Below are positions 1 through 64,000 of a stretch of 64,000 nt of DNA, in pieces. Both the position numbers and the translations under genes were made by a program. Positions within the stretch are counted from its first letter, which is position 1. Every line of letters begins with the position of its first letter. This DNA is from Podarcis melisellensis. Lineage: Eukaryota. Under the pieces are notes generated by a model. The model worked only from the letters and a program-made list of their open reading frames with translations. It searched no databases and was not told where the DNA came from. The stretch lies in NCBI GenBank assembly GCA_964234715.1, contig OZ174279.1. One strand, written 5' to 3'.

Positions 1-400
1 CTTGCAGCAGCAGCATTGGAGGGGCAGGCACCGCCAATCCTTACCCCTCCACCAACCAATTTTTTAACCAGTGCCTAACCGCAACCTTACAAGTTGTGAC
101 GATTTGATACACAGTAGGCAAAAACCAAATGGCACCAGCCAATCAGCCAATTGTACAAAATTCCTACCAGGCCCCTGCCCCCAAAGCATACAACCCCATG
201 ACAGAAATTAGGGAGGGTGGGCGAGTGATCCGATGCACACAGCAAAAGTGCCCAGTCAGAGTTGCGTGACTTCATTTTATAACCTTTAGTCCAACCCCCT
301 AAATGGCACCAACAACCCAACCGCCCAATCATTGCGGACGGTCATCTAAACTAACACGCCCAGCAACAGAGGGGTGGCCTGCCAGACCCCACCGCAACAC
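1..400 (-). repeat. Dispersed repeat fragment, same family as 46660-47340 (retroelement UTR/terminal-repeat-like, class unassigned)
   Basis: 70-250 aligns by eye with 46950-47157 (shared agtgccta.ccgcaac.ttacaagttgtga.gatttg, aaatggca.cagccaatcagccaa, aaaattcct.cc, tccgatgcaca). Boundaries approximate. Confidence 0.6.
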
Positions 401-424
401 ATGCTCTCTATGAATGAGAACATG

Positions 425-541
425 CTTTCCCACACCTGCCTGGCAGGATATCTTCATAAAGTCTTTTTCAGCTCTGCTAGGAAATGCCAAGGACCTGGGA
501 CTTTAGAATTTGCAGTGCATTATGTTTTATCACTGAGCTAT
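425..541 (-). mobile_element. Degenerate Squam2-like tRNA-derived SINE fragment
   Basis: Reverse complement begins tagctcagtgataaaacat...tgca...gtcccagg...ttggcatttcc, resembling the copy at 49969. Confidence 0.5.
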
Positions 542-551
542 GGTGTGTCCT

Positions 552-896
552 AGGATGCGGGTGGTGCTGTGGGTTAAACCACAGAGTCTAGGACTTGCTG
601 ATCAGAAGGCTGGCAGTTCAAATCCCTGTGAGCTCCCGTTGCTCGGTGCCTGCTCCTGCCAACCTAGCAGTTTGAAAGCACATCAAAGTTCAAGTAGAAA
701 AATAGGTACCGCTCCAGCGGGAAGGTAAACGGCGTTTCCGTGCACTGCTCTGGTTCGCCAGAAGCAGCTTAGTTATGCTGGCCACATGACCCGGAAGCTG
801 TACGCCAGCTCCCTCAGCCAATAAAGTGAGATGAGCACCGCAACCCCAGAGTCGGTCACGACTGGACCTAATGGTCAGGGGTCCCTTTACCTTTAC
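552..896 (+). mobile_element. Sauria SINE (Squam1, lacertid-type), full length
   Basis: tRNA-like head (gtggtgctgtgggttaaacc ... gttcaaatcc), ACCTTT tail, TSD ggtgtgtcc at 542-550 and 897-905; highly similar to three other copies in the window. Confidence 0.93.
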
Positions 897-2015
897 GGTG
901 TGTCCCACCCCAGTCACCTAATCTCTGATAATGGAGCTTCTGGAGAAGGACCATAGTTGCAGGTGACAGGCAGGTTCATGTGAGAGCAGAGACGGCCCTG
1001 TAGAATGTATCATAGTCCCATCTTTGGGATGACAAATGATTTTTAAAGAAATGCATTTGACTTGATTTGGATGAGGGCATGCTAGTGCTCGTTTCAATAA
1101 GGGTTTGTCCAGGAGAGCTTCCCAGTGCATTGTTCCCCATAACTGCACTGAAAACTTAGTCATTTCTGAAAAATGTCCCCGCCTTTCTCAGACAAATATT
1201 AGGAGCAACAACAACCAAACTGGAGGCCCATGGCAGCATTAACCCTGTGAACCCAGATTAAACGTGAATGATTGTTTCATATTCCAAAGCAAATTACTGC
1301 TTTGGCCAGGCCTGTTTGGTATCCAAACCACTAAAGGAGATGGGAGTAGCCACAAAAGTTCAACTCTGATCCAGCTTAATCCCTCTAGGGAATAATAGAA
1401 AACTTGAAACATAAGTGTAGTATAAGCATTTGTATACCGGGAGATTAATATTCATCCTGCTGCAGATAAAATGGATTGCACAATGAGAAACATTGCCAAA
1501 ATCTGAAACCTCCTCTCTCTGTTCACCACCTTAACAATATTTGCTTGCATCAGGTGTTTTTTGAGGCTTTGGTTGTTGTTTTTTGAAGTTTGCACATGGC
1601 ACTCTCATTTGCATTTAATGTACTTCAGATTACTTCCTTTTGTTGTGCTAAACATTTCTCTCAGTTGAGCCTAATTTGATGAGGTCATGCTGTCACCCCT
1701 GACCCCTGGGTTCCTAAGTGAAACCATCTGACAGTAAAGTAAGTGGAAGGAGCCCTTTGCTTGTTCACAGATACTTGATATTTGCAGATATGCAGCTGGA
1801 TTTGAAAATGACTCATTTGCCAGGTTAACACTTGACTGGAAAAATGGAGCTAACAAATTCTCACTGGAGGGAGGGAGATATCCAGAACAGAAATTGGGCC
1901 AAATCGATCCAGTGTCAGAAATCCCTACATCTTGATTGTTATTTTTTAAGTAAATTGATGTTTATTAACTGTATCCTGAACTCTTCCAAAGCATACATGA
2001 ATTTTAGCTCAGAGC

Positions 2016-2408
2016 TAGGATGGACAAGTCTGTCCATCTCTGTTTCTCTCAGTTACTTATTTTTCCCCTGTTCAGTTTGGCTTTCCCCAGCTGGATTGCC
2101 TCTTTTAAAGTCTGCCTGAAAAATTGTCTGTGTTATATGTACATGTTTCGTAATGTGTGCACTTTTGTATGCAATTTTCTGTACAGTTTTCAAGCATTTT
2201 TTCTCTGAAATGTTTGCCTTTTGGTACCTAATTTTCACTAATACTTTCATTAATATACTCATTTTTGAATGCACTGTTGACGAATACATGCATTTGATAT
2301 GCATAATGTGGCCAAAGAACCAAATTTGGAGAAGTGTTAATTTTAAAGGAGAGCTGGGAGCTGTGTGTTTGTGTATTAGTTCAGGAAGTTCATTTTTGTT
2401 CATCCTTA
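2016..2408 (+). mobile_element. Old non-autonomous DNA transposon (hAT-like MITE, AT-rich degenerate internal repeats)
   Basis: Ends taggatgg / catcctta. Internal block aaatttggagaagtgttaattttaaagga recurs, approximately, in reverse complement near 52100-52130. Confidence 0.5.
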
Positions 2409-2897
2409 GTTGGAATCCAAGTACGTAATCTTCAGTCATTGCAAAGGCGCAATATATCTCCTTGATTGCAAGGAGCCCCACAGGGAGGTTGCTCAAGAAG
2501 GGTATTTGGGGGACTGGCATAGTCATGAACTGCTGAACCAGAATCTCACAAAGTGACATTTTACTAGGCTTTAATCTGCTTCATGATATCAGTGCAAGCA
2601 AAATTATTCAGCCCCTGCTTGCTTCCTATAAATTGCTTCCTATAACTATTACGGCAAGGCTGTGCAATGCACTAGCAATGTATATATTATTGCTATTCCC
2701 ATTCATGGATCTTTATGTTAGGAGGCAGCTCTTCTGGTGAAAACTAACATATTAGATAGGAGAATGGCCGCAGTAAGTCCTAGAAAACCCCTGTGCCAAG
2801 TGATGTGTCTCTTTTAGTCCAGGCCGTGGGTGCAACAGATGAAGTAAAACTTTGAATGGGAGACTTTCTGGGGTCAGTCGTGGAAAGACAGATAAGC

Positions 2898-3168
2898 AAA
2901 TGGTGCCTGGTGCCTGTTGGGACTGGTAGGGTGGAAGACAGGAAGGCCAATAGTAGGTGGGGCCAGAGCCAACGACAGGCTGTGCCAGCTGGTTCTTGCT
3001 TTGTCTCCTTCCTGCTGTGTTCTGCAAAGGCAAACATGGAGACCATAGAAGACGAAGATGGCAGGCAGTGCCACCTGGGGTGGTTGTAAGTAAGAAAATG
3101 AGGCAGGTGAGGATGACTGAGAGCAGACTAGGATAATGTTGATGGGTCTAATAGACCAGCCTCCACTA
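2898..3168 (+). mobile_element. hAT-type MITE (cagtggaggctgg TIR family), degenerate copy
   Basis: Ends ccagcctccacta; body (ggtagggtggaag...ccaatagtagg...gttgtaagtaag...gcagact) matches 40324-40597. Confidence 0.65.
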
Positions 3169-3194
3169 AAGGATGCTATTTCTGGTCCCTCTGC

Positions 3195-3363
3195 CAGTGG
3201 CGTAGCGTGGGGGGTGCAGGGGGGACCGGCCGCACCGGGCGCAACATCTCGGGGTTAGGGTTAGGGGGCGCAAATCCACAGGTTAGGGGGCGCAAATCCA
3301 CGGGTTAGGGGGCGCAAATTACTTGCCTTGCCCCGGGTGCTTACAACCCACGCTACGCCACTG
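3195..3363 (+). mobile_element. Telomeric-motif hAT MITE, copy 1 (3 internal units)
   Basis: 17-bp TIR cagtggcgtagcgtggg / cccacgctacgccactg; perfect 8-bp TSD ccctctgc (3187-3194, 3364-3371); four TTAGGG motifs. Confidence 0.95.
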
Positions 3364-5624
3364 CCCTCTGCTCATAATACCCTCTTATTCCTTAGTTCAT
3401 GCCTCACTTCTGTCCTTGATTAAATACAGTGCAGCAGAATCACAAATATCCCAATGGGACAGGGGTAAACTAAGCAAACTAGTGCAAAACCTTAAGGCAA
3501 GCTAGGAAGTTGGGAGTGCCAATGTGGTGTCCTAACATGTATAGTCACTCTAAAGCAACTGAGCTGCCTGTCTTTGCATTTCCTATCTATTCTCTATCAA
3601 TTCAAGATGCACTGAATATTCCTGGGTAATTACAGTATATCTGATAGATTATCTTTCAAATGCATCAGCGTAAATTAAATTTGTGGAATATGGGCATTCT
3701 GTGTTTGCCAAACTATTCCAGTTTATATGAAAATTACTCTTTTCCCCATTTCCCAGGGGTAACGAACCTGTCAAATGAAGAAATAAAAGACACTGTTAGT
3801 TTGAGAAAGCCAGACCATGCCAAATCACTAATTAAAATTTAGATTGTATGGTAGCAAGCAGGTGCATAATGTCTTTCGGGAACAGGCTAAAATGTCTACT
3901 CTTGACTTTTAATTTTAAAGCAGGATGTAGGCGTCAGTGATTATGAACACAGAATTGAAGGCAAACCCTACGAGACACACAAATATAGCACTGGATTTTA
4001 AAATGGTTCTGTTTATGGATCACTACATGTTTTGTGGAGGGTTTTTTGGTGGAAACACCATGCAAACTAGGTCTCTTAAGGCTGTTCCAAGTTCCAGACA
4101 CAAGTGCTGGATCGCATGAACAATTTGCCACCACCTTGAAAACATTCTGCAAGCAGAAAGCTAGCATTTTCAGGAGAAAGAGTGTAATGCTGTTCTTTCC
4201 CTGACACATTACATTTATAGATGCAGAGAGTTTGGGGAAGAATTCCATCATCTATCCTTCACCTGCAACTACAATCCAAGATGTCTGGTTGAGCAGTCAG
4301 GAGGCTGCCCTGTCAGAAATAAGTACACGGTAAACGTACTTCATCTAATCCTATCCAGCTCATTCTCACATCCAAGGCTGATGACTATACAGTAAAAACC
4401 AATTAAAAGGATTTCGGTTCAGTAAGTCTCTTATGTTTGCTTACAAATCTGTAAAGTGTCATGTACATTGATGGCGATAACGATGATGATGTCAGGATGT
4501 CAAAGTGACATTGCATTAAGCAATCTGAAGATAGAACAACAAATATACCATTGATGGCCAAGCCCTGTTCAGGCATTCACCTCCACAAGTCTTCCAAATA
4601 CATGGAAAGAGGAACGGGGTCAGGTATACTGGTGACATCCCCATCTATGCTGATTCCACCCTCGACCATTGCACATGAGGTATGAAGGTTGAAATTGTCG
4701 TACCTCCAACTGAATGCACTTAGAACTCTTAACAGGAACAGGAATAGGAACCCAGATTGCACTGGTCTCCCCTGGTTGCATGAAGGATTTAAGTGTGTTC
4801 AGCTGAATGCAAGAAGATACCCCTTTCACACTTCCCCTCTCAACATGCAAAGGTCTCAGACTGCAGCTGGAGTTTGCAGGGGTGGGGCTAGAGAGCACAC
4901 CTGCTCCTCTCTCCGTGCATCCTTGGTGAATGCTTGAATGAGGCTCTTATCAACAAGAAATGAGGCCAGATTTAAGCCAGCTGCTGAGGTTAGAAGCAGA
5001 AGGGGCTGGAACAGAAGCACAAGTGTATTTGGTAGCAAACGAAAGCTTTCTTGGTCGCCAATTCATTGGGAGCTAAAAGGATTCTTCCTTACAGTACTTG
5101 AAGATTACTCGTGTAATCCTGTTTGTACAGCTGAGTGAAACTGCAACACATTTCCCTCACATTATGTTTTTGAATCTCCAAATGAAATTTGCTTTGACTA
5201 AGACATATCTTTGGGGCTTGCTTTGCTTAAGAAGAGCAACAAATCTGTTCCTCAGAGCTTAGTTATCCAAAGTCACGGCTATCCATGTTTCTTGTTCGTC
5301 CCTAACAGGTTGGACTAGACCCATGTCAGGGCCCAAATATCTGATGATGCAGTTTGGCTTAGTCCATTTAGGCAAATGAAGCTGCAACTTTATTCTAGGA
5401 CAAGCGGTTGCTGAGAATAATATCGTGCAAATTCTTCTTACATTAACAGTGACAGGCTTGAGGTGACCTCAGGCAAAATCTCCCTCCTTATGCTGACACT
5501 TCAGGGCTTTGTACTTTGGGGCAACAGGGTGGCACCACTCTTCTTCTGCCTCTGCTGACCTTCTCGCTGCTTGTCGTGCTAGGCAGACAGAGAGCTAGCC
5601 TAGACTGGTAAAGGTCGCCATTTA

Positions 5625-5852
5625 CCTTTGAAAACATCCCTGAAATGAGTTCAACACGAGTGGCAATAAGTTCAGCCACTCAGACGCCACCTTTGGGGCC
5701 TCAGAGCCAATGCAGGTATTGGAATGGTGAGACTGAAGCGGGACCTCCCTACTCTGGCATTGTCATTGGCTCTTCAACCCCAAAGGAGGCATTTTGAGTG
5801 GCTGTGATCGCTGCCACTCACGCTGAATTGTCATGGGGGAACTTTCAAAGTA
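5625..5852. repeat. Old degenerate palindrome (~105-bp arms), probable ancient fold-back DNA transposon/MITE
   Basis: Left arm tttgaaa...gagtggca...cagccactca...gcc.cctttgggg...agagccaatg mirrors right arm cattggctct...ccccaaagg.ggc...tgagtggctg...tgccactc...tttcaaa. Confidence 0.8.
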
Positions 5853-7724
5853 GGATAGTACAGTATCTGAACCCTTGGCTACTGGGCACGGTGGCTCTTA
5901 ATGGACTACAGCTTGTTGCCAACAGGTCACTAGCCCCTGCCTGGTGGCCATTTAAGGGCCTCAAACTTAATGCCTGGTAGTCTGATGCTAATGGTACTAC
6001 AATATGTTAAACATGTTTACTAAAGATAGTGGCTTGCATACAGGCTAAACTGGAAACTACTTGGCACAAGCATGAATGACTTTAAGTCACTTTAAATTCA
6101 TCTTCACCAGAGCTGTTTCTATCTAATGAGTTAGCATCTGAGCCTCATGCAAATCCAGTGTGTTCCTCCAGGCCAACTCAAACTGCCACCACATGGTGAA
6201 CTTTTGTATTTAAAAGCAACTTGTGGCATAGAGGCCACAAGGAGCAACTGAAATTGCTTTCCATGTGGTGCCTGTTCCTATGTACAGCCCCTAAGGCAAG
6301 AGTTTATCTGGTATACCAGGACAAAATAAGTACATGTCTGTATCCATTTAAGGCCAGTGCGTTGCATGCTAGTCCCCCTCCCACCCACAAAAAGGAAATT
6401 ATACAAAGGAAAGCCCAACAATTGAATGTGAGGCCCACACTAATAAAACAGGATCCCCCAGGATGGTACATCTGGATGGCTCTAATTTCAAAACTCAGGT
6501 GAGCTGTTTTAGCACCTCTGATCTCTGCAGCCCAGATGTTTGGAGCACTTCCACGTTCTCCTCCCCTTGACGGTCCACACGGCTCACCAGATTATCTCCC
6601 GAGAGGTGTTCGAGCATTGGACACGAGGCATTTGCCAAGGATCTTATCATAATAGTTGGATCTGGACCCATCCCAAATCTAACAACCCTTCTCCCCATCT
6701 CCCATGAGCAGGTCTAGGCAGTGAACCATCATTCTTTTCCCAGAAGAGTGTATGAGGCAACCTGCATGCAGCATTACCCTCTCTCCCGTCCCTGACATTT
6801 GGTGGAAGGAGCAGGTGGCAGCAAGAGGGAGGATGGTGGGGTGGGGGTGAGGTTCAGGTGGGTGATGCAGACAAATTTGAGGAGCTAACAGATCTACTGT
6901 AGATGGGCCAGTGAGATGATGTCACCCTGTCAGCTGCTGCAAAGCATGTGATACTTGCGAGGGTTGATCAAAGGGAACAATAATTTAGATGCCAAGAGGA
7001 AGCAGCATGTAGAACTTCAGATTCAGCAAGGCATGAAATCCTGGTGAAAAGATCCTCCTTTTGATCAGCATTATGGAAAGAATTTGGTTGGGGAAAATCA
7101 GTTATCTAAGCTTGATCCCCTGGCTTCTTCTTTGGGATTTAAACCTCAAGATTACCAAGAACATGACTCTCCCTCTAGGAGTTTGCTCCATAAAATCATT
7201 TTGGCAGTTGTGACACACATAATTCTTCTTCCATATGTTTCATTTTCTTTCGGAGGAGCCCCACCCATGAGAATTTGAGAGATTTAAGGCCAATCTGAAG
7301 CATGAATAAACAAACAAAAGCCAATATATATGACCATAATTTTCTACAAAACCCTTTGAAAGTCCCTACTTAGGGATGCAACATGCTCTTTAAAAGCAGC
7401 AACAACAGCAACTCTTGTCTCTTTAATTTCATACTCTATAATTAAATGTAATGCAAAGAGACTAGCCAGGAGTAGAAAAGGGTGGCAAGTAAAACTGAAG
7501 ACCTCTCTACAGACCCATCTTTCAAAGGCAGAATATTAAACACACTGGCCTGATTTGCACACCACATTAAACCATGGTTAAAAACAAACCATGGTATAAT
7601 GTGAACATATCTGAGCCTCAAGCACACTGCCGAAACATTCTCATTGGCTGACTGTGGAAATGGGTGGGGGGAATACAGTGGAGGGGAGTGGCTCAAACCC
7701 TGAATAGGCAGACTCCATTCCATG

Positions 7725-7962
7725 GGTTGGATCCAAAGTAGCACTGAGTAACTCATTCCATCAGTAAAAGGATTTCCACATAGCATAATGGGAGTTCTCC
7801 CCTCTCCTCCTCTTGTGTGCTCCATAAATCTGTTCTAAGGATTCTCCCCATCTCTGGAAAAGATATGGGGAGTAGGCAGGGCATGTGGGGACAGGAGGGG
7901 GAAAGTCTCATTGTGCAAGCAGAAGTCCTTGCACTGATGGGATACGTTAGTTGGATACTGCA
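7725..7962. mobile_element. Old palindromic MITE (possibly PIF/Harbinger-derived)
   Basis: Imperfect terminal inverted ends ggttggatccaa / ttggatactgc with inner ccatcagtaaaagga / tccttgcactgatgg; similar layout at 34625-34885. Confidence 0.45.
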
Positions 7963-9097
7963 CTGTGACATTTTATTACAGGGGTGCTGTGTCCCCACCC
8001 CCCAGCCTTGTGTATTTCCTTACACCAAGACCCATACAACATGTTAAGTTAATCACATTGCTTGCCCTTGAACACAATATTTTTTCTTTCCTAGAGAATG
8101 CTCACCCCTCCCCAAACTACAGAAGGACCATGGTTTGTGAGGGGCTTCAACCCTTTTCCTGCTGATGCTGTCTTGATCCTGATTGGGAACCCCACACTTG
8201 CTATTAGCTTGGTGGTGGGCGGAGCTCTTGTTTTACCTTCCATTGTCATCTTCCACCACATACATGTGAAATGGCTACAGGGCTTCAGAGTAGGCTCCAG
8301 CAATGGGGCCCATATAGGGGACCCAGGTACGAGCTGAGCAATGACTTAAAACTTGGTTCCGTCTGACCTCAGCAAACTAAGCATAGAGCTTTTGAAATAA
8401 AAGGGAAAGCTGCAAAACAAATATTAAGCAACATACAGATTTCATTATATACATTCTTCAGGTTTGAAACCAAGTAGGTAATTTGTTTTTTGGATACATT
8501 CAAAGAGATAAACAATAATGTTGGTGCTGGGTCATTGTTTTGATAGTTCCAAATACAGCCCTATTGCTGCTCTTTCATTAGTTTATTTTTTTAAAAAGGA
8601 AATCCTTGCATTTTCTGACATAATCACTGGAGTGTTACATAGTTTGCATGTAACAACAAAACAAAACCTTTCCATCCCCTCGCATGCCATTTGGACTGAT
8701 TTAGTGAAACCTCTCGTGAGAAGCAGTCCAATATCAATAGAACTTACAGTATGAGCCATTGCAAACATAAATTATATTGATTTATCTTTTGGAGCCTAAA
8801 ACTCAACCGTAACTAATTACAATATGCTTGCTTTTAAAATGGACTTTTTGAAGCATGTTTTTGACAAATAGATCACACAGGATTATGCGGCTGCAGATTT
8901 CTTTCCCATATTTCAGAAAGAAAATCACATATGTGGCATTGCATGTTAATAAATCAGAGGGGAAAGTCACTCTGCACACGTGCTCAGAAACCTGACTCCC
9001 ATCCCCATTTTCTTAAAGAAAAAAGGAGGCATTTAGACAGAGCATCAAAGAGCTCTGGAAATATGATGTGAAACTCTATAAAATGACTCTAAATGAA

Positions 9098-9293
9098 NNN
9101 NNNNNNNNNNNNNNNNNNNNNNNNNNNNNNNNNNNNNNNNNNNNNNNNNNNNNNNNNNNNNNNNNNNNNNNNNNNNNNNNNNNNNNNNNNNNNNNNNNNN
9201 NNNNNNNNNNNNNNNNNNNNNNNNNNNNNNNNNNNNNNNNNNNNNNNNNNNNNNNNNNNNNNNNNNNNNNNNNNNNNNNNNNNNNNNNNNNNN
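9098..9293. other. Assembly gap (196 N)
   Basis: Run of N. Confidence 1.
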
Positions 9294-9795
9294 ATACGAA
9301 AATAAGTGCTAGATATACACAACTCTGCTGGTGGCACATTCATCATCACTACTTTTATTAGCAAACAGAGTATTACTTAGGTCACTTCTCACTGAGCAAT
9401 TATGACCATTGAGAGAAGAAATGTGAAACTGTTATAGTTCATTAAGGTTTAGAATCAGATGAGCTGAAAAAAATGTGTCTGTTGATACAACTAAAAAAAA
9501 AACCCCAAGTAAGATCAACGATCAAGCTCTTTTATCTCAGTTGACACGAATAGATTGTATTATATGCAATTCTCATGACGGTACTTTTTTGTTTTGCTTT
9601 TAACATTTATATGTGATCAGTTGTCCTTTACTTCACTTGCAAACTCTGTCTATATACTTTGCGAGGAGATTGTAAAAAATCCAGTTAATAATTGCCTTTA
9701 TGTGTATGGTCAAGATGGTCAGTGGAATATGTGGGTAATGATGATTTAGATTGGCCCTTCATACATCCTCGTGGCAGAAGAGATCCTGGCTAGGA

Positions 9796-10830
9796 CTACA
9801 GTGGTTTCGCTCCTTCCTCCTGGGCCGTGTTCAGAAAGTGGTGGGGGGGGATGAGTGTTCAGACCCTTGGGCCCTCACTTGTGGGGTACCTCAGGGTTCC
9901 GTCCTCTCCCCCATGCTTTTTCACATCTATATGAAGCCGCTGGGAGAGATCATCAGGGAGTTTGGACTGGGTGTCCATCAATATGCAGATGATACCCAGC
10001 TCTACCTCTCTTTCAAATCAGAACCAGTGAAGGCTGTGAAGGTCCTGTGTGAGTGCCTGGAGGCGGTTGGAGGATGGATGGTGGCTAATGGATTGAAGCT
10101 GAATTCTGACAAGACAGAAGTACTGTTTTTGGGGGACAGGGGGCGGGCTGGTGTGGAGGACTCCCTGGTCCTGAATAGGGTAACTGTGCCCCTGAAGGAC
10201 CAGGTGCGTAGCCTGGGAGTCATTTTGGACTCACAGCTGTCCATGGAGGCGCAGGTCAATTCTGTATCCAGGGCAGCTGTCTACCAACTCCACCTGGTAC
10301 GCAGGCTGAGACCCTACCTGCCTGCGGACTGTCTCGCCAGAGTGGTGCAGGCTCTAGTTATCTCCCGCTTGGACTACTGCAATGCACTCTACGTGGGGCT
10401 ACCTTTGAAGGTGACTTGGAAACTACAGCTAATCCAGAATGCGGCAGCTAGACTGGTGACTGGGGGCGGCCGCCGAGACCACATAACACCGGTCTTGAAA
10501 GACCTACATTGGCTCCCAGTACGTTTCCGAGCACAATTCAAAGTGTTGGTGTTGACCTTTAAAGCCCTAAACGGCCTCGGCCCAGTATACCTGAAGGAGT
10601 GTCTCCACCCCCATCGTTCTGCCCGGACGCTGAGGTCCAGTGCCGAGGGCCTTCTGGCGGTTCCCTCATTGTGAGAAGCAAAGCTACAGGGAACCAGGCA
10701 GAGGGCCTTTTCGGTAGTGGCGCCCGCCCTGTGGAACGTCCTCCCATCAGATGTCAAAACGATAAACAACTACTTGACATTCAGAAGACATCTTAAGGCA
10801 GCCCTGTTCAGGGAAGTTTTTAATGTATGA
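9796..10830 (+). pseudogene. L2 ORF2 reverse transcriptase remnant with one in-frame premature stop at 10672-10674
   Basis: ORF track 9751-10674; same frame continues EAKLQGTRQRAFSVVAPALWNVLPSDVKTINNYLTFRRHLKAALFREVFNV to TGA at 10828-10830. Confidence 0.9.
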
Positions 10831-10913
10831 TATTTAAGTGTTTTCTGGTTTCTATGGAAGCCGCCCAGAGTGGCTGGGGAAACCCAGCCAGATGGGCGGG
10901 GTACAAATAATAA

Positions 10914-10956
<43 letters not shown>
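10914..10956 (+). repeat. (ATT)n microsatellite, L2 tail
   Basis: About 14 tandem ATT units. Confidence 0.95.
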
Positions 10957-13414
10957 GAGAAGGTATGTTTTATTTTATTGTACAATAGAAAATTGTCACA
11001 TATATGCTTGTCCTGTGTGCATCTGCTGCTGAGAGAGAGAGTGAAAAAAGAAAACAATAAACCCTGTGCATTAAAAAAAGCACATGGTTATATGTGCTGG
11101 GGACCACAGCAATCTAGGAATCCTTTGTTTACTTCTTATATGATATAGTATGCTATATTTCTCTGCTACATATGTGTATTTTGTATTGCAATGACCTTTG
11201 CTAATAAGCAATAAACTTGAAGCGAAAGAACAAAAACAACAACAACAAAATGTGAGCAAATTGTTAAAGAAACTATGATCTTAACTAGACATTATGGAGG
11301 TCTTGTGGCTGTTGCTGATATTCATCTCCCTAATGGCTAGTAAAAGTGGCACATGCGGTGATGTCATAGCATTCAGTGTTTCTCATTCCAGTTTATCACC
11401 TGATGTTTGCAGGGGCAAGGAAATGCTGAAAGTGATGCCCTCACACCATATATTTCTTTACTGGTGGGGGGAGGAATACAGCATTTATTTATTAAATGTA
11501 AGTTTCATCTAATGCAAAATGCCTCTAGGTGACTTACAATTAAAGCAAAAACATACAAATACAAAGGGGAAAAGGCCTCGATTCAGAGCAGCTACGGAGC
11601 CCCATAATTTCTACTTAGGGCCTCAAATTTTCCCCAAACATGTTGCTTTTAAACATGTGTGAGATTTCCCACATGCATGCATATGTACTGGGGAGTTTGT
11701 TAATCTAGTCTAATCAGTTATTGCTAGTGTGAAGGGAGATGTGAGCCTACTGATCTCCACCCCCCAGTAGAGTTATAATCTCTCTTCCAAAGTTCATGAG
11801 ACGTAGCCTCTTTGGTAGATGGTTTGGAGCTGAACCATCCCAGCTCGCTCACAAGCTCAACCCGTCACTTCAGCTCCTGAGGCTCTACAACCCACCCCCA
11901 CCACTAAATCAAAAGTCCCACCTTCACCAAGTGCTAAGAAACGAACAGTGCCCTGCCTCAATCTCATGGAAGTAACACCATTAAGGAATACAAATGGATT
12001 CTCTACTCTGATGTGTTTTCTCTCTGAGTAAAAGGGATCACTCATCCATCGCACAATTGTGTGAGAAACTTATTAGATTCATGCAGGCAAGTAGCAGCAT
12101 GTGATTAGCATTTGAGGACTGATGCAGTTAGGTACCAGGAGAGAATTGGGTATATGTTTTTCTCTTTATTTTTCCTTACCTAATGTGTGTTGTACTGGGA
12201 GAAGGTCTTTTTTCTGTGCCTCTCTGATGGTGCTGATCAATATATTCATGACTGTTACCCACCACAGAAGCTGAGAGAAAGTTTGATCAAAACAAGGATT
12301 CCTGAATGGGATGCATCAGCAGAATGAGTGAGGGCCTAGATGTGTCCATGGCGTAGCCGAGCCGTTTTTCTTGTTGCTGCAGATGCTGCTTGGCAGCCCT
12401 GCAAGGAAACTCTCATCCAGCAGGAAAGAAAACTCTGATGCCTCTCCAATAGTGGCAGGAACAGTCACGGTATAGCAACAACAGCAGCAGCAACAACAGC
12501 ATGCCGCAGCAGGAACTAGTTGAGATTTTTGAGGCTACATAGCCTTCATTCTTTGGAAAACAAGTAAACTACTTAATGTTGTTGAACACAACTGTTCAGA
12601 GCATAGTAGCAACCCGGCTGAATGCACCAGCTATGACCGCCAAGTTTGGTGGATTTTAAAAATGGCAACAGCTTTAAAACATACCCGCAAGCCAAAGGGA
12701 AAAAGTCGCCTGTTCTTTTAGCTTTCTGCCTGCTGTTACTTCACCTGTTCTCTGAACAAGATTTTTTTCCTGGTGCTATCGCCGACCCAGCACAAAAAGT
12801 ATTGACTGCTTATGGGTCACCCTTAGATATCTTAAAGAACATGATGATGTGCGAAAAGGCATTTTGCAAAAAGAGAGGGAAAAGCCTGTAAACTGTTTCA
12901 ACAGCTGTTTTGGCTTGGTATGTACAAGGACTCCTCTGCCAAGAAGCAAGGGCTGCTGAGGCTGAATCCAGCAATGTGTTAATGCCCAAGGGTATTGAAA
13001 GCAGGATGCCAAGGAGTTCACGTCCCACTGGAATGATATTTATGATACAGAAGAGAAGATGGAATAACATCAGAGGACTGGTTGCCCGACTGAAAGAGAT
13101 CAATCCCATCATTTGTCATCGCTCCAAGAACCCTGGCATTTTCAATGCCATTTGCTGCTCTAATCACTCATGTTATTGCTTAGGCTGTAAATACTTTCGG
13201 TGGCAGATCAATGCCCCGAGACACAGAGCAAAGAGGTATGTTAGTAGCAGATCAATGGCCAAGGGGGACATGCATTGATATTTTAGCCCTTGTGTTACAA
13301 ACCCAATGGTCAACAGGTAGCTTTGTGCCTTATTAGGCAAGCGGGGTTAATCACAAATCAACACCCCCACCCCCAAATACTGGTTTTACAACCAGTCCCT
13401 CTTCCAAGGAATGG

Positions 13415-13549
13415 CTCTGTGAGGGGAATAAGGGTCTTCTAACAACTCTCAAGACCCATAGCAAAATGCAGTCCCCATGATTCTTTGGAGGAAGCTACAA
13501 CCTTTAAGTGGTATGATGGCACTTTAAATGTGTGGGGCAGATGTAGGCC
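13415..13549 (-). mobile_element. Fragment of a squamate PIF/Harbinger-like MITE
   Basis: Terminal tttaaatgtgtggggcagatgtaggcc and internal gattctttggaggaagc resemble a common lizard MITE (recall only). Confidence 0.45.
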
Positions 13550-15227
13550 TTAGACGGCAACAGCTTTGTGGTAGGAATCTGTCTTTTTGCATATTGATGA
13601 TGATGATGGTATGAAAAACAGCGTTTGTCTTCTCATACTCCAAGACCCTGTTCTCCGGAGGCCCTTGGCATAACTACTTCTTACGGATGTACCTAAAAGA
13701 CCTACTACTTCCTTCCCAACGAAGAGCTTTTATGCCAGCAAGACTAAATGCTTTCCCCATCTGCAGTGACCACAGGTAGATACTTGCAAATTCCTTATCA
13801 AGCTTTGCCCAGCAGACTCTGCAAACAGATGCTGAGTAAGATATTGGACCTGTGACCCATGGCTCCAAGAGAAAGCCAAATGAGGTTCCTCCTAGTGGAT
13901 AGGGACAAGGATGCTTCCTTTTTAATCTCCATCTTACCTGGAAGGGTTATTAATGAATCATCCCTCTAGGCCCTGGAGTCTAGGGAATAGACAGGGTGAA
14001 GCAGAACTATCGAGTACCTTGTGATCCTCAACAGCCTCACTCCTGTCTCCATTTAAATTTATCCTAGTGTTTTGAAATGTTTTAACTTGTAATGCCAATG
14101 AAAGGATTTGTATTGTATTATTATGATTATGGTGGCAATGAAGAAAAAACAAGATGGATTTGGAAATACTTTAGCCTACTACCAATTCTGGTTTGTGAAG
14201 GGGAGCCCTCTGCTTATTTTACTGCATTGCACACATATTGGTAGCTGGATGCTGAACAAGAAAGATCAGGGTTCTAAACTGAGTGGGGAACCTACACAAG
14301 TAGAGAAATCCCCCACCTCAGAAGTTATCCTTCCAGCTCATGGAGGGAGATGGTGATGGCAGCAAGAATAGCACAGCTCGTACACTCATCCCAGCTCTGC
14401 CTCATTGCCTAAGTTCATGTCTGAACTGGGCTATGTGTGTTTTCAGTTGTAAAGGTATTGCAGACTTTAAACAAATCTTGTGTACAAGCTTTTCATACAT
14501 ATATTCTCCCATGAGCTTTTTTAATTCTCAAAAGGAATTTTATCTACTGGAAACACCTTATTCATTGTCAACACTCCCCTTGTCTCCAATTTTGTGTGAT
14601 TCCTTGGGTAATAATACCTAATATTAATTCTACTGATTCATCTGTAATAATGCAGTTGTGTTTGTACGTTGTTAAGGCTCTTTTCTAAGCCAACAACTGA
14701 TTAGTTGCCTTATTTTCCTAGGTTTAGTGATACTTAGATTAAGCAACTTCTATTGTGGAAATATTATACAAGTGTTCCAGGTTAGATGAAATAACATATT
14801 ACAGAGAAAATGGGTATGCTTCCCAAAATCCATGTATAATCCATGTATTAAGTCCTCCCTTCTCTATTGTTTTGTAAAATTTACCCCATGTCACTGACTG
14901 CTGCTGACATATTTTGGGAAACAAAGAACGTGATGATGTCAGGGCACAGAGCAAGTTTAACTGCATGTTCACTTCAATGGCAGTTGATCACAACCTGCAT
15001 TATTCCTGGCTGTGCTCCACATCAGTGGCAGAAGGTGGGATATTTATAATGTGTTTCCAGGTTTTCGAAGAACAGAGGTTGACTTACAGTAGGTCTGCTG
15101 TTTTCAGAGGTTCAATGTAGGTCGATTCATACAGCTGAAAATGGTGCTATCCTGTTCCGTTCTGTGAAAAGCAATTGGAGATTAATCACATGCTTTAATA
15201 AGTAGACTGAATATGAAGCTGTTATTA

Positions 15228-15322
15228 CAGGGATGATGAACCTCCAGATGTTGTTGGACACCAAATCCCATTGGCCATGGTGGCTAGGGATGATGAAGTC
15301 CAATACAGGTTTCCTATTCCTG
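15228..15322. mobile_element. Short degenerate palindromic hAT MITE
   Basis: cagggatg...cctccagatgttgttggac...gtccaa...cctg; related to 17138 and 23444 copies. Confidence 0.55.
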
Positions 15323-16290
15323 AATTACCATATGGTGGCGATGCACTGATAAAAATATATAATAGTTTAAAATGACCTCCCCTGTCACACACACACACAG
15401 AATTTTCATCAACATATATATTCATTTTTTTCTACAGTCAAGGTTTAGATTTTAAGGGTGGAATAGATGAGATCTCTTTATTTAATACATTCAATAATGT
15501 GCTTGATTGCTAACTGTATTGCCATCCTGAAAATCAATGCAGTAAATAAAAAAGCAAATAAATAGAAGTTTCCTCTTTTCTCCAAAACGATGGTAACCTT
15601 AAGTTATAACCTCTCTAAGTTTCTGTTTACAATTTCTGCCTGATTTTCCCTAAACGTGTTTCTTTTTTTCGTCCTATAATCTCTGGCCAGATCTTCAAAC
15701 AGATCGTTAAAGCAGCTTTTAAAAATGTATCAAAATGAATTCCATTTTTGGGTGGCTAATTTAATTTTAGGGAAATGCCTGTGTGGCGTATGTTACAAGA
15801 ATTTCTATAAGATACATTTTATCCCAACAGTGAGGATTATCTGACTTTTAGAAGCTAATCCTCTTGAATGGTATGTCTCAGTCCTCTGAGAAGACATGTA
15901 AGATTTTTAACATTACAAGTGTTTCAATTTTATCTTTATTCATTCGGATGGTGACACTTGAAGAAGCCTGCCCCCTTTTCAGCGTAAGGATGGGTAATAT
16001 TTCTCACGCCACGTTTGGAGACTTTGCCAATTATGTCCTATTATCATAAGGAGCATCTTACGCTTACCATTTTTAAAATTCTCTTTCCCCTTCTTTCTTA
16101 CTTCACAATATATCCCATGGAGCTTTTCATCTCAAGCATCAGTTAACGGAAAGGTGGCTCACCAATTTGCTACTCTTTCTGACATTTGAGGAAGAAAAAA
16201 ACCATCGTGGTGAGAGAACACATTTAGATAGGATTATGCACACAGAGCTCAGTGAACAAGTTCTGTATTTGAATACATATACAGTTTCAC

Positions 16291-16415
16291 CAGGGCTTTT
16301 TCCAGCTGGAACTCAGTTCTGGCACCTCTCAGGTGAGTGCCATTGCCATCGTAAGAGAACAAGGGAGGCGTTCATGGTGAGTTCCAGCAACTCTTTTTCT
16401 TGAAAAATAGCACTG
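16291..16415 (+). mobile_element. hAT MITE (cagggcttttt / aaaatagcactg family), uninterrupted copy
   Basis: Imperfect TIRs; 8-bp TSD agtttcac / agtctcac (7/8); same family as the host element at 56850-57376. Confidence 0.85.
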
Positions 16416-16433
16416 AGTCTCACCATACACTTA

Positions 16434-16785
16434 GGTAAAGGTAAAGGGACCCCTGACCATTAGGTCCGGTCGCGGACAACTCTGGGGTTGCAGGGCTCAT
16501 CTCGTTTATTTGCCAAGGGAGCCGGCGTACAGCTTCTGGGTCATGTCGACAGCATGACTAAGCCACTTCTGGCGAACCAGAGCAGCGCACAGAAACGTCA
16601 TTTACCTTCCTGCCGGAGTGGTACCTACTTATCTACTTGCACTTTGATGTGCTTTCGAACTGCTAGGTTGGCAGGAGCAGGGACCGAGCAACGGGAGCTC
16701 ACCCCATCGCAGGGATTCGGACCGCCGACCTTCTGATTGGTAAGTCCTAGGCTCTATGGTTTAACCCACAGCGCCACCTGCGTCC
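16434..16785 (-). mobile_element. Sauria SINE (Squam1), full length
   Basis: Reverse complement of the 552 element; TSD tcaccatacactta (16420-16433) / tcaccatagactta (16786-16799). Confidence 0.95.
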
Positions 16786-17137
16786 TCACCATAGACTTAC
16801 TGATAAGCATATTCTGTTAGCACCAGCACATGTTGTTGTCGTTTATTAATTTATATATTGGAAGACTTTCACGGGTATTCCAAGACCTGGCAGATGACCC
16901 TTCTTGGGGGGAAAAACTTTCATATACTCAAAGTGTCCAGGGTCCAAAGTCCTTGGACCACTTCTTTGCCTTTCGGTTTAATTTTATTTCATATACAAGC
17001 ACAGGAGCTCAGGAACATCAGGTCCCACAGGTGTTTGAGAAAGTCTGGATTTAGTACAGTTTAAGGCTACCCTTTTCTTCTTTTGTGAAACAATAAATTG
17101 TAAGGTTTTTTTATTTAGACCATGGAACCCTTTGTAA

Positions 17138-17267
17138 CTCGCATTCCCAAAGTCGGCCCTCCAGCTGTTTTGGGACTACAACTCCCATCATCCCTAACTA
17201 ACAGGACCAGTGGTCAGGGATGATGGGAACTGTAGTCCCAAAACAGCTGGAGGGCCAAGGATGCCTG
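17138..17267. mobile_element. Palindromic ~130-bp hAT (Charlie-like) MITE
   Basis: Arms ggccctccagctgttttgggactaca..cccatcatccct / agggatgatggg..tgtagtcccaaaacagctggagggcc; perfect TSD ctttgtaa (17130-17137, 17268-17275). Confidence 0.9.
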
Positions 17268-18741
17268 CTTTGTAACCATAGACCATATATCCTTTCCTTC
17301 TTAGTATGCTTTCTTATTGACTCAGTAAATCACATAGCTGTATCCCATGTGTTCTTAGTGGCAATTGTGGGAACTTGCTATTTTTAAACCAGGTTACTCC
17401 CCCAATTTCTTTTATCTGTAAGCTGTCTGTTGTTACTAAAATCCAATTTTAAAAAAGGGGGGATATACTTCTTACATGCCAAAATGGCTGCTAAGCCGTT
17501 TACAAGTATAAATTCAATTACATGACATCCACTCTTAATTAAAATGCACAATAACGCAGTTCCATCAATATATGGAAAACATCCATAATGAAAATATACC
17601 TACCATATGCTCGCCATATGTGTATGACTGAACCATGAGGAACAAGAAGAGAGAATCTGTTATGTGAATAAAATTATAACATATTCTATCCAGCTCTATA
17701 GCCAGTGCTGGCCATACCACTGGGCCTCTAGAATTCTATGGTTCTATGACAATTGAAGTGTGAGTCTAACCCAGTCCACCACAACATCCAGTTACTCGTC
17801 CATCCATCTCTGTACCCAAGGCTGTGTTTCCCCCAAGTCAGGTGTTTCATCTTGAGTCCACAGCTGTTGATTGTGGCTTTCATACCTTAAGATGGACTGA
17901 AGCCACAAAAAACAATTCTACCCACTGGTCATTTGCCTTGCAAATCAGCCTAGTTTTGTCTCAGAATCTCACAGCTCCAAAGAACATCAGGAACCCCTTA
18001 TTTCTGAACACCTCCAGCTCCGTGTAATTCCACAGTGCAGACACCAAGGCTGCCAGGATTCCTAACTTGGAAATGTGGAAACAGCAACTTGAGAGTGGCC
18101 CGACTGAGTCTTGCTGATTCAGGACTTAAGCAAAAAAAACTTGCTCCATCAAAACCATGCCGCCACATTCCGTACAAACTACATTGAAAAAACGTGTTAT
18201 TGCATTTTATCCGGCTCTGCAAAACTACATTGTGTGTCATGGCACCACATGACATGCAGCCCTATGTAATGCAACACACATTGGAGATAAATTCCCTTTT
18301 TCCATTGTGGCTAGGAGTAAATTACAGATAGGAGCTTACCATAATGAACCACAAGCTGGCAAGCCAACCGGATTTCTGTCTGACCAAATTATTATCAAGA
18401 GAGTTCAACTGTTCTCAAGTTCAATGGTTAAAAGGGGGGGGGGCTGGGAGAGACTTAAGAAGGTAACCGTGGTGATTTATGGTTTCTTTAACTTTCAAGT
18501 TCTGTGCAGGCCACAAAGAGTGGATTCTGTCTTCTAGTTATGCTTGCTTGGTATTCATTTAATTGTTCTTGTTTTTTTAGTATACCCTGCTTAGGAACCA
18601 AAGTTTATATTTAAACTGCAATAAAATAGATTGTAGTGCCACAGTCACAAGAGCAGAGCAAAGGTTATATAAATCCCTTACCCACTTAAAATGGGACACT
18701 TGGAGGATATGGGCTTAGGGTGGCATAACCATGACTGTCAA

Positions 18742-19090
18742 GGGACGTGGGTGGCGCTGTGGGTTAAACCACAGAGCCTAGGATCAGAAGGTCGGCGGTT
18801 CGAATCCCCGCGACGGGGTGAGCTCCTGTTGCTTGGTCCCTGCTCCTGCCAACCTAGCAGTTCAAAAGCACGTCAAAGTGCAAGTAGATAAATAGGTATT
18901 GGTCCGTCGGAAAGGTAAACGGCGTTTCCGTGTGCTGCTCTGGTTCACCAGAAGCGGCTTAGTCATGCTGGCTACATGACCCGGAAGCTGTATGCCGGCT
19001 CCCTTGGCCAATAAAGCGAGATCAACGCCGCAACCCCAGAGTCGTCTGCGACTGGACCTAATGGTCAGGGGTCCCTTTACCTTTACCTTT
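18742..19090 (+). mobile_element. Sauria SINE (Squam1) with small deletion in the head
   Basis: gggacgtgggtggcgctgtgg head, (ACCTTT)n tail, TSD aaccatgactgt / aaccatgagtgt. Confidence 0.95.
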
Positions 19091-20018
19091 AACCATGAGT
19101 GTGAGTGACTGAAACAAGCACTGGGACCATTGGGATCCTGAAGTTTGAGCGATATTAATGGTCGCCAAGCTTCAGCAGTTGACGGTGTCTGTCTCGAGCA
19201 GGAGTAATCACAGGTCCATTGTTTTCTTTTTAAAAGCCCATTGGTTTCCTTTTTTAAAAGAACATGTAATCATGCAGTGCATTGGTAGGGCCCTATTTAT
19301 CTGCACCGAAGCCATAACCATAGATGGCCATAACTATATATCACACAACAGATCATTTCAAATGTGTTCTTCTTCCCTTTTCCCATAGGGGCGTCACTAT
19401 GGAGAATTCTTTAAATAAAGATTAATGGGCATTGTCCCCACTGTTCATTTGTTCTGTTGTGAGAGGTAATTTAATTATTGTGTAAATAATTAAACAGCAT
19501 AATTAATTATATAGCTTGAGGAAGCTTTTAAGCATGCTTATTCTTGTGATGGCTTGTCAGCCAGCTCTTACTTCAGTTGACAGATGGAGCCTTCTAATAT
19601 ACTGCTCTCACTTACATTAGTCCAATAAAATATAAATCTGAGGGAAACTCACTTTAAAGTCATCATCAGTCATTTCTATATTTTGAATGTTATGATACTC
19701 AGTAATCCCAATACAAGATGGTCCACGTAAACCAGTTGTTCTAATTAAAAGCATATTTAAACAATGTGGAGTGAGGATCTACCAAATTGTCTGGCTGCAA
19801 GTGAGCCCTGCTGATTTCTGAGAAGGTACATCTAGGATTCTGGTGAGATAATTTTAAGAGAAGGCTTCAGTTAAGCAGGGGCTGAAGAGGAGTTACCTTT
19901 GCTATATTGCATTTCTGTGTAATTGTTTTCTGGTGTATAGTGATAATTACTTAACAATCTAATGACAGGGGAAACAGGGCCATTCCCAGCACATGCTGCT
20001 TATCAATGGCTCCTAAAT

Positions 20019-21419
20019 TAGGGCTGCCAGACATCCCCGGTTCCCGGGGACTGTCCCCGGATTCACCAATCTGTCCCCAGACAAAATCTGTCCCCAGAAT
20101 GCCCCCGGATTTTAATGTCCCCAGATTTATGCTTGGGGACTTCTGGCAAGGCAACATGGCGGGCGCCATGGCAGAGAGCAGCACCGGAGGTCCCAGCAAC
20201 ATCAAAGTTACAGCCAGCCAACCTGGGGGGGGGGTGCTATTTAAACTGAGGTGTGAGACAGAGAGCTTTTTTCTGGCTCACTTCCTCGATCAAAGCTCAC
20301 CCCGAACTCACGCAGAGCCCATGGCACTCTTCTGCTGCGGGCTCTGCATGCCCAAGTGGGGGGGGGGCGAGTGAGGTGCTGAGGCGGTGAAGAAGAGGAG
20401 GAGAAGCATAGAAAAGAGCTGTGCCGCGGTTGAGAGAGAGAGAGATGGAGAGCTGCAGTAGCTTCTCATGGGAACAAAGAGGCGTGAAAGCAAAGGCTGG
20501 GGAAAACGGGACTGGGGGAAACAGGGGGGGGGGGAGGAAGGCAGGCAGGTGGGCGGGCTCCTTTGCTTTCTCTCCCTCCAATGGCCAATGCAGATATGGT
20601 AAGTTTAATGGGGGGCAAGGAAGAGTTTGGAAGAGAGGAAGAGTTTGGATTTGATATCCCGCTTTATCACTACCCTAAGGAGTCCTAAAACAGCTAACAT
20701 TCTCCTTTCCCTTCCTCCCCCACAACAAACACTCTGTGAGGTGAGTGAGGCTGAGAGACTTCAGAGAAGTGTGACTGGCCCAAGGTCACCCAGCAGCTGC
20801 ATGTGGAGGAGCAGGGAAGCGAACCCGGTTCCCCAGATTACGAGACTACCACTCTTAACCACTACACCACACTGGCTCACTGGTGCTGCGGCACCCCTTG
20901 TCCCCTGCGGTGCCACGCTGGCTTACCACCGGGAGTGGGGCATGGGGGTGGGGTGGGGGTTGAAACATTCTCGGGAGACAGAGCCTCCCTCCCTCCCTCT
21001 GTGCCTTCTCTGGCACCAGCAGCTTCTCTTGTGAGAAGGGCTGCGTGCGAGTCCGCTGTTTGTCCACCTCTGGTAAAGAGACACCACCACCGCCGGTTAA
21101 ATCTCCATAGAGACTGCACTCACCCTTCAGTGGTCTCCCGGTTATTGGAAGCCGGTGCCTTATTTGTGTTTTAATATGTGTTTTCCCAAGACCAGCAAGC
21201 GCCTTTACTCAATCTCTCCCCCCACCTCTTTTTTTGGCGTTTGTGTGTTTGTAGATGGGCTTCTCTGCCTGCCTTGTGTTGAGGTGCACGCCCGACAACT
21301 TTGGGGTCCCGCCTTAAAAAAAGGTCAAGAACTCTGGGCAACCCTTTCCTAAAATAAAGCATGAAATTAGAAAAAGAAGAAGTGTCCCTGGATTCCTTGG
21401 AAAAAATCTGGTAACCATA
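20019..21419. mobile_element. 1.4-kb non-autonomous hAT element (tagggctgccaga-type TIR) carrying an internal SINE
   Basis: TIRs tagggctgccaga / tctggtaaccata; perfect 8-bp TSD tcctaaat (20011-20018, 21420-21427); subterminal tgtcccc repeats at both ends. Confidence 0.9.
20619..20878 (-). mobile_element. Squam3-like tRNA/CORE SINE, full length
   Basis: Minus strand reads gagccagtgtggtgtagtggttaagag (A box) ... gggttcgcttccc (B box) ... ggtgaccttgggccagtcac (CORE) ... gcgggatatcaaatccaaactcttcc tail. Confidence 0.88.
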
Positions 21420-21672
21420 TCCTAAATGCCTAAGAATCATGATTATGGCTCAGTATGGGGTATAGTTAACTAAGTAACAAGTTTCTTGTTCTTACTTGCA
21501 TAGTTGTAATGATGCTGTCTCCAGGTTGGGCTGGTTTCCCCAATAACAAACAAGGTTGTGCTTTGCAGCAAACCTTGCCTTTGCTAGCTGCTGTCACATA
21601 GACCTCCTCCACTTTAATTTGACTATCTAGTTCCAACCATCATTTTAGGTTGCATCTACCCCAAACAGAATA

Positions 21673-22024
21673 GGGAAGCGGGTGGCGCTGTGGGTTAAGC
21701 CACAGAGCCTAGGACTTGCCGATCAGAAGGTCGGTGGTTCGAATCCCCGTGACAGGGTGAGCTCCCGTTGCTTGGTCCCTGCTCCTGCCAACCTAGCAGT
21801 TCGAAAGCACGTCAAAGTGCAAGTAGATAAACAGGTACCTCTCCGGCGGGAAGGTAAACGACGTTTCCGTGTGCTGCTCCGGTTTGCCAGAAGCGGCTTA
21901 GTCATGCTGGCCACATCACCCAGAAGCTGTACGCCGGCTCCCTCGGCCAGGAAAGCGAGATGAGCACTGTAACCCCAGAGTCAGCCACGACTGGACCTAA
22001 TGGTCAGGGGTCCCATTACCTTTT
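21673..22024 (+). mobile_element. Sauria SINE (Squam1), full length
   Basis: Same consensus; perfect 14-bp TSD taccccaaacagaa (21657-21670, 22025-22038). Confidence 0.95.
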
Positions 22025-23443
22025 TACCCCAAACAGAACTGCATGTGGACTGTATCACTTCAGATAGCAGTTTTGGTGGGGACTGCATGCTTGAGCACTC
22101 TCCCCAGTAAAGCCCCCAACTTAGTAAGCTGGCATACTAGGAATGGCTAGGCTAGAATCTTCTCTCTAGTACTCAGTTTCCTAGGAAAGGGGAGTATCAG
22201 TTATGCTATTGTTGCACATATATGTCTTCAGCCTAAAGCATTAATATTCTAGAAGCAGTTTTAGGAGGTCGTCAGCTGTTTATGTAGACTTGGCCGCCAG
22301 AGGTGGTGAATCTCCCGTCTCCCATCTCTTTTGGTGTACTGTTATCTGTGATTCTATAGATATCATTCTAATGCCTGAGAGAAAATTAAAGTCAAAAGTG
22401 TGGGTGGATAGGTTGGATTCTTACATTCTAAATATTCCACCTGAAAACTGAAAAACAAAATGAAGAAGATTTTTTTCCTCCTAAAAGCACATGCGTGTGT
22501 ACATTATTGCTTACTGCTGTTAAGTATTGCTATTGTTAAAATGCTCTGCCACTGTTTATTACGCTTGCACCAAAATAAATGCCTGTAACACAGACTTTTT
22601 GCATAAAGAGATCACTTGAACAGGTTGTTTAGTTTTGGTAATATAATTTGACATCTAAACATAAGCTGAGCGGGATCTCACACAAACACTTTGATAATAT
22701 GATTCATTGTCAAATGTTTGCTTTGTCTATCTGGTACTCATTAATTAATTCTTTTTAATATAGCCTGGCTTTACCGATTTGGAAAAAGAGAATTATTCTT
22801 ATTGATGTTGCTAAAATATCCAGGTGGTTTGAATTCTACCGACGAGATGCTCTAATCGAGCACATTTGTGTAGCCCTAATCAAATCTCTGCTAACAGATG
22901 TGAAGCACCCAGTAGTGGAGAAAATGTTTGTGTCTATATGATAATTAAATTACATCAATAAAGAGGAGGAATGAACAATGATGGCTATAGTTTCTTTAAA
23001 CCCAGGTTATCGTTGTTAAGCAGACCCTTCATTAAATCCCCTCTTTTTTAAAAAAAATAGGACAAACTTTTATATTTCAAAAACAAAAATAGATGCCTTG
23101 GTATTGTAGCTTCACTTGTGAGCTTCACCGTAGTAGATCTTTGAGGCTGGTGGCATGTACAAACCTGCCTTCAAATAAATATCACTAATTTGTAATCATT
23201 TTCAAGGAGGGGTGGGGGATGTACTAGATTCGATTACCTCCTTCCCCATTTAAATTGCCCTTCTAATTCAAACAGTTTTGAGCATACAGGTTACAGGTTC
23301 CCATCTTCGGATACCGGCTGTTACATGCAACTAGTTACTAGTGACTGGAGCTGAAGCAGGGCTACAGACTCCCAACATCCATGGTTGATAAAATCTATTC
23401 ATCCCTGTGGCCCTTTTGTAATAGTTCTGGGCTGGATCTAGAC

Positions 23444-23579
23444 CAGACACCGGCAAACTTGACCCTCCAGATGTTCTGAGACTACAATTCCCATCATCCC
23501 TGACCACTGGTCCTGTTAGCTAGGGATGATGGGAGTTGTAGTCTCAAAAGATCTAGAGGGCCAAGCTTGCCTATGCCTG
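23444..23579. mobile_element. Palindromic hAT (Charlie-like) MITE
   Basis: Same family as 17138; TSD atctagac / gcctagac, close to the NTCTAGAN target preference of Charlie-type hATs. Confidence 0.88.
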
Positions 23580-25270
23580 GCCTAGACTAATCAAAAAAGT
23601 GTTTCAGTTTAAAGCATTGTAACTTTAAACAGGGAAAACATGTAGAGAAAAATGGGACTCCACATCACCATCTGGCACAATGTTATATTGCACATACGAC
23701 ACATATAAATAGCTGTTTCTTTACCAGTCTAGCGGAGTCCTTGTTCAGGTGCTTCCACCCCACACAATTAGAATAGCATGAAAGACAGGACAGAGCTTGT
23801 ATTGTTGACCCTACTGCTTCCATTGGGAGCTCCATCATCCTCCATGCATTGGAGGGATGACATCTGCAGCAGGAAACAGCTGTAGTTGTGGAGGCATAAA
23901 CGCAGTGGCTATGCACTAAATCCACTGTCAGAGACAGTGCTGCTATGCTCAGTGCCTTTTTTCTGGTTTCCCCATAGGTATCTAGCTGCCCACTATGAAA
24001 ACAGGATGCTGGACTAGATGGGCCATTTCTTATGTTCTTAGGAGACTCCCTGCGCAATCAGGGCTTAGAACAGCTGCAGAAGTTACCCTCCAATTTGTGG
24101 AGGGGCTGAGAAATGGGAAAGGAATGGAGGAGGTGGCACCAAAATTTTCCCCCTTCTCCCTTTTTTGATTCTAATTGCTTTTTTGCAGGGAGTTAATACA
24201 TGGGCACAGCTAGTGTTGCACCTATAACTCCTATGCTGAAGAATCCTTGGAAGCACAACAGTTAGAAATTCCACAGGGTGTTTTCTTTCTTAGCATGTAT
24301 TTGTGGAGAAAGCTTCACCTGTAGAATTTCTGCCTGCCATGCCACTGTTTGACTTTTATTTTTTCTTCAGTGAGTCTATACCCTAAAGATATCTTCATCA
24401 GGAGCTATGTTGGGTTTTTTAAAAAGGGAAAGATGCCAGTTCTACCTAAATCTCATACAGCTGCATGCCAATTCTACTTAGCCCAGATCTACAGTCTTCC
24501 CATGCAGTGATGTCAGAGAACTACATTTCATGGTCAGCAAAATTGCTGGGGAAACTTACAATTCAGTGGGGCCAAAACAGTTATATTTTTCAATGGTGCT
24601 TATGACCATATATTTAGGGACAGGGTGTTTGCATCGGGCTGAGCTCTCTGGTGCTGCGTGCCAAATTGCAGCTGCAGCCCAGCTCCCAATTTAGCCATAT
24701 TTTTGCTCCAAACACAGGAACAATTCTCTCTGTGTGCACTTTAGTCTATGCTCTGACCTTGCTGGAGGCTAAGTAATGTCACCAGCTGCATGTGTAATGT
24801 GGCCACTGGTGATGAAAAGTGAACTGGCGTAATTTGCCTAGGGATGCAACCCCTTTTAACATATCTAACATTCTTGCAGGTGTGGTGGCTTTTATTTGTG
24901 TGCTTTACTTTGTTTGTTTATTTGTCTGACTAATCAAGCCAAGTCCTCCGTACTCATCTTCCGATTCACCAGTCTCAAAATATTGAGGATTCGGCCTCTA
25001 GATTGTTTCCAGTCGTTAGATGTAACTGATCCCAATGAAGAGAAAGCGGGATAGCTGTGTGCAAAAAAAAAATATAAAAAAATTTAACAGCTGGGTTAGA
25101 GGTTTTTTCCCTCCCTCCAGATGATGGGAATGTAGCTGTATCCACACTTTCCTGAAGGTTTGCGGGTGGAGAAAGGAAAATAAACCCTTGAACCAATCAG
25201 AAATGTCAGAAATGTTCTAATATCTCTTGTTCGAAGAATGAGGACAAAAGTGGGCATGCAAAGGAATGAT

Positions 25271-25700
25271 CAGTTCTGGATTTATCGGTACATATAAGCT
25301 AAACAAGCTATAGCTTCGCCCCCCCCCCCAAAAAAAAAATTAAAGGAAAAAAACCTGGATGTACATTTCCAAAATATAAGATAAAAAACAAATAAAACCT
25401 GCATACAGCAACAGTGTTTTGTGTTGTGTAGGTTCCTATGATGTAAGTAATGGGCCCCGCCTGCTCTCTCAAATATCACTGGTTTGCTCATTTCTATATA
25501 TAGGGTGCCTACATTCTGCATGGACTGGTTGCATGGCAACATGTGCAAATGGCTTTAGATACCTATTAGGTCCATAAATTACCATATATTCAACACAAAA
25601 AAACAGGGACAAATTGTTGTTGACAAAGGACAGCTGGACATATAAAGGGCCCCATTACCTTCAGTAGCTTAGGACCTCATCAAACCTAAATCCAGCTCTG
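25271..25700. mobile_element. 430-bp non-autonomous hAT element
   Basis: TIR cagttctggattta / taaatccagctctg (12/14); TSD ggaatgat / gggatgat (7/8). Confidence 0.85.
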
Positions 25701-28279
25701 GGGATGATTATGAAATGACAAATTTTTCCTTCTTTAAATGAATATCCTTCACTGACATTATCAATATATAATTCAGACTTATATTCTCGTAATCATATCA
25801 TTTTAGTTAACAGGGTATTTTCACTGCTGGGACAGAGAAAGATCTCTGCCATTTAAAGAGGAAGCTGTAGAATCTTTCATCTTTCCGTGAGTGATGTTCT
25901 TATCTTAATCACCTGGTCCATTCTATCCTATCTCGTAACAGAATCTTATGTACAGGACTATAGAGCAAAGGCTATTGTGAATAATTTGGCTAAAATGGGA
26001 AGATTATTACATGTTCAAAGGACAAATAGCACCAGGACAATTTTTTTGGCAGGAAATGTTCTGTATCAGGTATGCACAGCTACTTTTTCTTCAAAATAAA
26101 AGTGAGCAGTTAAAATATTATTTTCATTATTTTAAATGGGATGTTTATTCACTATAGTTTGGCCCTCAAGGGGGCACATGGATTTCAATACAATTCTTCT
26201 GCCCCAATAATTTGAAGTGTTCCCCAAGTCATTTCTTTCACCTCATTAACCTTTTTTTTTTTGCTTGTATCTCCCTATATTAGAAAATGATGGTTTATTG
26301 CATTTTTCCCCCAAAGAAAGATCAGAAAATGCAATGCACACATTGTACCCAAACCTGAAGGGTCTCTTCAATTAAGATCAAGCTTCATAAAATTAACAGT
26401 CATACAATATTCATACAGTAATCAAGGCCATCCAAAGATTTCTGTGTTGACTTGAGAAACAGAGGACTGAAGAAGTAAAGTTCATTGATGTAGGAAACAT
26501 CAACCATCTTTCATACTCCTCCTCCCCCAACTCATTTGCCTACTCTGCAACTTCATTCTTCTGTGCCTTTTGCACCGTGAATAGGAGGTTCTTCCCCACC
26601 ACCCTTTTCTTCCTTTCATGTAAACACATCTCCTAAAATTACAAAAGAATGGCTTTCTTTAAAGTGGAACCATTCCCGAGTTTGTAAATATGCTGTGGTT
26701 GAAAATGAGTTAAAAATACAGTCAAAGGGATTTGCTTTCCTCACTCCTTCCTGTGAATCGTGACCTTTGCTTTTTTCAACTTCCTCAATTTCGTTTCAGT
26801 AAATTGTCCTAGAATGGCACAACACCTGCTTTGGGTACTTGAGAAATTGACTTTTCCTGCAAATTACCCTGATCAGTGACCTTGTCTGGCTGCTAAAGGG
26901 GTTTGGAGGAGCAACGTAACTTTATGTGTGGCCATATTCATTCTGCTCCTTGATATTTAGCCCTTTGAAGTTTACTTACGGTATCTCTCTAATGTACAGT
27001 TTCAAGGGGGGAGGGAATGCCACAAAGCACTTGTCATCTAGGAGGGAAAGCTACTTAAAAATGGCAATGTGAAAACATATTGGAGACATCTCAAAATTCT
27101 TCTAATAATGACATTTGAGGGAGGGATTCTATCATATTTATGAATCGCTTAAACATTTCTTCCAATCCTTATTTACTAGAGGGACACAACCAAAAGCACA
27201 TTTTTAAGAGCTTCTGTTTGAAGTTATGATCTTACACATTTTGGGGTCATAGGTTATTTCTGGAACATTGTTAGGAAAATTATATAAGTTTCCTGTAATT
27301 TTGACTTCTTTTTTAAAAAAGAAGAAACTTGTATTTTAAAATATACATATTATAATGAGCAGATCTTCCTAGCTAACAGGTGTTAATCCTCAAGCACTGT
27401 CCCAAGGGCAAACTGTGTGAGTAAAGAGGCAATTCTCAGCATCCTGAAGATCCCGCAAATTGGCCCATGGAAAAGTTCTGAAGCTACTTGAAGGCCAGAT
27501 GGCATGAGAAGCTTGTCAAATATCAAAGGGGAACCTGTGTAAATGTAAACATATTTGCAGCATTGCACTTCATCCTGACAAGCTTTTAAGATCCAATGGC
27601 AGATTTTAGTCAAGAAAAGACAATCAGTTCAGAAACTACAAGGGCTTTGAGTTGGAGGAGAGATGTTTGAAATTTGATATGCATTTCGTATGCCTAATCC
27701 CAGTTTGATTTTATTTACATCTGTTCTGCCTAGTTTTCTTGAGCAGCAAACAGAAACTTTTGGAATTTGCCCAAAATTCTGGCTCATATTCTGCTGTTTC
27801 AGATGGAGAAGAATAACCAAAGACTGGCAGGTTATATTACCTATTTCTTTCATTTTTGCCTCTCTGTTTTCATTGTTGCAGTAGCATTCAGAAGGGCGAA
27901 CCTGCAGTCTGATCTTCAGACAATTATCTCAGACTGGGGCTTGATCTTGCTGGATCCCAAAGCTGCTGTGTAGAGTTCAAAAAATAACCCAACACCCAGC
28001 TTTCTGGGATTCACAGTTCCATGTGCCAACGCTCCAAAGAGAGGATTTCATCCATGCTGTTATGGCTACTGTCATTGCTGTGCTGGTCTTTGCCACGTCT
28101 CTCCATTAAGTATATAAGAACAACTCAACAGCTGCTTGCAGGGAGCCCTGTGCCACCTTCCTAACCTAGGAGACCATTTGATTAGCCCTAGGGATGGTGA
28201 TTTTAATTGCCAGAGAGCTCTTCTGTGGCAAGTGCTCAATGGTACTACCCTATCAGAGGAAGAGGCTTGCATGTAGCCC

Positions 28280-28388
28280 CAGTATGGGGAACCTTTGGCC
28301 TTCCAGATGTTGTTGAACTACAACTCCCATCACTCCTGGCCATTGGCTATGCTTGCTGTGGCTGATGGGAATTGTAGTTCAATAATGT
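28280..28388. mobile_element. Truncated palindromic hAT MITE
   Basis: gaactacaactcccatca ... tgatgggaattgtagttc arms. Confidence 0.7.
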
Positions 28389-29595
28389 CAGTATTCGAAA
28401 CACAATATTAGAAACAGTTTAAAACAACTTGAAATTACAGAAATAAGGTGGGTCCTAAAAATTAGGTGGCAGTAGTCAAGGCAAGCGATGGTCAAGGGTT
28501 TTAGCAGCAGATGCAGCTAGTAAAGGATGCATTTGGGGAATATCAATTTGCTATTGTTATCCTTTAAAAACTCAATACCGGCAAGAGATACCAAAAGGGG
28601 AATAAAGGATATTTCCCCACATCCCAGAGCTGTTGCAGGTGCGGCAAAAAATATCCTGGCATCGGTTATTGTTCTCTTAGTTGCTATTCATACGGTATTT
28701 ATCCTACTTCCGAAACGCCTACGTGCATTGGAGAAGTGGGTTGGTCTAATGCAGGCTCGTGTTGTTTTAAACCATGTATAATTTGATTGAAGCTCTAATG
28801 TGCTTGCTGTAAAAATTAGCACCCAACACCAGATTTTATTGTACATTCAATCAATTAAAACGCACATCACATCTTGAATCTGTTAACTTTCAGATAAGTG
28901 CCATTAGACCAAAAATATGCTTTAAGTAGTGTTTACACATTTATTTACAAAAGACAATTATTTAAACAAAGGAACATTCCCAGCTAATTGATATGAAGAT
29001 ATGAGAAAATGCAATTAATCATCATTAGCATATGCAGCTTTTTATTCATTTATGGTATGCAGCTGTGGGAATAACAGGCTGTGACACTACTTCGGGCTGT
29101 TGCTAGCAGAAGCTCCTACCCGTCTAAATTAGAAAACGCCAGCCCAGCAGACCAGGACTGGATGGTTTTAACTCTTTGCAATTCTCTGTCACCCCAACAT
29201 CCCTAGTTCAGTGCATGGCAAAATAGCTGCACCATTGGAGATAGCAGGGCTTTTCATAGGTTCAGGTTAGTTGGGATGAATGTGTGCAGGGGAGCAGGAC
29301 TGCAGCATCAGGCTCCATCACAAATCTGTGCTCAGCTATTTGAAGGTCAAAAGACAGCATAAGCATGTGGGGACCTTTCCACTAGACCAGGTGCAGGGAT
29401 GGGTGAATCGGTCCATTTTCCTTTCACTCTGTTCTTTATTACTCCAGTCTTAGGTTTAGTTCCCACCCTGTTCCCACGTTGGTTTGTGAATTTTTCTTTT
29501 AAAAAGTATGCACCAAAATTCAAATGCCTTTTGTGCCAATTTCTCCTAAGAGATGCATCTTTGCATGCCATTTCCCCCAATAATATTGTGCAGCT

Positions 29596-29955
29596 TCATG
29601 GTGCTGGAGGAGACTCTTGAGAGTCCCATGGACTGCAAGAAGATCAAACCTATCCATTCTGAAGGAAATCAGCCCTAAGTGCTCACTGGAAGGACAGATT
29701 CTGAAGCTGAGGCTTCAATACTTTGGCCACCTCATGAGAAGAGAAGACTCCCTGGAAAAGACCCTGATGTTGGGAAAGATGGAGGGCACAAGGAGAAGGG
29801 GACAACAGAAGGCGAGATGGTTGGATAGTGTTCTCAAAGCTACCAGCATGAGTTTGACCAAACTGCGGGAGGCAGTGGAAGACAGAAGTGCCTGGCGTGC
29901 TCTGGTCCATGGGGTCATGAAGAGTCGAACATGACTAAACGGCTAAACAACAACC
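29596..29955 (+). mobile_element. Bov-B (RTE clade) LINE 3' end, 5'-truncated
   Basis: Translation WCWRRLLRVPWTARRSN...LQYFGHLMRREDSLEKTLMLGK is the Bov-B C-terminus; (CAA)n tail; TSD gtgcagct (29588-29595, 29956-29963). Confidence 0.95.
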
Positions 29956-31476
29956 GTGCAGCTATTCTCAGGAACACATGCACTATAGTGCACAATTTTT
30001 GGTTGGAGAATTGCACCACAAGATTGAGAGAAGTGCAGGTTTTGAAAGAGAGCTTGGTTTGGGTTCAGGATGTGTGAATTAGGTAGATTTGCAGTACAAT
30101 GTGTCCTGAATGCATTTCTCCCCGATTCCTGCTGCTCCCTGTTTGTGTGGAGAAGTTCATAGGCACACAGGGAGTCTGACTGAAAATGGTTTCCCAGCCC
30201 AGGGCCAGGTGGATTCTTGGTTTGATCCCACATGGATCTTCTGATGTTCTTATCCGATCTGCTTTTACATTAAAGAAAAATGGGGGTAGCCTATAGGATA
30301 CATGGCAGTATGAGCTGCTGAATAATGCTGGTGGTGAGGCTGGAAGATCAGATTATATCCAAGAATCTATCATAAATCTTTGAAATAACACTTTCAGGCA
30401 TGACTGTGTAAACAGAGACATCTGCAATGCCCCATAGTCTTCAAAAGGCTGTTGTTTCATGAAATATAGTGCAGAAACTAGAAATACAAGCAAGTGCATC
30501 GTTGTGTATTTTAAGTCTCCCTTCTTTTCTTTTCGATTTAAATCCATACCCTGTTTCCTTCCTCCCACTCTGCTCTGCCCTTTAGTCTCTTGCTTCACAA
30601 CACACAAGATTGTCTTACAGTGCATCTCATTTCCATTGCACGCCTTAGCATGTGTTATTGCATACATGGTGTAATATAGACTGAACTGTAATTCACACTT
30701 TGTACACCTAAGGTAGAGACATTTCTAGCAGGGAAGAAATTCCTGGCTTGTGCAAGGGATCACCTTACGGAGGCTATTCAAATGATTAGCAAAATGCCCA
30801 TTAGCAAATTACATCAAATTACATTACTTGTTGTAATACGGGTGTCATGTAGCAATGCTTTCCTATGCTCCTTCCGTGAGCTCCTTTTATGCACATCTCA
30901 TGAAAATGGATGTTGATTCTGCGGGGACAGTTCTTGGCTGGTTGCACAGGTATTTAATCCTCAGCCCTTCCCAAGTAAATCTATTGAGTTCAATGGCCAC
31001 AGCTACCCTGGACCGAAGCATCCACAACATATGCTGGGTTCCCATTTTCACCCTAAGCACCAAGAAGTGTAAGTACATAATCCTGACACTGAGTTACATC
31101 TATGGGACAAGCATAGCAATGCCAGATTTAGGGTGCTTCCCACACACCAAACCGAGGGGGTGCAAATCAAGGCACCAGATTTTGGGCTCGCTGAGGGTGC
31201 CATCCTACCAAAGATTACCAAAGTCTGCCCCTGAGGATAGACTCTGCTAAGTTACTTTGCAGAGTAGTGGGATTAAGTACAGGCAACTCCCCTTTTCTGC
31301 GGGGGTTGCGTTCCAGGTCAAATGTCGGTGAAGTGCATATAAGCCTGCCCTGTTCCACCTCTGCCCTCCATCCCCCCCCCATTCCTCCACCACCATTCCT
31401 CCCTCTTCTGGGTCCAAGAGGATCCATACATCTCGGTTGTACGTCAATTGGAAAATGGTCGCCACCTGTAATGAAA

Positions 31477-31643
31477 CTTCCTCCGCCACAACAAACACTC
31501 TGTGAGGTGAGTGAGGATGAGAGACTTCAGGGAAGTGTGACTAGCCCAGGGTCACCCAGCAGCTGCATGTGGAGGAGCAGGGAAGCAAACCCGGTTCACC
31601 AGATTAGGAGTCTACCGCTCTTAACCACTACACCACACTGTCT
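31477..31643 (-). mobile_element. Squam3-like SINE, tail missing
   Basis: Closely similar to 20711-20878. Confidence 0.85.
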
Positions 31644-31664
31644 TGCTTCGGGGTTGCATAACTG

Positions 31665-31791
31665 CATACTCTCTGATGAAAATAGGGATGTCCTAGGGAA
31701 AGGTGGGACAATCTGGGATCACATCAGAAACTGGGACAGCTTCTGTAAATCCGGGACTATCCCTGGGAAATAGGGACACTTGGAGGGTCTG
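31665..31791. mobile_element. Short hAT-type MITE with gggac subterminal repeats
   Basis: Ends catactctc / ggagggtctg; repeated gggac/gggat motifs; a matching end also at 18690-18712. Confidence 0.6.
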
Positions 31792-34700
31792 CATTTGCAG
31801 TCTGGCACAGAGCCTCCCCTCCTTGGCCTAGCTTATCCAGCAATTGAATCCGTGCTGGACTCAGGAATTACAAGGAGTCTGGTACCCACAAACTCATAAC
31901 AGCCACTTCAAGTTGGTTTTAAAGGGCAGCAGTTGCATACCAAATCTTTATTCACAACCAGTAGTCTGAGTCCATCCATGATGTATTCCTGATTGGGTCT
32001 CTCTCCTCTGCCCCACCTATTCACCCCCAGTTAGCAATTGTGGAATTGTGCTTTGGAGAAAACAGCATATGTTGTCATCTGCAAAGTTCCCATTCAGCGG
32101 AGGTATAATTTTATTCAATATTATATGAAACACTACATTTGACACAGTGCATTTGACTGGGGACCAGATGAAAACTTCTCAGATTTCAGAGGAAGCTGGA
32201 AACACAGGCAGTTTTGTATCATTCATATTAACATCCAGAAAGCACTCATATCCATTACCTCCTGACATATGATTATCCTATTCTCCCTGAATGGAGCAAC
32301 ACATTCTGTAAACCGATGTGGTAGACTCCTTCCTGGAATGCACTACTTGGGACTTCAGGCTGGGAGGAATCATATTTTTCAATACCCACTCCTATGAAAA
32401 GTGCCTTGGATGAATAAGGCAAATACATCAGGGAGGGAATTAAACCAGAACATTTCTCTCCCCGATGTACTAGTTTACACGCATGGAGTTTTTACACAAG
32501 GAAGTATTCAAGAATGAGACTCCTCTGCCTATTTTCTGAAATGCTATGGCATGTGGGTGATCAGAAAAGGGAGGGACACTCCCAAACTATTAAATGAGCA
32601 TCTGCTCTCTACTACCATGCAGATATCTACCGTTGTGACTCCATCAATCACTCCTCAAATGCCTGGGGTGCCTATCAGCTCCCCCACCCACCGCTCCTTC
32701 CCCGCTACAATTCTTGGACTCTTGCCAAAGGTTTAGTCAGAGGGTCAATTCACACATGATGTGGCAAGTGTGCTCGCTGAACATACACTGGTGTTGTCAG
32801 TGATAAATCCCATAAAGAGTCAAGGTGAGATCCATGTCTCCACACTGTTGGGGGACATATGATGGTGGAGATGTGCCAGGGATCCATCAGCCACTAGCAG
32901 GAACCCGGCATGTGCCTACTATGTCTTTCCAACTGTCTGTAGGCATGCATCTCACCATTTTACTCTATGGCGATTAGTAAATTTAGAAAACATGCTTACC
33001 AAGGGCATTTTGGCACCTAGTTGTTTGGGCCCAGGGGTGCAATAGCTGAAGCCCAGTAACATGGCCAATATTTATCATATCATTTCTGAAGCATGAAAAC
33101 TGGAACCCATCACAAACCTAACTGCATGGTCTGTATTATCAACACACCAGATTTTTCTGAATCAGCTTGAGATATAATGTGAAGAAGAATGGCCACTTTT
33201 AGAAGAAACAGCAGCCTCTTCAAGTAGAAAAGACTTCCTCCCCCCCCCTTTCATTTGTTTTCCCAGTAGGAAAGCATTTTGCCTGTGGGATATTTCTCCC
33301 TGTGTGTGTCAAGGATCATAAAAATCTGGTTTCCCAGGACAGATTCATGCAGGAACATATCCTTGTGTCATAACATATTTCAGTCCCCTGGTTCCACAAC
33401 GATGTTTATTCCATGGGGCTAAAACTTTGTTGCATCCAACATGCAAATATTTGTAATGACAAGATCCTCGGTATCCCAGGGCAATTGAAGATCCAACATC
33501 TGTTTGTGTGTGTGTGTGTTGCTGAAATGCAGGTATTCCCCAGGCAAGACAGCCATGGTAACCAACTTCAAAACTTGTCATACATTTTGCTTCTATTAAG
33601 CTACAAGGTACATACAGATTGAGAAGTCTGCATGACACATTTCCTTCTCTCCCCCCCCCCCCGTAAAACATTGCCTTGTGAAATATTCCTCATTATCATT
33701 TTTAATGTGACACAGAAGACAGCTCTCCATTTAAGTTGCCCGTTAGACTGATTAATAACTTATTTTTATTTTGCATTTTCTGTGTTTTTTTACATTGCCT
33801 GTGAGGCAAATTTTAATCAGTGCTTTTCGACAAGAAGGAACACAATTCACCGAACACTGTTTGTGCCCCGAGATCAGAGGAATAAGTTGAGATTTATTAT
33901 ACCCAAGGACTGCAGCTTTTTAACAAAGTGCATAAAGAGGAACGTGTTCAATTAGGTTTTGTTTCTATCGGTGCTTTGTCTGCATTCTTACGTGTGTTGC
34001 TGAAGTTTTTAGTTTTGCCTATGAGAAGCATACGAAGTGGCAGGGCCACTACCACATCTATAGCCCTGCTGTGCATGGCAGCTGAGGAGAAAGGTGGGGG
34101 GAGGCAGATCGCTGTGCCAGCCTGGAGTTTGCTGTGTGATGGCTGGGATCCAATCCTGGGCTGACTCAGTACCAGTCCCTTCCTGCTCCCAGAAAGCAAC
34201 TTTGAGGGGGCTTTCTAGCGGCTGTCACTAGGATCCTGCCAGGGATCCTGCCAGCAGGGCTTTGGCCCTCTTGCAGAAGATGGGAAGGTAGAAGGTGACC
34301 ACAAGCAGGAGGTAACAGGGGCAAGCATGGATGGGCACAGGGACATCTCTGCACGACCCCAGTCTGGTGCAATGGTGTGTGTGTGGATTGTACAGCCAGT
34401 CACCTAACACAGGTCATTCCCTAGACGAGTTACAGTACAGTCAAGGTTAGAAACAAAACAAAAAGAATGGTTAAAGGCAGCCATCCAAATTTAACAGATC
34501 AGTACATTAAACGTAAAAGCAACACCAACCTCCACAGGGCAAAAATGAATTAGTTAATTAATTAGTTAATTAGCTAAAATGTTTGTTAATTAATCAGTCA
34601 AATTTTCATATGGATAAAACAGTGGCTTGAATCCTAACTAGCTTTCTGCAAATGGAAGGGCTCCTTCCATTCAGAGTGGAAAATGGGATGTATCAGAAAG

Positions 34701-35824
34701 GATAGCACTGGAGCGGGGCAGGGGGAGCATAATTTAATCCCCCCTCCCTGAATGCAGTACCCTATGCCGCCTCTCAGGAGGAAGGGAAGATCGGCAAAAA
34801 AGTGGTGTCCCCTCTTCCTCCAGTGAGAACAAAACTCCACTCATGGGCTGCTCCTACCAATGGAACCTCAGTTAGGATCTAATTCAGGGATAGCAAACGT
34901 CAGTCCTTGGGGCTAAATGTGGCCCTCCAGGCCTCTCAACCTGACATGAATCACCTCCTCCCTAGGCCATGCCACAAACTTGCCCTCCTCAAATACTTTT
35001 GCCTGATGACAATGTGTCCTTGAGCTGTGACAATTCCCATTTGCAAAGAAACACTCCTGCCTGTTACAGAAAAGTGAACTGTCTCTTCTTCTTTTAAGTG
35101 CTATTGTTTGAAATCATTGAAAATCTACCAGCTATCCAGATCCTTGGGAATATCTTCCTAATGGATCAAAAGTTTTCTTCAGCAATAAATTCAACAGATT
35201 CTTGGACAAAACACATCAGACCTAAATTTAGGGAAAGAAAAAGATCTGGGGAAATCTGATGAAATATTGAAGATGCAGGTGTTTGTAATATTGGTGTGCA
35301 CGCATGTGCGTGAGCACACATACACCTATTTACTAAGGGAAGCCGAAATGCCTTTTGCTGTCAGAAACCCCCTCTCACACGTGTGTCTTCCCATCTGATT
35401 CTTATGTGGATAGTATCTCTTATTGTTTGCTCTTTTGATGTACAATTGCTAGCTGGGGCACAATTCCACTGAAAGGCACTGCAAATCTTGCAGCAGTTTC
35501 ACTACAGGATCGTTTTCGCATTTGGGGTTTACCTCTGATTCTGCATTCTTTCAATATTGCCAAAGCTTGCTATGTTAGTTGCTTTTTCAGAGCTAAACCA
35601 AATAGCTTTTCCTTCTCCACCCCTCCCCCCTTTGCCTCTACCCCAACCTGCATGAAAAACATAATTTCCATTTCAAAACCATAATTGAATCTGAAGGTTC
35701 ATTTCTGGTGTTCTCAAAAGTGGCTCCTTGATTCCTAATTCAGACAATCCCATATTTTCTATCTGGGCTTAGATTTTTCATCAGTCTGGATATAGCACAA
35801 TTGGGCATCTTATAAATCAATGAT

Positions 35825-36028
35825 GCATTGGAGTTAAAAGGTCAGTTTTGCACTGGGGAGACCAAAGTTCCAACATTCATTTAACCATCAAGCCACCAAC
35901 CATGAAGCTCACTAGATAACATTGGGTGATTCACTATCTCTAAGCCAAACCTAGTTCACAATATTTATTGTTAGGATAAAATTGAGGACCACCACCTCAA
36001 GCTCTTGGAGGAATGGAGATATAGAAAC
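35825..36028 (+). mobile_element. Old CORE/MIR-like SINE
   Basis: ccatgaagctcact...cactatctctaagccaaaccta..tcaca...ttgttaggataaaa...ttggaggaa..g.gatatagaaa pattern. Confidence 0.55.
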
Positions 36029-36032
36029 ATAG

Positions 36033-36926
36033 TGTTGTGAGTTTGGGGGATTCCATTGTTGAAAGAGCCAGGCAGGTTTTGGGGTGAGTTAATAAGCCCT
36101 AAGTGTGGGTCATTAGCAGTGTTGTTGTTGTTTTAATGTATTTTTATTAAAGATTTTCTTGGTTTACAAAGCATGTGCTATCCAGTGGTGTAGCGTGCGG
36201 GGTGCAGGGGGCGCCGGCTGCACCAGGCGCAACATCTGGGGGTTAGGGTTAGGGGGCGCAAATCCACGGGTTAGGGGGCGCAAATTACTTGCCTTGCCCC
36301 AGGTGCTGACAACCCACGCTACGCCACTGGTGCTATCTCTCTCTCTTTTTCCAAATAACATTCTTTACAGATCAGTTTCATTTGTTGAAACATTGGGAAG
36401 AAAAGGGGGGAAAGAGGTGGAGGGGGGAAAGGTGTGTGGGGGTGGGGTCGGGGGTGATGTTTCTATTTTACTTAATATATGTGGGGTTTCGTGTCAGCGT
36501 TGCTTGTGCAGGTTTTTTAAGTGTTAGCCACACTTTTAACATGGGGGGGAGCACTGGTCATTGCTATAGGAAAGGAAGTTGCTTTATGCCAGAGGGCAAA
36601 TGTGTTGGCTCCCTCTCTCACCTGGCTGGTCGTGAGGACAATAGCCAGTGTAGTGTGTGAGAGAAATCTGGACAGGAAGCAGGCAGGAGCCTGAGAGGGA
36701 GAGACATCCTTGAATTGAAGGCTATAGCTTTAGGAGAAGCAGGACCTCCTTAGGGTATTAATGCTGGGAGCCCCTCCATTGCAGGTACAGGTTGTACGTA
36801 TATGGAAATAAACCATATATTGCTAAGACACCACAGACTCCGCTGTCTCTCATTCCGAGAAAAAATGGAAAAAAATGGAACCCTTGGAGCCTTGCCTTGC
36901 TTGGAGACTGGGGTGGCATGGGTACA
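36033..36926 (+). mobile_element. Possible solo LTR interrupted by a minus-strand LINE 3' UTR fragment (~36120-36520) and by telomeric MITE copy 2
   Basis: TG...CA ends and aataaa near 36808; inserted segment has tttttattaa (minus-strand polyA signal). No clean TSD. Confidence 0.35.
36183..36329 (+). mobile_element. Telomeric-motif hAT MITE, copy 2 (2 internal units)
   Basis: TIRs cagtggtgtagcgtgcg / cccacgctacgccactg; perfect TSD gtgctatc (36175-36182, 36330-36337). Confidence 0.95.
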
Positions 36927-36986
36927 AACCATAACTTGATTTGTCACTCTTCAAACTACTACAGGAATGCTTTACTATGTTGGAGA

Positions 36987-37259
36987 TGTTGTTGGCATCC
37001 GTTTGTATCAAGAGATAATGGGCGGTGCCTCTGAGGAGGAAGTGAAACCACTATGTTAACAGCACCAAAATGACCTTCCCAGGGTGCGAGCCCGGCCAGT
37101 GTGTCTGGAGATCCTGGACTGCCCAGACAACAAGACCCTCCTCTTGGACCTGGCTGATGAGGTCCAAAAGAAAGCAGAGTAATACGTTTGGCACCAGCTT
37201 GGCTGCAGGAGTTGCCAGAAGGAGGAGTACAAGACATTATCCAACCATCTTAGGGACTC
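36987..37259 (-). mobile_element. RTE-clade LINE (or derived SINE) 3' fragment, distinct from Bov-B
   Basis: Minus strand ends ccattatctcttgatacaaacggatgccaacaaca, an RTE1-like 3' terminus with CAA tail (recall). Confidence 0.6.
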
Positions 37260-38044
37260 AGCTCCAGATACAGCTCTCTGGTTGCTTAATTGCTGAAAGT
37301 GATGGTGGGGAAGCAGTGGAGATATTCAATGAATATGGGAATCTCCATATTCTGTGTACTATGAGATGGTGGGTAATGGCTGCCTTCCATAAAGGTCTCA
37401 GAAAGGACTGAGGAATACTTTTGGTTGTTGGATAGGGCCAATGACAGAGAATATCAAAGACATATGATGCTGGACAGCAGGAGGAGCCTATAAGCTTTTT
37501 GCACAACAGCTTCTGGGCAGGAGAAAGCTACCTGAGTAATGAAAACTTAAATAGTTCAGCAGCAGTGCTCTTAGAGGGACACCACAACCATACTTAGCAC
37601 AATGTGGAACTGGTCCTGCAACTTTATGTAGAACTCGAGCCGAGCCTGACACTCCACAACTTTGTCAAACATCAGCACTTTCAAGATTCCAGGCTTTCTA
37701 AGGACTTTGTAGTGTGAGTCAGAAGTAGAAAGGTGAGTTAGGGATAAGAGGCAGGAACAAGCCAAGACACATTTGGGGAAACCACAACCCCACCCCAAGT
37801 TTGGAAGGAATAATGTACTTTTCAAACATTCTGTTTGGGTGTCAAGAGAATCCCTTTTCCTCTTGGTTTGCTGATAAACCACATGTTTCATTCACATGTC
37901 TAATTTAAATATGATGATCATCTTGTACAACGGAAGAAAAGATAGGTTTCATTGGAAGGAAAAGTAAAACAAAAAACCCCACATCCTCAGGATTTCTCAA
38001 GCGCGGATGGCTTTTGAAATGGGGTGAACAGAAATGGTTGTTAA

Positions 38045-38076
38045 TCGCCATCTAGTGGCTTTAAGGCAAACTGCAT
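38045..38076 (-). promoter_or_regulatory. CTCF binding site with upstream (U) motif
   Basis: Minus strand atgcagtttgccttaaagccactagatggcga: core CCACTAGATGGCG plus upstream TGCAG. Confidence 0.7.
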
Positions 38077-39093
38077 ATGTAGTAAGGAATCCATTTAAAT
38101 TGGATTAGTGTTTATAATGCTGTTGCCTTGATGTATATTTTGCAATCTGGTCGGCAGGCAGATCTCGAGCAGACATATAGGGATGAAGGGATCATAACTG
38201 CTGACTGCATTGTTATGGAGACATAGGTAGTGAGTACCAAAATTGCAGGTCCTCTGTGTGTTGTGGGTATGGAGAAACCATTGGCTTATTCTGTTGCTGT
38301 CTGTCCACAGTGAGAGAGATGCCATACATTCTGTTCCAGTAGAGAAAGCTGTAGGAATCCAAGGCTTTCATATTGCCTAGACAATAAATAGTGTATGATT
38401 TGGCCCTTTCACTTATTCATATAATACGATTGGCAGCATTCTGGTCCTCTTGTTATCTGAAACTCCAGATTCTTGGAATTCTCAGAGCTCATGTCAGTGT
38501 AACCCTAAAATAATCTGACCGCTTAACCTAAGCATCCCTAGCCATACATACCAGCATGCCCAATTTGTCTAATGCCACATTCCCTTCCAGATTAAGTGGC
38601 ATTTAATAGGTTGGCAGGCATTATCATTCATTCATTGGTTAATGGGGGGAAATACAACAAGGAGCCTGAGTGTCTGCAACAGTGGTGGGAAGCAGAAAGG
38701 GGAGGGAGAAATGCAGTTTGTTTTCCAAACAGAAACAGCTCTTGCAGGAAGCTAATTAAACTGTATGGCAAATACAGAAAGGCCCCATTCATTAAAGTTA
38801 TATAAAGGCCCCAACCCCAGACTCTTTCGACTGGGACCAAACGTCCCCTAAAACAAAGCAGCGCTCTGAGGGGCCCAATCAAGTGATCTGATGAACAGTC
38901 TTGTTGACTTCGGAGAAGCTGGTTTCAGGACCTCCTGGAGAGCTTACAGAGTTTTGGGGTAATATAATAATATGCATAAGAGATGGGCACAGGAACACTG
39001 TGGTATGTGTGCAGCCGGGAGAATAGTGTCTCCTCAAGCCAGGAAGACCAGGAACTGCTTATTCCCCCGCCCTTCTTTATCATTTAAGTAGCA

Positions 39094-39188
39094 CAGCCTT
39101 TGCCAGCCTGGTGCCCTCCAAAATGGGGCTGGAGCTGATGGGAATTGTAGTCCAAAAAGTCTGGAGAGCACCAGGTAGGGGATGGCTG
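39094..39188. mobile_element. Internally deleted palindromic hAT MITE
   Basis: cagcc...cctggtgccctcca / tggagagcaccagg...ggctg; TSD aagtagca / atgtagca. Confidence 0.8.
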
Positions 39189-40181
39189 ATGTAGCATATT
39201 TGTTCACCTGTTCAAATCTGCCCCAATATTAACCACTTGACTACCGCCAACCAATATGCACTATTTACCGGGGCGGGCGGGGAATCCTCACCTCTCATCC
39301 TTGGCATGAATGCATTCAGTGCGGAAGTCAGGTAATTTTACACTCCAGAAATTAATTTAATTTTTTGTAACCGTGTTAAGTTGTTCCTGGGTAAGTACTA
39401 TAGTGGCTCAGATTGTTCTGATGTTCTCATGGAACAATAAGCATATTTATGTTCCTCAAACAAGGACTGTTTGAAATAGCCTACAGTTGTTTGTTTCAGC
39501 AGCTGCTGATTCCATTTCATTTCTATTGCCTTCAAGTCAGGCCATATTGCTGCCTTGAGGTTCATTTTGCATTCTTGGGGGCCATTTTGTGTGACTGGGT
39601 ATCCATCTTCTATGGCTTATGTGACATCTTCCTTCAGAAGAAAAAGAAAAAGAAATGTGTATCTCAGGAGAAATTTGCACTCAAATGCTGATGTATTTTC
39701 TTGTGGACTAAAAAAATATAAATCTTTGCAAACTGATGTGAAAGAGCCTCAATTCAGATTGGAAAAATGAAAAACCAAGATTGACAGATCCACCAATCTC
39801 TGTTTCCTAATAATAATTGCTAACAGCTTCAAGCACATGGAAAAATGCAACTCTGGAGCCATTGCTAGTTGTGGGCAAGCTTGCTGGCATGGAATGTCTA
39901 CCTTGGTACTGTAAACACTTATTTGTTTCTTTTTATGCCACCCCAAGGAGTTGGGGTGGGGGCAACTTGGGGGTTATCCTATTTTATCTTGACCAAAAAA
40001 CTGTGAAGAGGTAAGGCTAAAGTGTTGTGCATCTGGCTCATAGCCACCCCTGGGAACTGCTGTACTATCAGTCAAGAGTGAGGTGGCTGCCTCCTGCTGG
40101 TGGTTTGGGATGTAGAACAGGGCCCTTCAAATGTGGTATTATTTCTAGTCCCAGGGAGAGGTGTTTGAGAAATTTTCTGCA

Positions 40182-40355
40182 TCACATGTCAATATAATTT
40201 GGCCAACCTCGAGGCCAACAGTGGAGGCATCCCAGCCTCCTGCACTACCAGCCTCCATTGTTGTCCTCAAAGCTGGCCAAGTTTGTTGACATCTGAAAAT
40301 AACTTGGACAACCTAGAGGACAACGGTGGAGGCTGGTAGGGCAGGAGGCTGGGAT
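40182..40355. repeat. Direct-inverted-direct local triplication forming long hairpins
   Basis: 40229-40283 pairs with 40301-40355 (55 bp); 40182-40228 pairs with 40251-40294; 40199-40228 is a direct repeat of 40304-40333. Confidence 0.85.
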
Positions 40356-40597
40356 ACCAACAGGAAGTTGAGCCAGAAAAGAAGCCAACTAATTTTGCCC
40401 CCCCCCCCGGCCACGTTCCTCCCTGTTGAGTTCTACAAAGGCAACACTGAGGCTAAGGAAGAGGTGGAGGAAGCTTACAGCTAGCAGCACTCCCTAGACT
40501 AGTTGTAAGTAAAGAGTAGGCAGGTTGGGACTGACTGAAGGCAGACTGATCTTGGTGGCGCAATGTCCCACTTACCCCAAAGGGTCAGCCTTCACTG
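40324..40597 (+). mobile_element. hAT-type MITE (cagtggaggctgg TIR family)
   Basis: TIRs cggtggaggctg / cagccttcactg; flanks gaggacaa / ggagacaa; homologous to 2898-3168. Confidence 0.75.
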
Positions 40598-40654
40598 GGA
40601 GACAATGCTTCTTGACCAGGTTGAGATGGAAAGGGGGCACCTGTTTCACCTCAA

Positions 40655-40762
40655 GTCTTTAGCCAACCGTCCCCAGTGACCTTTGTGTCTGAGTGGGGGT
40701 TCGAACCCACGTCTTGCCTCTCAAAACTCCAGCATACTTTCCACTACACCAAACAGACACTC
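40655..40762 (-). mobile_element. Old tRNA/CORE SINE head fragment
   Basis: Minus strand tggtgtagtggaaag ... gggttcgaacccc (A/B boxes). Confidence 0.6.
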
Positions 40763-42994
40763 AATGGTCTTCCTGTGATCCTTGCCCAATGTTGTCCTGA
40801 GGCTTTGGTTCCAGCTATGAAAAGTCGCTATACCTTGTAGAACTACACCTCATAGCACTTCTTTTTGGGGGGCCACACTCTAAGGCTGAAATCCTATTCA
40901 CACGTGCGTTAGAATAAGCCCTATTGAACTCAGTTATGAGAAGGCATGATTACCGTAGGTAGCGGAGCTAGCAGGCAGGTGCTTCACACGTTTGCTGCTT
41001 TGGAAAGGCAAACTTGTGGAAAGAAGGAAAAAGGGAAATATATAAGTATTCTGCAATAGACCCGGAATCAGTGCAATGGGCAAAATTACTACTGGATGAG
41101 AGTGTTGGGTTTTCGGTGTGTGTTTTTTAATGCAACACATCTACCTCAGTGGACCAGTTAGACTGTGCCCTTTCTTGCACTGTTGTCTATTACTGTGAAG
41201 CTTGTAAGAAGAGATAAGAAACACAAGCACTGCAGCTGATTTGGGGGCCTCCAAATCAGGTCACTGGGCTTCCTGCCATCGATTCTCAGGGGGAGCAAAT
41301 CAGAACCGGCCCTTTGGTAGCTGCACCTGCTTATAGAGTGAACCCCAGAGGAACATCAAGTGTTTTTAAACAGTGTTTTAGAGAAGATGCGTCTCCCTAA
41401 CACAAAGCAATTGCCATGCTTTCTTTCCCGATTGCCTTTTCCCTTCTCTTAAAATGCCAGCGAGGAAAACAATCTCAAGGGGGAAGGAGAAAAAGAAATC
41501 CTCTATACCTTCAGATTTTCTTTTAGGACCAAGAAGGAAGGGGGGTGGGGAGCTTTAATTTTCTCATTTTGCTTTTAATTCCATGCAGTCCTGCGGTTTG
41601 GTGGGGAGTGGGGGAGGAAATCTCTGAAAAGGAACGTGAAATGGTATCTCTTCTCAGCTGCAAATCAGCTGCTAATTAAAACTGCATTAACCCTAATGGA
41701 TTGGAACAAGGATCTAATTTAGAAAACCTCTGTTTATACAAGGCAGACCGGAATAACAAACTCAACTGGACTCGCTCCACTCCCTCGCTTTCTCACTCTG
41801 GCATCCATGATTTGTCAGAGACAGCTTTACACGGAGGCTGGGATGCTCTCCTCTCCTCTCGCTTCGCCGCTGCTGAAATCAGCACTGCGAGCTGCTGAGC
41901 ATCAAAACACTTTTTATTGTTGTATCCGGCAAAACTCCTGCCTTGAGATGTGCTTGTGCTAATCAGTGTCACAGGTGCTTATAATAGTTCACCTAATTGC
42001 TTCATTATTTTTTTGCCACTCCACAGACCAGTTTGTATTTACTGTACAGTATATATAGTTAAACTTATTACAGCTACTTATGGGGATGATTTCCAGCTAT
42101 TCCGCGAATTCTCCCTTGGTTAAGGCAAGTATTGTCTTGTTTTCCTTTATTTCCCAGGTGGTTCTGCTAGAAGCATCAGGGTGGAATCTAATTAATGACA
42201 GTAGCTCCTCCAGCTTGGGTGATAAAGGTTGTTTTGGAAAAGGCAGCTTAAAAACTGGGCCATGTGAGCAAGGAGCTCTTAATGCGCCAATAGCCCCCTC
42301 TGCCAAAGAGAACAAACCATTCCCCTTGGACTCTGTTCTGGCCCTGAGAACAACGGCAGGCCTTGGGTTTGCCTTGTATGTGTGTGTGTGGATGTGTGTG
42401 GATGCAAAGCAGCCTGTGCCTCCCCCCCACAAGGTTTGTTCTAATGAATGCCAGACCATAAATTAATGAAGTGGGGGATTATTTCCATGGGGGTCACATT
42501 GTGATTTGTAGCCCCTAGGGCATCGACAAATCTGCTAGAAGTCAGGGCAGCTTTTAAGAGCTAGTTAGGATGGCGAGTGTTTACAAATGAGATGTTCCCC
42601 CTGAAAAAGGGACCCCCCCATATTTGTCTTTCATTGCCATACATCCTAGACTCAGGGAGAGGGAGTGGTGGTTCAGTCTGTGAGTAGGAAACTGCAATAG
42701 CCCTCAACAATGCCTAGCCAGTGGAATTTGGACCCAACAGGTTCTCACTCATAAGGGAGGCCATTTAGCATCCTTGCTGCTGTTATGAAGGGTTGTCGCT
42801 TGTTCCAGCCCAACAGAACACACTGTTCATAACCCAGGCCTTTCCATATTGTGTTCAGTGTTTCCGTCATCATTGCAATGGGGAGATTTCTGAGAAAGGA
42901 ACAAAATGATTTGCCTGTTCAGGAAGCCTTGCCTTGAGTAGCCTTCAATTACCTTCATCCTCCTGGTCCTAAAGGGTCATCAGTGTGGCTGGTA

Positions 42995-43236
42995 CAGTGG
43001 TACCTCGGGTTAAGTACTTAATTCATTCCAGAGGTCCGTACTTAACCTTAAACTGTTCTTAACCTGAAGCACCACTTTAGCTAACGGGGCCTCCTGCTGC
43101 CCCTGCGCCGCCGGAGCACAAGTTCTGTTCTCATCCTGAAGCAAAGTTCTTGACCCAAGGTACTATTTCTGGGTTAGTGGAGTCTGTAACCTGAAGCATA
43201 TGTAACCTGAAGCGTATGTAATTCGAGGTACCACTG
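42995..43236. mobile_element. Tc1/mariner (Tigger/pogo-like) MITE
   Basis: TIR cagtggtacctcg / cgaggtaccactg flanked by TA on both sides; internal taacctgaagc repeats. Confidence 0.92.
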
Positions 43237-45185
43237 TACTTCCTTTCTTCCAAGTGACAGCAGCACACAGTCACTCCTGATTGGTTTTGTAGCATCATGA
43301 GACCATAAATAAAATCAATATGTTTTTTGTGTTCCTCTTTTTTCATGCATGAAATGCTTTCTGGCTGCTAACACCTTTCTTCAAAGTAATTTCTTTAACT
43401 TCAAAAGCTTATTTTAAAGGATGTGTGGAAATACATCATAGCTTTTTAAAAAAATATACGAAGTCCTACACTGTGCTTGGGGTGAGGGTGGGGTGAGACT
43501 AGCCCATGCCTAAACCCCTAGGCAGCTTTCTGTGTCTTTACCTTCCTGCTCTGAGGGATGAACTCTAATTTGTTTGCATTGACCCATCACATGCAGAATC
43601 TAAGGTTACTGTAATGCGCCTCAACCATATGAGAAGCTTACAAGTTTCTCTTTAAGTCTTCTACAATACAACGTTAAGTACATTTCAGGGCTTGTGCAAC
43701 AGGGACAACAAAAAGGAATCATGCTTGGAATATGTTTTATCCCAGCAGAAGCAGAGCTGAGATTGACCCCATGCTGGTGCATCTCATATTGTTCTTCTCT
43801 AGGTCCTCCTCTGTGTTTTTTACACCCTTCCCCCTACCCACCCAGCACTTCTTATGCGTGCAAAGAACCACTCCCTTTCCTTACAAGCCATGATTTAGTG
43901 CTTGTTTCAATAACAGGATTTCTTTTTCAGTGGATGGGCACCATAAATCAAGCTGTGATCCATCAGCAACAGAGCACTAATTTCCTGGTTGCAAGTGAAT
44001 GCGTTGCATAATATCCTCTTGTCCCTCTGACCTAGGGCTATCCATCCAGTGCTTGGCCAGCTGGATACTCCTCTGTATAATAAGATGCTGTGAGATTTTA
44101 CCTGCTTCATGGAACATTCTCCACCCCCTGCCATTCACAGGCTGCTGTCTATTTCCCCCATTACTTCTGCCTTAACCACCTTTGGCCTGGTCACCCAGCT
44201 TTTTCCAGACAGCTCATTCCCTCTAGGAAATCAAGTTCTCTACAGGTGCGGGGAAGTAGGAGTTAGGAATACAATATATTATGAACTCTCAGGTGCACCT
44301 TTCATTAGAATATCCCCCCCCCCCGGATCACCACAACCTTCATCTATATAGACCACCATCTTGTTTCCGCCATGTCCAGTAAGTTGCTATTAAGAAGCCC
44401 ACAGCAAAGTCATGAAGACATTAGCCAGCCCTCATCACACCCCCTACATCACATCAAGTAGTATTCTGATAGGCTACATCTCAACCTGGAGGCTTTGTTT
44501 AGCTACTAAAGGTATTAGATGCTGAGAGACCAATCCTCCAGGAATCAATCTGATTCCCTGTCTTAGCCAACGACTTTCATGGCAGTGGAAGAAAATGTTT
44601 CTATCTGCACACTCCATGTCACACTCCATTTCTGCACACTTCAGATTTTATCATGTACACCTTAGTTATGTCTCCCTCCCTTCCATTTTTAGCAGAAGAC
44701 ATGACTTAAGAATGTACAGTTCATATCAAGAGTTCAGGCTCCTGGGGACCGAGGCTCTGTGTCTTCTTATTTCTATTTTTATTTTAAAGGGGCCAGGGCC
44801 TCTCAATGTTCAGAGGGGCCCCCAAGCGACATCAGCATGCCACACAGTATTGCACATGGGCCCCCTCAATGCTATGGGGAAGAAGGTGCCTCATATATTA
44901 CAGTGGATCATGTATATGTACAGAAGATTCATGGCAAACCTGTCTTGTTTTTTCATGGCAGTGGCATCAATGTACCTTCCCTAGTTTTCCGAGATGATAC
45001 CATAACACCAAAGGTCTTTAATACTACACAGATACCATCAGTTGCAATCTGGAGTCCCATGTGTATGGGTCTTTTGGGGAGAGCAGCCCCTTGTATGAAT
45101 ACTTGTGGGAGCTTCTGTTTCTGTAGCCAGAAGTTGAGAAGCCCCAGTGATATGAGCTAAACTGCTTCACTGAATTGTGGCCAAG

Positions 45186-45340
45186 NNNNNNNNNNNNNNN
45201 NNNNNNNNNNNNNNNNNNNNNNNNNNNNNNNNNNNNNNNNNNNNNNNNNNNNNNNNNNNNNNNNNNNNNNNNNNNNNNNNNNNNNNNNNNNNNNNNNNNN
45301 NNNNNNNNNNNNNNNNNNNNNNNNNNNNNNNNNNNNNNNN
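45186..45340. other. Assembly gap (155 N)
   Basis: Run of N. Confidence 1.
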
Positions 45341-46659
45341 GGATCAAGATGTGGCTTAAATCAGTTTGTAGCCACAATGTAAAACCTGCATTAGCTATTC
45401 ATTTCATTTCTCTTCCGTTCCATATTAGCAGCGTTCACACATTGCACAAATAGCATGAAAAAGGCTATAAAGTACATTTATGTCTCACTTGCGAAAAACC
45501 TCCTAGCTTTGAACTAATGAAAAGCATCTACAGCCGCTGTGAATTTCTTCAATAAAAGCAAGGGAGCAATTAACAAGGCTGGATAGGAACTGTGTTTAAA
45601 ACTCAAATGTAAATGTAAGAAGTTAAAAATGCGCACACGCAGGATTTGTGGCTCTTTAGTAATACTTGCTTACCCCTTACATAGTGCTTTGCATTTTCAA
45701 AGGATTGAACAAAAATTAGCTAGCTAATTAGGGCAAAGATGATAAGCTTCCTTTTCAAAATGTACCATGCTGTTCAAAACACACTGCATTGATGCTCAAC
45801 ATTTAAAATGAAACTGTGTCTCTTTGTTCTAAAATTTCACAAGGTAAGAGGGACACTTCTGACTACACACAGACTTGAAGGTTTCACTGCTCATTTTGCC
45901 TCTGGGAGGCTTTCCTGTCTGAAATGGTGTATTCCAAGAGGATGATAAATAGTTCCTCTCACTTCCAAAAGTGCAACTACAACATTATATAGAAGGGCTC
46001 TATAATATTTTATATGGGTGCACATAAAATGCATCTATGATATGTATAAATACTAAAAAGGCAGCTGACCTATCTAAATCTTGGACGTTGCTGAGCATTT
46101 TGATTTGAGTGTGATTTTTGTATTGTGAGAATCTTTTGCAAGTCACCTTGGGAGCCTTGATATTGGCTTAATTTATTTATTTTTATCAGCAACTTTGTAC
46201 TGATGTCACATTTTTATATGTGTATTTTTAGAATATTTTTGTTTAAGTTGCCAGTTGTTGCTTCAGTTTTGTGTACACCACCTAGAGATATTTTTTATAT
46301 ATTATGTGGTATAGAAATTAAATTACTAACACCATCCTCAGCTATAAAATAGGATATGAGTATAATGAATAAAGCTGAATATAAGTTTGATAAATAAAAT
46401 ACTAAGTACTTTTTTCAACTTTAGGAGGGGTGAAAAAATAGTGCTTAAGAAAATGCTAATTAGGTGTTTTTTCCTGTCTTGTCAATAGCTGATGGATCAT
46501 AGTTATTTCATGCTTTTACAAGTCTCCATCCAGTGGCTGCAAAACCACCATTTTTATTTGCGTGTTCAAACCCAGAGACCTCCCTCCTAAATAAAGACAC
46601 ATTTGACTCAAATTTTACTTTTGGTTTTCTGGCAGAATTTAGACCACAACTTTATTGAT

Positions 46660-47340
46660 TACAGAAAAGTGAGTGGTTGCATAGGCTCTGGTTCGACTAG
46701 CTCCCTACACCTTTGCAGGTAGCACTGACCCAGAGCTCTATCATAGGTCAGCCAAGGATGAACACCTGAGGAAGGTGAAAAGCCTGGGAGCAGACTCTGT
46801 TCACTCCCCAGATGCTCCCCTGGACTCAGGCACGGGCACAACCCCTTTTCGGGGGTTGGCCAAACCAAGTTGAGTCCCTGGATTTCTTTAACGGAATACC
46901 CTTCACATAGGGATGGCGAGACCGTTCTCTCATCCCTATTACATGAATCAGTGCCTATCCGCAACATTACAAGTTGTGATGATTTGCTACGCGGCAGGCG
47001 AAACCCAAATGGCAACAGCCAATCAGCCAAGTGGGAAAATTCCTGCCGTGCCCCTGTCCCAATGACAGATGACACACGATGATATAGCAAGGTCAATCGC
47101 AAAAGGCCCTAAAATTAGGTAGAGGTGGGTGGGTATTCCGATGCACAAGCCAAAAGAGAAAGCTCTGGGTTACATGCATGGGTTTATATAGGATCCATTC
47201 GACTGCAACCCCATTGGCCAGATTGAAACCCAGCATCGAGGGACCTACCAATCGGGTGTTGTGGCTATCCAATGGACCCACCCACAACCAAGAGGTCAGT
47301 CTCCAGATCTCACCACAACACGTGCCCTCTTTTAGGGAGG
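46660..47340 (-). repeat. CpG-retaining dispersed repeat, same family as 1-400
   Basis: Abrupt GC/CpG rise against AT-rich flanks; core homologous to 70-250. Confidence 0.6.
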
Positions 47341-49534
47341 ACACAATATATCAGTTTCAATATTATATCAGCAGGGCTCTTCCAAAATGGAGAAAGCAGA
47401 TATGGAGATTGCATGTCCTGAAGATTGCACTCCCTAAGGTTAAAAGCTATCCTGGTAAATTATCCAAAACCATTGCATACCCCCATGTAAGCATCTGTCA
47501 AAATAAGCAATGCCCCCTCCCATAACTCATAATCCAAATGTCTGATAATCTCCGTATTTTGGATTAGCCCCAGTCTACTTGGGATGGGAGAGCCTGGAAC
47601 ATTTTTATATGCATACTGTTTCACTAACCCAACCTGAGCGCCAAGCATATGCTTGTAAAAAATATGCATATGTGTATTCATAAATGCACATGTGTTGCAA
47701 AAAACATTTTCAAAGTTTTTACTTAAATAAAAAGGAGGAAGCAAGACTTCATCTAAAACCTTGTGTGATGTTCCAGGGTGAAATATTCATTGTGTTTGCT
47801 AGATAGCCTCTGGGCATCCAAACCACTGGAGGATGCCTTCAGGGAAAGGAGGAGTTAATTAAATTATCTTATATTTAGCATTAATCTTTTTTTCCAGGCT
47901 TGTCAGGTAGCAAGGCAACAAGCCTAGGCTTGACTCTGAGCATCGGCTCTGAGCTGGCGTTATCCGATGGGTAGCTCTAATGTATTATTAATTGAGTTGA
48001 CATCTCTGTTGAGATCAGTTGCAAATGCAGCGCCAATGTTATTTCAACAGTAGACAGTTGGTGCAATAAAAATAAAGAGGGAGGCAGTTCACTTATTCCA
48101 ACCGCATTGATTATAAATGTATTGGAACTGTTTATGAGATGTGTATCACATGACGCATTAAGGAAGATACGCTTGGATATATCCCCATGCAATTAGGACC
48201 TTCCCAGGCCATTTGTAAAGAAATCCTCTTTTCGATGGGTACTTCAGCTATTGCTGATTGAATACCAATAGCTCAGGAGTGTCATATGTTGTTGAATTGC
48301 AGCTCCCATCAGCTCCGGCCAGCATGGCCAGTGGTCATGGATGATGTGAAGTGGTCATGGATGAGGCCTCCATACATAGGAGGCCTCAGGTTTCCTGCCC
48401 CCTGCAATAGCTCTATAAACTGTCCAAAAGGAATGTGCAGGCTTCAAGTGACTAAAGAAATAAGAACAACAACAAATGGTGCCTTGAATGGTGGGACACT
48501 GCTTTGGAAGGATTGCATTGCTCAGCTAATGTTCTAATGTTCTCCACTTTTCAAGTCTAGTGCTGCCACATTTGAGCAGTGTAGCAGGGTAATAGCTGGT
48601 GTCTGAGGAATGAAAACAAAGAATTAAAAATGACAATGTTCACCAGGGTGCAGGCTTGGTGGTGGGAGTCGATCATCCCTGACTGTTGGCCATACTGACT
48701 GGGACTGACGGGACTTAAGAGTCCATCACATTTGCTTCCCCAGAAAAGGCTAAGCCATCTAGTCTTTTACAGACTTGATGCAGTATCCCCTCAGGCTACA
48801 GATCAGGAAAAGAAAAGAGGTCAGCTTCATTGTTGAACCATTGTTTACAACTACTAGATCATGGGTGCAATTGGGACAAAAGAGTCAAGTGAGCAGTATC
48901 GTATCCAAGTTAATAGCAGCACTGAGTTTAGTTTTTCATTCCCTTCCTATATATTTATTTAGACCACTTTTCTACCCCATTCCAAGAGGTTCTTATTCAA
49001 AACAAACACAATAAAGCCAATGTTTAACCCTCTGCCCTTTAAAGGAAAATAAGGCAAGTAGTTGAGACCATGCAATTTTTTATTTGATTTGTCTGATTCC
49101 TACCCAACCCACACCCTCAATTTGGGAGTATCCTCAAGGGAACTTTTATAAAATAATAAAATACAATTACATTGAAGCTATTTCTATGCACTCTGACATT
49201 TAGCATTGTTCTACGGGCATTTCTCCTCCATAAACACTCTCCCCCCCCCCAATTCATGTTAGAATTTCTATGAAATATGAAATATGATAAAAGTGACCTT
49301 TCTTGTTTGATTAGGGAAGGAAGGGAGCACCACTCTAAAATCAAAACATTTTACTTAAACTGGATTCACTTCAAATGGAAGTTTTATAACTTGAATATTG
49401 CTGTGGAAGGTTTAATGATATTAAATGAAGCAGCAGTATTCATATGTCAAGACTCATAATTGATTACTACTAGTATGCTATTGAAACTATTAATTAAATA
49501 TAATTATATATTGTATATAAGTTCAATTTTTTTT

Positions 49535-49735
49535 GCTGTGGGGTGTGTGGGTTGTTAGGGACAGAGCAGTACCTTTGGATGGGAGGCACATTGTTCTCCT
49601 CCTGGGGTTGTTTGTCCACCTTTGGTCCCCACCCTGCACTCAGCTCTCACCTTTGGCTCATAGAAGCTGCCAGCATGTGACAGCAGTCATACCAGAAACA
49701 GCTTCAACTGGCTGGCTAAACCTGGTGGCGGTTTC
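49535..49735 (+). mobile_element. Possible RTE-type LINE 5'-region fragment
   Basis: ctcctggggttgtttgtccacctttggtccccaccctgcactcagctctcacc...gaagctg resembles a recurrent lizard RTE-related segment (recall only). Confidence 0.4.
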
Positions 49736-49968
49736 TCGCAAAGGCGGCCAGCTATACTTAGCGGTCTAGCATATTACGTTGGACTTAATATGCTTGGTCC
49801 ATGTATGGATTGTTGAGTCCATTTTGGACTTCAGTAATGCAAAATGGCTTGTTGTGACTGCTAGGTGCTCTGTGTGATGGTTTGGGTATCTTCCAGAAAG
49901 CTGATATATAAACACAGAAATAAATAAGAACAGACAATTCTACTTAGCAGTCACATTGAGCACTTTGA

Positions 49969-50158
49969 GGGAAGGGCCTTTTGCTCATTTGTAAAGCAAC
50001 CGTTCTGCATGCAGAAGGGCCCAGGTTCAATTTTTGGCATCTCCCGCTAGGCCTGGGAAAGACTCCCTGCCTGAAACCTTGGAAAGCCCCTGCCAGTCAA
50101 AACTGAGCTGAGTGGACCAATGATCTGACTCAATATAAGACCTCTTCCTATGTTCCTA
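49969..50158 (+). mobile_element. Squam2-like tRNA-derived SINE
   Basis: gctca...gcatgcagaagggcccaggttcaat...ggcatctcc...ctgggaaagactccctgcctgaaacc...ctgccagtca...ggaccaat..tctgactca...ttcctatgttcc. Confidence 0.8.
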
Positions 50159-50184
50159 GGAGTGATTGAGCCCTTCATGTCAAA

Positions 50185-50335
50185 TACATTATCTCAACAG
50201 TCCTCATATTTGAGATTGGGGGCTCAGGCTGAGAGAATTGTGGCTTGCTTAAAGTCACCTACAGAATTCAAGGCTGGAGGCCATTTTGCACCCAGCACTT
50301 GTCAGTTCCTGGCTCATTTTCTTAGCTGCTCCACT
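50185..50335 (-). mobile_element. Old CORE/MIR-like SINE fragment
   Basis: ggctgagaga..tgtggcttgcttaaagtcacc is the reverse CORE pattern. Confidence 0.5.
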
Positions 50336-51299
50336 CCTTCTCTTTTTAAATAATGACCTTGTGTCCCCTCATTTTACAGCTTGTGCAAAATCCTCACCTT
50401 TCAGATCAAATCCATCCTAACAACTCCAGTGGCCTCCCATGCCATGTATATCAATAGGATCACACAAAATGTCAAAAGGAATTACCTCAGCTGAGGTATC
50501 ACACAAGGGAGAACCTGGGAGACTTACTTGGATTTGATACAGCTATTTGCTTTAGGATGTCATTGTAGCTGCTTGTTCTGTGCTGAATGCGTGTAAAGAA
50601 GCCCGTGACAAGCTTTTGAAGTTTACATCTTCTTTTAAAACTCTGGGGAAGAGAGGGGAGGCGACACATAACCGAAGAACCACCACAAGCTTAGTCACCA
50701 AAATAGGTTTAGATATGGCGTTCTGTGTGTCATCCTGACAAGCGGCTGGTTCTCAGAGGAAACTCAGAGCAGTGTCTCCAAAGAGGCCTTTAACAAATCA
50801 AGGCACTGCATTCCTGGCCCCCAAGTATTTCAGAAAGCCCAGCCTCCGCAAGCAGACAACAGCTGGCAGGAATGGCGGTGGGAGGGTGGGATGCCCGTCT
50901 GAGTAAATCAAACTGTCAAACTGCAACAACGGATGTTTCAGCAATCAAGCCCGCCTGTAAGCAAATAATTGTGGGCCAACACCTGGTTTTCCTACTGCCT
51001 AAGATGCCTGCCACAGGCACTTTAGACACAGAGCCCCATGTTATAAAGCGGAGCAAATATTTATTTTAAAAATATCACTCACACACACCTCAAAATGAAT
51101 TTTCTTCTCCCCCTCCCACAACTTGTCTCAAGGGTCGGGGAAGCCTGAATGCAGATATTTACAGTATTTTGCCAGCATCAAATACTTTGCCACAGGAGAA
51201 AATGAGAAAGAGTCAGGTAGTCCCATAAGACCAGAATCCACAAAGCCTCATTTTGGGTAATTAATTGGAGACTGAGAATATAAAGATGGCTTATAGTCC

Positions 51300-51447
51300 N
51301 NNNNNNNNNNNNNNNNNNNNNNNNNNNNNNNNNNNNNNNNNNNNNNNNNNNNNNNNNNNNNNNNNNNNNNNNNNNNNNNNNNNNNNNNNNNNNNNNNNNN
51401 NNNNNNNNNNNNNNNNNNNNNNNNNNNNNNNNNNNNNNNNNNNNNNN
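51300..51447. other. Assembly gap (148 N)
   Basis: Run of N. Confidence 1.
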
Positions 51448-52069
51448 CACCCTGTCATCTGTAGGAAATCTTGTCCCATTTCTATGGAATGAGGAATGCT
51501 CAACATTCTAATCTTTTCTAATTGTTGCAAAAGAGTGTTGCATAAGCAGCTGACAGGGGAAAATTTCAAATGAGCATGCTCAGCCTCCTTTGTAAAAGCC
51601 CTTTTCTTTTGTGTTTGTAAATTACTCTTTGGGTTTACTGTGTTGACACTGAAGGCCTTTCCAGATTATCTATGTTGTGCAAGAGGGGTAAGATCCAGAT
51701 TCGGTTTTCAGTAATAAAATTACTGTGGTGGTGGAAGAAGGACCTGCTGAAGAAAACTTACATATTATTATTTAACACATTTGGGGCTGCGTGTGTGAAG
51801 GTGGGGTTTGTGTGCAGTTAGCATCTCCCAAGTCATGTGCTGCTGACATGGCTTTCAGGCATTTTTTTATCTCTACTCAAAAGTGCTTCTTTGCTGCATG
51901 GTACCAGCTGATTCAGAATCATATATCAAACATGATAGCATCATGGTGCCCCACAGCGAGTTGGATTTGATTACATTAGTGATTACATTGCCCTGACTTT
52001 GGATGAGGGGGGGGGGGCAGGGAGAATAGGGAATACATCCCTATTGCCCAAGCAATGTTCATTGGCACT

Positions 52070-52462
52070 GTTATTTCATTGCCCACTAAAGCCACAACGA
52101 TCCTTTAAATTTTGCACTTCTCTTAATTTTAAGAGTTCTCTAACAAAAATAATGTGTACACAACTGCATATCTTAGGGGAAAGTGTACATAAACATGCAT
52201 ATTTTGGTGGCGTTAAAAAAATAAATTGCATTAGTGGGAAATTGCTTCCCAAAATGCCATTAGACAAAATTGCATACAAAGTGTACATGTTAGAAAAGTG
52301 TGCACTAAAGTGCCAATGAATTTTTGTGCAGATTTTAAAATAATTATAATTGCAAACTCATGCAGAAATGTTGCAAACTGAATTTAAGATTGTCTTTCAG
52401 TTTCATATTTTTCCAAACAGATTGCAAACGATTTTCATAATTGACAGATCTAGCCATCCCTT
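52070..52462 (-). mobile_element. Second copy of the AT-rich MITE family at 2016-2408
   Basis: tcctttaaattttgcacttctc approximates the reverse complement of the 2328-2349 block; degenerate aaaatgtgtacat-like repeats; ends ccatccct. Confidence 0.5.
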
Positions 52463-55400
52463 GCCATAGCCCACACTAAGGAAACACGTGAAAATCATTT
52501 GCAATCTGTCTTTTGTATTATTAAAACTAATTGATGATAACATATCTTCAAAATAGTTAACTTGTGGTCAAGCAATACTAGTTTGACCACTGGGAAAAAC
52601 TTTAATGACCTCCACGTAATATGAGACAACTGGTACAGAAGTTATCAGATTCCATCTGGATATATTTATGTATCTTTCTTGTTCTTTGTAATGCACAGGT
52701 AAAAAACAAATCCGTTTGAGACTCCCCACCTCCTGATATATTCTTCTTGGGACTTAGAAGCAGCATTGCTCTAGTTGGGCAAGTTATCTCTGTGATTCTG
52801 TTTTGAATGACGTGCATAATTAGACAGGGAAGATGTACGGTTAATCCATTTAAAGGTGTAAAGAAGTCCATTTAATGAACATTATAGTCCTATTAGACTT
52901 AGAAACATCGAACTCTTTTATTGAATAAAAAGTTCAATGAGATTAACTTCTCTTAGTTGGTTTTAAAGAATAATCAAACATGTCCTACTCTGATAGTGTA
53001 CTACTATTTCTTAGTGCATGAATTCTGCATACCAATGTCTTCAATGCAGGAGCGTAAGAATGAAACTGGGTGACATTATATTTCAGTTAAATAATTACAA
53101 ATTAAAGAGGATCACTTCTACATTCTATACTTACTATAGTATGATAAGACGCTGAACTCCTTGAACTTGTAATTATATAACCGAAATGTTAATCTCCCGG
53201 TTTGGTATTCCATTTGACTGCATTAACTATATTCTTACAATTATCAAGTTTACTCCCTGACACACAGACTCTTCTATGGGGGGGACCTATTATTTGATCA
53301 TATCAGATTCTGACCATAAATACTGTAATGGAATTCTGTTGTCCAATCTTGCACTGCCACATAGCATTTAATGGCGGTTGCCTATTATTCGCCATTTGTT
53401 AACTGAAGAAGCAGTGTGGGGGGACTTGGTGCAAATTACTGATTATTATTTTTTTCAATTTGCAATGCTAAATAAGCTCTCATTATTTCAGCAGCTTTAC
53501 CCTGTTTGAAAAAGATGGTGGGAAATTATAGCTGTCAATGTTTAAGTTGAGCATTGTCTAAGTCTCTGGGAATTTAATTTTAAATAGATGTGTTTTAGGC
53601 AGTTTTCGTCTGAGTAGAAAGTCATTAGCTCCGACCACAAACTCTTAAGCCTATCTTCTTTTTCCAGAACATTATAATATTAGCTCTTGACTTCAGTAAG
53701 TTGGAAATACAATGTCTGTGTTCTTCTCTTCTTTAAAACATGAGGCTTTTTATGGTTGGCCTCTACAAGTTCCAATAAATTCAAAGTGTGCATAGGATTG
53801 GAGCCCCAGTCTCAGGTTAGATGACTTTTCCCAACAGTCATTTGGCTATATACAAAGACATGATCCATTCCGCCAAGACACTACCTGCTTACTGCAAAAA
53901 GAAGGATGTGCCTTAATCTCCAACCCTCCAGCCAGATGGATGAGGATGGGCATCAACTTGATAAGTAAGAAATAAACAAATCAAGCATTTGACTTGGATT
54001 GTGATCATCTACCTCCAAGGGAAAATGTGTTTTGACAGTTTCAGGTAGAGATGCCTTCTTCTCCAGTACTGAAAACCTTCATTCCTGACAGTTAAACTAT
54101 TTTGCTGTTCAGATTGGGGGTGGGGGTGGGCTTTACTACTAATTTCTGTGCTCTGTTCAATATGACTTGCTCAACTTAAATACATCAGACTTTTGTCATT
54201 TTGTGGTTTGTAAAGCAAGCACTAGAAGATAAAGAATCAATGGAATCCTGTCTAAGGTACTGCATTACCCAAAGGGATTTAGAACATAACAAGGCTTTGG
54301 GCTCATCCACACTTAACTTTGCTCTGTATTTATAGGTCCATGTTGGAGCGCTTCCCACCCTTGGCTTTTGCTCCATGAAAATCTGCTCTTTACTGCTGAA
54401 TCGGAGCAAACAGCAATCCTCAGAAAGCTTGAATTGCCATTGGTTCTGATCCAGCGTGCGTGTGCAAACACACACACACACACACACTGTATATCCTTTC
54501 AAAATTTAGCTAGAACTAACTGTCATGTGCAGAAGAGTACATTTTCCTTTGCACTTTTTTCATTTGAGGTTGTGAGGACTAAGTTTGGATAATTTGAATG
54601 TTTGAGAACTGGGAAGGTTTTGGTCCTCATTTCAAGTAAAGGCTAAAGTGTGTGTTTTTTTTAAAAGCAAACGGAAAGGACCAGCTATTTGTAAATTAAA
54701 TCAATCCCTTGGAAGGGACAAAAGGCTCCGCTGATAATTCTGAGCATTCATAAATGAATGTACCTAGTGAGTCTACTTAAAAACAACATCCTTCTAATCT
54801 CGGCTATCTTGTAAAACACACATTCACACACAACCTGCCATCCTCCTTAAATTTGTAGCAGCACTTGAAGATCAATATATCTTGATTTGGTTTATGGAGC
54901 CTGCTTAGATACAGTATCATAAGAGAGCAGATTGGGAAAGGCTGCTTCTTAACCATTAGAGATAAAGCTATGGGGGGAACAGGCTTAAACTCTGTCAGTA
55001 GAATATACAGCTGTAAGATTAGGGGGAGATAAATTCTTATTGCTTAAGAGCATACACTGCTCTCGTGCTCCTGGAGGAGGACGGAAAAGTTATTAGATAT
55101 GAAATTAATTCCGTAGCACCTGGAATTTCACCAGGCTAAGCTAATCACTTTATCTTCACCCCCTAACACATTTATCCACCTACTAATTCTTTACCTAATT
55201 AGAGAGAAATTTTGGAGCAATGCTGGTCAGGAAGGTAAGGATTAGGGTTAAGAAAACACTTGTATTTGAAACCCACCGCCTCCCCTGGTCAGTGTGAAAG
55301 ATCCTTTAAGAAACTCCCACCCTAGCTAATCCATGACCCACAGCAGGGAGGAGTGTTAACAATTTAGTTTAAAACTCGCACTCCCAGACAAATGCATCAA

Positions 55401-56873
55401 AAACAGCTTTTCTTCTTTGATTTATAGGTATTAGTTGTTTTTCCAAGGCCCATTAAAGACTCTTCATCATGTACTTGCAAGGGGCATTAAGCACAAAAAA
55501 GTTGTTCCCAGCTCTATATTATTCAAAGGCAATTTACACTAATTATTGGAATCCATGGTGTTACCCATATTAGCAGAATGAGCCATCCCAGCAGGCTAAG
55601 AGTACTTTTAAAATGCTAATTTATTGGGGAGGTACAAAAAAAATGGGCTTGGAAGAAAGTGTGATTTCCCCCCTCCCCCAGTTAAATCCCAAATGTTTGT
55701 CACACTGAAATAAAACATGCTTGTTTGAAGAGAGAGTTACATTTATTGACGACAGAGTGTGCCACCTATAAAAAGAGTTAGCAGAAATATAGCAATGTGA
55801 CCTTCCTATATTAGAAAAAACACTTGTAAAACATGTTTGCTGTAAAATATATACTCTGGATCACTGACTTATAAGTCTTTAGGCACAAAAACAATAATGG
55901 TTCTCTATCCCTTGATTTGCCAAATAGATATATATCTATAAAAATGTGAAGTGGAAGCTATTCTCCAATAGGGAACAAGGTAGAGAACTGCTGCATGGGT
56001 TGAGATTGCAATTTTCCCTGCATGAGCAAGTAACACTACTTGACACAGGAGTTTTTACATATGTTATGGTATAACTTGTTAATAGAAATCAGTGTGTATC
56101 AACCTTTCCTACACTGGGGGTTATTCTGTCTTTTTTGCTGACTCTCTTCTTTCCAGAAACAACATTGCCCTTAAATGCAAACTGGATTGTTAAAATTGAA
56201 TGTTAAGAATTTAAATTAATAAATAGTTATACATTTTTAGTCATTAAAAAAAAATCTTTAAAAACACAGATGTGAAGTTTTGTAGCTTTGCAAATAACCA
56301 GATTAAAACAAAAACAAAATAGTTTTGTATAGATTTTAAAGGTAGGTTGATAATTAGTACCTGTGATCATCTGAATATGTAGATAAATCTTATTCATTCT
56401 TGACAATCAACTAAGACTTCCGTGGTGGGTGAGTCAGCAACGTTTGAGTCCCATTTTCGAAACATAACTACTGTATATTGTAAGCAATATGAACAAACAA
56501 CAATTTTCTGATGCAAGATAATTCAAAATAAGCAACAATAAAAGTGAAACTCATATTTTACTTGTTTGTTATGGTTAAGATCAGGCCTCTTGCTCTCCTT
56601 ATGCTTGGTAGCATCTGAGAAATCTCAACAGATGGTGTCATTGCAAACAGCAGTCAATGAAGTAGATCGGGAATATTCTCATTGACATGACATCATGCCA
56701 CACACTGAGATATGCTAGACCTGAATTACGTCACACCGTAAGGAACGGGCACAGGTGCTGTAGCAAACTGAATCAAATTTATAAAAGGATACGGGGTAAA
56801 ATGGCACCCATTTAGCTAAGAACTAAAAGCCAGAGCCTATGATCCCAGGCAAGGCATTTTTTTCAGCTGGAAC

Positions 56874-57020
56874 CAGTGGCGTAGCGTGGGGGGTGCAGGG
56901 GGGGCCGGCCGCACCGGGCGCAACATCTGGGGGTTAGGGTTAGGGGGCGCAAATCCACGGGTTAGGGAGTGCAAATTACTTGCCTTGCCCCAGGTGCTGA
57001 CAACCCACGCTACGCCACTG
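56874..57020 (+). mobile_element. Telomeric-motif hAT MITE, copy 3 (2 internal units)
   Basis: Perfect 17-bp TIR; perfect TSD gctggaac (56866-56873, 57021-57028). Confidence 0.95.
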
Positions 57021-57077
57021 GCTGGAACTCACTGGGACCCAGTTCTGGTATCTCTCAGGTGTGTGCCATCGCCATTA

Positions 57078-57309
57078 CAGTCAAACCTCGGTTCCCAAAA
57101 ACCTCTGTTATCGTACATTTCGGCTCCCAAACCCTGAAGTAAATGTTCCAGTTTTTGAACGTTTTTTGGAACCCGAACATCCAACGCAGCTTCCACTTGA
57201 GTGTGAGAAGATCTTGCAACCAACCAGAAACCACCCCTTGGTTGTCAAACGTTTCAGAAGTCAAACGGTCTTCCGGAACGGATTGTGTTTGATAACTGAG
57301 GTTTGACTG
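57078..57309. mobile_element. Tc1/mariner (Tigger-like) MITE nested in a hAT MITE
   Basis: TIR cagtcaaacctcggtt / aactgaggtttgactg; TA duplication at 57076-77 and 57310-11. Confidence 0.92.
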
Positions 57310-59945
57310 TATAAGAGAACAAGGCAGGTGTTCACGGTGAGTTCCGGCACCTCTTTTTCTAGAAAAAAAAGCACTGATTCTAGGAGGAATAGTCATGCAT
57401 GTCCCACAACCAAGTTTAAAACAATAAATCTCTTTTTGGTTTGGTCCAGGGCCTCTTGCATATTTCAGGTCATCTCACTTTCAGTCCTCATTTTCATCAT
57501 GTTCATGGTACTCGTGTGTGTGTGTGTGTGTGTGTAGTTCATCTCTGGTAAATCTGGAAGTTTTCCCCATTTCCCAACATCAGGTGTCTGAGTGTGGCTT
57601 TTGGATTAAAAAAATTATTGCAGTGGCAGTATTTTAGCCGATGAAGCCAGTGGGGCAGCCCAAGACATTTAGCAGCCTATGATGAACACCAGTGATGGAA
57701 AAGCATTCTCCGCAGCTCCATGATTTTCCAAGAACCCTTCCAGACATCCTTTTTATTGTGCAATCATTATGATTTGTGCTATCAGAAACCCCACTTTCAA
57801 TACCGTTTGCAACTGCAAACTTTGGGGCCAGTTACCGTACACTGTTTCATTTCCATTCAGTGCATTTCCCATAACTTCCTGCTGAAATCTAGTAACTTTT
57901 TTTTTATCCTGCAAATGTTCTAGTTTATTTATTTGTCTCACTTTCATTATGCTACAGCCCCTCTGGGCAGCCCTGGGGGAAGCATTGTGGAACAAACTAA
58001 AGTGGAATAAATCTGCCACTAATGCACTATTGTTGTGTCAGGTACATGTTGCAGGATGCACACACACACAAAAACAACAGACTGAAGGGGCCATAAGACC
58101 AAGAAGAACAAATCTATAAAGGATGCAAATTTAACTGGGTGTTAGAGGTTAGAAGTTAGTACAGAAAATGCCCAGTGGTCTATGAAGAGACATCATTTTT
58201 TACCACATGTTTCTGTGCTAAACCTTAGCATTGCAATAGTTTGTAATAACGAGTTCAAATTAAGGCTGCAAACCTATGTATCTGGAAGCCCTATTTTACT
58301 TCTGAGTAAACATGCATAGGCTTGGGCGTCAAGTCCTATAATGCAGACTTATAGCAATTTCTCTTTTTCTGGCATCTGTCTCAGAACCTTCAGTAGAAGA
58401 AGGGTGGGGAGGTATATATATATATATATATACCTATATATATCTATCTCCTTCCTGACCTCTAGGGATGAAGAAACAAATTACCGTACTCATGTATTAT
58501 GCAAATCAGTTTCTGCATCTATTCATCATTTATTTTTATAAAAACATGAAGGGGAAAAAAGAATGAGTGCTGCTGGATTTATCAATGAAAGCTTACGGAC
58601 CACTATGTGCTACAGCAACATCAAGCCAATCTTTGTATTTGAGCAGAGAGATGGGGGGACGGGGACTTCAGAATATTGTTTTGCTGCCATTGGGATCACA
58701 CAGCAGCTGTGCATTATGTATGCGATGCTATTGGCACCAGGCTGCTCTCATTCTAATTAATACAAGTCAGGCTTAATCAGTGGGAGGAGGAAGAAACAGC
58801 AAAACACACACACACACACACACACACAATCCCAACCCACCCAATCCTGAATGAGAAAAATCCAGATCTTCTCACAATTGCCTATTGCAATGCACAGTGC
58901 CAGCTCATCTGCATAATATTAGAGGTACCAAATATGCAAACAGATGTTTCTCTCATTAAATGGTATATGCAAATAATATGGGTAGGAGTGGTAATGTTGT
59001 TTTAGGGTTGAGAGGTCACCGGGGGTAATTAAAGGTTAATCCAGTTTTCAGTTCACAGAATGTAAGACATGAGTGGCTGTGAAGAGAAATTGTCACTTAA
59101 CCTTCAATTCATTACCAACAGGCACATGGATCTTCGACTGAAATAACATAAACATATATGCATTTATCCATTATCCACTGTCTAGGCAGGGTGCATCTCA
59201 CCGGCAATAGCTCAAAATGATTTGTTGTTATGAATCTAGTTAAGTAGGTGCTGGAATGCATTAATTAGGCAAACTGGAATTTGATCAGAAATTCTCAGAC
59301 CCCAATCTAATGTTGTAATCTCATTAAACATATTTCAATAGCTTTGAGATCTTGTCAAACGTTAATAGAAAACCGTCTGAAGTGGTTGCAGAACCATCCC
59401 CTTCCCTAAGATAATTAAAATTCTACCATTTCAGGTGCCGGGCTGTGGCAACCGCCTGAAAGTTGGAGGCAAACGGGAGCCAGCAGGCTGCCAATCAGCA
59501 CTTCTCCTCTGAGTGCCCTGCCAGGCAGATTGAAAGCAGTAAACATTTTAGCACTTAGAACGAGGTTCAGCTCGCCAGATGAAGTTTTTCCCACTTCTTC
59601 CTCCTAGGAGAAAATAAAGTGATAAGTGTTTTGCACGGCAGTCGGCTCCACTTCTGCCTCAGTGCGGGCAGCGAGGGGGAAAAGGTGGGATCAAGAGCAC
59701 TGTAAACACCATCAGATACAGGTGGGAAGAGTTTCTGCAACACACAGGGGGAAAGGTTGATGACTTTCCTGGAAAACATATCTATATGTTCCTGTCAGAC
59801 ACCTCCTTAGCACCGTTTGGTCTGCCTGCGAGAGGTCAGAGTCGTTTTCTTTGAATCTCAGGTAAGAAGCCAAAAACAGATCCATTCGCCAACACACCAT
59901 GCACAACATCTATTTATTCTGTGGCCTATGTGCCAAAATCTAAGC

Positions 59946-60066
59946 CAGCCTTCACCAAACTGCTGCTCTCCACAGGTTTTAGGCTACAACCCATGACAGC
60001 CCCAGCTAGAGTCTTGCTGGAGTTGTCTTCCCAAACATCTGGAGGGCATGAAGTTGGAGAAGGCTA
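59946..60066. mobile_element. Old palindromic hAT MITE
   Basis: cagccttcaccaa / ttggagaaggcta; TSD atctaagc / atccaagc. Confidence 0.75.
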
Positions 60067-60129
60067 ATCCAAGCTCTAAGAAGCACATGAGATAAAATAT
60101 GGAATGGTTAACATGCCTTAGGCAGGGAA

Positions 60130-60336
60130 GCCATGAAGATTATGCTTCGTCCCCTATGGTTAGAGGCAAGAATGCTTCTGTATACCAGTTGATGGAAGCT
60201 GCAGGAGAGAGGAGGGCTTTTGTTCTCTTGTCCTGCTTGCTCGTTTCCCACATGTATTTGGTTGGCCACTGTCAATACAGAATGCTGGACTACATGGGCC
60301 ATTGGCTGGATCCAGTAAGCTCTTCTCACATTCTTA
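60130..60336 (+). mobile_element. CR1-like LINE 3' UTR fragment
   Basis: 3' end cagaatgctggactacatgggccattggctggatccag...tctta; a related end at 23975-24040. Confidence 0.6.
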
Positions 60337-60528
60337 GGAAGGAATGGACTGCAAATGGAAGGGGTATCTTAATTATTCTTGTTTTTAGTATTTGGCCAAA
60401 ACCTCAACCAAATTGCACCCCTGTATCATGATACCTCTAGTCCTGTTTTCTTTGTTGTATGGTGAAGAATGTACTGTGCAGTCAGTGGAACATTGTTATC
60501 TTACCATCTGGGGAGGGGCTTCTGTCAT

Positions 60529-60532
<4 letters not shown>

Positions 60533-60563
<31 letters not shown>
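60533..60563 (+). repeat. (CA)n microsatellite
   Basis: About 15 units; shorter CA/GT runs at 54468, 57514, 58804. Confidence 0.95.
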
Positions 60564-60565
<2 letters not shown>

Positions 60566-61163
60566 ATATTTCTATATATCAACATGGGACATCACCCCTG
60601 ATGAGTGCAGGTTGCATTAGCCATTCCTGGTATGTTCTGGAACATCTTGTAGGGAAGACACACAAAGTGTATCGCAGTGGCTACTTCTTTTAGCTTTTGA
60701 GTCTTATTTACAACTTGATTTTTTCAGGTATGGGGATAGGTCTCGCTCCTATGGGAACAATTGTGAGCTAATATATATAATTCAGGTGCAATTTTTTAAA
60801 AAGTCATCTTTAATCTTCAGGCTACCTTGAAGATCTTTGGCTTTCAAATTAACAGTGTTCATGCTACCACATCTAAGGAGAGTGGAACAGGTATAAAAAT
60901 AATAAGACCTGGAGTTTTGCACATCTAATTGCTGCAATTTATTAGGGAAACAAAACAGAGAAGAGATCTTCCCTGGCTTCAGCCATATCCGAGGGGATTA
61001 ATTTGTCACTCTTCAAAAACAACTCATTGGAGGAATACCCTCTTTGATTCTTTATTCTCACATTAATTAGGAGTAATAAGAACACTAGATACACTTGGTG
61101 CTTAAAAATTAGGAGCAATAAATCTGCCATACATCTCAAGAGGGGGAAAAAAAACAAAGATAT

Positions 61164-61166
<3 letters not shown>

Positions 61167-61207
<41 letters not shown>
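61167..61207 (+). repeat. (GA)n microsatellite
   Basis: About 20 units. Confidence 0.95.
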
Positions 61208-61210
<3 letters not shown>

Positions 61211-61584
61211 GAACCTGACAATCTCAAATGTACATGGTTGTTTTAAAAAGTTGTAGCATTTATAAAGAGACAGGATGGTTTCAAAATGAATCTGGTGCCC
61301 TTAAATTAATAATATTGCCTTAAAACAATCTAGTGTCAGGAACAAAGAAAGTTGGAGACGGAGCAACTGAGGTTTTAATAGAATGGAAGAGGCAGAAATC
61401 TCATATTCCTGGTGCACACGTACAAATATTATGGTACTGACTGTGGAGTGCTACCTTGCAGGAGCAGTTTTCATTGGCATTCACATGAAAACTATAACCT
61501 ATGACTGAATCATTGTGTATGAGCCCAAGGAAGCCAATAGGAGCATCAGGGCCTTGAATTATTATTGTGGTGTCTTAGGCGGCA

Positions 61585-61736
61585 AGGTCCACAGTGCAGT
61601 GGAAGGGCATCTCTTTGGCATGCACAAAGGTACCAGGCTCAGTCTCCAGCATCTCCAGGTAGGGCTCAGAGAGACCCGTCTGAAATCCTGAAGAGCTACT
61701 GCAATACTGAACAAAATGAATTAGTTGTCTGACTCG
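61585..61736 (+). mobile_element. Degenerate Squam2-like SINE
   Basis: cagtggaagggcatctctttggcatgca...cagcatctccaggtagggct...tgaaatcctgaagagc...tctgactc. Confidence 0.65.
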
Positions 61737-63269
61737 GTTGCTGTTTTGAAGGGGAGGGTAAACATAATCAGTTCACTTCGTTTGTATGACATCCATTCGC
61801 TCCATTCCCACAGGTCACTGGGTCGCTATGATTGTGGGGCTCGTTGTTGATTCAAAGCACTGAGTTATGCAACTCAATGGATGGTATGAATCTAACAAGG
61901 CAACCCATGGCCAAGATCCTCCATACCTGCCCATTGACCATGCTGGCTGAAGCTGATGAAAGTTGGAGTCCAGCAACAACTGAAGGGCCAGAGGCTCCTC
62001 ATGTACACTGACTGGAAGCAGCTTTGCAGGCTTTCCGGCTTTCCCAGGCATATATGGAGATGCTGGCCCTTGAACTTCATGCAGACCAGGTATGTACTCT
62101 ATCCTTTCTTGGTTGCCAGTATAAAACTATCAGCAAACATTGGCCAATAGCAGGAATGTCCATCATCTCCTCATACCTCAGGTGTCATGGCCACTGGTAA
62201 GCTCCAGTTTGGAGGGTCCGTTTTGGGGGAATATACTCTGTTCCCACTACTTCCATTACTTTTGCCGATTGTAAGACGAAGCTGTGACTTGTCCGTTTCC
62301 CTGCTCCAAAGCACGGTTGTGCATCTTCTACACTATTTCACCATCTGAACAAAATCTTTGTATTTGGAAACTTCTTGGTTATTCTGAATGTGGAAAGATA
62401 GTAAACGGTTCACAAGAACAGCATTATGCTGACTTAATGGCAACGGCATGAAAGTGGGTATATAATATTTATTACGCTTTGGACCCCTGCTCCATCCCAT
62501 CAGCATGCTGCTACACCCGCTAACAGGTACAGACGAGTAGCAAGGCTGAGGCTCTTTACTTTCTGTGCAACTGGGACAGCTGGTGAGTAGAGGAAGGAGA
62601 CTTGCTGATCAACAGGGCCACACAGACAGTGGTGGAAAAGGAGATTGCAGCTTGACAGTCAAGCTGAGTCAACTGACTTGCAGAGCCAATAATGGCTCTG
62701 CTGGCTTTACATAACATTGCTCCAGGCATAGCTCTGTGGTCAAAGCAGCTCCTCCTGGTGCCTTGCATACTTCCAGAACCAGATCTTTGATGTCTCTTGA
62801 ATTCCACTACCTGCCTTTGACCCCTTTGTATCCCTTTGAACTGACCCCCGCCTGCCCCGCCCCAGCTGACTGCTTGCAGCTCTGAACCTACCAGGCAGTT
62901 CTTCAGCCTGGCTGTGGCCCTGAGCGCTTGTTTTAGAATAAGTTCTTCCCCTCCTTGGGTTATTAGTACCTTCTTGGGAATCCCAGTATAACCTAGAGGA
63001 TTCTAGAGGACAGAACCGAGAAAAGTAGTTTGCAGAGCCAGCATCATGCCCATCTTGTGACACTGGTTGGGGAAAGCACTTCCCCACACAGAAGACATTG
63101 GCATGGTGAGAGCTCCCCCTTGTGTTTGAAAACATAAATTCTTGTCACACTGGAAGCATATTGTTTCATTCCTGCATGAAGCATAGTGTACCCAGCCTCT
63201 CGTGGCAAAAGTCTTTGGGCCACACTTCTTGGTGGGGAAACAGGCTTCCTTAAAGAAATGAAAGCAGCT

Positions 63270-63418
63270 ACACATTTCCATGGTAAAAGCATACGCACGG
63301 CAAACACAAGGTTCCAGGTTGAATCCCTGGCATCTCCAGGCAGGCATTGGAAACATTTGTCTGGAACCTAGGAAGCCACTGCCAGCCACATTACTGAGCT
63401 AGAGAGACCAACGGCTTT
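63270..63418 (+). mobile_element. Degenerate Squam2-like SINE
   Basis: aaggttccaggttgaatccctggcatctccagg...ctgccagcc...actgagctaga. Confidence 0.65.
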
Positions 63419-63423
63419 ACCTG

Positions 63424-63912
63424 GGCTGTATTCAGATGTGGGGTTTATTGTGCTAGTTTTACTGGTGATGATGCTAAAGCTTCTGTCTTGATTCCTAACA
63501 TTCCTTTTACACCTCAGTGCCCTGCAGTGGCGTAGTGTGGGGGGTGCAGGGGGGCCGGCTGCACCGGGTGCAACATCTGGGGGTTAGGGTTAGGGGGCGC
63601 AAATCCACGGGTTAGGGGGCGCAAATCCACGGGTTAGGGGGCGCAAATCCACGGGTTAGGGGGTGCAAATTACTTGCCTTGCCCCGGGTGCTGACAACCC
63701 ATGCTACGCCACTGGTGCCCTGTTGCATTATGGAACGGTGGCTCTTACTGATATACTAGCATGTAGTGCTAAATTTTAAGCAGCAGGAAAGAATTGTATG
63801 CTGTTGTACTACCCTGAATTTTGTCAACACAGAACTCCCGTGATTTCTCAGGTTAAGAGGGCTACAAATTGTTGTTGTTCGAAATGGAACCAACCGCCAT
63901 GTGAATGCAGCT
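63424..63912. mobile_element. Old PIF/Harbinger-like MITE hosting telomeric MITE copy 4
   Basis: TIR ggctgtattcagatg / catgtgaatgcagct (12/15), flanked by ctg on both sides. Confidence 0.5.
63525..63714 (+). mobile_element. Telomeric-motif hAT MITE, copy 4 (4 internal units)
   Basis: TIRs cagtggcgtagtgtggg / cccatgctacgccactg; perfect TSD gtgccctg (63517-63524, 63715-63722); five TTAGGG motifs. Confidence 0.95.
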
Positions 63913-64000
63913 CTGGTATAAGGCAGGGTCATTTCGTTCTATGACAATATATCGCTTGGCTTCACTCAACCTAGAGTTTGTACATTGAGGAGACCAGAAT

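Follow-up and report, generated by a model that had tools for sequence, protein, structure and literature searches.

The elements described here invite comparison with hAT MITEs, whose terminal inverted repeats (TIRs) are short, in the range of 10-25 bp, and with MITEs at large, for which an AT-rich interior is listed as a general tendency (PMC3942097). The Tip group of hAT elements, which is defined by transposase phylogeny, makes 8-bp target-site duplications (TSDs) with no described target pattern (PMC3942097). The BED domain binds short subterminal repeats at the ends of hAT elements (PMC10368747; PMC3355664), and tandem repeats borne by MITEs are known, for example Xstir in Xenopus (PMC6947457). 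Short interstitial telomeric sequences (ITSs), finally, are made of 2-25 tandem TTAGGG units (PMC6410037). In a 64-kb stretch of DNA from Podarcis melisellensis (the window from here on) we have studied a family of short elements that is probably a non-autonomous, hAT-like MITE with a subterminal repeat that happens to spell TTAGGG.

Four copies with common ends

The window holds four copies, of 169, 147, 147 and 190 bp, with the following features:

3195-3363, + strand: MITE copy 1, 169 bp, 2.8 internal 22-bp units; TIRs 3195-3211 and 3347-3363; TSD 3187-3194 and 3364-3371
3255-3266, + strand: TTAGGG dimer of copy 1, with one TRF-type half-site
3259-3319, + strand: 22-bp tandem array of copy 1
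36183-36329, + strand: MITE copy 2, 147 bp, 1.8 units; TIRs 36183-36199 and 36313-36329; TSD 36175-36182 and 36330-36337; dimer 36243-36254
56874-57020, + strand: MITE copy 3, 147 bp, 1.8 units; TIRs 56874-56890 and 57004-57020; TSD 56866-56873 and 57021-57028; dimer 56934-56945
63525-63714, + strand: MITE copy 4, 190 bp, 3.8 units; TIRs 63525-63541 and 63698-63714; TSD 63517-63524 and 63715-63722; dimer 63584-63595
63587-63670, + strand: 22-bp tandem array of copy 4; GGGCGCAA motif at 63566, 63595, 63617, 63639 and 63661, two of them CpG-decayed

The 17-bp TIR matches at all eight element ends with 0-2 mismatches, against 0.02 matches expected by chance in the window, and the 8-bp TSDs are perfect in four of four copies, each copy having its own sequence. 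These elements, with their coordinates, lengths, TIRs and perfect TSDs, had been proposed in an earlier sequence-only reading; we re-located them, and a blind scan of the window (12-bp TIR plus 8-bp TSD) agrees, returning the same four and no others. A ninth TIR match at 10201 (3 mismatches) lies inside a reverse transcriptase reading frame and is a chance match. The three N gaps of the window are each at least 5.4 kb from every copy, so that no element spans a gap and the uncertainty is limited to the distances between copies. All four copies are on the + strand (P = 1/8), and copy 3 sits nested within an older TIR element.

The copies had also been called near-identical: they can indeed be aligned over 147 columns common to all, but the pairwise difference is 4-6%. 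That their CpGs are largely intact is borne out by observed/expected ratios of 0.60-0.79, against 0.26 for the window. At 147-190 bp, non-coding and bounded by TIRs and TSDs, the copies have the build of MITEs, but with 64-66% GC they lack the AT-rich interior that is typical, though not universal, of such elements. A stable fold that extends past the TIR stem is not shared by all copies (z of -4.5 for copy 3 and -0.35 for copy 4), and an Rfam search of the window found no family.

Mobility and superfamily of the elements

The site of copy 3 (56874) is empty, with a single TSD kept, in two public sequencing runs. In the first, X2, contig 16 joins position 56865 to 57021, the 155 absent bases being the element plus one TSD; in the second, X14, contig 9 is empty in the same way. 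Such a site implies that the family inserts by cut-and-paste and has done so recently, and with the TIRs and copy-specific TSDs it upholds the earlier view of a young, recently spread MITE with hAT-type ends. The family is present in four of the four organisms compared through contigs of their sequencing runs; in X1 as in X2, flanks differ among more than 100 contigs, at the left end and at the right. Four copies in 64 kb and thousands of contigs with many unlike flanks are an indication of abundance rather than a copy count, and agree with the high copy number expected of MITEs. The family is thus an abundant, recently mobile, non-autonomous cut-and-paste MITE with a hAT-type TIR and TSD.

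Its superfamily is a more delicate matter. Neither a transposase nor a long element combining these TIRs with one was found in the fetched loci; the window likewise held no transposase, and a Pfam scan of 20 of its reading frames returned one reverse transcriptase only, with no transposase and no host exon that could anchor orthologous loci. Because no transposase was found, it is the TIR and the TSD that point to hAT. hAT TIRs start YARNG, and two hAT groups have target preferences, nnnTAnnn for Buster and nTnnnnAn for Ac. The Buster pattern fits none of the 4 lizard TSDs and none of 21 metagenome TSDs, and the Ac pattern none of the 4 and one of the 21. The Tip group is presumed, a lead taken from the CAG(T/G)G(G/C)CG-type ends.

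The metagenome TSDs come from 106 distinct non-lizard MITEs in metagenome contigs that have the same terminal 11-mer, those 11 bases having been fixed by the search pattern itself. Of the 106, 44 are flanked by an 8-bp TSD that is perfect or has a single mismatch. Elements with 5-bp TSDs (8 exact) end in this 11-mer as well, so that the TIR core does not single out one superfamily. Outside this set, three viral matches to the 17-bp TIR were dismissed as chance, with no second TIR and no MITE structure; the paired-TIR pattern was absent from viral contigs, and its three matches in bacterial genomes had no TSD.

P, Zisupton and Merlin elements also make 8-bp TSDs, and the MITE could belong to one of these superfamilies rather than to hAT, an assignment that would leave the incidental reading of the motif unchanged. 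The missing transposase, the misfit of the TSDs to the Buster and Ac patterns and the 5-bp TSDs beside the terminal core would all be in keeping with it. We nevertheless consider it unlikely, since hAT elements typically pair an 8-bp TSD with a short TIR that begins CAGTG. The 17-bp length also lies within the hAT range, and Tip elements have 8-bp TSDs free of any described target pattern (PMC3942097). The lizard MITE is therefore best called hAT-like, as far as its ends can tell.

The TTAGGG motif and its origin

What set these copies apart in the sequence-only reading was an interior opening on telomeric sequence, with 3-5 TTAGGG per copy. The number stands (4, 3, 3 and 5 in copies 1 to 4), but the interior does not start as telomeric: the motif begins at about base 61 of the element, and only two TTAGGG are ever adjacent, in one dimer per copy. 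Each of the remaining hexamers belongs to a different unit of a 22-bp tandem repeat that is based on the GGGCGCAA motif; 1.8-3.8 units are seen, and copy lengths differ by whole 22-bp units. When the repeat is phased on GGGCGCAA, the dimer falls inside a degenerate first unit and the hexamer is in register with the repeat. GGGCGCAA occurs 3-5 times per copy, decayed ones counted, with an inverted TTGCCCC near the right end, as in the short repeated subterminal motifs of hAT elements, and this subterminal repeat is probably a transposase-binding site.

The relatives are informative here. The eight closest (L011, L019, L046, L052, L064, L067, L115 and L120) have their ends and a GGGCG(G)CAAA motif in common with the lizard MITE, and all eight are without TTAGGG; the DNA around them resembles non-coding eukaryote sequence. 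Seven of the eight score z of 4.1-6.4 against shuffles, and the left 47 bases of L019 match the lizard element at 87% (E 5e-10). Several read TTTGGGGG at the position aligned to the lizard TTAGGG, and several read TTTGGGGGCGGCAAAATT where the lizard MITE reads TTAGGGGGCGCAAATT. They are distant relatives, and G-rich MITE ends may resemble one another partly through convergence. No metagenome contig contained an exact match to the 22-bp unit.

The transposase would be encoded at another place in the genome; it would bind the 17-bp TIRs and the short subterminal motifs, that is, the GGGCGCAA copies and the related inverted TTGCCCC, cut the element out and insert it, duplicating 8 bp of the target. 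Each hexamer would owe its GGG to the beginning of the G-run leading into GGGCGCAA, slippage of the 22-bp unit would have multiplied the hexamer, and the dimer would have arisen in the degenerate first unit of a founder copy, through one further duplication of 6 bp or the loss of a short stretch between two units. A hexamer that is in register with the element's repeat and absent from relatives favours slippage over a one-step telomeric insertion. TTAGGG is thus most likely a by-product of the G-rich internal repeat, so that the family should probably be seen as an ordinary transposon rather than as a carrier of telomeric DNA.

Two telomeric readings had been put forward, a vehicle for mini interstitial telomeres and the capture of a telomerase-healed break, and neither fares well. 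In the latter, the founder would have acquired telomeric DNA at such a break, as short ITSs do, and the MITE would have spread it. This is very unlikely: the in-register hexamer overlaps a G-run that relatives have without TTAGGG, one 6-bp slippage suffices for the dimer, and a lizard variant without the dimer, ancestral or derived, exists in organism G. The same observations speak against the vehicle, as does the number of TRF half-sites (YTAGGGTTR): there is one per copy whatever the number of units, and the remainder of the window holds four by background, as many as the four copies together.

At tens of thousands of sites the motif might still, whatever its origin, recruit shelterin, other telomere-repeat binders or proteins that bind G-quadruplexes, affecting chromatin or the spread of the element. 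Each copy does offer a half-site and one TTAGGGTTAG 10-mer and matches a relaxed G4 pattern, and in a human cell line TRF2 is reported to occupy thousands of G4-rich sites outside telomeres. TTAGGG positions show no changes in the four copies, against 1.3 expected, which is not significant (P about 0.26). TRF1/2 bind as dimers, however, and the single half-site does not multiply with the units. In human, TRF1/2 occupy only about 30 of hundreds of short ITSs, in a length-dependent manner (PMC6410037). The strict G4 pattern is absent from the copies, relatives without TTAGGG are as G-skewed (G4Hunter 1.5-2.0, against 1.9-2.1 for the lizard copies), and contig depth over the dimer bin falls relative to neighbouring bins in runs X6 and X14, a weak hint that the dimer is the most variable part. 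We accordingly hold recruitment to be very improbable. More doubtful still is its boldest form, in which tens of thousands of polymorphic sites in wall-lizard-like genomes would have received from a DNA transposon a TTAGGG dimer with a 22-bp array prone to form G-quadruplexes, and would be bound by telomere-repeat proteins, so that the MITE would rewire extra-telomeric shelterin binding or gain a transposition advantage.

A large, young MITE family polymorphic for presence and absence can serve these lizards as a marker. In such genomes, transposon copies may also be caught when telomere motifs are counted or telomere probes are used at low stringency. Should telomere proteins bind the MITE, filled and empty alleles would be a natural test of a minimal interstitial TTAGGG site in a vertebrate.

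Comparison with known systems

A literature search (the TIR string; hAT-Tip100 in squamates or Podarcis; MITE with TTAGGG) yielded no description of the lizard MITE; most subscription papers, Dfam and Repbase were outside its scope, so novelty is not proven. Among known elements, the nearest are hAT MITEs, probably of the Tip (Tip100) group, such as the BuT2 MITEs (PMC3942097), with which it has in common a short TIR, a copy-specific 8-bp TSD, the lack of coding sequence, conserved ends and recent spread. It differs from them in its GC-rich interior and far higher copy number, and no partner transposase was found in the window or fetched loci. The eight closest metagenome MITEs are alike in the TIR core, the G-rich left end, the GGGCG(G)CAAA motifs and a length of about 130-165 bp, and L115 and L120 finish their right end with AACCCACGCTACGCCACTG, as the lizard element does; TTAGGG and a perfect 22-bp array are what they lack. 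Xstir and Xmix of Xenopus and the GTCY-carrying MITEs of insects (PMC6947457) likewise bear an internal tandem unit whose number varies between insertions, but in the lizard the unit is of 22 bp, reaches few copies and contains TTAGGG. With exactly two tandem TTAGGG, the lizard dimer stands at the bottom of the range of short ITSs (PMC6410037). It departs from them in that the other hexamers are 22 bp apart and not in tandem, and in that the motif lies in a transposon's own repeat and is spread by transposition, not by locus-by-locus insertion at breaks.

The MITE family and its interior

The four elements that the sequence-only reading had placed at 3195-3363, 36183-36329, 56874-57020 (copy 3) and 63525-63714 are indeed found there, with lengths of 169, 147, 147 and 190 bp, and its account of their ends holds as well: the terminal inverted repeats (TIRs) span 17 bp with 0-2 mismatches, and each copy has a perfect 8-bp target-site duplication (TSD), differing between all four. 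A blind scan of the whole window for 12-bp TIRs with 8-bp TSDs returned no element beyond these. hAT elements have TIRs of 10-25 bp and TSDs of 8 bp (PMC3942097), and the lizard MITE falls within both values. The family behaves as a hAT MITE, and membership of the superfamily is likely, short of proven because no transposase was found in the window or the retrieved loci. The TSDs match neither the Buster nor the Ac target pattern, and the lead that remains is the Tip group. For that group no target pattern is described (PMC3942097).

Over the 147 shared columns the copies differ pairwise by 4.1-6.1%; CpG transitions make up 8 of the 14 columns variable among the four, and changes outside CpGs amount to about 1.3-1.5% per copy. 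CpGs are largely intact, as had been noticed, with an observed/expected ratio of 0.60-0.79 in the copies versus 0.26 in the window. N gaps lie at least 5.4 kb from every copy and leave the elements unaffected.

The interior is phased on GGGCGCAA: a first, degenerate 29-base unit is followed by one to three 22-base units and then by a final GGGCGCAA motif toward the right end. The 29-base unit contains the single run of two tandem TTAGGG hexamers found in each copy (the dimer, 56934-56945 in copy 3), and the remaining hexamers come one per 22-bp tandem repeat unit. The two 147-bp copies hold 1.8 such units each, the 169-bp copy 2.8 and the 190-bp copy 3.8, which accounts for their differences in length. 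Of 57 TTAGGG in the window, 15 lie within the elements, and the 42 elsewhere compare with 40 expected by chance.

Copy 3 sits inside an older TIR element (56850-57376, ends CAAGGC.. / ..AGCACTG), whose 8-bp flanks agree at 6/8 positions and whose right flank has a central, Buster-like TA. This element also encloses a TA-flanked MITE (57078-57310), and both are high-copy in reads.

Other repeats in the window
553-896, 16433-16786 (minus strand), 18743-19088 and 21674-22023: SINE-like repeat of about 350 bp, four copies, 81-89% alike, possibly indicating a wall lizard as host
9745-10671 (plus strand): open frame of 309 codons, partial reverse transcriptase (RVT_1, E 9e-18)
17141-17266, 23437-23586, 28290-28385 and 40226-40358: short palindromic MITE-like hairpins
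29584-29931 (plus strand): fragment without a Pfam match, resembling an RTE/BovB 3' end

Empty sites and variants in public reads

Parts of 56500-57300 occur in twenty public runs that come from seven organisms, and contigs of four of them (X1, X2, X6 and X14) were aligned on 56450-57450. The sequence-only reading had proposed a check for empty sites, and an X2 contig supplies one: it joins 56865 directly to 57021, without 155 bases that equal the element plus one TSD, and represents a clean allele from before the insertion. The same empty junction recurs in X14, with a small indel next to it, and flank contigs that cease matching at 56873 (X1) and 56862 (X6), with 71 and 75 letters beyond, suggest empty sites there too. 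A further run, X15, contains 87% of the words and is possibly the source sample; its organism label is identical to that of X2, so the copy 3 site may be polymorphic within one species.

The family is present in all four runs, with 7,000-14,000 contigs aligned, neighbouring repeats included and contig depth not being equal to copy number; in X1 and X2, over 100 contigs extend from each element end into flanks unlike one another. Extrapolating from the 64-kb window with its four copies (Poisson range 1.1-10.2; selection biases the density upward), a 1.4-Gb genome would contain tens of thousands, as an order of magnitude and not a count.

A dimer-less variant appears in six X14 contigs, where the first unit has a single TTAGGG leading directly into CAAATCCAC. 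X6 and X14 have less depth in the dimer bin relative to its neighbours than X1 and X2 do, which is weak evidence. Back-joints from 56990 to 56937 (X2) or 56959 (X2, X6), with summed depth up to about 240, represent a subfamily whose internal duplication is longer and takes in the right subterminal part. In depth, one-base losses in the left G-runs (56888, 56898) come to 5-7% for X1 and X2 and 1-2% for X6 and X14, an unevenness hinting at lineage-specific subfamily bursts. At 56937 in X6, twelve contigs link the 22-bp unit to letters resembling the reversed head of the window SINE, possibly a SINE-MITE chimera.

Relatives with the same TIR core

A paired-TIR pattern search of metagenome contigs with the terminal 11-mer of the lizard MITE gave at least 120 stretches, or 106 distinct elements among the matches listed. 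Among these 106, an exact 8-bp TSD flanks 22, one with at most one mismatch flanks 44, and an exact 5-bp TSD flanks eight (L022, L025, L038, L048, L061, L077, L100 and L113), so one TIR core accompanies two TSD lengths. Any TTAGGG occurs in only 5 of 108 distinct elements among the matches listed, bacterial matches counted in.

Eight relatives (L011, L019, L046, L052, L064, L067, L115 and L120) are lizard-like beyond the searched 11 bases, seven of them with z 4.1-6.4 versus shuffles; L019 matches the left 47 lizard bases at 87% (E 5e-10). Their left arm is G-rich like that of the lizard MITE, the GGGCG(G)CAAA motif recurs in both, the right end is shared, and their G4Hunter scores are similar to those of the lizard copies. 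TTAGGG is absent from all eight, TTTGGGGG or similar being aligned opposite the last lizard hexamer. As far as these alignments tell, the group has conserved GGGCG(G)CAAA together with its G-run rather than TTAGGG. Telomerase capture, which would make the hexamers, including the tandem pair, a telomeric addition, seems to us very improbable.

The element at L122:3549-3671, 123 bp long and near-palindromic with 54-bp arms, has the same TIR core and one TTAGGG per arm, which shows that G-rich MITE ends acquire the word independently.

Origin of the telomere word

Most hATs possess short subterminal repeats, which the BED domains of their transposases bind (PMC10368747, PMC3355664), and tandem repeats carried on MITEs are already documented (PMC6947457). 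The GGG of each hexamer is the beginning of the G-run entering the GGGCGCAA motif, itself a putative transposase-binding repeat. One base change ahead of this G-run would have created TTAGGG, slippage of the 22-bp unit would have multiplied it, and a 6-bp slippage would have produced the dimer in a founder that was then amplified. We think it quite probable that these steps explain both TTAGGG and dimer; the parts observed are the 8-bp duplication at insertion, the change in unit number and the relatives without TTAGGG.

It is highly unlikely, in our view, that the word serves to recruit telomere proteins. TTAGGG positions changed in none of the four window copies, versus 1.3 changes expected, a non-significant difference (P about 0.26). 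YTAGGGTTR half-sites number one per copy whatever the unit number, and the rest of the window has four more. Only a minority of human short interstitial telomeric sequences (ITSs) is bound by TRF1 and TRF2, according to length and conservation (PMC6410037), so a site of two units is an unfavourable target. The strict G-quadruplex pattern is absent from all four copies and the relaxed one is present in all; for three of the four, the G4Hunter maximum falls within the left arm.

In the literature covered we found no published description of the family; this analysis adds empty alleles at 56874, a variant lacking the dimer, and relatives free of TTAGGG. By length alone the dimer falls within the bare definition of a short ITS, but the sequences compared give no clear pointer to the mode of insertion by which short ITSs are defined.
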